DNA of 64,000 nucleotides from Strigamia acuminata. Its lineage: Eukaryota. Position 1 is the first letter of the stretch. The number at the start of each line of letters is the position of its first letter. Below, piece by piece: positions 1 through 64,000 of this stretch. The position numbers and the translations under genes are program-made. The notes under the pieces are model-generated. The model did not search any database and was not told the origin of the DNA. It saw only the letters and a program-made list of their open reading frames with translations. The DNA is taken from NCBI GenBank assembly GCA_949358305.1, contig OX442314.1, positions 7,750,001-7,814,000 of the forward strand, given 5' to 3'.

Positions 1-1050
1 GTTCCACACTTGGCAACACACTGTTCACATTCAGTTCAGAAAATCTGTGATGTCTTTGAAGGAAACATTAGTAAAAATACTGTTAATAATCACCTTCAAG
101 CTTTCCCAACGATAGTTTATAAAATAAATGGTCGAATGACCAACTTTGAAACCTCAACCTACTCAAGCCAAATTATAGTGGACAAGGTTTCAGATGACCT
201 GGAACAATGAGTGGTGGACAATGATTTTAGTGATCAGAAGAAGTTGTAGCTTGATAGTCCTGATGGTTTGGCTTACTATTGGCATAAAATTTGAAAGGAA
301 CCACCCCTTTTTCAGAGCCCAATAGAGTGGAGGGTCAGTAATGGCATGGGGAGCTTTTGCCTTCGTGGGAAGAACTTATGTAGCATTCGTTAGTGGCCGA
401 CAGAAAACAGAAAATTTCTGATTTCTGAATCAGGAAACACTTCATGAGTTTTTGTTTCCTGTTGGGCAACGAATTTGGAGACACCTAATGAATATTTCAG
501 CAGGATAATGCCATTATTCACAATTAAAATTCAACGAGAGCATCATTTTCAGAAAAAAATAATGCATCTATTGGAGTGGCCAGCCTGAAATCTTTACTAA
601 AAACCATAGAAAATCTATGGAGAATAATGACCAGACAAGTTTATGCCAATAACAGACAATTTTCTACTATTGATGAACTAAAAATTGTGATTGACGGATA
701 TTGGGGTAACATCTCTTCTAAAACGCTGGAAAAATTAATTGTGTTTATGGAAAATAGTGTTTTTGAAGTAACAAAACATAATGGAAAAATAATTGGTCCA
801 TAAACAAACAATATTTCCAATTTATTGTTAAAGAAATTTGTTAATTGTTAAATTCCACAGACTTTTTGGACACCTGTTCTTTCATTTATTGTTGATATTT
901 TAAATAAATATTATTGAATCAGTCTAAAAATTTAATCAGACATTACTTGATTGGTATATTTAATAATCCTAAAAGCAAAATTAAATCAAAATATTAGAAG
1001 TTAATTTTTTTCAAATTTTTTGTCATTCCACAGACTTTTTGGACGCACCT
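1..1050 (+). mobile_element. Degenerate Tc1/Tc3-like DNA transposon, 3' part with transposase pseudogene
   Basis: Broken translation gives FSDQKKL*LDSPDGLAYYWH (~225-290), IFQQDNAIIH (~490-520) and WPA*...IENLW (~577-620), the Tc1/Tc3 DDE motifs with stops and frameshifts. The direct repeat ttccacagactttttggac occurs at ~853 and ~1026 (IR/DR-type right end) and is followed by TA. Confidence 0.8.
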
Positions 1051-1416
1051 TATGTTGCATCGGTTTGTAGTGTTGAACAGTTTTCCTGTATGGCTTGCAA
1101 TCGCTTGCAATCGCAGTCTTTTGAGTGACGGCAATCGTAGATCACTTTCTGTCCCTCTGCAGTTACATATTTCCGCTGCGCATTGTCCATGTCTTCTCAG
1201 CTTTCACAAACGTGTGCGCTTCATCGTATGTCGGAACTTCTCCCATTGTAGACCCTCTTTCCAACGTTTCTTAGACCTTTTTTAAGTTGTACACCTTTTA
1301 CATAGCAGTGGAATTCTGCCACTTTACACTATTTTGGTACACACCTCCCAGTTACACCTTTGATACAAACAGTTGGTTTGTGTGAAAATTGATTTTTACC
1401 TTTCAAATGTTTTCAG

Positions 1417-3711
1417 AAAAATCGTTGGACATAAATGCTGTCCTTACAATTTCATTACAAAATCTGAAATCTTCAAAAGTATGTGACCAGCTTATGAAGG
1501 TACGAAAAACACCATTTATCACTTAATAAGACCTCCTTTCCAAAATTTCACAAACATAAAACTTATAACAAGTCAAAAGGCATAGACACAATTTTGAAGT
1601 GTGTACCTGTGAGGTTTGAAAAGACTTGTGGAACACATGGCAAGAGTTAAACTAAACTTGTATTTACACTCAAAATCTACAGCAGACAAAATCTGTTTTG
1701 TGTAAAAGTCAATTTGACATCTAGATGGCTGTGGAAGCCCCCTCCCCACGAAAGTAATGGAATTTTGTGCCGCATAAAAAAAATTTTAAAAAAATTTAAT
1801 TTTTAATTTTTATGGTCCCAAAAGTGGTTTAGGTGCCATTCAAGGCCCCTAAAACACTTTTAATTAAAAATACAAAATTTTAATTTTAATTTAAAATTTT
1901 TAAAATTATTTTGATGATCTTCCAAAGGGGTGGCCATGGATAATTTTGGGCTAGAGCTAGATGCGTTCGCACCAAGAACCAGAACTAGATTTAAACTTTG
2001 GGCTAGTCCAAACTATCTGCTGCAAACAAGGTATTACAGTATTTTCAAATGTAGGAATAGTTTTTAATAAGCTTTTCCTGCTTTACCGCTGCTTTTCAAC
2101 CTTTAATGCTGCATTACGGCTCCAACAAATAAAAAAAAAACGTTCTTACAACATTGAATTAAAAAAATTATTACCACATGCTCTATTTTACACATTTTTT
2201 GGTTAGACGCCGGGTTCGAATAAGCGCCGGGCTTCGAATAAGTGCCAGGAGTGGCAAGTCAAAAAAATTATTAAACACCCCGGCGTTTATTCAAGGCAGT
2301 ACGGTATTGCTTAAACTCCATGTTCGAATTACATAACAATTCGCTCCTACCAAGTTCAATCCAAGTTAATGAACACAATCTGTGGTGGTTTTAATTTACG
2401 TAAAGTTTAACACAAACCCTTAGTAAAACACCATTTAAGTTATGATTTACTGAATTGTACCCCAACCTGTACATTTTGTCATATGCTCATACTTATATTG
2501 CTAATTTTGAATTATAATAATATCCAGTTTTTCCTAAATGATCTGGAAGAAGAAGTTAATATTTTCACACCTTTGGCTTTAACCTATGGATGGGGAAGCG
2601 TTCTGATGCTTCAACCATACAAGGTAATAAATTAAACAAATCAAACATACATGTTTTCATGCCAACGTACTTTGATTGTATGTAATAGACTACACAAAGA
2701 AATACAAAGCGTAATCCATGTGAGAAAAACAAAAGTGCTTATTTCAAGTGCAAAAATGCTTGCATCCAAAACAATTTATTCTTAACTGTCAACTGCAGGT
2801 AAATTTATTCACTTTTTTAACATCTTAATTCCGATTTTGTTCAGTTTGCAATAGTCTATATAAATTTACAAAAAATACAGTAAAGATGAAAACACAAGGG
2901 AGCGGGTAAAATTCCAAAGTATGACTCGCTTTTGGCTTATCAGCTTAACTGGCAAACTCAAGTTAGCTAGGTATCTAGCTAGAAATTCCTGCCAAAATCT
3001 TCTCCAAAATTTCCTCACGATTCTGATTGGCTGTCAAAGTCACATGAACAAAACACCAGAAAGCTTGAAGCTGGTAAATCAAACTCAGTTTGATCGGAGC
3101 GGGCAAGTTTTTAGCCGCTTTTTCAAGTAAAAGCAAGCTTTTAAATTTTACCCGCTCCATTGTTTCCACCTTAAGTCCTCTTTTTGTGCACCCGCGCACT
3201 ATTGGCAGAAAGGAGTCCCCGCACAATAAAAAGATGCATGCTTTACCTTTTTTCGAAAATATCTAGTCTTTTTAGCATAACAACTACCGGTATTCACCAA
3301 ACTATTGTTTCTTTCAGATTACCTTACGTCGAGAGACTGAACTTGCCAGCTTGTAACACAACGGAAGAAATTAATACCGCTCATTTAACATACTTAAAGA
3401 ATTATAACTCGAATCAAAAACAATGCAAATGTAAACTACCTTGCGAAAATAGTTTTAACAAAATTACTTTTTTTGAAGGTAGATTAGTAGTGGATCACTA
3501 CACATCGATACTTATGAAATTCCCTGAGACTTTCTTCGTGAGTATAGAAGAGCAGCAGGCATATCCGATATCTCAATTGCTTAGCGATGTCGGCAGCATT
3601 GTGGGATTAGGTTCTGGAATGTCATTGCTGTCTTTCTACATTTTCATTTTAAACACTTACACCTGGTATAAGAATAAGAACTTGTCGACGTGGTTCCAAA
3701 AGAAAAAATAA
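1417..3711 (+). CDS. DEG/ENaC tandem-domain channel gene A, 3' part only (last four exons of the second domain)
   Basis: Exons 1417-1499, 2528-2623, 2689-2798 and 3318-3711 are GT-AG bounded, in frame, and homologous to exons 8-11 of genes B-D. Cys-rich CKCKLPCE, then TM2 QLLSDVGSIVGLGSGMSLLSFYIF. The 5' exons lie upstream of the window. Confidence 0.85.
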
Positions 3712-4205
3712 AATATTTGTTAAAGTTATCCATGCACAAGACTATTTTAAATCTTTGTCACAATTGCACTAAATTTGATATTTGAATTTTCTTTTAAAAA
3801 TAGAAAAGAAAACAAAAAATTAATTTTTCTGATGCCCTGTACACTCACATTTTGTATTTTGGTTCCAATAATGAAAACATATTTTATATTAGAAATATAA
3901 CATAGTAGATATTAAAGTTTCATTTTTAACTGAAATACAACATTATGATGAAACAATAATATTTCAATGTTATGATTATTTCAGTAGATCATAATTCATA
4001 ATTAAATTCTTGTTAGACTATTAATGTTTTTTAAAAACACCAAATGTATAAAACTTTTAAAAATTGTATTTTCATACACTATGAGATTTGTTATTACACA
4101 CAGGTAATATTAAATGTATTTTTGAATTAATAATGCAATAAATAATTACAAGTATCAGCCAGAAAAGATTTGGGAAAAACTTTCAAAATTTCAGTCATTT
4201 AAATA

Positions 4206-4347
4206 CAGTCATTATAACGAAAGTTCGTTATATCGAATTTTTTTTAACATGGTGTTCTAAGGCCAACTAACCAACCAAGCCATTCTTAACTATTCGTTAT
4301 AACAAGAAATTCGTTACATTATGGTTTGTTATCACGAAGTTCGACTG
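4206..4347. mobile_element. Small pogo/Tc1-type MITE
   Basis: ta-cagtc...gactg-ta termini with internal ttataacga/tcgttata repeats. Absent from the paralogous 3' flank of gene B (~18050). Confidence 0.55.
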
Positions 4348-5099
4348 TATGTTCAAAATCATTGAAACGAATTCGTTTAGTTGCGTTCTAAGTCTCTGAT
4401 TTTGCTATTTTTCTGGTTCCCATGAACAATTTCTGATGACTGATAATTTTAGCATAATTGGTCAACCCTTACCTGACAGCAAGACGAAAAGTAAAACCAG
4501 AAATAGTAAACTCGTGACGGAGCAGCAACTTGGAAATAACATCAAGCTCGAAAGACGATGAAATTAATACGGAACCTGAAACAAGAAATACAAATCAGTT
4601 ACTTGGTTAAATGAAAATTTGCAGTGGTAAACAAACCGAGGTTTTGTGGGCGCTTTGTCCGCCATCATTGCACTGGGTGAGCGCTTTGATTAAATTTTTC
4701 GCTGTCAACCTTGACCCTCAGATCTTCGATTTGTATTTGAAATTCGACTCGAGTTTAAACCTTGTGTTAGCAAGGTGCAAAATATAAATAATTACCCGAC
4801 CACTTATCGCCCAAAATCGCACGGCTTTTAGGTTTAAACACTACACACAACGGTATCGTGGACGAGTGGCATCTGGTGGCGGATTTTGATATTTATATTT
4901 AGTAAAATACACATTTTTTAAATGTTTTCTTTCAATCTACTGCAGTCATATTTACGAGTTGTCTGCAGATTTTGATAAAGTTAAAAAATTGTTCAGTGTA
5001 TAAATTTTAATTCTAATATTTTTCAAAATTGTATTTAATTCTGTTTATCGTCATGTGGTGGCGCTTATCAAACTGCAAAAACCAATAAATTGCACGTGC

Positions 5100-5720
5100 G
5101 TAAATTGGATTTTTATTGAAATTGGAAATTATATACCACATGTGGTGAATTATTCATGGTTAGTTATTAATACAGAATAGTAAATGAAATTCTTGCATTT
5201 AGATTACAGTTATTCTAAAAACTATCACTTTATACTTTCAAATTGGATTTTATTAGAAATTAGAAATTATACTTGTACACCACATGAATGAATTATTCAT
5301 GATTTGATATTAATACAGAAAAATAAATCAAATATTCCCCATTTAAATTAAACTCATTCAAGAAATTGCACCTGCTTAGATTGGATTTTATTGGAAATTG
5401 GAAATTATATACCACATGTGGTGAATTATTCATGATTAAACATTAATATAGAAAAATAAATCAAATATTCCCCATTTAAATTAAACTTATTCAAGAAATT
5501 GCATCTACTTAGGTTGGATTTTATTAGAAATTGGAAATTATATACCACATGTGGTAAATTATTCATGTTTAGACATTAATATAGATTTAAAATATAAATT
5601 TAAAACTTCTTTAACAGAATAGTAAATGAAAGTTCTGCTTTTAGATTACAGTTATTAAAGAAACTACATCTTTTTAGATTAGATTTTATTAGAAATTAGA
5701 AGTTATACACCACATCATTG
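5100..5720. repeat. Degenerate tandem repeat, unit ~115-125 bp
   Basis: The block ttggattttattagaaattggaaattatataccacatgtggtgaattattcatg recurs about 5-6 times. Confidence 0.8.
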
Positions 5721-6065
5721 TGGTTAGATATTAATTTGAATATTAAATCAGAAATTATGCAGTTTCTTGGTGTCTGGTCACTTTACAGCCACTCGCGTGG
5801 TCATAACTGAAGAAACGGTAAGTCTTCCCGACGTCGTATTAGAGACAAATTTAACTGTAATAAGAAATAATACTGGATTCCCAGTTGACAGATTAATTCA
5901 GTAGAAAGTTTTGTGTAGTGGAAAATTCTCAGAGCAATACAATAGTATTTGCTGTTAGTGGTTCCCATATGAGCGAAAAGTAGGCAGAAATTATCCCTTT
6001 TCCATTTGGCAGCACACCGATGTGTGTAAGATTTGGCACGGTAAATTTACGTGTGGCAATGCACA

Positions 6066-6168
6066 GTAAATTCACGGTAAATTCACGATAAATTCACGGT
6101 AAATTCACGGTAAATTCACGGTAAATTCACGGTAAATTCACGGTAAATTCGGCAAATTCACGGTAAAT
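6066..6168. repeat. 11-bp minisatellite (gtaaattcacg)n
   Basis: About 9 consecutive copies read directly. Confidence 0.9.
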
Positions 6169-6274
6169 GGAAATGGAAGTCTGGTGGTAAGTAAGTGCAT
6201 TCAATGAAAAGTGACTTTGAGGAAAGGAAGTAAAGTGAAAGTCACTTCTTCTAATCCAGATTGAACGCACCTAA

Positions 6275-7452
6275 TGTTGTTAGCGACGTCACCTTAGTGA
6301 CGGGTACAGTTTAGCGACGCTGTTAATCGCTATAGTGTACCCGTCGCTATAGTGTACCCGTCGCTACAGTGACGGTCGCTATAGTGATGTATGTAATTAG
6401 ATTTAAATTTTCATTTAATTTTAATTTTTAATTCTTTGTGTTTTAATTTTTTTGTTTTAATGTGGTTTTAGTGGAGTAATGTTTTGTTGTGACAGCGTGC
6501 AATACCACGCAAAAACTTGAGAACAGGCATTTGTCGCCTGCTTTACCTCGCGCAGTTGCAACAGGTGACTTTTCTTTGGCTTCAGAACCCCACTGAATAT
6601 ACCTTCACATATTTGCTCCGTGTCGGCTTGTTCGCGCCTTAATGCTATAAGCATTCAAAATATGCCAACATGTCGGGCTCCCATCAAGCTGTTGAACCTT
6701 GACTGCTAAGACTCTACGGCATTGCTTGACCGTGGCTGACCGTGGCGGTTCAGTAGGTATGAACTCCAGAGGTCTGGTGAAAACATGGGCGGAGCGCGAA
6801 CACCGGTGGATCAGGTCCTACGTAACTTACCTAGAACATAATTGCCCTCCTACCATTCCAGTAAGCCAGCTGCCTCTGGACCAAACAATATGGTTTAAGT
6901 AAAGCGTATCTGTCAGGAATCTCGCGTGCCGGCAGAAATGACAAGGCGGACAATTGTCTAACCAGAATATTAAACTCCTTATCAGCCAAATATTGAGTTT
7001 GCAAATGCTCGTTTTGAACATGGCGGTACACACTTTGAGCTAAGTGGAAATAGCAACCATGTAAAATCCTATTTGGGAATACTTCTTTGGCGGCATTGAT
7101 AGCTTCGACCTCAAAGTCACTAATGAAGAACTCTGGGTCTAACTCCTCTTCAAATAATTCACGAATAAGACTTTTGACCTTCTAAAACAGGAGTATGTAG
7201 CTAGCCTTGGTCTTATTTTCCATGATACGTTTCCGATACGTTGCTAAAACATAATGCTTGGTACACTGCTTTATCGGTACGTTGCTAAAACATAACGCTT
7301 AGTACACTGCTATATCGGTACATCGCTAAAACGTATCAATCGCTATGCTGATTGTCGCTAAAACAATACACCGATACGTTGCTATAACGTTCCCCAAAAT
7401 TACTTCATCGTAGGACTTGTTGTCGCTAATGTGTACGTCGCTAAAACGTACT
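6275..7452 (-). mobile_element. Degenerate Mutator-like (MULE) element with transposase remnant
   Basis: Minus strand reads GCYFHLAQSVYRHVQ...LSALSFLP (MULE C-x-FH motif region) with frameshifts. Flanked by arrays of tagcgac/gtcgcta subterminal repeats at ~6280-6390 and ~7240-7450. Confidence 0.75.
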
Positions 7453-7620
7453 GTACTTTTATTATTTTTTTATTTTTAGCAGTAATTTTAATGTTTGTAA
7501 TTTTATATTTGTTTTTAGAAAATTTTAATTAATTAATTTTAATTTTTTAACAAATATAAAATTACAAACATTAAAATTACTGCTAAAAATAAATAAAAAA
7601 TAAAAGCAAAAATTTTCACA

Positions 7621-7688
7621 GACAACAGGATTTGAACCTGTGTGGAAAAATTCCTAGTCCATTGCCTTAACCACTGGGCCACCACTAC
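7621..7688 (-). pseudogene. tRNA-Ser-derived pseudogene or SINE head
   Basis: The reverse complement gtagtggtggcccagtggttaaggcaatggactaggaatttttccacacaggttcaaatcctgttgtc resembles eukaryotic tRNA-Ser (A box TGGCCCAGTGG, B box GGTTCAAATCC), but the anticodon/variable arm is deleted and the acceptor stem is imperfect. Confidence 0.7.
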
Positions 7689-8173
7689 AAACTATTGTTG
7701 TCTTCATGCAGGCAGTCATGTTGGTGAACAAAGTTGTCATGTCATATGTCATGTGATATCAAATTACTTGGGTTCCAGAGTAAGGTTTGAACAGGCTAAT
7801 CACCAAGTGTAGTGCTACACCTTTTTACTCAGCCTATTTGCATGAAAAATAAACTCCCTCAGCCAACAGACTTCTACTTTGACAATGTCATTGTTACTTA
7901 ACTCTAGTTTATGGAGCAAAATGCTTTAAAATGGTTAAAGAAGTACTTTAATTGTTACCTCATATAATTTATTTTAAAATTGGTGAGTAGCTTATTAGTG
8001 CCTCCCCCTTGTAAGTACTAAGTACTACTATTGGAAATGAGATATTAAATACGGAGTAATAAATAAGTCATTCAGGACTCAGTACTAATCTGACACCAAA
8101 TAACTTGCAGTTGATCTTACAAAAACAGTGTTTAAACCACAATTTTAAATCTGTCCTTTGCAGATAAGATACA

Positions 8174-11100
8174 ATGCAGAATACTTCATTCGAGAGAAGA
8201 AACACGCAAAGATTAAGTAAACTCCGTTTGACAATTCATCGCTTGTTGAAGGATGATGCAAACAAACTCAGATGCAATTTAATCGGATTTGATGATATTA
8301 TAAATAGCAAACACGATGCGAACAAGCGTCGCATATTTTGGCTTTTTTTATTCTTATTTTGCACATGCATGCTCACTTATCAGACTTATGACAGAATAAT
8401 GCATTACTTAAGTTATCCAACGGTTATTGACGTAACGAGCAGATCGGAAGATGTTACTTTACCAAACTTGATGATCTGCAATGCAAATACAAAAGAAATG
8501 TACAGCATTGTGAAAAAAACTTATGGAAAATGCTGGCCTGGTTTTGCACTGCACAATCTTATGCAAAAACCAACTAACGATGTAGATGAACTTTGGAAAG
8601 CGACTAATTTGACGAAAGAAGTAGTAAGCGTAAAAATAAAAGTAAAAAGATCGAAAGAAGTATTTCTTTTAATTTAAGAAATATCCTAATTTCAACTCTT
8701 AATTATTTCACTCAGGGAAATTCAAATTCAAACAAAACAGTTGTTCTGACGGAAACTGTCAATCAATGGGGAATATGCTCGACATTTACATTTCGTAACT
8801 ATAAACAAACGTTTAAAACTATCTGCTTCAATAAACTTTATCATTCATTCACACAGCAAAAGCTTCTAGCGACTCATTTGTTGGACAAGAACTGACAGTA
8901 AAAATTGAAAAAGGTTCTGACTACATGTGCCCAGCAGAACCAATTATGGTAGTTTCAATAGTTAAAATTATGATTTGTAATTTTTTTTTAAAAATCTTTT
9001 TACAATTAGCTTCTCCAATCATTCTACGATTTTGGACGTCACTTTGGACTAACAACGCTACTTCTTGGTGAAACAAAAACAATTTATTTGAGTTATAACA
9101 AAGTAATATTCTTTTCATATACCGTAAAGCGGGGTGACTTTGGCTTAAGGGGTGACTTTACCCCAAAGTGAAAAAAAAGATTTGCTGTATTGCCAAAGAC
9201 AGGCAGTAGGAAATATTAACAAATAAAAAATATGAAAATATACTATAAAGTATGCTCTTTCACACTCTTAAGCTGGATTTTATCTCAGCATGCACACAAA
9301 CCTTAAAAAAATTCACAAGTGGATGCATGTTTTTAACTTAAAAAAAAAAACACTCAAAAATTATTTTATATCTCAGAAAGGGTTAGAGTCAGGACAATGT
9401 CCTTTTAAAGTGTTAATCTGTAATTATTCACGACCTTTCAGTTAAAATTTCATGCACTTATCATGAACAGGAAAGTCAGGGGAACATGTTATCATCACTG
9501 GGGCGACTTTGGCCATTTTTTGGGGTGACTTTACACCACCCCTACAGATGGGGTGACAAGAGCTTTGTAATATTATTTTTTGATTGTTTTGTTCCTATTT
9601 GTTAATTTTTCTATCTTTAAACACTTGTGATTATTTATGACATTTTTAATGCAGTTTTTTTTGTTGTTTCAATTTTTTGTAAGAAATAAATTTCTAATGT
9701 TCTTATAATTAAGTCATGATCACATGAATTTATAGACTGAACATAAAAAATGTCAGAAAAACTTTAGAATGTGACAAAATGATTTTTAAATGTTTTCTGA
9801 TAAAATCTTATTATAATTATTATTATAATTATTATCTGATTAAACATTATCATTGGATTTCAATGGTGTTCCAATTGATGGCCAAAGTCACCCCAAGCAG
9901 GTGTGAAATTGGTCAGCTGGATTAATTTTTTTTTTTTAAAAATGTAATAACTATAATTTTTTTTAAACTTGCCATTGTTTAGCACATACAAATATATACC
10001 TTACATTAAATTTTCATAACAATATGATTATTCCTAGGATTGTTATTGAAATCTGCAACAAAAAGTGGCACAAAGTCACCCCGCTTTACGGTACTGTACT
10101 ACGTTTACATGCACCAAATATTTTGAGTGATGAATAATTCGAGTGGTGAAAAATCAAATTGTTGCGTTTTCCATGCAGAAAATGATTCGTGATCACTTTC
10201 GGTTTTCGACCGATGGTGAAGTGCCGGCAGCAATGTGCGCATGCGCAATAAAAAAAAGTTCGAGTTCACTCAAATTAAACAACCTTCTGCGAGGGCTTAT
10301 TCACTACTCGAATAATCCTTGTCATCTCTGTTTACATGACATTTGAGCACACAGAATATTTCATCTCACTCAAAATATTCCGTGCATGTAAACATAGTAA
10401 TTGAAAATAAGATTACTACTCATCACTTTATTTTATTTGTAATTCTTAGTTCATATTTCTTAATTCACCTGCAAATGGATGCTCCAGTGAAGACGAATTC
10501 ACAGAATGCTATCGGAGTTGTCTATTAAAAACATTCAAGAAGCAGCTAAAATGCAGGTAAGAATACTATCGTACAATACAAAATTATCATTAACAATCTT
10601 CTTTGAAAGATTTCCCTTTATGAAAATTGATTTACCGGTTTGCAAATATTCGAAAAATATACTCGGGCAATATACTAATACAAGTGAGCTGATTGAAGCC
10701 ACAAATCCAATTTCTATTTGTCAATGTCGACGTCAATGTCAACAAATAACTTATACCTCATACATTGACTCAGGCAAAGCAGATGATGAAAAAAGTATAT
10801 CTGTATCCTTATCAATAACTAATGAGAAAATAAGTGTGTATCAAGAACGGTACACCTACGACATTATTGCTCTGATGTCGGATTTAGGAGGAAATCTGGG
10901 CCTGTTTCTCGGTCTAGCAGTCATCTCATTACCTGAAATCACTTGGTATTTATATTACATTACAACAAAATTTCACCGAAAAACACCCATCAATAAGATT
11001 CGCTGTCTGTATGAGACATGCAAGAAGAAAGTCATTGCGACCGAAGAGGAAACCATGACAGATAGAGTGTTAGAAAAGGTTAAGTTTGCGCTGGTATTTA

Positions 11101-14100
11101 TGATTGCAGGATTCACTTTTTATTACTTGCTAATTCGTATCAACTACTACAATGATGAACCGGTATCAACAATGGTTAGAATAGTTGAACGTCAGTACAC
11201 AAAATTTCGGTCAATTACGCTATGTGGCGAACAGCAAAATGATGCCATGGACGAAGCCAGATCACACTTACTGAAACACACCAACAAAACTTGCAATGAA
11301 ATATCGCCCTGGCAATTGAAAACCAACAAGTTGTCACTGGAAGAAATTTGGAAAACAGTCAATGTCTACAAAACAATTTGGGTACTAATATACAGGGTGG
11401 TTCAAAAAGTCTGGTTCACAGTAAATAAATTCCAAACCGTTTTAGATGTTGATTCAGCAAAATGATTGTTAAGGTAGTATGTCGGGGGAAATCCAATTAT
11501 GATATCCAATTTGACCTCTGAGGTCATCTTCAAGGTCATCCATATTGTAACTCGAGAACCGTGACAGTTAGAGCAAAAAAGTGAATTAGAAAGTTGTAGA
11601 GCATCATCCAATTAGTCAAGAACTGTTCTTAAAAAAATTATTTCTTAGGGAAAGGTTTTGAGAAAAAAGGTCTGAAACATTGGCTATCCTCATTATAACT
11701 CAGCTTTGTAACCTTAAACTATTGAGGCAACCAAGCTAATCCTCAATTAGGACACTTTATTGGGTCATACTTGTAAGTGGAAGAGAGGAAATACGAAAGA
11801 AAGGAAATAATTTATTTTGGAAATACATTCCACATGATAGTTTTAGGTTACAAAGCTGAGAAGACTAACATTTCAAACCTTTTTTTCTCAAAACTTTTCC
11901 CTAAGAAATAATTTTTTTAAGAACAGTTCTAGACTAATTGAATGATGCTCTACAACTTTCTAATTCACTTTTTTGCTCTAACTGTTACGGTTCTCGAGTT
12001 ACAATATGGATGACCTTGAAGATGACCTCAGAGGTTAAATTGGATATCATAATTGGATTTCCCCCAACATACTACCTTAACAATCATTTTGCTAAATCAA
12101 CATCTAAAACGGTTTGGAAATTATTTACTGTGAACCAGACTTTTTGAACCACCCTGTATACTCTGGCTCACCATGGGAGAAAGGCCAATCTTCAGTGTTG
12201 TATCGTTGGTAAGATATAAATTACTTCGTTCTACCTACAATCCATGTGCCAATCATGGAGGCTGTGGTGGGTCACCCACCATACCGGGCGTCACAGTGGT
12301 GAACAGGGAAAGGATACACACTGCAAGTGTCGAATGGCCAGCATTAGGTGGCCAAGCAACATTAATTATTAAATTTGTATATTATTTTTTGTAGGATTTG
12401 CATAAATTTAACAAAAATCTAAACATATCAGTGGACGCTAAACCACTTCCTTTTGGTCATTGTTCACGAATAAATACAGGTAATTTACAAATTTTAATTT
12501 AATTCACACATCATGTCACATTACTATAGTTAATAGTAATGTGATCAGTTTCTGTCGCAAACAACACACACCCACACCAACCATTACATCAAGAGAAGTT
12601 GAGGGTTTTAGGCTTATGTCACATGAATGTGAATAGTCCAGAGGCAATCACGTTTTGCATGTATAAACAAATTGGATACTTATCGATTAAATTTTATTAA
12701 ATATATTAATTGTATACATCGTTTAAATGACCCACGCTTGGGATTTTATTTAACTTAATTTCTTACACATTTTACTCGGAGATGGAATTCTGCCATTTAC
12801 ACCATTTCAGGTGTATTTGAATACATACTTCCCAGTCACACCTTTTAACACTTTTTCAAGTGTATTTATACATTTTGCACATTTTAACACATCTTATTTC
12901 TACCAGTGTATGGTAACCTCAACTGATCAATACAATACAAGCACAATACAATTCATATAAATTATGTCCTGCATTTAATACTGTGAGAGTGGACATGCGC
13001 CATCAGAGCACGGAAATTCCTGAACAGCACCAGATGAACCACACATTTGTCGTAACCTTGGTTCCGGTAAATAAACTTAACGCACAATATCTTACTAATA
13101 ACACCCTTTATTTCACACTTGTAATAATACAATAATAATACTTAACAATGTGGTCTCGGATCCTTGTTGGCGGATACGATTTGTTGCTGCACGGCAGTCT
13201 TACACGTGGCTTCTACTGTTGTCTAGGGTAATGGCGTCTGGCGAAACACGTGTTCGCAAACGCTTCGCTTCGGGAGATATTACAATCGTAGTATTGCTAC
13301 GATAATATCTGTGACTTCTGATTTATAGATGTAATTGGCAACGGGCATCGATCCTCTATCAATCCGGTAAAACGGCCTGACGGTGAGGTGGTGATGCTAA
13401 TGTTGCTCTGATATCTATAAAGTGGGGGTTTCCGGTCAGACACGGGTTTAAATACTGGCTGGACCGGAAATGACGTATTCGCATAAGTTCGGAGAATTAT
13501 GCAAATTCATGACGTTGTCCCGTCAGTCCCGCAGAAACGGTAAAACTAGTACAGCTAGTTTTCCCGTAATAATCAGACAAGTAACATTATTATAAGTATA
13601 AAAATGCTATTTATTATATGATAACTAATTAAAACACTTTTGTGACCTCATGGTCACCACACATTAAATAGAAGTGAACACAAGAGACTGTATTAATGGT
13701 TTATGGCCTTTATTCGGTGTGAAGAGGTCTGTTTCTCATGTCTCTATTATTGTTACTGCTGCATTGTTGCGCAGACCTGCGCCCACACGCTGCACATGTG
13801 GTTAGGGCTACCCGGTTGTGCAGCGTGATCAGTCAGTTGTTGATACAGAACTCAGTTCTTTCCCCCGTGGATCGCTCACGGTACTGGCATCGGCTTACCG
13901 ACACAATCCACAAATATCACTACGGTGAATAATAGTGGAGAACCGCTAGGTGTGAACCATAGCTCCAGAACTCTGGCTGCAAACAGGAAGTTGGACCTTT
14001 TATAGTCCACTCGTACGAGAGTACCTTTTCCGATTGGTTGTTGGGTAGTGACCGGATGTGATGTCATTCCCATAATATTGCTATCTCTCAACCATGAACT

Positions 14101-14325
14101 CAAAAAATTATTTAAAAAAACAATAATAATAATTAATTGAAAACATAAATAGTTAAAAACTGACCATTTCCTTCCCTAAAATAAAATATTTCGGCAGTGT
14201 TTACCATATTTTTTTCCTAAGAAAAACCGGTACCGAATACCGAACTAAAGACGGTATTTGGTATTCGGTATTTCTTTAAAAAATACCGGTTTTTGATACC
14301 GGTAAATACCGGTAGAGAAGACCTA

Positions 14326-14391
<66 letters not shown>

Positions 14392-17300
14392 ATTAATTTT
14401 TACTTTTCAAATGTTTTCAGAAAAATCATTCGACATAAATGCTGTGCTGTCAATTTTTTTTTTAAACCTCTTGGCTTCAAAAGTATGTGACCAGCATCTA
14501 AAGGTACGATCAACAAAATTTAATACTTAATAGGGCCTCCTTTAAAAAATTTCACAAACATGGAAAGAATTGAAGTCCATTTACTGTACATAACATCATC
14601 GATTTGAAATGAAGCTTCATTTGGCGCAGTTCCCCTCCCTAAAATAAGTGCACTCACTTAATCCTTTTTTACAAAGTGGGTCACTGAGTAGTGATCCTGG
14701 TGACCAAACATTGTCACCACAAAAACCCCCAATTTCAAATTCTCTTTTTTAAACGCCAGTTTTAACATAGTGAAACACCATGAAAGTTATGGTGTACTGT
14801 ATTGTGGGGTGCTGTCCGAACGGCGAATCGCCTAAGGGCGAATTTCGCCATAGTGATTAATGGCAAAAAAATAAATTTTTTCCCCAAAAATATTTCCAAT
14901 GGCGAATTTGCACACATTCGCCATTGGAAATGACCAAACAGGTTTCCAATGACGAATCGGTGTAAAATTAAACCGATTCGCCATTGGAAATGACCAAACA
15001 CGTTTCTGATTTATTTTGGGGTTTTAACTGCTGGATAATTGCGTGTTTTGACGTTTAATGCTTCGAAAAGTATTTATAAACATACACAACAAGTCTCATA
15101 AAAATTTTTTTTACCCAATTACAAACACAAAACACCAACAAAATGTATTTTTTTTAAACATTTAAAACTGCACTTTTAAAAATCAAACCAATTAAAAACA
15201 AAACGTAGTCTGTAAAAACATGAAAAATTACACTTTAATCAGGTGTAACGCAATTAAAACGTAATAAAACTCACAAAACCCAAACAACATTTTTTGAAAC
15301 AAGAAAATGACACTTTAAACCATTTAAAACGCAATTAAAACAACAAAACCGGTAAAAAGTAAAACATTACACTTTGAAGTAACAAAAACACATTTAAAAC
15401 GTATTTCAAACGTCCTAAAACAGCACAAAAACACGAAAATCACACAGAAAACCAATCAAAACGAAATTAAAACAACAAAACACAAACAAAACGTCTAAAA
15501 AATGAAACATTAGACTTTAAAATAATTAAAACACATTTAAAACGTACTGAAACAGCACAAAAACATGAAAATCACACAGGAAACCAATCAAAACGAAATT
15601 AAAACAAACAAAACGTTTAAAAAAAATGAAACATTACACTTTCCACTAACCAAAACATACCAAAACCCAAAAACAGCCTCCAAAACACACTTAAAACGCA
15701 ATCAAAACATAACCAATTGCCAAAAACCAAAGCAAACGTCAATCAAACCACTTCATTCCCATCTGCCAACATTTCCTTTTCAAAACCAAACCGGAAATAC
15801 ATAATAAACATGTGATATATAGTCGGATCTCAAAGGTTTCTGATGGCGAATTGGTCAACATTAAAACCAATTCGCCATTAGAAAGGTCCAATTACATTTC
15901 TAATGGCGAATTTTCCTAGATTCGCCATTGGAAATGTAAGAATAGGTTTCCAAGGGCGAATCTCAAAAATTCGCCCTTAGGCGATTCGCCGTTCGGACTG
16001 GTACTCTGTATTGTACCCCGGCCTGAACATTTTGTCATTTATGCTCTTACACATACAACTAATTTTAAATTATAATATTATTCAGTTTTTCCTAACTGAT
16101 CTGGAAGAAGAAGTTAATATTTTGGCACCTTTGGCTTTAAACTATGGATGGGCAGGTGTTCTGATGCTTAAAGCATTTAAGGTAATAAATTAAATGAATC
16201 AAACATACATGTTTTTATGCTAACTTACTTTGTTTGTATGTAATAGACTATACAAATAAATACGAAGCTTAATCCATGTGAGAAAAACAAAAATGCTTAT
16301 TTCAAGTGTAAAAATGCTTGCATCCAAAACAATTTATTCTTAACTGTCAACTGCAGGTAAATTTATTCACTTTTTTAACATCTCAATTCTGGTGTTGTTC
16401 AGTTTGCAATAGTCTATATAAATTTACAGAACACACAGTAAGTCCTTTTTTGTGCACCCGTGCACTATTGGCAGAATGAAGCCCATGCACATGCTATACC
16501 TTTTTAAAGACTTTTATTTAACTTGACATGAATGTTTGTGTTTCAACTTCCAGCGTTGCTAGGTAAATCCCATTAATATTTCGATCAATAAACTGATATG
16601 TCGCTAAGACGTTCCGGTCGCTATACCGGTTTGTCTCTAAAACGTACCGGTGAATTCGGTACATATGGTTTTTTAGTCGCTAACGTGTATGTGGCTAAAA
16701 TGTACCATTTTTACTAAAAATCGCTATACCGACAGTCGCTAAAGTGATCGCTGCCGACCGTTGTTTGTTGCTTTTAACATACTCAGTGAGTTTCCCTCAC
16801 CTATTTGAAGGTTAAATCTGAGTCGTTTATATTTCTTTTTAACACACATTTAACCCCACGTAATCAATGGATCTTCTAAACTGAAATAGTAGTTGTCATC
16901 CAACGAGAAGGGAATTTCTCACTACCCAATGCCCGCGTCGAAAGGTAGCTCTATTCAGGATTCTCCCATGTACATGGACCCAATTGCGACTAGTTTGCAC
17001 GCGTAAATGTTATTTAGCTCTGACTGAAAATTTGGATTTTGTGACAAAGCCTTTTTCCAAAAACTTAGTTTTTTATACATACTTGTTTAAAAAATATCGA
17101 GTCTTTTCAGCATAAAAGCTACCAGCATTCACAAAACTGTCGTTTGTTTCAGATTACCTTATGTAGAGAAACTGGATTTGCCACCTTGTAATACATCAAA
17201 AGAAATTAATACCGCACATTTAATGTATTTAAAGAATTATAACTCAAATCAAAAACAATGCAAATGTAAACGACTTTGCGAAAATAGTTTTAACAAAATT

Positions 17301-17546
17301 AATTTCTATGAAGGTAAATTAATGGTGGATTACCTCACCACAATGATGATAAAATTCCCTGACACTTTCTTCGAGAGTATAGAAGAGCAACAGGCATATC
17401 CCTTATCTCAATTGCTAAGCCATGTCGGGGGCATTGTGGGATTAGGTTTGGGAACGTCGTTTCTGTCTTTCTACATTTTCAGTTTAAACACTTACATTTG
17501 GTATAAGAATAAGAACTTTTTGATGTGGTTCCAAAAGAAGAAATAA
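8174..17546 (+). CDS. DEG/ENaC tandem-domain (two-subunit, four-TM) channel gene B, ~792 aa
   Basis: Exons 8174-8641, 8716-8794, 8857-8948, 9010-9102, 10450-10556, 10610-11381 (weak donor), 12395-12479, 14421-14503, 16086-16181, 16247-16356 and 17153-17546 join in frame. TM1 RRIFWLFLFLF...YLSYPT; TM2 SDLGGNLGLFLGLAVISLPE; second TM1 plus FRSITLC; second TM2 SHVGGIVGLGLGTS. Confidence 0.8.
9122..10091. mobile_element. Non-autonomous pogo/Tigger-like element in gene B intron 4
   Basis: TIR ccgtaaagcggggtgactttg ... caaagtcaccccgctttacgg, TA on both sides, internal ggggtgactt repeats. Confidence 0.85.
10098..10399. mobile_element. MITE (possibly PIF/Harbinger-like)
   Basis: Inverted termini tactacgtttacatgcac ... 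gtgcatgtaaacatagta plus internal inverted matches (aaatattttgagtgatga / tcatctcactcaaaatatt). Confidence 0.6.
11393..12156. mobile_element. Foldback Tc1/mariner-type MITE with long (~300 bp) TIRs
   Basis: cagggtggttcaaaaagtctggttcacag ... ctgtgaaccagactttttgaaccaccctg with TA TSD. The mirror-image ORFs 11402-11611(-) and 11938-12147(+) are near-identical. Confidence 0.9.
13641..14090 (-). mobile_element. Possible solo LTR
   Basis: Minus strand begins TG and ends ...gaggtcaca, with TATA-like ctataaaag and AATAAA in LTR order, and is GC-richer than the flanks. No TSD found. A similar block lies at ~12982-13520. Confidence 0.35.
14327..14388. repeat. (TG)n microsatellite
   Basis: About 31 TG units just upstream of gene B exon 8. 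Confidence 0.95.
14806..16005. mobile_element. Non-autonomous Mutator-like element in gene B intron 8
   Basis: TIR gtccgaacggcgaatcgcctaagggcgaattt and its inverse at ~15967-15998; 9-bp TSD ctgtattgt (14797-14805 and 16006-16014). The paralogous gene A intron (~2450) shows the empty site. Confidence 0.85.
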
Positions 17547-20500
17547 AATATGAATTTGTTAAAGCTATCCATTCGCAAAACTATTTTAAATCTTTTTCAC
17601 AATTGCACAAATTTGCTATTTGAATTTTCTTTTAAAAATAAAAAAGAAAACAAAAAATTAATTTTTCTGCTGCTCTATACACTCACATTTTGTATTTTGG
17701 TTCCATAATGAAAACATATTTTATATTAGAAATATAACATAGTAGATATTAAAGTTACATTTTTAACTAAAATACAACATTATGATGAAAAAATGTTATT
17801 TCAATGTTGTGATTATCTCAGTTGATCATAATTCATGATTTAATTCTTGTTAGAAATTAATGTTATTAAAAATACCAACCGTATTAACCTTTTAAAAATA
17901 TACAATTGTATTTCCCTGCACTATGCGATTTGTTATTACCCACAGGTGATTTAAATGTATTTTTGAATTAATAATGCAATAAATAATTACAAGTATCAGC
18001 CAGAATAGACCCGGTTATTTGGGAAAAACTTTCAAAATTTTAGTCATTTAAACAGTCTGATAATTTTACCGTAATTGGTCAAACCTTACCTTACAGCAAG
18101 ACGAAAAGTAAAACCAGAAATAATAAACTCCTGACGGAGCAGCAACTTGGCAATAACATCAAGCTCGAAAGACGCCAAAACCGAACGATGGAATTAATAT
18201 TGAACCTGAAACAAGAAATACAAATCAGTTACTTGGTTAAATGAAAATATGCAACGGTAAACAAACTCGAGGTTTTGTTGGCGCTTTGTCCGCCATCCTT
18301 GCACTGGGTGAGCGCTTTGATTAGATTTTTCGCTGTCAACCTTTGACCGTCAGATCTTCGATTTGTATTTGAAATTCGACTCGAGTTTAAACCTTGTGCT
18401 AGCATGGTGCTAAATATAAATAAATACCCCGCCACTCGTACAATTATCGCCCAAAATCGCAAGATTTTTAGTTTTAAAACACTACACACAACAGTATCGT
18501 GCACGGGTGGCGTCTGGTGGCGGACTTTGATATTTATATTTAGATTGCAAAAAGCAAAATATACATTTTTTTTAATGTTTGATTCCCATCCACTGCAGTC
18601 AAATTTTCGAGTTTTCGGCAGAATTTGATAAAGTTAAAAAATTGTTCGGTGTTTAAATTTTAATTCTAATATTTTTCAAAGTTGTATTTAATTCTGCTTA
18701 TTGTCATGTGGTGGCGCTTATGAAACTGCAAAAAAGAAATGAACCATTTTTCGTAATTTTCGAAGAAATAAATTTCGAAAAAGTGAATGAAAACCATTAA
18801 TAATTTATTTTCCCCGAAATCCAATTAACTTGTGCATGTTAGACACAATGGGACATTCTAGTTACGCCAAAGCGTACACAGTGTCTGATCAAATTTTCTA
18901 AACACTACATTCACTGTGAATAATTATATTTCGAGCAAAATCTAATTAATCCTTTCTTTTACTAACTGAAAACACGTTAATAGGAAATTTATTAATAATC
19001 ATCGTACAAAGAGTTACTATAAGTTTACGCAGTACTTACGTGTTGATTACAAGACACTAATTGGCCTTTTAGGGACTTACAAACCATATTTTGAATTCTG
19101 TACGTAGAAGTAAATCCAAAAACCTGGTAAACCCATGTCCAACAACATTTGGCTTAAAGCAGGGTAATATGGTGTGCAATTTTCTCAGGCGACAAATTAT
19201 GCACCCCGCCGCACCCCATCTTTGACTCATTTTACCCCCAAGAATAACTTAGAGACCCCAACTCAAAAACTCCACAAAAAGCTATTGTTCTCCATCGAAG
19301 GGACAAGACGTGTTCCGGGCCATTGTGAACCAGGGCTAGCCTGCCTTGTGTGAACTCTGCACTCCTCACCATTCACCACGACGAAGTTCAGTGTCATGGC
19401 GTTCTCCATAATCCATCCTCCATGAGTGGCTGCATGGGTCAGAAGTGAGTACGACATGAATGTTATGTTGAACCGACCAGGTCACCCATGGGGTTCACGC
19501 CCTGTGTATGACGGGTCGATGGTTGGTGCGGTGTGCCTATCTGGCACTCCCGCAACGGCTGACGGATTCCCCATACTCCTAGACAACAAGTATTAAAGGT
19601 CAACAACGGATAATAGGGAGTCTTAGTCATTTTTTCGTGAGTATGCGTCCACACCAGGATAACCAGTCTCCGGGTTACCTTGGCGAAGACCATACCAGTC
19701 ACACATTTACATAGTGGGTCACTAAAGTGAACCTGGCGACCAAACATGGTGTCACCTCCAATTCCCCCTTACGATGCGTTCATTTAAAAGACAGTTTTAA
19801 CAGTACTTAAATCGAGTAAGTACGTACTGTACATATCCAAGGAGTCCATAACAACCCAGACAACTGCCAAACGGACCTAAATGAGGATTGTAAAATGCCA
19901 GTGTTAGAATTTCATAAAAGCGGATGACACAGAGGCAGGCATCACAACTGAAAATATAATATTTTTACAAATCAAATTAATAAAAAATTGAATATTTTCA
20001 ACTTACCAGACCTCTGCGGGTTAAAAAAATCAGTTGGTAGTAAATATCGTTTGCAATAAATAAACATGATTGGTTATAAATTTATTTTCCTCGATGATGG
20101 AGGGGTCTTCAATTATACTTTGCAACATTCGAGAACCATAGATACTTGGAATATGAATGATTACCCATGTTATTCGCGTGATAAGGGCATTCATGGTCTA
20201 CAAAGATTAAAATAAAAAATAATACACCAACTCATACAAATCATACACCAATAAACAGTGCTCTTCCTTTATCCAATTGTCAAAACAATGGATTAAACTC
20301 GTTGTGCGGACCTTCTCAGATACGGTACTTAATAGTCGAACATTTTTTTTTTTTCTAATAGAAAATTAAAATAAAAACAAAAAATAACTATTCTCTGAGG
20401 TAACTATTCTGAGGTACCCTCGAGCCCCCCATCGCGCCCACCAGGGGCCCCGAGTGCGGTCCGGTCCAATCGGTCGTCTGGTGCACCATGAACTCGTGCG

Positions 20501-21959
20501 ATCGCCAAGCAAGAACGATGCAACAGTCTATCGAGTCATCTATTTTGAACTCCATTTTGTACCTCAAATGGAAGAAAACTAAAACTATATTAAAATTATA
20601 TTAAACTAATATTGCAGTATTTTGACATTTGCGACGGATTATTTTCTTGCTCGAAAATTTTCGATTGTTTAGAATTATTTTTATTGATTGAACAGTTTTC
20701 TAATTTCTGGACAAATCGTGTTCATTGATATAATTTCTCAACTTACTGTTAATGTTGTCCCATCGATGTACTTTTTTCGTGATTAGCGAAGATTCAGTGC
20801 TCGGACAATCGTCGCCGACCTGGTTCGATAGTGCAGAAAAAACCGGAAGCGGAAGTTTGAGACAAATATAATCTCGTACTCAAATTAATACATCTAAAAT
20901 ATTTTTACGTTTCGACATGGCGATTTCGGGTTAAAATTTAATGAAATCTAATTTCTTCAGCGATATTTATGTGTATTTATGACGAAACGACCGATGAAAT
21001 ATCAAATCGGCGACGAAATGACCCATCGGCGACGAAAAGACCGGCTACGAAATGACCGTACCAGAATTCGAAAACAAAAAGGGCCAACGCCGAAAACTGC
21101 GATCGTTTCGTCGCCACTTACGGCGACGAAACGATCGCCTACAAAACGTAGGCGACGAAATGATCCGCCTCGTGTATTTGTCGTGTCATAATTTAATTTT
21201 AAGAAAATTAGTGAATTATAAATTCGGTGGCAAATTATAGGCACCATGCAACATTTAGTTTACAACTAGAAACATGTAGTTTCTATTCCATTTGTGGTAT
21301 ATTTCAATTTCTCTATTAAACGGAGATTTGAAATAAACCTTTTCCAATTCCAATACAATATTTTATATAATTTATATAATTTATATAAATATAATTTATG
21401 GACGGCCCCTTAGCCTAATTCCATCTTTATTAATTCATTGTAATAAATTATTGTGTTCTTTTTATTTTACTTACCTTACCTGTTGTAGTTATCTAATCGT
21501 TTATCCCTAGACATTTCAGCCAGTATAGAGAGTAAGTCTAACTTAGCATCTCAACTGTGGTTATAAGTTATTTGTTAATATACCCGGATCGCAGCAGCAC
21601 ACTGCAAGGAATAAAATGCTCTTGGAAGTGGATATCGTGGATGGAGGCCAGCGTGGCCAAAGAACAGCGTTGACGGAGGCCGGAAATGGTAAAAAAAAAA
21701 CACAAAAAAAGGTACTGAATTTTAGTTGAAATAAATTGTCCCATCTTCTTCTCATCAATTGATGTGTTTCTAGCTTGTATTTGTATGGTTACAGTTGGAT
21801 GCAGTGGGATGTAAAATGTATGGAGTCAGGAAAGTGACCAGTCGCTTGTAGGAAATTTGCATGAATGCTTTATTCAAAGAAAAACATAGGTGGCGCTACG
21901 CAAGGGCAGCGTCACAAATTATCGATCAAAGAAAATGGAGTGCCAAACACTCCAACAAC

Positions 21960-22260
21960 AACAGACATAAAAAAATTAAAAAGACATAAAAAGACAAAAT
22001 TACAAAAATGACAAATATGACATAAAAGTGACATAAAGAGACATAAAAAAGACATAAAAGAGACATAAAGGAGACATAAAACACACATAAAAATGATATA
22101 AAAATGACATAAAAAGGACATAAAAAGACAAAATTACAAAAATGACAAATATGACATAAAAGTGACATAAAGAGACATAAAAAAGACATAAAAGAGACAT
22201 AAAAAAGACATAAAAGAGACATAAAAATGAGATAAAAATGAGATAAAAATGACATAAAAA
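21960..22260. repeat. Low-complexity gacataaaa minisatellite with ~115-bp higher-order duplication
   Basis: Repeated gacataaaa(a/g) units read directly. Confidence 0.85.
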
Positions 22261-22635
22261 AACAATTTATTGTACAAACGCACAACTTAAACTTATATAC
22301 GCTGTCATTAAACAGGAAAGACATCATGTTGTATATGTACCAATTTTGGTCAACAAAGTATTAAAATGAAAAATAAACATGTTCATTTTTATGATAAATG
22401 ATGATTTATGACAACTACAAATTCGATCAGGGAAATAAGAATTTATTACAGTCATCAAATAAAGAACAGTTGATTCTGAACTGAGCGTGGTCAGAACCGA
22501 CTGCTCTGCACTGGCAGACACCAAATTAACTTTCCTTCATCTTCATAATTGTTGTTTCCAATACATCAATTGCCCTTATAAAAACTTTGCTAGAACCAGT
22601 TTGAAATCCATATACAGCATATACAGTAAGATACG

Positions 22636-25600
22636 ATGCGGAATAATTATTTCATGAGAAGAAACAGGCAAAGAGTAAGAAAACAACTACGTTCTGCAAT
22701 TCACCGATTATTGAAGGATGATGCAAATAAACTGCGATGCAACATAATCGGCTTTGATGACTTCGTCAATAGCAAACATCGTAGGAATAAGCGTCATGTG
22801 TTTTGGCTTCTTTTATTTTTATTTTGCACGTGCATGCTCACTTATCAGACTTACGACAGGATAATGCATTACTTAAGTTATCCTACGGCTGTCGACGTGA
22901 CCAGCAGATCAGAAGATGTCATTCTACCTAACTTTGAGATTTGTAGTACCAATACGAAAGAAATGGCCAGACTTTGGAATAAAACTTATGCAAAAATCCA
23001 ACCGGACTGCTTTAACATGTTAAAAACTCTGATGGCGAATCCAACACACAAAATAGAAGAACTTTGGCAAGCGACTAATTTGACGAAAGAAATAATGAGC
23101 ACAAAAATAAAGGTAAAAGAAACAAATGTTTTTTAAAATTTATGACAATTAAATATTCAAAGAGGCACTGTACACTAGGAGAAATAATAGGGTTAAAAAA
23201 GTGTAAACGTATCAAATACATTGTGAGCGATTGCTCCTCCTGGCGGTCAGTGAGTTAAATAGGAAATTCGCAAGATGGATCTTGGATCTCCAGGAGTTCG
23301 ACTTTGTGATTAAACACAAGCCCGGGAAATTGAATGTCGTGGCCGATGCTTTATCGCGAGCAGGAGCCTCGGATAAGCCCGGAGTTCTGATTGCTGCGAC
23401 ACTCATTGTGGGTGGGGACAAGTTGAAGGCTCAACAAGATCGAGACTTGGGCTGTTCAAAACTTTTGGATAATTTGGGGACTAAGTTTGGAGTCAGAAGA
23501 GGTGTGCTGTGCAAGAAAAAGCTATTTAGGGGGAAAGAGATTTGGAGGATTGTAGTTCCAGAGCGGATGAGGGTTCAGGTGATGAGGGAGGCTCACGTAA
23601 AAGGGGGACATTGTGATTCTTTTAAAACTAGGAGTCGTATTCAGCGGAGAAACTGGTGGGAGGGGCTGAGTAGGGATGTTAGAGATTTTGTTAAAAACTG
23701 TCTACAGTGTCAGTTGCACAACTATCGGACCAAGAAGGCGGACGGGCTGCTAAACCCACGAGAATTGCCACCTAGACCGTTTTATTCTATTGCTGTGGAT
23801 CATGGGGGCCCATACACCAACAGTTTTGGTTTTTCGCACGTGTTTGTTGCGGTGGACTGTTATTCGAGGTTTGTGATCGCGGTGCCGGTGAAAAACGTGT
23901 CCACAAAATCGACGGTGCGTGCTCTCGAGGACGGGGTGAGTCGTCGGTTCGGGATGCCACATCGAATAGTTTCGGACGAGGGGACAACTTTCATGTCTCG
24001 CGAGTTCGGGGAGTTTGCGCGCAAGAACGGCATCGTGTTGGAGGAGTCGCCACCGTACCACCACGCTTCAAACGGCTTGGCGGAACGCGAAGTCCAGAGC
24101 ATCGTGCAGAAGCTCAGGAAGTTGGGCGAAGCGGGGAGAAAATGGACGGAGGATCTAGAGAAAGCGATTTGGGCGATCAACACTAACGTCCAGTCCTCGC
24201 TAGGATTTTCTCCATTCGAATTGGTGCACAGTTTCGTACCATCGGAAAATCAGGAATCCAGTTGGCTGGAAGGTTTCGAGGAGGGAATTGATATCGAGGA
24301 AATGTGGCTGAAGCGAGAGGAGGCTGAAAAGAGTTTGGTTACTGCTCAGAGGGACCAGAAGAGAAGATTTGATCAAGGTCGGAAGACGGCGGAGTACGCT
24401 ATTGGGGACAGAGTGCTTTTTTCAAAGGGACCGCGTACAAGAAAATTTGATACTTTATTTTCGGGACCATATGAGATTACCAAGCAGATCGGCGAGGAGA
24501 TCTTTCTAAGATGGGAAGACTTGGAAGACACACGCTTCCCAACTGAAGAGGTTTTTCGAGCAGGACGTCCAGGAGGATCCAGAAGAGAACGACACGACAT
24601 CGGTCATTGACGCTTCGGAGGCGCGATATAATTTAAGAAATCGTTATGTAACTTGAGTTTTGTTGTCGAGGACGACAACCTGTTTGTGGGGGTCGTGTGA
24701 GCGATTGCTCCTCTTGGCGGTCAGTCTTGACCACGATTGGCTCTATTTGTTATCTTTAGTCATGATTGGCTCTTTTTGTAACTTTTGGAATTAAATCAGT
24801 CTAGTTTTGACAATCACCACAACTGGTTGTCTTTAATCATTCTCACATACATACACTGTCATCTGTTGATGGGAATTGTTTCTGTTGTGGCATTGTTGTT
24901 GTTGCCATCTATTGATAGGAATGGTTTTCCATTGTGGCATATGTTGTTGTTATTGTTGTTGCTGCATGGATGGTGTCCTCCTAAACGTAGTTTTATTTCT
25001 AAGCATAATTTATGGCCTTTATTTCTTGCAGAAATTTTCAAATTCAAATTTAGGGATTGTTCAGACGGAATCCTTCCACACATATGGGATATGCTCAACA
25101 TTTCAATTTCGTAACTATAGACAAACATTCAGAAGATCAGCACTATCTCTACGTATCATTTATTGTTACAGCACAAGCTTCTAGTAAATATTTAGTTGGA
25201 GAACTACTGACATTAACCATAAAAAAAATGTCTAACATATGCCCTAAAGCTTATTATAAGGTAATATTAATAAACAACACTTTTGACTATTATTGATTCT
25301 CTTTTTTGCACTTAGATTAACCTTGTTCCCTCTAATTTTGGAAGACACTTTGGTGTAACTGCATTTTTTCCCGGTGCAACACCAAAAATTTATTTGAGTT
25401 ATATGAAAGTACAATTTTACCCAAGAACTTAAAAATTACTATGTATGCATCATTTTATTCTGTTTTGAATTTTAGTTTATATTTCTTAATTCGCCTATAA
25501 ATCAATGCTCCAGTAAAGAGGATTACAGAGAATGCTACCAAAGTTGTCTATCGAAAATATTTAAAAAGCATCTAGAATGCAGGTAACAGTATATGAGATG

Positions 25601-27827
25601 GTATCATAAAATCACAAACATAATAATTAAATATCTTCTTTAAAAGATTCCCCTTTATGGAAACAGATTTACCACTTTGCCGATGTTCAAACAGCACACA
25701 CGTGCAGTACAGTACTGCATTTAAATTGATGGAAAGCACAAATCCAATTTCCGATTGTCTATGTCAACGTTCATGTCAAAAATTAATTTATACACCATTC
25801 AGTGATGATGGCATAGCAGACGATAAAAATACCGTATCTATATCTTTAACAATACCTACCGGTAATGACAAAATCAGCGTTTATGAAGAACGGTACACCT
25901 ACGACGTTATTGCTCTACTTTCGGATTTAGGAGGCAATCTGGGTCTGTTTCTCGGTCTGTCGATAATCTCATTACCTGAAATCACTTGGTATTTACATTA
26001 TGTTGCGTCAAACACAAATCAAAAAAGGCCCGTCAATAAGATTCGCTATTTGTATGAGACATGCAAGAAGAAAGTCATGGCCCGCGAAAAGAAAATGATG
26101 ACAGATATAATCTTAGAAAAGCTTAAGTTTGTGCTGGTATTTGTGACTGCAGGATTCACTTTATATTGCTTGCAAATTCGTTTCAAATACTACATTGATG
26201 AACCGGTAACAAAAATGGTTAGAATAGATCAACGTCGCTTCGTAGAATTTCAGTCGATGACGGTGTGTGGTGAAAAACAAAATGATGACATGGACAAAGC
26301 CAGATTACACTTAATTAAACACACCAAGAAAATGTGCGATGAAATATCACCCTGGCAATTGTTCAGCAACAAATTGTCGCTGGAAGAAATCTGGAAAACA
26401 CTCAACGTCCATGACACAATTGATATTGAGAACAAGGTATACTACCGTATGTTACATTCCAAAAACTAACACAGCAAATTATTTTTCTTGTAGAAAATTT
26501 ATGGATATCAAACACCACTAAAGACATCAATGCATCCTATTCCACTTCCTTTTGGTAATTGCTCACGAATAAACACAGGTATTTTATACATTTTATTTTT
26601 TAGAGCTGACACCTGTGCAATTTATGGGAAGTTGTGCCTCATTTTCAATGAAATTGAACAAGTTATTGAAAGTTTTTTCTCCGGTGTGAAAAAGGCAGTC
26701 ATAATTTTGACCGTTTCAATGTTTTTCAGAAAAATCAATCGACGTAACTGCTTACCTCCTGATTAGATTTGAAAACTTATTGCCTCCAAAAGCATGTGAC
26801 CAGCATCTAAAGGTAATATAACAGTACTGTACTGCGTAATCTCTACATGAAGTTCTCAAAAATGTTTGTAGTAAAAATTTTCAAAACGCAAACCCATAAA
26901 AAATTGTTTGAACTCTAGATTTGTGAATTCAATCTATGGACATTTTTATTTATTGAAAAACTTAATTTTGCTCCTAAGATTTTTAAAAGAAATCCTAGAA
27001 TAAAATTGTTAAAAAATATTATATTTTCAGTTATTCCTGAATAATCTAGAAGATGATGTTAACATTTTGGCACCTTTGGCTATAAATTATGGATGGGTGA
27101 ACACTGTACTGTTTCGTGCATACAAGGTAACAAACCAAACAAATAATACACCTGCTCATGCTAAACTAAACTTCATTTGATGAAATAGACTATACAAAGA
27201 AATACAAAGCGTAATCCATGCGAACAAAACAAATCTACTTATTTTATGTGCAAAAATGCTTGCATTATGAAAAAGAATTTGTTTCAAACTGGTAACTGTA
27301 GGTATGCTAATATTACTAGTAGTAATATATTTGTTGTTTGAAAATACTTAGCCTTTTCTGTTTCCTACTGAGGTTGCTTTTGTGAATATTACCATACAAC
27401 TGTTTGTTTCAGATTGCCTTACGCAGAGATGTCTAATTTGCCTCCTTGTACCACAACAGAGGAAATTACCACCGCTCATCTAATGTATTTCAATAATTTT
27501 GAGTCAAAACGAAAACAATGCAAATGTAAACAACTTTGCGAAAATAGTTTTTACAGAACTACCATGCATGGTAGTAAATTTGCATTAAACTCTACCACAT
27601 TCCTAATGATAAGATCAGCTGATGACTTCGTACTAGTAGAGACTATGGAAGAGCAAGAGAAATATCCGCTGTCTCAATTGCTAAGCGATGTCGGTAGCAT
27701 TGTAGGATTAGGTCTGGGAATGTCATTGCTGTCATGCTACATTTGCATTTTAAACAGTTATAGTTGGTATAAGAGTCGTCAGAATTTGCGAATGGGTTGT
27801 CGATTTGACCACAAAAGCGACCATTAA
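22636..27827 (+). CDS. DEG/ENaC tandem-domain (two-subunit, four-TM) channel gene C, ~808 aa
   Basis: Exons 22636-23112, 25032-25110, 25172-25260, 25316-25408, 25476-25582, 25647-26436, 26494-26578, 26730-26812, 27031-27126, 27189-27301 and 27413-27827 are all GT-AG and in frame. Two TM1/ECD/TM2 modules (SDLGGNLGLFLGLSIISLPE; SDVGSIVGLGLGMS). Confidence 0.88.
23222..24847 (+). mobile_element. Internally deleted Ty3/Gypsy LTR retrotransposon in gene C intron 1
   Basis: TGTGAG...CTCACA termini and 5-bp TSD tacat. The 3' LTR (24696-24847) is preceded by a purine-rich tract; only ~30 bp of the 5' LTR remain. ORF 23231-24610 has the RNase H tail (ARW...HKPGKLNVVADALSR) and integrase (H..H..C..C, VDH, SDEG, NGLAER). 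Confidence 0.92.
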
Positions 27828-28807
27828 ATATGATTTACTTAAAACTATTCATGTACAAAAATATTTGCAGTCTTTATTATAGCATCGTAACCTATTTGGT
27901 TATTCGAATAAAAAACACCGTTTTAAGTTAGCTTTCATGCAAGTTGCTAGCGCCCAGAAGTAGCCAAACTTGGCACTTTGCGTCGTCTGCTGTCCATTTG
28001 TGCATTGTGGGTCCTTGTGGCAATGCAGCAATGCCACAGTTGTCAATAATCCATTTTTACTCCAATTAGCTTATGCGTGCTAGATACGGGCGGCTCAAGA
28101 TATTGAATTCATGGCAAGCTGTATACTAACTTTGATTAAATTTTCTGAGCAAAAGATTTGCTGCGAATAATTATACACAGTGCAAAAATCCAATTTCGTT
28201 TTCTTTCACTCACCAAAGACACGTTAATGGGAAAATGTATGAATTAATAATCATCATACAAAGTGTTACTATAGGAATAAGAGTTTATTGGAAACAAAAG
28301 AGAACAGTCAATTCTGAACTCAGTGCTGGTAGTCACCAAATAATTTGCAGATACCTTTTAACACAAAACAAAACAAGGTAAAAGACTTAAAATATTCCAT
28401 ATTACCCCACTTTAAGCCGCATGCCGGTATAGTGCGAGTTTTACCAGCATGCCGATAAACCCCGTTTTAACCAGCTTGCCACTGTAAGTGAGTGCAAATT
28501 TTTATCAATAAGAATTGGCTTAAACAAACATAAAAAGCATTTTTAGATGTTCAAAATGTAGGAAATTGGCTTAAATTTTTATAAATTTACCCACATTTTG
28601 GTAACAATCTTCCGAAAATTAAAAAAACTCAAATTTCAGGCCTAAATTCTCCAATTCTCTCCTTATGACACATTCCTTTAAACGACAGTTTTAATAATAA
28701 TTAATTCGCGTAAGTATGTACAAGTTGTTTACAAAATTTCAATTGGCTTTACAGTGACAACCACCAGTACCATAGTTTGAATTCTGTACATAGAAGTAAC
28801 AGATACA

Positions 28808-31800
28808 ATGCAGAACAATTGTTTGGTGAAAAAAAAGAGGCAAAGATTGGGAGAACTACGTCTGACAATTAACCAATTGTTGAAAGATGATGAAAACAAA
28901 CTTCGATGCAATATCATTGGTTTGGATGATTTCGTGAGCAGTAGAAGACATTGGACAAAGCATCACACCTTTTGGCTACTTTTATTCTCATTTTGCACGT
29001 GCTTGCTCACTTATCAGACTTGCGACAGGATAATGCTTTACTTAAGTTATCCAACGGTTGTTGATGTAACGAGTAGATCGGAAGATGTCGAACTACCAAA
29101 CTTGATGATCTGCAATAGCAATACGAAAGAAATGGCCAGTCTTTGGAATAAAACTCACGTAAACCTCAAACCTCAAATCAAAGAATGCTTAGACATGATG
29201 AAAACTTTTTTGGTAATCCCAACTTACAATGTTGACGAACTTTGGAAAGCGACTAATTTGACGACCGACATAGTGAGCGTCAAATTAAAAGTAAAAAGAT
29301 AATTTAAAAAAAAATATTTTAAAATTTAAAAAAAAATTATAATTTTTTATGACAGGGATATAGAAATTCAAATAAATCAATTGTTATCACTGAAACTGGC
29401 TATCAATTGGGAATGTGCTCAGCAATTCAATTACGTAACTATACACATAAAATTTAGCACCATCTATTTAATTGATTTTATTACTGATTTACATAGCAAA
29501 AGCTTCTAGCGACTCGTATGTTGGACAAGTACTAACAGTAAAAATGGAAAAAAATTATGATCACATTTGTCCTACAGCGCCACATTGGGTATTTCAATAA
29601 TTAAAATTGTAAATATTATTCATTTTGTTTTCTTTTCATTCTAGCTTTTCCTTACGTTCGATAATTTTGGAAAACACTATTGCGCAGGAATGCAATTTCT
29701 TGGTGCAACATCAAAAATTTATATCAGTTATGACAAAGTAAAATTTTATCCAAGATTGTAAAACTACTAGACATCATTTAATTTAATTTTTAATTTTTAG
29801 TTTATATTTCTTAATTCACCTACAAGTAAATGCTCCAGTGACGACGAATTCAGAGAATGCTATCGGAGTTGTCTATCCAAAAAATTTAAAGAGGATCTAA
29901 CATGCAGGTAAGACTATTTTAATTTGAGATGGTGTTATACAATGAACCAAATAAATCGTAAATTAATTTTTTTGTGCAAGATTTCCCCATACAAAAACGG
30001 ATTTACCACTCTGTAAATGTTCGATCAAGACACTTGTGCCATACGGTAGAGCGCGTGGAGTAATTGACACCATACACCCAATTTCTTCATGTCTATGTCG
30101 ACGTCCGTGTGAAAAAATAATGTTTACACCGTCTACTGATACAGGCATAGCTGATAAGAAAAATAGTATATCTGTGTCATTAGCAATAACTAATGAGAAA
30201 ATTAGTGTGTTTGAAGAACGGTACATCTATGACGTCATTGCTCTACTGTCGGATTTTGGAGGCAACCTGGGTCTGTTTCTCGGTCTATCATTGATTTCAT
30301 TACCTGAAATCACTTGGTATTTATATTATGTTGCAACTAACATTCACCAAAAAAAATCCGTCTGTAAGATACGCCATCTGTACGAGATATGCAAGAAGAA
30401 AGTCATTGAGAATGAAGAGCAAACCATGACATTTGGTGTCTTAAAAAAACTTAAGTTTGTGCTGGTATTTGTGATCGTAGGATTCACATTATATTGCTTG
30501 CAAATTCGTTTTAACTACTACATTGATGAACCGGTTACAAAGATGGTTAGAATAGATCAACGTCGCTACACTGAATTTCGGTCAATTACGCTATGTGGCG
30601 AACAACAAAATGATGGCATGGACGAAGCCAGATCACACTTACTTAAACACACCGAAAAAACATGTAATGAAACATCGCCGTGGCAATTGTTCAACAACAA
30701 ATTGTCACTGGAAGAAATCTGGACAACACTCAATATTCATGAGCAAATTGATATTAACACTGAGGTATACACATAAGCATGTTAAATTTTAAAAAGTATA
30801 AGAGTGAAAATTATTATATTTCTAGAAACATTATGGATATAAATTAGCATTAAACGTGTCAAAGCATCCAATTTCACTTCCTTTTGGTAACTGCACACGA
30901 ATAAATGCAGGTAATTTACAAATCTAATTTCCTAGAATTCACACGGTCATTTCAAATAATAACTTTTCAAATGTTTTTCAGAAAAATCGATCATTCGAGA
31001 TGCTCAGCTTCTACTTAAATTAACTAATATATTTCTTTCAAAAGTCTGTGACCAAAATCTAAAGGTAATTACCACTATTTAATTTAGTGAAACCTCGCTT
31101 CCTAACAATATAATCAGACACTATATACATATACACTGTATTTTGTAGCCCCAGCCTGTACATGTTATCTTTTATGCCCATGCCTCGTACGATTAACGTC
31201 AGGACTTCCCATCCGCCATTTTTTCTGAATATTAACCTGCACAAAAATGAAGGAAGAACCATCTGTGGTCGCAATGCTAAAACTTGTTTCAGACAAATGG
31301 TGGAGGTGACGATAATAACAGTCATCAAAGAATAATGCTGTCACCATTTCCCCGCTAAATGACATCATTTTGTGTCTGTTTAGCCATGGATGGCGCCACG
31401 ATCACGAGAATGAATCGCATCAGGGTCTAACAATTGAATTATGACAGTTGGGAAGTCCCGTAGTTAATCGTGCAGGTTTACAGAAAACCTAATTTTAAAT
31501 TATAATAATATTCAGCTTTTCCTAAATAACCTGGAAGAAGAAGTTAACATTGTGACACCTTCGGCTTTAGAGTATGAATGGGCAAACCTTGTTACACTTC
31601 GAGCAGTTAAGGTAATGAATTAAAGAAATTATACCGTACATACCGTTTTCCTTCATCGAGAGCCGCTCTCGAATAAGATCTGTTGGGAAATAAATCTAAC
31701 CCGTGTTGTTTGTGTGAAATAGACTATACGACGAAATACAAAGCGTAATCCATGTGAAGAGAACAAAAATACTTATTTCAAGTGCAAAAATGCCTGCATG

Positions 31801-32360
31801 AAAAAGGATTTCGTCCAAACTTTGAAGTGCAAGTATGCTGTGTTCATATATTTCACTTTTCTCAAATTTAGATTTTATCGATAGAATACATACTTATTTC
31901 TTTATTCCAAAAAATATCTAGCCTTTTCAGCAGATAACTTATTCACAAAATTGCTGTTTGTTTCAGATTACCTTTTTTTTGGAGATCGAATTTACCAGTT
32001 TGTAACACAACAAAGGAAATCACTACGGCTCATTTAATGTACTTAAAGGCTTTTGACTCAAATCAAAAACAATGCAAATGTAGACTGCCGTGCGAAAACA
32101 ATTTTTACAAAAATAGTTTGCATGGGACTAAATTACGATTTAAATCTACAACATATATAGTTGTTCAATTTCCTGATACTTTCTTAGAGATTATAGAAGA
32201 GCAACAGAAATATCCGCTATCGCAACTGCTAAGCGATGTCGGTAGCATTGTAGGATTAGGCTTAGGAATGTCTTTGCTGTCTTTCTACATTTGCATTTTA
32301 AGCACTTATACTTGGTTTAAGAATAAGAGCTTTTCGATGTGGTTCCAAAAGAAGAAATAA
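28808..32360 (+). CDS. DEG/ENaC tandem-domain (two-subunit, four-TM) channel gene D, ~801 aa
   Basis: Exons 28808-29290, 29356-29434, 29497-29588, 29645-29737, 29801-29907, 29981-30764, 30826-30910, 30982-31064, 31516-31611, 31723-31832 and 31967-32360 are all GT-AG and in frame. TM2 motifs SDFGGNLGLFLGLSLISLPE and SDVGSIVGLGLGMS. Confidence 0.88.
31188..31472. mobile_element. MITE in gene D intron 8
   Basis: Imperfect TIR tacgattaacgtcaggacttccca ... tgggaagtcccgtagttaatcgtg. Confidence 0.55.
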
Positions 32361-33022
32361 AATATGAATTGGGAAAAACTATCAATATGCAAAATCTTTT
32401 AAATCTTTATGTCACAGTTGCAACAAATTTCGTATTTGAAATTTTAAGAATATAAAATAAAATAAAATAAAATAAATCATTTTAATGCACTCACATTGAA
32501 ATAATGTTGTTTTCTGATTAGATTGTTGAAAATATAGTAGCAAAGTTATATTTTTAACTAAAATTCAGATTGTGATTGTTGAAATGTATACACACATAAA
32601 TAACATATATTTGAAGTAATTTATTTCATCGGACTCTTTTTTTCTTAAATTTATTTCTGTCTTTCCTGTGAGAGGAAAAAGAACTGCAATTCTGATATAG
32701 ACAAGTTGTGTATGCTCTTCTATTTTGCTCTTCTAATTTCTGATATTCCTCCCATTTAAATGCACTGATTTACTCATTGGGCGCCTGTGAGGCCATCACA
32801 AATAAAGTATACCTACTACAACAAAATATTTAAATTCTTGTATAGTACATAATTAATTTTTTCTTCTATTTCTAATTATTACAAGGAAAGTACGATTCAA
32901 ATTTTAAAAAATCAAAATGAGCCAGATTATCCCTCAATGTTATTACAAATATTTCATTCTATAATGCATGTTCTGTGGCACTTTACGAAACAAATGTACT
33001 GCCTAATTATCCTTTTAAAACT

Positions 33023-36000
33023 TGTGGTGAGCAAAGTGGATAAATATTCCCCCCAAGCGGATATTTGCCCTTTGACTCACTGCAATAGACGGGTCGTTCC
33101 CCTCGTGTTGGCTCCGCCTCTCCCTGAGCAGGTGTGTGCCCCGAGGGGAGTGAGGTGGCCGTGGCAAGCCCCCATTGGCTGTGCCTGGCCCCTCACACTG
33201 ACCCATAAAAGGGAGAAATTCCCGCCAAAAGACAGAACTTACACAAACGACACCAAGAACACAGCAACTACCTCACCGTCAGGCCAACTTCAACTACAAG
33301 TTAGGATTGATCGAGGATCGCTGAGTAAAGTGCAAACTGTAACTCTCACGAAGTCACTTGCGAGCTATTCCTGCGAAAGCACGAGAATAGCCCTTGTGAA
33401 ATCGCCCAGAATAATCGCCCAGACGATTATTCGCCGAAGTAAGTGTCCGAGTGCTTTGTAGGGAACCCCAAAGTTCCTAGACGAGGCCTCTGCGACGCTA
33501 AACCAAACCCTAGACAACAGGCACGGATAGAAGACTCGAAAGAGCATTCCACCGCGTCCGTGACGACGAATCCGTGACGAATTTATGACAACTCGAGACG
33601 CCGCCTTTGTTCCGTCGACCACGCGGAACCGACGACGCCATCTTGAGAAATCCTTTGTTCGACGCTGACCACGTCGACTCTAGAATTATTACTAAGTGTA
33701 TTTTAAGGCCTTCAAGCCTACTGAATAAATTACTTGTTCATTTAAATACATTTGGTATTCATTTGGGTATTTGCATAATTGATCACAGGTAAAGTATTAC
33801 ACGTCAGCGCTATTTAAACCTATCACCAGGTAGGACGCGACACGTGGGGGTCTGTCCGGGATTTAGAAATAAATCTCAAACTGAACTTGTGATCTCTTTT
33901 AAAAATAACCAAATGAAAATGTCAGACAAAGATGAACAATCCGCGTCTGAAACCGAGCAACCTATGCTCAAAAAGGGAAACAGAACCTCCGACTATCACC
34001 AAAGGTCGGACGGTCCAGTTCCGGAACAATCCGCTAAGGCGAAAGCCCGAGCGAACAAACAAAAAGTGAAGGCGCAGAAAGAGGAGCAAGCTGCCTCGCT
34101 CACAGCCCCCCATGGGGCAGAGCGAGAGCGGATTCCCTTGAATACGCAGAAAGAGGAGCAAGCTGCCTCGCTCACAGCCCCCCCTGGGCCAGAGCGAGAG
34201 CGGGTTCCCTTAAATACGCAAACCTTCGAAGATACCGATACAGAAGTTCCAGAAAATTGCGAAGAAATTCACGAACAATCAACCGAACGAGTATCGATAT
34301 TAGTGGCCGAGGAGACACACAAAACTCCGAGGCAAACAAATACCATCAGCACCAACCCATCGCCACCAGTGGATCAAACTCTTGTGCGAGACCAGGGCGG
34401 GACCCCGATAACTTCCCAAGTTACGGCGAGGCCTGCCTCGGTTTCCCCTGAAGTGGCCCATTTAATACGGCTAGAACAAACTCCGCGGCGAGGCAGGAGC
34501 GGGACCCCGATAACCCCCCAGGTTACGGTGCGACCTGCTTCAGTCTCTCCCGAGATAGCCCACCTGATACGGCTAACACAACAAGCGACCCGACTGAAAG
34601 CAGCGATAGACATTCCAGTAGGGACGTCGGTCTGGGAATCGATTACTCTACTCACTGATGCTATCTGTATGGCCCAAGCCGCAACGCCAGTCGCAACACC
34701 AGCAGCGGAGACGCCCATGCAACAAGAAACGCCAAGTGAAATAGGCGGTTTTGTACCCGACCCCCAAAAAGCCCTTTACAAAGCCCGCGAAAAGGCTCGA
34801 GAAGAAGCGAGATTGGAAACAATAAATCGGCAACGAAAATTGAGCGCAGAAAGAAGACAACTTTGGAGGGAAGAAGAAGAAAAACAACAACGCGACAAAA
34901 GGACAGCCGAGCGAACGGAAAGAATAATACAAAAAATGAGAGGAGACCAGGAAGCCGAGATAAAGCAAGAATGGAACGTCATCGTAGAAGGAAAGCATAA
35001 AAAAGCCCAAGACTACAAGGACCAATTCCGAGAACTCCTGGCGCAACATAAAATGGAAAAGCTGCAAAAATTACGAGAAGAAGCCATAATTCAGCACCAA
35101 AAGTGGGAAGAACAATACCATGAAAGAATGAAAGCTGAAAAGGCTAGAAAGGAAAAAGAACAATTCCTGAGAGAGCAGGAAGAATGGGAGCGAGAAAGAT
35201 GGAGAGAAGAATATGAAGCTAAAAAACAAGCTATAATTGATGAACAGAAAAGATGGGAAGCCGAGAATTGGAAAAAAGAAACAGAGAAATTCCAAAGAAA
35301 ATACGAACAAGACATTTCGAAGAGAAATAAAAGAGAGAAAGACCAAAAAATGAACCAAAAGCCCCCCTGTGGCTCTGACATCGAAACAAGAGAGCGCAGA
35401 ACAAAGCCAACGAAAGCGGCAAAATTAGGAAGATCCCAAGAGGAAGACCGACTGGAACCGAAATCAAGAGACCGTCACCCCTCGAAGAGATCCGAAACTG
35501 GAGCGACCACTAATGCTTCACTCGATTGGAAGAATACAAATAAGGACCGCGAAGGCCCAGAGAATGAAGAAACTAAATGGCATTCTTTTTGTGGGAGCAG
35601 CGACGGAAGGGAGCCGCCGCCATCCGGAAGCCAGAAAAAGCCACAAGATGGCGATGAAGTTCCACCTAGAGGAGCGGAGAATCGCCCCCATGGCGACCCC
35701 TCCGACCCCTCCGACTCGTCGGACGACGACCACCCAAGTCGGTCGTCCACGAGGGGAAATCGAACAGGCAGGGACGGCGACCAACGCCGACCCGACCCCA
35801 CAAGCACCTCAAACCGATCTTCCCGGAGCTGTCATCCTCGCTCACAAAAGAGAAAGGAGTTCGTAACCAATCCCAAGCCGCATGCCGACAAGCAAACGAC
35901 AAAGGACAACAGAAAGGAAACATCGAGTAGAACTAAAACACTACTAAGTTGCCTCAAGTCTGAATTTGAAAATTATAAACACAAGCCAAAGAAAAAAGCT

Positions 36001-39000
36001 CGAGACAGAAAAGCAACGCTTCTTTCGTGTCCAAGCCACACCGAAGTAACGAGCGAGGCCAGCCACCTGACCAAGCTGTTAAAAAAAGCACCAGACAGCA
36101 AGACTGTACAGAACAAAAATTTTCCTATTCGTGACCAGTCATTACAAATCCCACCAACCACGGGGAATCAACATCAGCCAGTAACAACTGAAAGACCAGC
36201 AGTGAGTGACACAGGGCCGCCAATAAAAATGGAGAAGGCCCCGCTCTCGCTAGAAGAGAATTTAACAAAAACAGTCTTTTCTCTTTCGGGAAGAATAAAC
36301 TGCGACCAAAGCGGAAACAAAACGCTAAACGATGTACGGGTTTCTACACTGACTCCACTGCCAATCGTGAATATTTGTGATGAGCATGGACAAACAAATA
36401 AGGCAGGGCAAGCAATATTAGAACCAATGGAAAAAATTAAAGATTTGTTGCCGAAAAATTCGAATGACAAACCAGAGCGTTTGCAAGATGACCAATCAAG
36501 TCCTCATCAAGAAACTGACCAACAAAAACCGCCCGACGTAACTCCAGCCCAACCGGAGCAAGCGATTTCGGAGAGGGAGGAAGCAGAAGAAACCACTTCT
36601 GAAAATGATAAAACACATCATCCTCACCGTTCCAAACAGAAATGTGACGAAAATCATCCCGAGCGAGAAGACAGACAATGGAATCGATTGTTATCCCCAA
36701 TGATCAAATATAAATCCACCCCCTGTCTAAATGAAAGGAAAAAACTAAAACACTGCGTTCATGAGCCTAACCAATCAAGCACGTTGCATAATCCAAAAGC
36801 TGACTGTCAAATTAGGGCCTCTTCACGCAGCCCGATAAAAACCAGAGCAACGATGAAACAAAAACAGCTAGAAAAAATGGCTCAACCACCTCCAGTTGGG
36901 ACCTTACAAACTCCTCAAGTTACTAAGCTCACCAGAACGCAAAACCGAAAAGAAAGACGAAAAAAGACAAGAGAAAAAAAGAACCGACTGGCGCAGAGTC
37001 AAGCAGCCAATTGTGAACCATTTGCAATGAAGCGCCGACCGCCCGATCTCACTATGAGGTCCCACAATAAAGAGTTTGTTGCTAACCGCTCCTTCTCAGA
37101 GCTCAAGAGAACGAACCAGTTGGACGAAGACATCTTGGGAAGGGAGGAGATAAAGAAAGCAACAATAATTTTGGAAGAAAATCAAGAAAGGCCAAAAATG
37201 GAGAAAGGAACATTAAAAACAGATTATGAGCAAGACAAACTATGTCCAAACTTCAAGGACAATTGGAGTGAGCCAGACAGCACTAGAATGATTGCAGTGC
37301 AGTCAACTCTGAAGAAACAGACCCTCTGTTTGTTACACGAGCTCCCGCTGGCCAGCCACCCAGACAGGGCACAGACCCATTATCGAGCCAAAAAACTAGT
37401 GTGTTGGCCGAGGATGAGAAAAAACACTTCTTATCTCATTGGACAATATCCCCAAGATGTTGCCACTGGGCGGATTAAGACCTGTGCCCTCGCTAAACGC
37501 TTTGCTGAGGAGATCACAGAGAATTTATTCGATGCAGCAATGAGATTCAAATTCAAGAAAAAAGCATTATCAGACAATGACACGCAATTTGTCATTAAAA
37601 TATGCAAAGATTTCGGTGACAAACTAAAGAATATCGAGAGCAAAACATATGGATATGGGTACAAGTGGAATCAAAACATGATTGCACGGATTTTCGACAG
37701 ACTTGAGAAAATTCACAATTTGGAAACGGATCTTCCATTCACGGACTCCGAAGCTAAGGACCATGTTTGGAAAGAAATTCACAAACTGCCCAGCGCAGCC
37801 AAGGATACCGCTGCCAGTCAGGCAGTTCAAAGAGACAGTTCCGGCATGAGCAGAGCTGGACAAGGCGACGATACTCACAAACTGCTGCAAATAATCCACA
37901 ACTACAAATTAGAGCCTATAGATGTGGATTGGCTGACACAATATCTGCCAGAATTTTCCCCGGAGACATGGTTAGAGATTCAGTCAAAATCAAAACATAT
38001 CTACTGCTGGACCGAGACTTTAATAACGCTGCCAACAAAGAATTTAAATGGAGACCCAACCCTAGTGGGGTCCGGCCGCGCCAAGCACCAGAAACCAAGC
38101 AAAGGCTGTGCAGCCCCCTCAATCGAAACTTCAACGACTGAAGCCCCAATAGATGATAAACGAGATCGAGTGGAATTATCGAACAAGAAGTGGGGCGGTC
38201 AATCAACCCCAATTAACCCAGTCATCGTTCAGGCAAGAAATATTCGCCCACAAGTCTGTGAGAAGATAAACCCCATCAACATTAACCAGCAACGTGACAA
38301 TAATACAAATAGCCGGCAGAATCCCAATCGCAACAAACTCAAGACTTTTCTTCGTGAAATGGAAAACGCCAAAGTCGCCGTCGCCACTTTGTCCAATATG
38401 GACTTGGCCCAAGATTGCCATATAAAACAGGCTATGGCTGTTTGGACCACCGTTAATCGAGAGAGTATAAGCATACCTCCATCAATGAGCGACATGTGGA
38501 GCCCGGTTGTCCCCTCGACAAGCAACATCCACTATGGTTTGACACACGACAGAGATGGACTGTCTTGGCCAATTACATCAGCTAGCCAACAGCCAACAAG
38601 CCCCTGGTGTGTCATTTCACCACTTGCAGTTGGGCCCTCAACAACTTCACCATCAACTGACAATCGCGAGCAACAAAACTCATCACGGAACTCACAGAAT
38701 CAACCCAGAGTACCGAGAACAACAAAGTCAATTTCGACTCATACGGCTAGCCCATTTGTACTGACCATTGCCATAGAGACATCGGCCACCCACAACGACA
38801 GTAGAACTCTTATTGTATTCCTCACATACTGGAGGTGTACACAGACCGAAACGACATACAAACCAAAAAATAAACATGTTTTGTTCTCCATGAATGACCA
38901 AAACGACTTACGTTCTATCCTCAGCGGAAACCGATTATTCCCGACACCTCACATCCCGGCATCAGCCTTAAGTTTTGATTATACATTACCACGGGCTGAG

Positions 39001-39881
39001 AGCTGGAGGAGAGTTAGGGATCGCTTGTGAACACCCCGTGTTCAAAGCTGGGGGAAGGACGTGTGGTGAGCAAAGTGGATAAATATTCCCCCCAAGCGGA
39101 TATTTGCCCTTTGACTCACTGCAATAGACGGGTCGTTCCCCTCGTGTTGGCTCCGCCTCTCCCTGAGCAGGTGTGTGCCCCGAGGGGAGTGAGGTGGCCG
39201 TGGCAAGCCCCCATTGGCTGTGCCTGGCCCCTCACACTGACCCATAAAAGGGAGAAATTCCCGCCAAAAGACAGAACTTACACAAACGACACCAAGAACA
39301 CAGCAACTACCTCACCGTCAGGCCAACTTCAACTACAAGTTAGGATTGATCGAGGATCGCTGAGTAAAGTGCAAACTGTAACTCTCACGAAGTCACTTGC
39401 GAGCTATTCCTGCGAAAGCACGAGAATAGCCCTTGTGAAATCGCCCAGAATAATCGCCCAGACGATTATTCGCCGAAGTAAGTGTCCGAGTGCTTTGTAG
39501 GGAACCCCAAAGTTCCTAGACGAGGCCTCTGCGACGCTAAACCAAACCCTAGACAACAGGCACGGATAGAAGACTCGAAAGAGCATTCCACCGCGTCCGT
39601 GACGACGAATCCGTGACGAATTTACGACAACTCGAGACGCCGCCTTTGTTCCGTCGACCACGCGGAACCGACGACGCCATCTTGAGAAATCCTTTGTTCG
39701 ACGCTGACCACGTCGACTCTAGAATTATTACTAAGTGTATTTTAAGGCCTTCAAGCCTACTGAATAAATTACTTGTTCATTTAAATACATTTGGTATTCA
39801 TTTGGGTATTTGCATAATTGATCACAGGTAAAGTATTACACGTCAGCGCTATTTAAACCTATCACCAGGTAGGACGCGACA
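33023..39881 (+). mobile_element. Young LTR retroelement (probably Gypsy-derived, non-autonomous)
   Basis: LTRs 33023-33842 and 39062-39881 (820 bp, TG...CA, one T/C difference noticed); 4-bp TSD aact; PBS-like tgggggtctgtccgggat right after the 5' LTR; PPT gggggaaggac before the 3' LTR. Confidence 0.95.
33913..39030 (+). CDS. Single long ORF of the LTR element (~1700 aa): charged coiled-coil, low-complexity segments, decayed integrase traces
   Basis: Uninterrupted frame 33844-39030, first ATG at 33913. E/K/R/Q-rich coiled-coil at ~aa 310-500. LHELPLASHP...WPRMRK and LSDNDTQF resemble the integrase Zn-finger and core. No YxDD RT motif or D(T/S)G protease site in context seen. Confidence 0.7.
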   Translation: MKMSDKDEQSASETEQPMLKKGNRTSDYHQRSDGPVPEQSAKAKARANKQKVKAQKEEQAASLTAPHGAERERIPLNTQKEEQAASLTAPPGPERERVPLNTQTFEDTDTEVPENCEEIHEQSTERVSILVAEETHKTPRQTNTISTNPSPPVDQTLVRDQGGTPITSQVTARPASVSPEVAHLIRLEQTPRRGRSGTPITPQVTVRPASVSPEIAHLIRLTQQATRLKAAIDIPVGTSVWESITLLTDAICMAQAATPVATPAAETPMQQETPSEIGGFVPDPQKALYKAREKAREEARLETINRQRKLSAERRQLWREEEEKQQRDKRTAERTERIIQKMRGDQEAEIKQEWNVIVEGKHKKAQDYKDQFRELLAQHKMEKLQKLREEAIIQHQKWEEQYHERMKAEKARKEKEQFLREQEEWERERWREEYEAKKQAIIDEQKRWEAENWKKETEKFQRKYEQDISKRNKREKDQKMNQKPPCGSDIETRERRTKPTKAAKLGRSQEEDRLEPKSRDRHPSKRSETGATTNASLDWKNTNKDREGPENEETKWHSFCGSSDGREPPPSGSQKKPQDGDEVPPRGAENRPHGDPSDPSDSSDDDHPSRSSTRGNRTGRDGDQRRPDPTSTSNRSSRSCHPRSQKRKEFVTNPKPHADKQTTKDNRKETSSRTKTLLSCLKSEFENYKHKPKKKARDRKATLLSCPSHTEVTSEASHLTKLLKKAPDSKTVQNKNFPIRDQSLQIPPTTGNQHQPVTTERPAVSDTGPPIKMEKAPLSLEENLTKTVFSLSGRINCDQSGNKTLNDVRVSTLTPLPIVNICDEHGQTNKAGQAILEPMEKIKDLLPKNSNDKPERLQDDQSSPHQETDQQKPPDVTPAQPEQAISEREEAEETTSENDKTHHPHRSKQKCDENHPEREDRQWNRLLSPMIKYKSTPCLNERKKLKHCVHEPNQSSTLHNPKADCQIRASSRSPIKTRATMKQKQLEKMAQPPPVGTLQTPQVTKLTRTQNRKERRKKTREKKNRLAQSQAANCEPFAMKRRPPDLTMRSHNKEFVANRSFSELKRTNQLDEDILGREEIKKATIILEENQERPKMEKGTLKTDYEQDKLCPNFKDNWSEPDSTRMIAVQSTLKKQTLCLLHELPLASHPDRAQTHYRAKKLVCWPRMRKNTSYLIGQYPQDVATGRIKTCALAKRFAEEITENLFDAAMRFKFKKKALSDNDTQFVIKICKDFGDKLKNIESKTYGYGYKWNQNMIARIFDRLEKIHNLETDLPFTDSEAKDHVWKEIHKLPSAAKDTAASQAVQRDSSGMSRAGQGDDTHKLLQIIHNYKLEPIDVDWLTQYLPEFSPETWLEIQSKSKHIYCWTETLITLPTKNLNGDPTLVGSGRAKHQKPSKGCAAPSIETSTTEAPIDDKRDRVELSNKKWGGQSTPINPVIVQARNIRPQVCEKINPININQQRDNNTNSRQNPNRNKLKTFLREMENAKVAVATLSNMDLAQDCHIKQAMAVWTTVNRESISIPPSMSDMWSPVVPSTSNIHYGLTHDRDGLSWPITSASQQPTSPWCVISPLAVGPSTTSPSTDNREQQNSSRNSQNQPRVPRTTKSISTHTASPFVLTIAIETSATHNDSRTLIVFLTYWRCTQTETTYKPKNKHVLFSMNDQNDLRSILSGNRLFPTPHIPASALSFDYTLPRAESWRRVRDRL

Positions 39882-40331
39882 AACTAAAATTAATTTTGTT
39901 TCCATACACTATTTCATTTGTTATTCTGTATTTACTGGATTGAGAGTCGGTATTTTAATAATGTGGTTATTTAATATGTTTATAATTAATTATAAACATT
40001 TTGTTCAATTGAACTCTTGTTAGAAATTAATTTTATTAAAAATTCTATATCAAATTTTATAATGCTATCTTTATCTACTGTCGTTCAATGGTACTTCACC
40101 ATGTATAAAACTACATAATTATTCTTTTAAACACAAACATTAATTATATTTCCGTACACTATTCCATACGTATAAGTGTTTTAAATGTAATTTTGAATTA
40201 ATAACGCAATAAAATGATCACAAGTAGCAGACAGATTTGGTTGTCATAGTAAGAAGGAATAGCAACAAACTCATTGTTCACTCTCTGACATATTGGAATT
40301 TAACATACATAGTGAATTAGTGATGGGCCTA

Positions 40332-40650
40332 CAGTCAGCGCACGGTATCTTGATGCTAAATTCGTACTGCGCATCCCATTCTGCGCAGACGATTTTCTAA
40401 TTCCAGTTGTTATTTAGCAGTATTAAGCCTAATATTAGGCCTATCAATGATAAAATAAAACAAATATTTTGGTCATACTGTGTGAATTACTTTTAATGAT
40501 GAGTTTATTGTTGTTTATTTACTTTATTTTAGCATTATTAGGCCTAATAATAGGCTTAACACTGCTAAATAACAACTGGAATTAGAAAATCGTCTGCGCA
40601 GAATGCGATGCGCAGTACGAATTTAGCATCAAGATACCGTGCGCTGACTG
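40332..40650. mobile_element. Palindromic MITE (~115-bp TIRs, TA TSD)
   Basis: cagtcagcgcacggtatcttgatgctaaattcg... is mirrored by ...cgaatttagcatcaagataccgtgcgctgactg, flanked by TA. Confidence 0.85.
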
Positions 40651-41022
40651 TAGCACGCTCCCACTGTCCATGTTCCCACGTACTTACAAATAAAGTCATT
40701 CCTACAATAGTTTAATTTCAATCCAAAGATTAGGCCTGCAGTGGAATCCATACTTTGAATTTTGAACATTCAAGACAGAAATCAAATTAAAATAAAATAA
40801 ACTACTCTATTTTAAAAGAATGATGGATTAAAACACGGAATGCTTCAAACTTTTCGGATGAATTCAAACAGAAATCCAAGCCAGGGATTATCTAGGCTGA
40901 TACTTAAAGTGGACAACGAGGGCAAGTAACAAACAGTTCAGGAAGATCATTCCCTAATCCCTATCCCCAACTATTTCTGTCAAATGAAATTTCTGAATAA
41001 AAAGAATGCAGAGTGCCATCCA

Positions 41023-41168
41023 TTTTTGTCCAAAACATCAAAATTTTTGTCAAAAACATCAAAATTTTTGTCAAAAACATCAAAATTTTTGTCAAAAACA
41101 TCAAAATTTTTGTCAAAAACATCAAAATTTTTGTCAAAAACATCAAAATTTTTGTCAAAAACATCAAA
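41023..41168. repeat. 21-bp minisatellite (tttttgtcaaaaacatcaaaa)n
   Basis: About 7 copies; explains the periodic ORFs on both strands. Confidence 0.9.
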
Positions 41169-41338
41169 AAAAAAATTTAAAAACTCACAAAACTCATTTC
41201 AGAATCGACAAAACCATTTAATTTCACCAGACCATAATTACACTCGCCAACAAGTCCAAATACAAAACGAATAATTACAAAAAAACAAAAAACAAAAACA
41301 ATACAAACCAAATAAGCCTAAATTTAATATCGCGCCAA

Positions 41339-43108
41339 TCAAGTAGCCGCCGTCTGCGACCGCGCGGACAACTTCGCCTGAGCGGCCACAAACTCCGGAT
41401 AATCGATAAAACCGTCCTTATTCGCATCATCGGACTCCATAATCGGATCAATCAAAACACACAATTCATCTTCCGTAAAAATCTTCGGTTCCGCATTCCC
41501 CGCATCCGGATTATGTTGACCCTCATTAACTAAAATAAAAATAAAATCACAAAATTAAAAACCACAAAATGACAAAAAAATATATTTTTTAAATCCTAAA
41601 CACATGCAACGACAAAATTCGTGCAAAAAAAGCGAAAATTGACGGACAAGCGAGAACCAATCACCACACAGTACCTCCACCATTAAAATTATTCGCCAGT
41701 TTGCTGTGCCGCAATGTATTCGGCCCAATCTAAAAATCCGTCGTTATTAGCGTCGTCTTGGTCAAGAATCGAGTCGACCATGTTCATTAATTCATCGTCG
41801 GACAACGCGACCGGATTGCGTTGGTACACCTCGCCGGATTCATTATCTGTGTCTAAGCACACACGGAGCAAATAAATATAAACAGCAAATAATAGTTAAT
41901 TTTAACAAAAAATTAAAATTAAAATTAAAATGCAGGTGTGCGTGTGCGGAAAGAAGGGTTTTGAATCGATCAGCTTGGGAAAACAATTCAAAATTATAAT
42001 ACCCACGAGTGAAGAGAAAAATAAGGACTTTATGCGAAAAGCTGCATATTTAGTGCAAATACACATTGAAAAAATAGTTTTGTAGGTGCAAAATTGCAAT
42101 TTTCGATGCAAAAATGCAATTTTAGATGCAAAAATGCAATTTTAGATGCAAAAATGCAAATTTTTGATGCAAAAATGCAAATTTTAGATGCTAAAATGCA
42201 AATTTTTGATGCAAAAATGCAAATTTTTGATGCAAAAATGCAATTTTTGATGCAAAAATGCAATTTTGGATGCAAAAATTCATTCTCGTAGGTGCTAAAA
42301 TGCATTTAAAGGATTATTTTTCAAAAATTATATTTTTATGAGCTGTAATCCATTTTTTTTTTGTCAAAATTCATAATTTTGAACACAAATCCACTTTTAA
42401 ATTCAATAACCCATTTTTTGGTCCAATAACTAATTTTATAGATACAGAAGTCCATTTGCTATACAAAGATTACATTTCAAAGACAGCTACTTCAATTACC
42501 AAACCCTTATCCCGCCACTGCTAAAATGCTCGCCTTTCCCAAATCACCAAATTAAAACACAAGATAAAAACCAATTCCAGTTTACTTATGAACACACATT
42601 ACGTAAAAATACCAACCATCAATTCACAACTATACTGGAATCGGTAAAACACAATCAAACCACGAATTAAACATCTATAACAATTTTACCATGCCAATGT
42701 ATGAGTGATTTAATGAGTTCGGTCCCGTCCAATTTATTATTGTTATCGTTGTCGTGCATTTTGAAGTAATGAAACTGTAATTCCTGCTCGGACATCTTGC
42801 TCGTGTCCGGCTGTTGAATCACTCCTTCCAAATGCTCCTTTATGTGTCTAAAACAACATAAAACCAACATTAATCAAACAAAGTCAAAACAAACGTCAAA
42901 TTTGTCCATACTCTCTGTCCTGAACTTGCGCCTTATCGAACATATTTCCTTGTTGTTGTTGGTGCGTTTGGTGTTGTTGGTGTTGTTGTTGATGCACGTG
43001 TTGTTGCTGTTGTTGCGGTGGTTGTCCAAATTGCTGTTGGGTGTGGGCCGATACGAAAACGAGGCCGGAAATCCATAAAACGAGTAAAAACGTGCGATTT
43101 GACATCAT
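41339..43108 (-). CDS. MCFD2: Multiple coagulation factor deficiency protein 2 homolog (ER EF-hand cargo co-receptor)
   Basis: Signal peptide and Q/H-rich exon 43108-42912; exon 42847-42690 (HIKEHLEG...[29 protein letters not shown]); alternative last exons 41852-41689 or 41529-41339, each encoding EF-hand 2. Confidence 0.9.
42092..42278. repeat. ~21-bp minisatellite in MCFD2 intron
   Basis: gatgcaaaaatgcaaattttt repeated about 8 times. Confidence 0.85.
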
Positions 43109-43199
43109 TAATCTGTAAAAAAAAGGCGAAAAAAAGTCAACAGATGTTAATTTGTGGGGGAAAAACATGAAAAATGGTGGAGAAAATTACTTACGTGTG

Positions 43200-43690
43200 T
43201 TTTGTGAATTTATGTAGGTTTTAATGTTGTGTAATTTCAATTCGGTGCATCAAAACTCGATGATGTAAGCACGTGTAAACACCACAGGTGGACCAAACCA
43301 ATCTTGACGTGGCGCAAGGATCTAGTGGCAGACCGACACCCAATAACAAAACGACTAGATGTAGCTCTAATTTGTGGTATAAAGTTTGAAAAAATTGAAA
43401 AAATAATTTATTTTATTGATTTGTAGATATATTTATTAATTTATTAATGAATTGATTTTAAATTTACATGTAAATTATAAATAACACCGTTTGGCGCAGA
43501 CTGGTGGCGGATTTATCTGTACTGTGACTCGAGTTTATTTTTATCAAACAGGAATAAAACACAAGGGCAAAGTGTATAAATACCAAAAATGAATTTATAT
43601 TTATCTGTTTATCTATAAAAAATATATTTTTTTTCTTTAAAAAGGTTCTAGACACTTGATAGCTCGCACTAGTCCCTGAATGACTGCAGC
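43200..43690. promoter_or_regulatory. Probable bidirectional promoter region for MCFD2 / ECH1
   Basis: Head-to-head genes with starts under 600 bp apart; no specific sites verified. Confidence 0.5.
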
Positions 43691-43691
43691 G

Positions 43692-45591
43692 ATGAGTGCA
43701 GCCACGAAGTTTATTATCAGGAGCATTTTTCATCGATCGTTTAATGTTCTTCCGCCAGGTTTTCTATTGTGTTCAAAAATCTAATTCCTCATTATATCAA
43801 TTTTGTTTAGTGTCTACAAGTCGCACGATGAGCTCGACGGTGAACAACAAATACAAATTCGACACGTTGCAGGTGAAAAAACCGAATAACTTCGTTTATC
43901 ATGTGGAATTAAATCGACCAGACAAGCTAAATGCCATGAATAATACATTTTGGAGGTAAACGAATGATATTTTAGCGTTAATTCTTAATGGAAGTGTTAA
44001 TTTTGTTTGTCATTTTTTGTAGGGAAATACGAGAATGTTTTGCGTCACTCAACGACGACACCGAGTGTCGAGTTGTTGTACTAAGTGCGGCGGGGAAGTT
44101 ATTCACGTCGGGTAAATAAATTGTTTATTTTGAAGGAAGAAAAATATTTTTTTTTGTATTTTAAATGAAAATGTGTTTTTTTAGGACTTGATTTTGAGGA
44201 TATGGCTAAACTCACGAGTGTTATTTCGGGTGAGGAGGATGTAGCGAGGAAAGCACGATTTATGAAGAAACTAGTGACAGATTACCAAAGCTCGTTTACA
44301 GCTATAGAAAAAGTAAAATAATTTTTTTTTGTAGAAAAATATTTTTTGTCGAAAATTCGTTTTTCTGCGAGAAAAATTTGTATTTTTGCAGGATTTTTAC
44401 TTCGTGATTGGGTTTTCTATTAAAAAAATCATTTTTCAGTTTAAAAAAAATGGTTTTTTGAGTTTGGAAAATTCATTTTAAACGTAAAAATTAATTTTTA
44501 CGACTAAAAATGTGCTTCTATACAGACAGATGTATATTTTTGCACGCAGCACGTGCAATTTGCTCTAGAAATAATTTTTTTTTCAACCAAAAATGAATTT
44601 TTCGAATTTTTACAACCAAAAATGAATTTTTACAACCAAAAATGAATTTTTACAACCAAAAATGAATTTTTACAACCAAAAATGAATTTTTACAACCAAA
44701 AATGAATTTTTACAACCAAAAATGAATTTTTACAGCCAAAAATGAATAAATAAATAATCCAAAAATGCATTTATTCAAATAAAAATGCGTTTCTTAGCCT
44801 AAAAATTACATTTTTGATCCAAAAACTATGCAATTTAAGCCTAAAATGACATTTTTGACCCTAAAACAGTTCAATTTTAGCCAAAATAACATTTTTAAGT
44901 CCAAAAATTACACTTACGAGTCCAAAAATACATTTGTTAAACCTAAAAAAACAAAAAACTACACGAAACACGTCGAAAAATCCAATTTCTAAACCAAATC
45001 CGTTCATTTATTCCCTAGTGCACCAAGCCCGTCATCGCGGCCGTCCACGGCGCCTGCATCGGCGGCGGCGTCGACATGATCACGGCCTGCGACATCCGCT
45101 ACTGCACGCAAGATGCCTGGTTCCAAATCAAAGAAGTGGAGATCGGCCTCGCCGCAGACGTGGGCACGCTCCAGCGACTCCCCAAGATCGTCGGCAACGG
45201 CGGCCTCGTCCGAGAACTCGCTTACACCGCCCGCAAGTTCTACGCCAACGAAGCGCTACAGATAGGAATGATCAATCGGGTTTTACCAACCCAACAAGAT
45301 CTCATGTTGTGCGCGCTCGAGGCGGCCATTTTGATCGCGTCAAAGAGCCCGGTCGCCGTCCAGGGATCGAAAATTCACCTCAACTATTCGCGTGACCATA
45401 CGGTCGACGAAGGATTAGATTATATGGTGAGTTTTGAGTGGTTTTTATCGATTTTGGAGTGAATTTTGTTCGGTTTTTTTTATTTTAAGGCGAATTGGAA
45501 TATGACGCATCTGCTGAGCGAGGATTTGATGAAAGCAGCAATGGCGGCTGCCACGAAAGCGAAGGAAGCGCCGGTTTTTGCTAAATATTAA
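43692..45591 (+). CDS. ECH1: Delta(3,5)-Delta(2,4)-dienoyl-CoA isomerase (crotonase family)
   Basis: Exons approx. 43692-43758, 43811-43955, 44023-44111, 44185-44312, 45019-45426 and 45490-45591. Motifs HVELNRPDKLNAMN, KPVIAAVHGACIGGGVDMITACDIRYC, KEVEIGLAADVGTLQRLPKIVGN, NYSRDHTVDEGLDY; Arg/Ser-rich mitochondrial-type N-terminus. Confidence 0.92.
44584..44747. repeat. 20-bp minisatellite (caaccaaaaatgaattttta)n
   Basis: About 7 copies in an ECH1 intron. Confidence 0.9.
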
Positions 45592-45677
45592 GGGAACTGA
45601 TGATAAAATCGATGTGAATTAAGTCGAATGTATAGAAGTAGATGGATTTTTGTATGGATTTTGGAGTTGGAATTAAA

Positions 45678-46008
45678 ATTTCGACATTTTTGCACTAAAT
45701 ATTGGAAAAAATTGATATTTTGTCGCCAAAATTGTAAGAATTCGACATTTTTGCACTAAATATTGGAAAAAATTGATATTTTGTCGCCAAAATTGTAAGA
45801 ATTCGACATTTTTGCACTAAATATTGGAAAAAATTGATATTTTGTCGCCAAAATTGTAAGAATTCGACATTTTTGCACTAAATATTGGAAAAAATTGATA
45901 TTTTGTCGCCAAAATTGTAAGAATTCGACATTTTTGCACTAAATATTGGAAAAATTTGATATTTTGGCGCCGGAAATTGGATTTTGTCGCCAAAATTGTA
46001 AGAATTCG
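45678..46008. repeat. ~61-bp tandem repeat between the convergent ECH1 and EFCAB2 3' ends
   Basis: aattcgacatttttgcactaaatattggaaaaaattgatattttgtcgccaaaattgtaag repeated about 5 times. Confidence 0.9.
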
Positions 46009-46104
46009 CTTTTTTTACACAGAAAAGTTAAAATTTCGCTATTTTGTCTTCGGAAAAGTAAAAATTTGCATTTTATTTTTATTTTTTATTTAAATTTAAA
46101 TTTT

Positions 46105-47383
46105 TTATTCGGCATCGTCCTCTTCTTCTTCCTCTTCTTCTTCGGCCGCGATTCGTTCAGCTTCTAGACGAGCTAATCGAATAGTTTCCAAATGGTTATC
46201 GATTATCGTGCGAACTCGCTCGCCGACTTTGTCGTCCGAGAGCAACCACGTGATGTAATCGACGTAATCCACCGTTCCCGTGCTGCGATCCACTGCCGCG
46301 ATGAGCGCGTCGTCCAATTCGGATTCGTCCAATGGTTCGCCTGAATTAAATTGAAATAAAATCAAAAAATTTGTCAAAAGTTTCCAAAATTTCAAAATTT
46401 TTGTCGAAAGAATTCAAAAATTCAGAATTTTTGTCGAAAAAATTCAAAATTTTTGTAAAAAAATTTAAAATAATCAAAATTTTAGTCGAAAAAATTCTAA
46501 AATTTAGAATTTTTGTTAATAAAGTTCAAAATTTTCGTAAAAAACATCAAATAATCAAAATTGTAGTCGAAAAAATTCAAAATTTCAATTTTTACGTAAA
46601 AAAAAAGTCAAAATTTTGGCGAAAAATTTAAATAAAAATTAAATAAAATTTTACCACTTTCGGTCATATAATTAGCATATTGGTCCTTTGTCAAATAACC
46701 TTTCCCTTCGCCGTCCAGTACCTTAAACGCATCCGACAATTCATAAAAGTTTAATGGGTAAAAACTAAACAAATAAAAAAATATATAAAAAAAAAAATCA
46801 ACAACATTCAATATTTTTATTGTTTAAAATTCAATTTCTTACCTTCTTTCGTTCAACCTTTTAATTAAAGCAGGAAAAAACCGACTGTACGCCACATAGC
46901 CTTCACCTTCTTCTGCTTCCACCTTTTTCGTGAATAAAAATGCGAATTAATAAATTTGTATTAAAATTTTTAGTTCTCAATTTTGACACTTCGTTTGAAA
47001 TGTCTTGAATATCAGCTTCCGTCGGGATGAAGCCCAAACATCGTATCACCGTTCCGACTTCCCTGAAACGTAAAAGAAACACAAATTCATAAATTTCCAA
47101 AAATAATTCCAATTTAATTCACCGCATATCGATGCGATTTTTATTCTCCATATCGAAATGCGTAAAAACAGTTTGAATCAATTGGCTCAATTCTTCGTAA
47201 TCGGGCGACGTGTCCAACCCCGCGTTAATTTCAGATGGCTTCGAACGAACTAAAAACAACAAAATCAATTCAAAACTTCCAAAAAAACAAAAAAAACCGC
47301 CATTTTTAACCAGAAAGAAACGAATAATCAACAATTTCAGTTGCCTCCTCTTCTTCCGCCATCTTGTTTACATCCATCGCCAT
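46105..47383 (-). CDS. EFCAB2: EF-hand calcium-binding domain protein 2 / dynein regulatory complex subunit 8-like
   Basis: Spliced minus-strand exons give VFTHFDMENKNRIDMREVGTVIRCLGFIPTEADIQDI..EVEAEEGEGYVAYSRFFP..DAFKVLDGEGKGYLTK..MTESGEPLDESELDDALIAAVD..GTVDYVDYI, the EFCAB2/DRC8 pattern, with an acidic tail. Start codon uncertain. Confidence 0.75.
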
Positions 47384-47712
47384 GACAACGAGCATCCAAA
47401 CCGACAAACCCCAACAACAACAAAAAACTGAAATAAAACTTGAAAACAAAAAGACATTTATTTAAATCTTTTTTAAAAAACATCCAAAAACAATTCTATT
47501 TAAAAAAAAAAAAAACACAAAATAAAATAAAAATAAAGGACTGCAGTAGTCGACCAATAGGAATCGAGTTTACTTCTTCTCTTATCACGAATCGCCGCCA
47601 TTTTTCATTTTATGTAGTAAAAGAAATCGTGTTTTAAGCGAAACAAATTACGTTGAGTATATCTACATAACATTTAAATTCCTAGCCGATTAGCGCAACC
47701 TAAACGTGAAAG

Positions 47713-50700
47713 ATGAGTGACACGGATCCAAACAAAATGAAAGTTGTGGATCTAAGGTCTGAGTTGGGCCAGCGCGGGTTAGACACAAAAGGTAACAAAG
47801 CCGCACTGGTGCAAAGGTTGCAAGAGGCGTTGGACAAGGAGAAAACTAATGCGACTGAAGGTGAATTTAAACACTCGTAATCCGTTCAAACTTAATCGAA
47901 AACACGTTCTAACACATTCCCACGTTATTCGCTCGCTTAATTTAACGTCAATCGACCTTTTCGCACACTTTTTTCCACATAATCTCTCACTTTTTCGTTA
48001 GGCCTAACATTGATAATGCAATTTTGACCGGTTTTTTCGCGATGCAAAATTTGGTTTTTAACGCTTGTTTTGTGTGCATAGGTGACGAAGGAATCGAGGA
48101 TCAAAGCAATACGTCCGAATCGATGGAGGAAATAGTCGAGGGGAAGGTAAAAAGGGAAGAGAAAACGGTATGAAATGTGTTGTGTGGATATTTGGTGTTT
48201 TTTGGGGTTTTTTGGTTGGTGGTTTTGGGTTTTTTGGGTTTTGGGTTGTGTTTTTGGGGTTTTTGGGGGGTTGTGGTTGGGGAATTGAGTGTTTTGAGTC
48301 GTTTGTCAAAAATGGCGGCGGTTAACAATTGTTGTTGTTTGGTGCCGGATGCGCTGTAAAGTTGGATTTATCGCGATTTGGGAGTGTTTGGCGGTTGGGA
48401 ATTGGATTTTGGGGGTTGTTTGGCAATTTGGCGGGTTTTTTAGGGGGGTTTTTATTGATGAAAATTGGTTTTTTGGTGTAATTTAATTTTTTGGGTTTTT
48501 ATTGAAAAAAATTGGATTTTTGGGAATTTTTGTTAGAAAAATTGGATTTTTGAGTGGTTTTTATTGACAAATTGAATTGTTGTGGATTTTTTATTGACAA
48601 AATTGAATTTTTTGACAATTTTTATTGAAAATGTTGAATTTTTCGATTATTTTTACTGAAAATGTTGAATTTTTCGATTATTTTTACTGAAAATGTTGAA
48701 TTTTTCGATTATTTTTACTGAAAATGTTGAATTATTCGATTATTTTTACTGAAAATGTTGAATTATTCGATTATTTTTACTGAAAATGTTGAATTTTTCG
48801 ATTATTTTTACTGAAAATGTTGAATTTTTCGATTATTCTACTGGAAAAAATGGATTTTTTGATAAAATTATTTTAAAAAAATTATAAATTCTCATGTTTA
48901 TTTTTTTTTTCTAGGAAATCGACGTTAAAAAGGATCAAACAGCGACAGATGCGACCGATCTATCAAAACCAGCACTAGCCGATGTAAATAAACAATCAAC
49001 ACCCCAAAAAATCAACAAAAACTAACCCAAATTTTCGCCATTTCCAGGAGAACACTTCGGAACTGCAAACAGAAAACAACGAAGACAGCGATAAAAACGA
49101 CGAATCGAACGACGAACCAATGGATCTGAAAACAACCACAACAAAAGAAGAGACCGACCCGGTCGAACCGAGCGAAACCGACGAAACCAATGCAGAAAGT
49201 AAAAAAAAAATAAAAATAAAAAAAAAATAAAAAAATCGTATTAATCCGTTCCCAACCAGGCAAAGAAGACGAAAGCAACTCGGAAAGTCAACCTCCGGAC
49301 GAGGAAAAGAAACCGGAAGTGGCCAAAGATCCGTCTCCAGACGGAAACGAAGAAAAAGCGAAAGACTTGAGCCAAACCAAAGACGACGACGACGAAGTGG
49401 CCGAGAATTTGAGCCGCGACAACGAAGTGGCGACCGATCTGAGCCGCGACAACACGGTCGCGATGGACCTGCAGTCGCAGGGCGACGCTCAGATGGAGAA
49501 TGGGGGTCTGAAGGATGAGGACGACCAACGGCGGGGCGAGAAACGACGTCGTTCGCAGTCGCCGGTGCCGTTGGGTGGGGAGAGACGGAGAAACAGGTCG
49601 CGCTCGCGATCTCATGAGCGGAAAAGGTATACAGGGGTGCGGTGGTGACGGGCGAACGAGAAAAAGGCGGGCGTTTGGTCGCCCCGGTTCGGTTTTAGGC
49701 CTTTTTCGATCGTTTGTGCGTCGCTGCGTGCGCCGGTTGGGCTTTTTTTTGTTTGTTTTCTCGATTTTAAGTCGATTTGAATGGGGAATTTAATCGTTCA
49801 AGCAGGGAGTTGTGTCTGTGTGTTGTTTGTGTCGAAAGATTTTATTTTTATGTTTTTTTTTTTTTGTTGTTTTTTGGGGGAAGATTGGGAATGAGTTGTG
49901 AGGATGGTGGGCGCCATGTTGGGAAGTTGTAGATTTGGGTTTTTGGAGTTTTGGTTTGATTTTTTTTTTGTTTTTTGGGGGTTGGGGATGTATTAGGAGG
50001 GTTTTGGGTTTTTTTTGGTTTTTTGTAGTGGGGGAAGGGGTTTTGAAACGGTTTAAGCGTGGATTTGGCGAGGTTTGGTACGTAGCGAAGGAATCAAGAT
50101 GGCGTATGCGATGCCCGGATGTTGGGACGGGAAGTTTTGGTTGTTTTTTAGTGGGATTGGTTTAGATTTTGATTTATTTTTGTTTGAAAAGTTAAAATGA
50201 ATAGCGGGAGAGATTTTTTGATGTAAATTAAATAATTTTAGTGGGATTTTTGATCGAAAATGGAAATGGAAATGGCAGTCGTGTCCGTTGGGCGGGAAAT
50301 TTGAAATGTAGAATAGAAAATGCGTAGGAAATGGCGGTCATGTCCGTTGGGCGGGAAATTTGAATTGTTTTTGCACTGTAGAATAGAAAATGCGTAAAAA
50401 TTAGATTTTTTGGTTGGGGATTTTGATGAAATTCATGAAGGGGGAAAAAAATGGCGGCCCGGAAATTCCCAATTTTCCCCTTTTTTTGTTTAGTATAAAA
50501 AAAAAATTAGAAAAAAAAAAGACATTTGGACAATATATTTTGAAAAAAAGAAAAAAAAGAAAAGAATTGGTTTACATAATTGAATTTGACCCAAGGAACC
50601 GTCGATCTACAAGTCGATCGCCATCCCGCTCGCCTCGACGGCGTCACCGATCGAAATCTCGTTCCCGTTCGCCGCGAGACCGAAGACATTCGCCCATGAG

Positions 50701-52073
50701 ACGGTAAGACGGTTAAGTACACGAAAAAAAAAAAGAAAAAAAAATATAAAAATTGACTTTAAAAATATAAAAATCGAATTTTAATTTATTTTTAAAAAGT
50801 AGAAGAAAAAAAATTGAATTTTTGAGAAAAAAAATGGAAAATTTGAGAAAAATTTGAGAAAAATTTGAGAAAAATTGAGAAAAATAGCAAAACAGACACA
50901 AACGAAAGACATGTAATGTAAAAATCTCTCTCTCTCCCTGCTTGGGTCGTTTGTTGCTCAAATATAGCTGATTAATGCGGATGTTTTAGACTTTAGAGCA
51001 CAGTTTTTGTAGTTATTTTGTTGTGACACGGCGCTACTACTTGTGGGTAATTCGAAATCTATATTCTGACGATTCAGATCACGGTCCAAGTCTCCTCCTA
51101 AAGAAGAACCAGAAGAAGTTTATGATGACTCTGTTGTGACCTTGGATTCATGTTAGTTGACATTTTTGAACGATGTGACTTTTTTTTTTAATATTTTTTT
51201 TTTATATTATTATTATTATATAATTTATTATAATTATTTAAGTTGTGTTATTATTATTTATTTATTTTTAAATGTAAAATTGTTTAATTTTTTTTTTTTT
51301 TTTGGTTTTGTTTTGTTTTTTTGATGTTTTTTCGTTTTGTTGGGATTTTGCAGTCAATTCGGATTTGAATTTGTTGATCAACAAGGAGCGGTATTCGGCG
51401 GATCCGATGATCGAGGATGCGTTTGCGTTCATGTGGTCGGGAGCAAGGGCCACTTATGGGTTTGCGAAGGGGAAGGTGTTTTTTGAAATTAAGGTGAGAA
51501 ATTTGGAAAAGAATGTGTGTGGTGTGCTGCCTCGAGTTAACGCCGGGTTCTAATAGGGGCTGGGGCTTGATTGAGATTTTGTGGTTGTGACGATGATGAT
51601 TAACACTTTTTGGTCTTCTTTCCCTGGCTGATGAAACCGTGATGGATAAATAGTGTTGGATCTGAGTTTAATTTGTTATCTAAAAGAATTATTTGCTAAT
51701 TTTTGGTTTAAATGTGGAAATTTTAAAAATAATTGGTCTAAAAATGGAAATTTTGCAATTTTTTGGTTTAAAAAATGGAAAATTTGCAATTTTTTGGTTT
51801 AAGAAATGGAAAATTTGCAATATGTTGTTTTAAAAAATGGAAAATTTGCAACTTTTTGGTTTAAAAAATGGAAAATTTGCAACTTTTTGGTTTAAAAAAT
51901 GGAAAATCTGCAAATTTTTCTTGTATTAAAAAAATTGCAAATTTTTAATTTTTTTAATACAAGAAAAATTTGCAGATTAAAAAAGGGAAAATGCAATTTT
52001 TTGGTTTAAAAAGAGGGAAATTAATAAACGCCCGGTGTTTATTTGAGGCAGTACTGTGTTTTTATTTTTATTA

Positions 52074-52104
<31 letters not shown>

Positions 52105-55100
52105 TTTAGGTTTTAAAGGATTTGGATGTTCATCATTTGCCGGAAGATGAGGAGAATAAGCACGGGGTTCGCATTGGAGTTTCGGCGCAGTCGGCTTCTT
52201 TGCAATTGGGTATGGTGTTGCTTTTAGTTATTTGTGGATTTTTTTAAAAAAAATTTAATTTATTTATTTTTTTATTAGGCGAAGATCCGTTGTCATATAG
52301 TTATGATGGGACCGGAAAGTCGTCGACGAATTGCGTTTTTAATGATTTTGGGGCCACGTTTGGCGAAGGAGACTCTGTCGCTTGTTTTATGGTTTGTTTT
52401 ATTTGCTATTTTGGTTTTTGGAATCGGGTTTATCAATTTGGTAATCAATTAATTGATTATCTGTCATTTTGGTAATCAATTAATTGATTGTCTTTTTTTT
52501 AAATGATATTATTGACTTTTTTGTTTATTTTTCATTTTTTTTAAAGTGAAATTGTACGATTTTATCACTTTTTGTAATGAAATTAGCCGATTCTATCACT
52601 TTTGAAATTATTTTAAACGAAATTATTAATTTTTTTTTAATTTTATCAGTTTACGAATGAAATTATCAATAATTTTACTGAAATTGTCAATAATTTTACC
52701 GAAATTTCAATTATTTGTGAAATTTTATCACTTTTTAATTGAAATTGTCAATAATTTACATTTGATTACAATTGTTTGTTTATTCTTGCAGAATCTTGAC
52801 GACGATCCGGTGGAGATAACATTTGCCAAAAACGGCGAAATCCAAGGCGTTGCGTTCTCCGTCCCGCGCGAAGAACTCGGCGAAGACGCGGCGCTATTCC
52901 CCCACGTCCTCACTAAAAACTGCTCGTTCGAAGTGAACTTCGGACAAAAGGAAGCAACGTTCTCAACGTTGCCCGAAAACTACCAAGACTACGTCATCGT
53001 CGGAAACGTCCCTCTCGAGGAGCGAATCCGCGGCACCCAGGGCCCCAAAACGAAGGCCGAGTGCGAGGTAAACCCGTCTAGGCCCGCTTTTAGACCGAAA
53101 AAACGTCTAAAATGGCTTTTATTTGCAGGTGATCATGATGTGCGGGCTCCCCGGAAGCGGGAAGTCGGCCTGGGTCGCCGAATACGTGGGGAAGAACGCG
53201 GAGAAGTCGTACACGGTGCTGGGAACCAACGTCGTGATCGACAAAATGAAGGTTGGTCGCGAGGTTTGTTGTGATCGGCGGTTGTGAGAAATTTTGTTTG
53301 TTTTAGGTGAATGGGGCGCCGCGAAAGGAGCATTACAGCGGGCGCTGGGAGTCGTTGGTCGAGAAGGCTGGCAACTGCGTGAACCGGTTGGCCGAGGCGG
53401 CGTCCAGATCTAAGCGCAACTATATTCTCGATCAGGTAGACTAGTGGGTGTTGATTGAGTGAGAGGAATTGTGGTTTTGGTTTTTTTTTTTTTTTTTTGT
53501 TTTTTTTTTTTTTTATCTGAGGGAATTCGGTAAATTGGTTGAGATTTTGGTGAGAGGTTGGTCGATTGTGGTGAGAAATGGTGGCTTTGAAGCGAAATTT
53601 ATTGGTTGATTAGATTTTTCGATTTGATGGTTTGTGAAATAAGTAAATTTTGACATTTTAGGTTATATTTTTAACCAAAATTATTTGAGATGACGAAATG
53701 TCGACATTTTTCGGACCAAAATTATGTGAAATGATAAAATTTCACCCTTTTTCGCATCAAAATCGTGTGAAATGACAAAATTTCGCCATTTTCGAACAAA
53801 AAACCTGTGAAATAACAAAATATATACATTTTTCGAACCAAAATCGAGTTAAATGAGCAAAGTTTACCATTTTTCGAACCAAAATCATGTGAAATGACAA
53901 ACTTTCACCCTTTTTCGAACCAAAATCCTGTTAAATGACATAATTTCATCATTTTTCGAACCAAAACCATGTGAAATGACGAAATTTTTCGAATTTAAAT
54001 CGTGTGAAATTATCGACGTTTTTCGAACAAAAACATGAAATATTTATTGAAATGAATCGAAATTTGGAATCGCCATTTTCCCTCAATTTTTTGAACCAAA
54101 ATACCGAAAAATATTTGATCTTTGTCGAATAATTTAAAAATCTACAAATATTTACCGACTTCTCTCTGTTTTGGTTCATTGGATTTTATTTTTGGGTTAA
54201 AAAAATATCAAAAGGTGAGTTAAATACATATATTTTTTTTTATTGTAATTTTTAAAACATTGTTTAAAAATTATGTTTAAAAAAAAATATATTTAAAAAA
54301 AAAGTGAACGATTTAAAAACTAATCTTTTTAAGGTAAGTTTTTCATTTACCCATCTCGGATCATGAATAGAAAGCCGAAACTCAAGGTTGGTGTTTCCTC
54401 CATTTTTCTTATTCTATTATTTAAAAAAATCGTGATCCCGAGGAGAGAGAGATTAGTTTGACTAAATGTCAATAGGGGAATAATTCAACCAATCGCAAGG
54501 TGCGTGCACCTGATATATACACAGTCGTTTTTAGAAATCCAATGGCTAGCTGCAGACCAATGCGGTAAGTTTTAAGCATAAATAAAAAGACACGGAAGGC
54601 TCGTTAAAATGGAAAAACAAATATAAAAAACAAAAAGCAGTCTTACTTTGTCTAGAACTTATCATTGCAGAGCCTTCAACGATAATTAGCAGCGCCGAAG
54701 ATAATTTGAGTGGGGTTGGGTGTTGGGAAAATGAGATTTGGAAAAAAGAAAAGAAAAAAAAACGGAAGAAAATTTTTTTTTTTTGATAAATTGTTGAAAA
54801 TGAAATGAAAAATCGCTCACGTCGGAGTTGATCGTATTCTTTGTCCACATCCACTAGACCAATGTGTTTGCATCGGCCCAGAGACGCAAAATGCGGCCTT
54901 TTGAAGGTTTCAAGCGCAGAGCTGTAGTGCTCGTGCCAACGGATGAGGAATTCAAAACCCGAATTGCCAAACACGAAAAAGAGGAAGTCAAAGATGTGTC
55001 GGATAATGCTGTATTGGAAATGAAAGGTAGGGATTATTATGACGAGATGTAAGAAATGCAAGAAATATCTATCTGCAAAAAAAAATTGGTTGATTTTGAT

Positions 55101-57993
55101 TTTATTAGTGTGATTTTTATGGTTTTTCGTTTTTGATCGTTTCTGGTTTTCCGTAGCGCAGCGGCCATGTTGGCAAATGGACGGCGGGTGCGGAGATGGA
55201 AGTTTTTAATTTTATTTTTGTTTTGTTTTAGAGTGAATACCGGGAGTGAAATTCGGGATTATTTTTTTAAGTTTTTGGTGTTTTGTTTGTTTTAAAATGA
55301 TTTTTGTGTTTTTTTGTTTAGCTAATTTTATGCTGCCGGATGTGGGCACTTTTTTCGAGGAGGTTGAGTTCGCAGAGTTGCCGCTGAAAGAGGCTGCGGA
55401 GTTGATCGAGACTTACCGCAAGGAGGGAAGAGCCAGTCTGCCGCAAGATAAGCCGAGGTTCCGATCGGGGGATAGAGGCGGGCAGAGAGGCGGTGGAAGG
55501 TTCGGGCACTCGCAGTCTCATTCTAGGGATCGAGATAGTCGGGGTGAGTTTGAGGTGGTTTTTGGAGTGGTTGTGACGATGATGATTAACACTTTTTGGT
55601 CTTCTTTCCCTGGCTGATGAAACCATGATGGATAAATAGTGTTGGATCTGAGTTTAATTTGTTTGCTAGCTAAAAGAAATGTAAAATTTGCAATTTTTTG
55701 GTCTAAAAAATGGAAATTTTGAAATTTTTTGGTCTGAAAAGTGGAAATGTGCAATTTTTTGGTCTGAAATGTTGAAAATTTGCCATTTTTTGGTCTAAAA
55801 AGTTAAAATTTTGCAAATTTTTGGTCTGGAAAGTGGAAAATTTGTAATTTTTGGGAATGAAAAATGGAAAATCTGCAATTTTTGAGTCTAAAATGAAAAA
55901 TTGGCAAATTTTTGGTCTAAAACGTAGAAAATCTGCAGATTTATCGTGTAAAAGAATGGAAAATAAGCGATTTTATGGTCTAAAAAGTGGGAAATTTGTT
56001 AATTTAAATCTAAATCAGCAATTAAGAGTTTTCAAATTTATATTTTGTAAATTTTAAATTTCCCGCCTAGAAAATGGAAAATTTGTAATTTAACGGTTTA
56101 ATAACTGAAAATTGCAATTTTGGATCTAAAATATTTGGAAATTTTACGTTTTTGGTCTAAAAAAATTAGAAATTTTACGTTTTGGGTCTAAAATATTGAA
56201 AAAGTTGTTAAAACGAAAAGTGAAATAATTGTTCTCGAATGCATTGCAGGCCGTAATGACGATCGCCGGGGTTACAACTCGCCCAGCCGAGGCGGCGGAT
56301 ACAGTTCGCCCGGTCGCGGAGGCAGCGGCGGAGGAAGCAGTTTGGGTGCCGGATACGGCGGCTACAGAGACACGCGTAATTCAGGTGGATACAATAGGGG
56401 TAAGGGCCGAAAATTCTCTCGCTAACTCGATTGTTTACTGTGATGAACAACACTATTTAATGTCGTCTTTTCCCGTCTGACAAACGATGAGCGACGTTTT
56501 GTGTGAATCTGAGTTTTGGCTCGTTTAAGCGCATTTTTTTTACTTTGTCTATTTTTATTTTCGTGTTTTTATTCTTGTTTTTGGTTTTGTAGGTCAAGTT
56601 TCGCAGTATCACGGAGGCGGGATGGATCGTGGACGGAACCAGCACTCGGGAGGCAGAGGGCCGCCGCGCATGAATCGTTATGGGTCGTACAATCGTGATA
56701 GATCGTATAATATGCAGATGAATAGAGATCAGGTATGGTTCATGTCGAATGGGAAAATTTTTGTTGAGTTTGTTGGGATTTAAGTAAAAATTTGCAATTT
56801 TGTTTTTATTAATTCTGGCGAAACTTTTAGGAAATTTGCAATTTTGTTGAAAGTTATCGGAAAAATTTTCAAAATTATAGAAATATGTCTGAAATAATTT
56901 TCAAAATTATAGAAATTTGTGGGAAAAAAATTTCAAAATTATAGAAATATGTCTGAAATAATTTTCAAAATTATAGAAATTTGTCGGGGAAAATTTTCAA
57001 AATTATAGAAATATGTCTGAAATAATTTTCAAAATTATAGAAATTTGTGGGGAAAAATTTTCAAAATTATAGAAATTTGTGGGGAAAAATTTTCTAAATT
57101 ATAGAAATATGTCTGAAATAATTTTCAAAATTATAGAAATTTGTCGGAAATAATTTTCAAAATTATAGATATTTGTCGGAAATAATTTTCAAAATTATAG
57201 AAATTTGTCGGAAAGATTTTCAAAATTATAGAAATTTGTCGGAAAGATTTTCAAAATTATAGAAATTTGTCGGGAAAAATTGCAAATTTCTAGAAATTTG
57301 TCAGAAATAATTGCAAATTTGTAGAAAATTATGATTTTTTTCCTGCAAATTTGTAGAAACTTGTCGGAATTTTTTTTGCAATTTTGTAGAAATTTATTTT
57401 TTTCGTGCAAACATCGATTTAATTGTTCACATTTGTCTCGCCTGTAGAAGGGATCCGGTCACAGCGGATACCGCGGCAGTGGCAGCAGCAGCCACGGCGG
57501 CGGCGGCTACGGCCAAAACTACGGCTACCAATCTTACAACTACAGCCACGGCGGCGGCTCGGGCTCCGGCTCGGGTGACTACGGCGGCACGCAGACAACC
57601 AACACAGGTTACGGTCAGTCGCACTGGAAACAATCCGGTACAAACCCCCCCAAAACAAACCCAACGAGCGCTCACCCCGAACCCGAACGCATTGCAGGCT
57701 ACGGCGCCAGCCAGGGCTACGGCTCCAGCCAGGGCTACGGCCAGCCCAGCTACGGCCAGTCCGCCTCGCAGAGCAGCAGTTACAGCCAGCAGCCGGCCAG
57801 CACCAACCAGTCGTCGCAGCAGACCCAACAATCCTACTACAATCAGCAACAACAATACTACAACCAACAGTGGAGTCAGTGGAACCAGCAGAACCAACAG
57901 TACTACAACCAGTACTACAACCAGTACTACAACCCGGGGTACGGCGGGTACGGGTCACAGACCGGAAGCGGAAGCAGCAGCCAACAAAAATGA
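47713..57993 (+). CDS. HNRNPUL1: hnRNP U / hnRNP U-like 1 (SAF-A family) protein, ~19 exons
   Basis: SAP domain ([28 protein letters not shown], 47713-47860); acidic and RS-rich region; SPRY ([13 protein letters not shown]...FPHVLTKNC); P-loop [51 protein letters not shown]-rich C-terminus ending TGA at 57991-57993. Confidence 0.9.
48620..48840. repeat. ~31-bp intronic minisatellite
   Basis: tactgaaaatgttgaatttttcgattatttt repeated about 7 times. Confidence 0.9.
51588..51668 (+). ncRNA. Intronic box C/D snoRNA (SNORD12/snR190-like), copy 1
   Basis: Box C ATGATGA 51593, D' CTGA 51628, C' GTGATGG, box D CTGA 51662. The guide GGTCTTCTTTCCCTG is complementary to conserved 28S rRNA CGGGGAAAGAAGACC. 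Confidence 0.8.
55574..55654 (+). ncRNA. Intronic box C/D snoRNA (SNORD12/snR190-like), copy 2
   Basis: Near-identical to 51588-51668 but in a different intron; box C 55579, box D 55648. Confidence 0.8.
56435..56515 (+). ncRNA. Candidate intronic box C/D snoRNA (diverged paralog)
   Basis: GTGATGA 56440, aacact..., gtcgtcttttcccgt-CTGA (D'), CGATGA (C'), at-CTGA-gttt at 56509; lies ~80 nt upstream of the 3' splice site. Confidence 0.6.
56862..57275. repeat. ~28-30-bp intronic minisatellite
   Basis: aattttcaaaattatagaaatttgt(c/g)gg repeated about 14 times. Confidence 0.9.
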
Positions 57994-59083
57994 AATAATA
58001 ACAAGAATAAAATAAAATAAAAGTTGTAAAATTGGGGAAAACAACATTTTAGTATCATTTGGTGGAGATTTATTATTATTTTTCTTTTTATTTCTCTTTA
58101 TTATTTTTAGTCTGCGTAGAGTTAAAGAAATATCAGTCACTCCCTCCATTTGCGCATATTTACCTGTGGAATTATTGTTTTTATTATTATTGTTATTGGA
58201 TTTCGTTTGAATTCGATTCATCAAATGTTTTCTTTCTTTTATTCGTGTATTTTCTTCGCTAGAGTAAATTATTAAACCATTGGTTTATTGTTTTTGTTGG
58301 ATGGCGGAACGGATTTGTTGTTTTTATCTTTTTTTATCTCGTGTTTTTTTTTTTTTGTTTTTTTTTTGTAAGTATAATCTCGTTCTCTATCTATCTATCT
58401 CTCGTTAGATGTATAAAGTGCATGTGGAATATGATCACTGAACTTTACTTTTTTCCTTTCATTCAATAAAAAGATTTTAATCGATCAAACATTTGAGGAA
58501 ATAAATTTTTTTTGAAGTTCGACATTTGAGAAAATTTATTACTTTTCGCTTTAAATCGATGATGGGAATAGCGGCCAATGTGAGGAAAACGCTGGCAACC
58601 AAAACGCTAAAATGCAATCCAATATAAACTTTATTTATTAAATAATCAAAACGCTGGCAAAGAAAATTAATAATTACAAAAACGCTGGCAACGCTGTGCA
58701 CCATAATAATAAGTAATAAATTAATAAATTATAAATAATTATAAGTATTAAAAAAATATTTAAAAAGAAAATGCTAGGTTTTAATTTCAAGAAAATTAAA
58801 TATTTCAAATTAATACAGAAACAAACAACCAAAAAATTGAAATAAACTTGTGTTTAATGCTTTAGAAATTAATTATATATACCATAATTTGTATCTAAAA
58901 TTTACATGTACTATTTATTGTATTAACATTGTTTTTAATTATTTGATATAGCTAATGTCAGTCTTTGCTGTAATTTAGCTTTTTTACCAGATGTAGACAG
59001 GTGGCGAGCTTTCAACTCCCGTTTTAGTTCCATAATCTATAAAGAAGAGAAAAAATATATTGATAAACATATTAAAATCCATG

Positions 59084-61698
59084 CTAATTACAATGCGTGA
59101 TTACTTTAAGACTTTGAAGAGTTTGAAGTGACATTTCTCCTTTGATTGCTGCTGTTGGTTCATTGTTTGTGACTTCTGTCATCTGATGTTGTATTGGTTG
59201 ACTGCTGTTAACTTGTGAATTTGCGAACTGTTTTCTTTTTCTTTCGGCTATCTTTTCACGTCGCATTTTCCGAAGAGCTGTGTTCAGGTGGCGAATACGA
59301 ATGAAAGTTCGGGTCCTGACGTATATTTTGATGGCTTTCTTGTGTATATTTGGAAATTTTCCTTCTAGTTCTTGACATAAAGTTGCCATTACGTTGTTGC
59401 AGTGATTGACACATTTTCCATGGAATACTGTGAAATAAAATAAATTATTATAAATTAAGAATAAATGATTTACACACTAAATTAACTTACAGGCAAATGA
59501 TACTTCAAATTGTTCCACTGTAAATATCCAGTCTCTAGATGGTATTAGTAAGTCCCCCCTAGACAGGGCCTGTATACTATTTTCCTTGACAGGTTCTATA
59601 CACTGGTCAGTTGGTGAGTGACAACGAAAAGCAACACAGCCAGCAATAAAACTCGATGCTTCCTTTGCACAATCAATGAACTTGTCATTTTGACAAATCT
59701 GTGCTGCATTACCCACCAGCCCAACATTTTTGTCACCCATGATTTCATTCATTGCATCATCTTCAGTTGTAGTACTGTCTTGTCCACTGTTCACGTCTAG
59801 GCCACCAAACAGGTCATGTGTTAAGAAATTCATCTCATCTTCATTATTCTGGGTTTTATTATTGCCATCTTCATTAATTTGCTCCTGAGAGGCAGATGAA
59901 TTGTTGCAAACTTGTATTTCTCCCCCACACGCGCTCAAAATTAATAGCCTGATATGGTGTCTAAATTCTACAGGTTGGGGATTGTCATTGAGTCCACCCA
60001 ACGACCTTATTCTAGAAAAAAAATTTCCAAGGCAGTCTTGGTTGAGGCGTGAAGTCAGCAGATACTTCCCACCGAGGGCTTTATAATCTTGAAAAAGCCC
60101 GCGAAGTGACTCAATGCTTGTTATCATTCCCTCTTGAAATGGTAAAAGGCGGCCATTTGATCCTACCACCTCCATGAAACGAATTGCTGTCTCCATTCTT
60201 TCTAAAACATAATTTTGGGGGGTGAATGCCTTTCCAAATGCACATTTCGTGAATTCCTTTTCAACTACTGGTATCCGTGAATTTAAAACATTAAATCCAT
60301 AGCCAATTGTTTCGAAAAATGCTGAAGCTTCTCTATTCTTGAAAAGGTAATACAAATCATTTGCGGTTCTCTCGGAGAATAACTGTGCAGCCAATCTCAC
60401 ATTTTGACGCCCTCTCCCTGTAACATTAAAATGGACTTGACTGAGATGATATGGTACTCTCGCATCTCTGTCTTGATTAAGTAATGCATTCATCACATTG
60501 CCCTTATTTATTACTGTTCCTTCCTTTAGTTTGAAGCCTTGATCCAAGAAATGATTTCTCAACAACTTCAGTAAATGTGGTATGTCATAAAATACCCAAA
60601 TGTTTCGATTGTCGTCCACGGGATTCTTAAAAAAGGTTTTCGATAACGTGATATCGCATTCATTCCAAACTTTCTTATTCTTCCCTCCCATGTTGTTTAC
60701 AACAGCAACAACTTTCAATCCCATCTTCTCAATTGCAACAATGATTTCAAAAAGAAGGTCCTTAGTCATGGTCACGTCGAAATCGTAGTAAACAGGCTGT
60801 TTCCAACTTTGTTCTAGTCCTCGTGCCATCACCACCTGAACGTTGCTGTGAGGCCCAACAATTCGATCAAAGGTCGAATCGTAACAAACTCTGGAGTCGA
60901 TATTCATTTCGCCAAATGACAGAACGCATAGGCGTTCACGATATGTGAAGTTGGTGGTTCGAGGCTGTAACACCTTTAAAATATTGAATATTTTAAAATT
61001 AAAATTAAACTTTTTACATTAAAATTTAAATATTAAAATACCTTTAATACTTCATGTAAAATGCCAGGTTTACATGAAAAATTTCTAATCCACTGTGTTA
61101 AAGTTGTTATTCCAGGTAATGGGTAGCCCTTGCGGCGAAAATGTTCATAACTTCTCCATGACACTGCCCTGTCTGTTAATGCGGATGCAATATCTTCATT
61201 TGACCAGTGTACCCTTTTTGCATTCTTCTTGCGAGGACTTTTCAAGATATGTCGGACTTGCCCAGGGGTAAAAATAGTGTTTAACTTTTTCTGTAGTCTT
61301 TTGAATTTTCTTGAATGCTCATTTTTCAATCTGGCTTCCAGCAACTTTTTTTCTTTCTCCATGGATTTAATTTTTTTTTGCATTTTTGCATAATTTCTGG
61401 AGGCTGTTGTTCTTGCTGTTCGAACCAAGTTCTTCAACAACTTTATTTCCTTTTCCTGCTTGAGAACTATATTTTTATTGTCAACAAAATCCGTTTCTGC
61501 GGCCTGAACATAATGAGTTTTCTTTGGTGAGATCTTATTAACGATGATACGTCTTTGTTTGTTTTCAGTTCGTAATTTATAACGCTTCTGTCGTCCACTT
61601 TCTTCTAAGTGTCCAAGTCCATCATCGTCCATTGGTAAATCATCTTTGCCAAGGTTTACATTAGGAACAGCAGTTGATACGTGATAAACCATGTCTCC
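59084..61698 (-). CDS. P-element/THAP9-family transposase-like gene (spliced; THAP exon not seen)
   Basis: Exons approx. 61698-61042, 60974-59490 and 59428-59084 with GT-AG introns. Motifs YEHFRRKGYPLPGITTL, CVLSFGEM, SWKQPVYYDFD, YDIPHLLKLLRNH, QNVRLAAQLFS, LLTSRLNQDCLGNFFSRIRSLGG, RTRTFIRI. Confidence 0.85.
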
Positions 61699-61739
61699 TA
61701 AAAAATTATATATAATTATATATATATATAAAAATTATA

Positions 61740-62562
61740 GGGCAGTGTCCAAAATTGCGATGGCCAGATTTGCGATCGCTAAAATTGCGATTCCAAATTT
61801 GCGCCGACTAAATACGCGACCTCCCAAATTTGCGACGCATATTACGACTAAATCGCTCCCAACAATGCGACCTCCCAAATTTGCGACGAATAAAAATGCG
61901 CACGATAATTGATCAAGCTCCCAACAATGACACATCCCAAATTTGCGACGTAGACTAAAAATGATCGAAATTGAACAAAATAAATAACTGAAAATTATTG
62001 GAATTGAACAAAAAAATGACTGAAAATGATCAAAATTAAACAAAAAAAGACTGAAAATGAACAGATTTGAATAAAAAACCATCCAAAAACCACCAAAAAA
62101 ACGACCAATAATGACCCAAAACATGCTGAAAACGACAAGAAGCGTGCCCGGGTTGAGACAACTGTTGGTGGCATTCGATGCGACACTGCCCCGGTCAATC
62201 AGTGCAAGAAACGTAAACATTACCAGCCGCAGCAGCACGAGGCGGCCATGGCCGAGTCGGTACCCAAACACCGTCGACTCGAGCGCGAAGTTCTTTGGAA
62301 GCAGCTTGGGGGGTTTCAGGTGCAACTCGTGCAGATGCCGCAGAGACACTTTGAGCTGTTCGAGACTAAGACGTTCGACTCGGGTGGCTTGAACATCCAC
62401 AAATTTGGAACCATCGCAAATTTGGAACCATCGCAAATTTGGGATCATTTCTTATTAAAATAAACTAAATATTTTTAATTCGTCGCAATTTAAAAACGTC
62501 GCAATTTTGGGAGCAATTTTAGTGATCGCAAATTTGGCCATGGTAAATGTGGTCCCACACCT
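61740..62562. mobile_element. Non-autonomous TIR (MULE-like) element with GC-rich internal fragment
   Basis: Left atggccagatttgcgatcgctaaaattgc is mirrored by right gcaattttagtgatcgcaaatttggccat, with oppositely oriented aaatttgcga repeats. No TSD found. Confidence 0.6.
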
Positions 62563-64000
62563 TTGAATTCTGGGTTTTGAATAAATGTTTTAATGTAAAG
62601 TAAAGTGTTGTTTGAATAAAGTTGTAATGGAAATAGAAATTAAAGGAAAGCGAAGAAAGTTTTATCGTTATTTTTCTGTTTTGTTTGTGTTTCATTTGTG
62701 AATGAGGACTGGCGTAAACTGTGTTCAAATGTGTGGTGGGAGAAGTGTGATGAAAGAATTAAATTGTTATGTTTTCTTATTTCTGTGTTTGAGATTAAAA
62801 ATATATATCGGGATATCATGTTCTGTTTTAAGATAAAATTTACTACGTGTTTGTTTGATGTTCTTTGACTTATTTAAGACTATTTTTGGCATAAAAATTG
62901 ATAAAAAATAAAATATAAATTTTTGCATAAAGTATTTTCATTTGTGTTAGTCTCTTCCTGTGGAATTTAATTTATACAGTTGTGCAATAAAAAATATAAG
63001 AATTATGAAAATTTTTTTAAAGATATTTTTATACTTCAATCAAAATACATTTCAGTTTATGGACTAAGTCAATCCATTTAATCAAAATTAACGGCAAATT
63101 TAGTCGAAAAATGATAGATTATGTCGTTATTAATACATTTTTTCACTAAATTTTATTTAAAAATTCTATTTCGCATGAAATTTTTGATATATTATTTGAT
63201 TTTAATTGAACTAGAATTAGCCATTTTACCGTGTCGCCATCTATCGACAGAATAAAAAGCTCAATAACGAGCTCAAAATTAAAATTTAGTAAACTATAAT
63301 TCACTACAAAACATCGAAAGAAAATATTCTACACTCGTCCGAGACTAAATTGGTCAAAATAAAATAAATAATCATTTTGTGTTTTATTAATTTGGTTTGA
63401 ATTTAACAATATAAAGTGTATTTTCAGAGTGTTTTGTCATTTTTTTTTGTTTTTTGTTTTAAAGTATTGCATTGGTTTAGATTTTTGAGTGCATGAGTGT
63501 CATTTTCAAGTTATTTTCATAGACATTTATTATGTTTGGTGTTTGTTAGATGTTTGATTTGATGATTTGATTTGTGTATGTGTTTTTGATTTTTAAGATT
63601 GTTTTGTGACTATTCAGGGGCAAGTTTACTGACCCTTTGGTCACATGGTAATCGGAATGTGGGGGATTAAATCTCACCCTTTTTACCTCTTTTGTCTATG
63701 AATAATGAGTTAGCAGTAGGTTTTTACAACTCATCTGTATGTACAACCTTGAATCGGTCTGTACGAGGTGGCTTCACTGCGAAGCACCTTGCTTTTGGTT
63801 GCTAGGCAACGGAACGACAAAATGTCTGCTGTTTATTCAGGATAAGATTATTAATTGTATAAATAATTATATTTAAAACAAACAAACAAAATTCTTGAAA
63901 AATAAGACCTAGTTTTAACAGGTCCAGAGATAGACTGTCGAGAGAATGCTAACCCATCATTTTTTGTTCATAAGTTGCTTTGTTTACTTATTTACTTATC

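What the first reader, a model, noticed from the sequence alone, without database searches (positions are those of the whole stretch)
8174..32360. Family of naturally concatenated two-subunit DEG/ENaC channels (four TM segments in one polypeptide)
Seen: in genes B, C and D one uninterrupted exon (exon 6) runs from the Cys-rich thumb and TM2 (SDLGGNLGLFLGLS..SLPE) through a ~45-aa basic linker, with no stop codon, into a new hydrophobic TM1 followed by Y(I/N)DEPV..V......F.S(I/M)T(L/V)C, which matches the post-TM1 YP(T/V)...FP.(I/V)T.C signature. Five more exons complete a second ectodomain and second TM2. Products are ~790-810 aa. Established: DEG/ENaC/ASIC/pickpocket subunits normally have two TMs and assemble as trimers. 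Inference: these genes encode fixed heterodimers, which cannot tile a trimer alone. They would need a single-domain partner (2+1), leave a module outside the pore, or build non-trimeric or linked assemblies. Retention in three diverged paralogs argues against assembly error or a chance read-through. I do not know of a described family like this, but cannot search to confirm.
Basis: partly seen in the sequence, partly recalled or inferred. Interest (0 to 1): 0.93.

Follow-up and report, generated by a model that had tools for sequence, protein, structure and literature searches.

The report
Centipede ion channels with fused subunits
Three neighbouring genes, likely from a soil centipede, are each predicted to encode two different subunits of the normally three-subunit DEG/ENaC ion-channel family joined in one chain, so each chain would supply two-thirds of a channel and likely needs a separate third subunit, a design not found in the papers searched.

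Summary
Confirmed. Genes B, C and D are intact 11-exon models (792, 808, 801 aa; all introns GT-AG). Exon 6 runs gap-free and stop-free from one TM2 through a basic linker of about 40 residues into a second TM1. The two modules are 17-20% identical, have matching introns (4 of 5 at the same column, all 5 in the same phase), and are both under purifying selection. The design is a large family: 22 of 150 database hits fall in the same two-module clade (18 named, all Strigamia maritima gene predictions). An AlphaFold2 model of one homolog gives two complete DEG/ENaC folds, closest to the centipede sensors BRTNaC1 and PDPNaC1. Module 1 keeps a canonical pore helix; module 2 carries a family-wide altered one. 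Separately evolved three-module chains occur in decapods, a midge and a second Strigamia family, so concatenation arose more than once and elsewhere fills a whole trimer. Best reading (0.5): a fixed heterodimer completed by a single-module third subunit, likely a sensory receptor repertoire. No RNA run was available, so expression, splicing and stoichiometry are untested. No description was found in ten literature searches.

The parts
1417..3711 (+). Gene A, 3' part only: exons equal to 8-11 at 1417-1499, 2528-2623, 2689-2798, 3318-3711 (second ectodomain and last TM2). Its earlier exons lie before the window start.
   Evidence: no further exon found by tblastn
8174..17546 (+). Gene B, 792 aa. 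Exons 8174-8641, 8716-8794, 8857-8948, 9010-9102, 10450-10556, 10610-11381, 12395-12479, 14421-14503, 16086-16181, 16247-16356, 17153-17546.
   Evidence: GT-AG at 10 of 10 introns, no internal stop
10610..11381 (+). B exon 6: thumb, TM2 of module 1 (10866-10952), linker (10953-11078), TM1 of module 2 (11079-11150), start of ectodomain 2
22636..27827 (+). Gene C, 808 aa. Exons 22636-23112, 25032-25110, 25172-25260, 25316-25408, 25476-25582, 25647-26436, 26494-26578, 26730-26812, 27031-27126, 27189-27301, 27413-27827.
25647..26436 (+). C exon 6: TM2 of module 1 (25909-25995), linker (25996-26121), TM1 of module 2 (26122-26193)
28808..32360 (+). Gene D, 801 aa. Exons 28808-29290, 29356-29434, 29497-29588, 29645-29737, 29801-29907, 29981-30764, 30826-30910, 30982-31064, 31516-31611, 31723-31832, 31967-32360.
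29981..30764 (+). D exon 6: TM2 of module 1 (30237-30323), linker (30324-30449), TM1 of module 2 (30450-30521)
8333..8413 (+). TM1 of module 1 in B (C 22798-22878; D 28967-29047)
   Evidence: Pfam ASC positions 5-87 on exon 1; coordinates
17406..17492 (+). TM2 of module 2 in B (C 27672-27758; D 32220-32306), followed by a 20-25 residue tail and the stop

Best explanation
Each gene is predicted to make one four-helix chain that holds two different DEG/ENaC subunits (M1, M2) in fixed order; these likely sit side by side in a normal three-fold pore, with the third place likely filled by a separate single-module subunit (2+1). Shown: one reading frame across the junction, two full modules, selection on both, a conserved M1/M2 difference in the pore helix, an ancient family-wide fusion. 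Inferred: the spliced mRNA and uncut protein; trimeric assembly; the third subunit, which could come from a single-module gene (S. maritima T1IGW0 is one candidate) or from the same gene by skipping five exons; and a sensory role, with variable ectodomains tuning a repertoire of cation channels, by kinship to the antennal heat and proton sensors BRTNaC1 and PDPNaC1.
For: (1) Both TM2 helices keep pore constraints: the glycine of the G-x-S filter is present in 17 of 17 M1 and 14 of 14 M2 rows, and the gate aspartate in 17 of 17 and 12 of 14. TM2 dN/dS is 0.20-0.40 against 0.48-0.77 in the ectodomains. (2) The difference is fixed across the family: at PDPNaC1 position G375 (a pore constriction, PMC12714832) M1 has Gly in 17 of 17 rows and M2 has Ser/Asn/Ala in 12 of 14; at S376 (the proton-block site) M1 has Asn in 16 of 17 and M2 an apolar residue or Cys in 13 of 14. 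This fits two non-equivalent subunits of one heteromeric pore. (3) AlphaFold2 on homolog T1JD34 (P0011, 28-row alignment): pLDDT 76, pTM 0.70; VIA Z 20.5 to BRTNaC1 on residues 426-777 and Z 20.2 to PDPNaC1 on 51-382. A pTM of 0.70 for two equal modules suggests a preferred relative placement (inference; coordinates not seen). (4) The other well-supported multi-module lineages hold three modules: decapod chains, a Polypedilum chain, and a second S. maritima family. A single origin of all fused modules is rejected (AU p=1.8e-62). So concatenation elsewhere respects the trimer. (5) 2:1 heteromers exist in arthropods: PDB 9pzn/9pzo hold 4 Pickpocket 26 chains and 2 partner chains. (6) Engineered ASIC concatemers with short linkers form working trimers (PMC10329638). 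(7) All 15 of 15 five-exon skips stay in frame and give 409-422 aa products, the size of BRTNaC1 (431) and PDPNaC1 (421).
Against: No transcript or protein evidence for these genes, and every centipede homolog named is an automated gene prediction from one species, several plainly mis-joined (T1JEH2, T1IZ33, T1IWH1, T1IS61). No complete single-module member of the M1 or M2 clade was found among the 150 listed hits, so the partner would have to come from outside the clade. The in-frame skips follow arithmetically from duplicated intron phases and do not show that skipping occurs. Linker dN/dS is 0.34-0.75 and below 1 with p<0.05 in only 1 of 3 pairs. The ESM Atlas model of P0011 has pTM 0.53 only. 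Human UT-A1, a two-domain chain of a trimeric family, gave trimers largely of its N-terminal half (PMC10541013), so such chains need not assemble 2+1.
Confidence: 0.5

Rival explanations
1. Self-sufficient linked pores. The third place is filled by a module of another two-module chain, so three chains build two tethered pores (M1-M2-M1 and M1-M2-M2), or M1 and M2 sit in different trimers and cross-link channels into clusters that gate together.
For: Needs no partner gene, and no complete single-module member of the clade was seen. A linker of 38-66 residues (21 homologs) is long enough by rough geometry (inference). Both TM2s stay pore-like.
Against: It requires either module to fill the third place, which sits poorly with the strict M1/M2 difference. 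Other lineages fuse exactly three modules. In the model TM2 runs on as one helix to residue 414 and only a short loop remains, though pLDDT there is under 50.
Confidence: 0.22
2. Polyprotein or one-module pore. The chain is made whole, but the basic linker is cut, or only M1 forms a homotrimeric pore while M2 hangs outside as a regulatory module, as seen in part for UT-A1.
For: UT-A1 precedent (PMC10541013, passages). The linker is basic (9-11 Lys/Arg against 4-6 Asp/Glu) and poorly ordered in the model. M1 alone has the canonical pore helix and an N-terminal pre-TM1 segment.
Against: M2's TM2 keeps the filter glycine in 14 of 14 rows and dN/dS 0.23-0.40, which is more than a dangling module should need. 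No shared cleavage motif stands out in the 24 linkers printed (by eye).
Confidence: 0.13
3. Splicing makes mostly single-module subunits. The 11-exon locus is a cassette: five-exon skips or a cryptic donor just after TM2 yield two-helix chimeras or M1-only chains, and the long form is minor.
For: 15 of 15 skips are in frame. Five GT and eight AG dinucleotides in the junction are shared by B, C and D. One S. maritima model (T1IS61) joins the M1 front to the M2 back.
Against: The shared dinucleotides lie in conserved codons. T1IS61 is joined at non-homologous points (ectodomain about 100 residues too long), as a mis-prediction would be. An in-frame linker of 38-66 residues is kept in 21 homologs at about 20-25% identity, which points to use of the long form. 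No shared poly(A) hexamer lies in exon 6 (0 in B and D, 1 in C, past the second TM1), while all four genes have one after the final stop.
Confidence: 0.1
4. Artefact or dead locus: two adjacent genes misread as one, an assembly error, or unexpressed copies.
For: No RNA evidence either way. B shows odd pore residues (Ala for the filter Ser in M1, His for the gate Asp in M2) and four long introns, one holding a non-autonomous transposon-like element.
Against: The junction lies inside one exon in three paralogs, gap-free; no listed indel in exon 6 of C; dN<dS in 6 of 6 module comparisons (p 0.007 to 6e-7); the same junction in a second species at 57% identity. A Met occurs in 21 of 24 linkers but at unaligned places, and 3 have none, so a separate start for M2 is not family-wide.
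Confidence: 0.05

Closest known systems
BRTNaC1 (Scolopendra heat receptor; PDB 8ymr) and PDPNaC1 (Scolopendra proton-gated channel; PDB 9jf7)
   Same: Best PDB matches by sequence and by fold. Same compact ectodomain and module size; same myriapod branch of the tree. PDPNaC1 also lacks a canonical HG motif (PMC12714832, passage).
   Different: They are single modules of 431 and 421 aa; PDPNaC1 is a homotrimer. Only 18-20% identical to either module. PDPNaC1 has nine exons against six per module here. Orthology is not shown.
Heteromeric DEG/ENaC channels (insect Pickpocket 26 complexes, PDB 9pzn/9pzo; ASIC2a/3; vertebrate ENaC)
   Same: Non-equivalent subunits share one three-fold pore; 2:1 chain ratios (PMC10329638).
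   Different: Subunits come from separate genes; none is covalently linked in nature.
Engineered ASIC concatemers
   Same: C-terminus of one subunit joined to the N-terminus of the next gives working channels (PMC10329638, passages).
   Different: Man-made, three modules, with tails kept and a 19-residue spacer. The natural linker keeps the N-terminal amphipathic helix of the downstream module but in most members lacks its pre-TM1 loop.
Urea transporter UT-A1
   Same: A natural two-domain chain in a trimeric membrane-protein family, with the same counting problem (PMC10541013, passages).
   Different: Unrelated fold. Each UT protomer has its own pore, whereas the DEG/ENaC pore lies on the three-fold axis (established knowledge), so the mismatch here bears on conduction itself.
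K2P, TPC and Nav/Cav channels (recalled, no call)
   Same: Natural concatenation of pore subunits fixes order and allows an asymmetric pore.
   Different: Tetrameric families, where two or four repeats divide the symmetry evenly; two does not divide three.

Membership tests
DEG/ENaC (Pfam ASC, PF00858), per module | Pfam ASC above the gathering cut-off | tested here: met
   10 of 10 exon ORFs, 34-61 bits against 23.6
DEG/ENaC (Pfam ASC, PF00858), per module | Two membrane helices around a large ectodomain with a Cys-rich thumb | tested here: met
   Both modules align with BRTNaC1 and PDPNaC1 over TM1, thumb cysteines and TM2; hydropathy found 11 of 12 helices
DEG/ENaC (Pfam ASC, PF00858), per module | Post-TM1 F-P-x-x-T-x-C motif | tested here: met
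   Degenerate forms in both modules of B, C and D; the Pro is replaced in M2 and the Thr in M1 of the window genes
DEG/ENaC (Pfam ASC, PF00858), per module | TM2 pore signature with gate Asp, Gly-Gly and G-x-S filter | tested here: met
   M1 canonical; M2 keeps the filter Gly in 14 of 14 rows and the Asp in 12 of 14, but replaces the second Gly in 12 of 14
DEG/ENaC (Pfam ASC, PF00858), per module | Palm/thumb/finger fold | tested here: met
   On homolog P0011, not on the window's own spliced proteins: Foldseek E 6.5e-19; VIA Z 20.5 (rmsd 4.0, 318 aligned) for M2 and Z 20.2 (rmsd 3.7, 317 aligned) for M1
Canonical DEG/ENaC subunit (whole polypeptide) | Two membrane helices per polypeptide | tested here: not met
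   Four per predicted chain. The chain is therefore filed as a concatenated variant, not as a canonical subunit.
Canonical DEG/ENaC subunit (whole polypeptide) | N-terminal His-Gly motif | tested here: not met
   M1 has Ile-Gly at that place; the window's M2 lacks the segment. PDPNaC1 also lacks the motif, so it is not universal.
Canonical DEG/ENaC subunit (whole polypeptide) | Trimeric assembly around one pore | not testable with these tools
   A full 2+1 assembly exceeds the 1000-residue limit of the complex tool
Canonical DEG/ENaC subunit (whole polypeptide) | Cation conduction, amiloride block, gating stimulus | not testable with these tools
   Needs electrophysiology
BRTNaC1 / PDPNaC1 orthologs | Sister grouping in the tree and high identity | tested here: inconclusive
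   18-20% identity; deep branches among myriapod modules unresolved

The most novel reading that the evidence does not exclude
Arthropods have repeatedly turned the trimeric DEG/ENaC channel into a single-chain or part-single-chain machine: whole three-module channels in decapods, a midge and one centipede family, and in soil centipedes a large receptor repertoire of two-module chains that either plug into a shared third subunit, like a co-receptor system, or link pores into coupled pairs. This would be the first natural concatenation in a trimeric ligand-gated channel family and would give natural asymmetric pores with position-specific subunits.
Probability: 0.6. Interest if true: 0.9.

Novelty: new variant of a known kind. 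Interest (0 to 1): 0.83.

Why it matters
DEG/ENaC channels are taken to be trimers of two-helix subunits, and subunit order is studied with artificial concatemers. A natural, selected two-subunit chain cannot tile that symmetry, so it forces a new assembly rule: an obligate third partner, linked pores, or processing. Each can be tested directly in oocytes and by cryo-EM. The fixed M1/M2 difference at pore positions mapped in PDPNaC1 is a natural experiment on what each position of a trimeric pore contributes. The family is large in a blind soil centipede whose relatives use this channel branch for heat and acid sensing, so it is a candidate sensory repertoire. The three-module crustacean chains would be natural single-gene channels, easier to express and solve than heteromers. 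Gene surveys that filter by length or treat multi-domain models as merged genes would miss all of these.

Tried and rejected
Whole genome: none is held for this window, so paralogs and single-module partners in this genome could not be counted. Expression: no RNA holder listed; only two DNA-like contig sets, one study, possibly the source. In one search the bins over exon 6 of C have about 12-22 times the depth of the intron baseline and most laid contigs are 90-95% alike (555 of 929; 775 of 1,245); this hints at many paralogs, but the tool says it is no copy number, so I do not use it as evidence. Complex prediction of P0011 (45-782) with the ectodomain of single-module P0025 (118-378): no answer (score 0.01 twice, alignments not used, controls not folded). 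AlphaFold2 of a three-module shrimp chain (P0102, 12 rows): pLDDT 51, pTM 0.34, unusable; no fold search was run on it. Whether M1 and M2 arose by internal duplication or by fusion of two already different neighbours is unresolved: they form one side of a branch at support 53 in one tree, group at 0.84 in FastTree, and are apart at 80 in another (quick tree in place of the unfinished careful one; 53 of 170 modules used; one search used 33). P0012's second module left the M2 clade in FastTree and joined it in IQ-TREE. Word-index searches found no centipede other than S. maritima and only two more shrimp-type chains; they scored capped candidate sets, so they do not bound the range. ESM Atlas listed only single-module clusters. 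Multi-module hits I do not count as real fusions: Helobdella P0084 (183-residue gap), Callosobruchus P0067, P0032, P0136 (possible merged gene models). A third module up- or downstream was considered and rejected: in-frame stops lie 2-9 codons before the start codons, chains end shortly after the second TM2, and tblastn found no unmodelled exon (2 weak hits of 112 outside exons, E 0.11-0.19). Earlier scan findings: none by place or sequence; three by words on minimal protist ENaC-like genes, not bearing on this. Literature search was too loose to be useful.
Full report
Observation. I rebuilt the gene models from the sequence and checked them by script. B (8174-17546), C (22636-27827) and D (28808-32360) each have 11 exons, GT-AG ends at 10 of 10 introns, no internal stop, and products of 792, 808 and 801 aa. 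They are 61-62% identical to each other. The last four exons of a fourth paralog, A, lie at 1417-3711. Pfam ASC passes its cut-off on 10 of 10 exon ORFs tested. Exon 6 holds the end of one ASC domain, a basic linker of about 40 residues and a new hydrophobic helix with a post-TM1 motif. The junction is gap-free in all three genes although dS over the genes is 0.42-0.49, and only 638 of 12,525 non-coding 45-codon stretches of this window are stop-free. Contigs of two DNA-like runs laid on gene C list 8 indels, none in exon 6; they may be the source sample, so this checks the assembly only. No RNA run was offered.

Two real modules. Intron phases run 0,1,0,0,2 and then 0,1,0,0,2. In an alignment of the halves with BRTNaC1 and PDPNaC1, four of the five intron pairs fall at identical columns and the fifth within 3-7 columns in a variable region. 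So the gene is two six-exon units whose last and first exons have merged. The halves are only 17-20% identical, no closer to each other than to BRTNaC1 or PDPNaC1 (18-20%). Both are under purifying selection: dN/dS 0.46-0.67, with pN<pS in 6 of 6 comparisons (p 0.007 to 6e-7). TM2 is the most constrained part (0.20-0.40) and the ectodomains the least (0.48-0.77). The linker alone is significant in only 1 of 3 pairs.

A family, not a local accident. The exon-6 protein found only six longer relatives by word search, all Strigamia maritima UniRef entries; the best is 57% identical over 96%. I infer that the window comes from a related geophilomorph centipede. A profile of the junction run against 1.84 billion representatives gave 781 hits at E<=0.001, of which 150 were listed. 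My own TM1 and TM2 profiles found TM2 followed by TM1 in 32 of these 150 (the profiles were seeded with window and S. maritima segments). Of the 32, 22 belong with the window's family; 18 are named, all S. maritima, and 4 were not looked up. In 21 of the 22 the linker is 38-66 residues; one model has none. T1JD34 (791 aa) and T1ITL7 (805 aa) are complete two-module models. The linkers are basic and share an amphipathic helix that matches the N-terminal helix of module 1. First TM1 hits start at residues 45-55 after a Met in 10 of 10 sequences checked, and 12 of 14 end 10-25 residues after the last TM2 hit. In IQ-TREE all 12 M1 rows form one group (SH-aLRT 94) and all 11 M2 rows another (95, quick tree, 53 of 170 modules). 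One old fusion followed by expansion fits this. All these homologs are automated predictions, and several are mis-joined.

Fold. An AlphaFold2 model of T1JD34 (P0011) from a 28-row alignment has pLDDT 76 and pTM 0.70, with four long membrane helices and a low-confidence linker. Foldseek ranks BRTNaC1 and PDPNaC1 first. VIA-align gives Z 20.5 to BRTNaC1 on residues 426-777 and Z 20.2 to PDPNaC1 on 51-382, so each half is a whole DEG/ENaC fold. The window's own spliced proteins were not folded. Hits P0035 and P0054 are BRTNaC1 and PDPNaC1 themselves and sit in the same myriapod branch.

Pore asymmetry. PDPNaC1 has constrictions at Asp372 and Gly375 and a proton site at Ser376 (PMC12714832, passages). 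At these places M1 has Asp 17/17, Gly 17/17 and Asn 16/17; M2 has Asp 12/14, Ser/Asn/Ala 12/14 and an apolar residue or Cys 13/14. The aromatic at 380 is kept in 14 of 17 M1 and 3 of 14 M2 rows. The filter glycine is invariant in both. Both helices therefore look pore-lining but non-equivalent, as in a heteromer.

Concatenation elsewhere comes in threes. A second S. maritima family has canonical, mutually similar modules; T1IZL2 holds two modules and the start of a third, and T1IU28 the end of one and two more. Three TM2 helices per chain also occur in Halocaridina rubra KAK7013173.1 and KAK7028032.1, a 1,272-aa unnamed Logan protein called on a 4,664-base contig, a cluster with Penaeus vannamei XP_069977668.1 and five 1,001-aa Logan members, further unnamed chains of 970-1,036 aa with a shrunken middle ectodomain, and Polypedilum vanderplanki KAG5672929.1. 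Pfam finds three ASC stretches in P0093 and P0024. Crustacean first and third modules form their own groups. A tree holding all fused modules together is rejected (AU p=1.8e-62, 23 rows against 10). The Logan chains are long ORFs on contigs of 3.2-4.7 kb, which suggests transcripts, but the run type was not shown. The model of one such chain was unusable.

Mechanism. The most likely working is a fixed M1-M2 pair that fills two of three places around one pore, with a single-module subunit in the third (0.5). It fits the trimer rule kept by the three-module lineages, the M1/M2 asymmetry, known 2:1 pickpocket complexes (chain counts) and working ASIC concatemers. The third subunit could come from single-module genes such as T1IGW0, or from the same gene, since all 15 five-exon skips are in frame and give 409-422 aa chains; that last fact is arithmetic, not evidence of skipping. 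Rivals are linked double pores or clusters (0.22), cleavage or a one-module pore as partly seen for UT-A1 (0.13), mainly single-module splice products (0.10) and artefact (0.05). A sensory role is inferred from kinship to the antennal sensors (PMC9974506 and PMC12714832, abstracts and passages), the size of the family and the faster ectodomains.

What is in print. Ten searches of the open library listed no paper on natural two- or three-module DEG/ENaC chains; the phrase 'naturally concatenated' did not occur in any of the 25 papers listed, nor 'two ASC domains' in the 15. I read keyword passages only, not whole texts, of PMC12714832, PMC9974506, PMC5203786, PMC4244043 (no ENaC or pickpocket term in the main text), PMC7067487, PMC8438182, PMC10541013 and PMC10329638. 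No supplements were read; those of the Strigamia genome paper and of arthropod chemoreceptor surveys may list these models. Vizueta et al. 2020, cited by PMC8438182 for Strigamia PPK candidates, is not held, and the BRTNaC1 structure paper was not seen. Most subscription journals are outside the library. The S. maritima and crustacean sequences are public as uncharacterised or hypothetical proteins.

Verdict. Observation confirmed; interpretation supported; a new variant of a known kind. Each module is a DEG/ENaC subunit by sequence and fold, but the chain breaks the two-helix rule and cannot tile a trimer alone.

Noticed in passing
P0077, P0089, P0093, P0095, P0099, P0102, P0123, P0153, P0162, P0163 (database proteins): Three-module DEG/ENaC chains, named members from decapods (Halocaridina rubra, Penaeus vannamei), with position-specific modules; in the ~1,000-aa group the middle ectodomain is shrunken to about 200 residues. 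Candidate natural single-chain trimers; worth a study of their own.
   Followed up: partly
P0024 (Polypedilum vanderplanki KAG5672929.1): 1,460-aa chain with three similar ASC domains and 27- and 35-residue gaps; either a single-chain trimer or a merged model of three tandem genes.
   Followed up: partly
P0002-P0005 (S. maritima T1IU28, T1IZL2, T1ITG7, T1IL99): Second, younger concatenated family with canonical pore helices in all modules; overlapping models point to three modules. Single-module relatives carry neighbouring accession numbers.
   Followed up: partly
window 33020-39881: LTR retrotransposon with 823-nt LTRs 99.8% identical (33020-33842, 39059-39881) and a 1,745-codon ORF at 33793-39027 with an integrase zinc-binding hit; a recent insertion just behind gene D.
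   Followed up: partly
window 23207-24725: Retrotransposon integrase fragment (rve, Integrase_H2C2) in intron 1 of gene C, between two copies of a 30-nt repeat.
   Followed up: partly
window 11389-12160: Non-autonomous element with 280-nt inverted arms, 97% complementary, inserted 8 bases behind the modelled exon-6 donor of gene B; B's exon 6 is 4-6 codons shorter than in D and C.
   Followed up: partly
window 17406-17492 and 10866-10952: Gene B has His at the gate Asp of module 2 and Ala at the filter Ser of module 1; it may differ in selectivity or be decaying.
   Followed up: partly
window 43696-45459: Enoyl-CoA hydratase/isomerase gene (ECH_1), + strand.
   Followed up: no
window 48988-58012: Multi-exon gene with SPRY and AAA_33 hits below cut-off and a Gly/Tyr/Gln-rich tail; looks like hnRNP U (name recalled).
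   Followed up: no
window 59087-62451, - strand: P-element-type transposase (TNP-like RNase H and GTP-binding domains), in several ORF pieces.
   Followed up: no
window 6834-7181, - strand: MULE transposase fragment (E 6e-5, below cut-off) between genes A and B.
   Followed up: no
window 3715-4159 and 17547-18000: The DNA behind the stop codons of A and B is 90% identical over 450 nt: A and B are a recent pair or have undergone conversion; a piece recurs at 40008-40230.
   Followed up: no
window 28304-28795: Very high-depth repeat just upstream of gene D (up to about 240 times the intron baseline).
   Followed up: no
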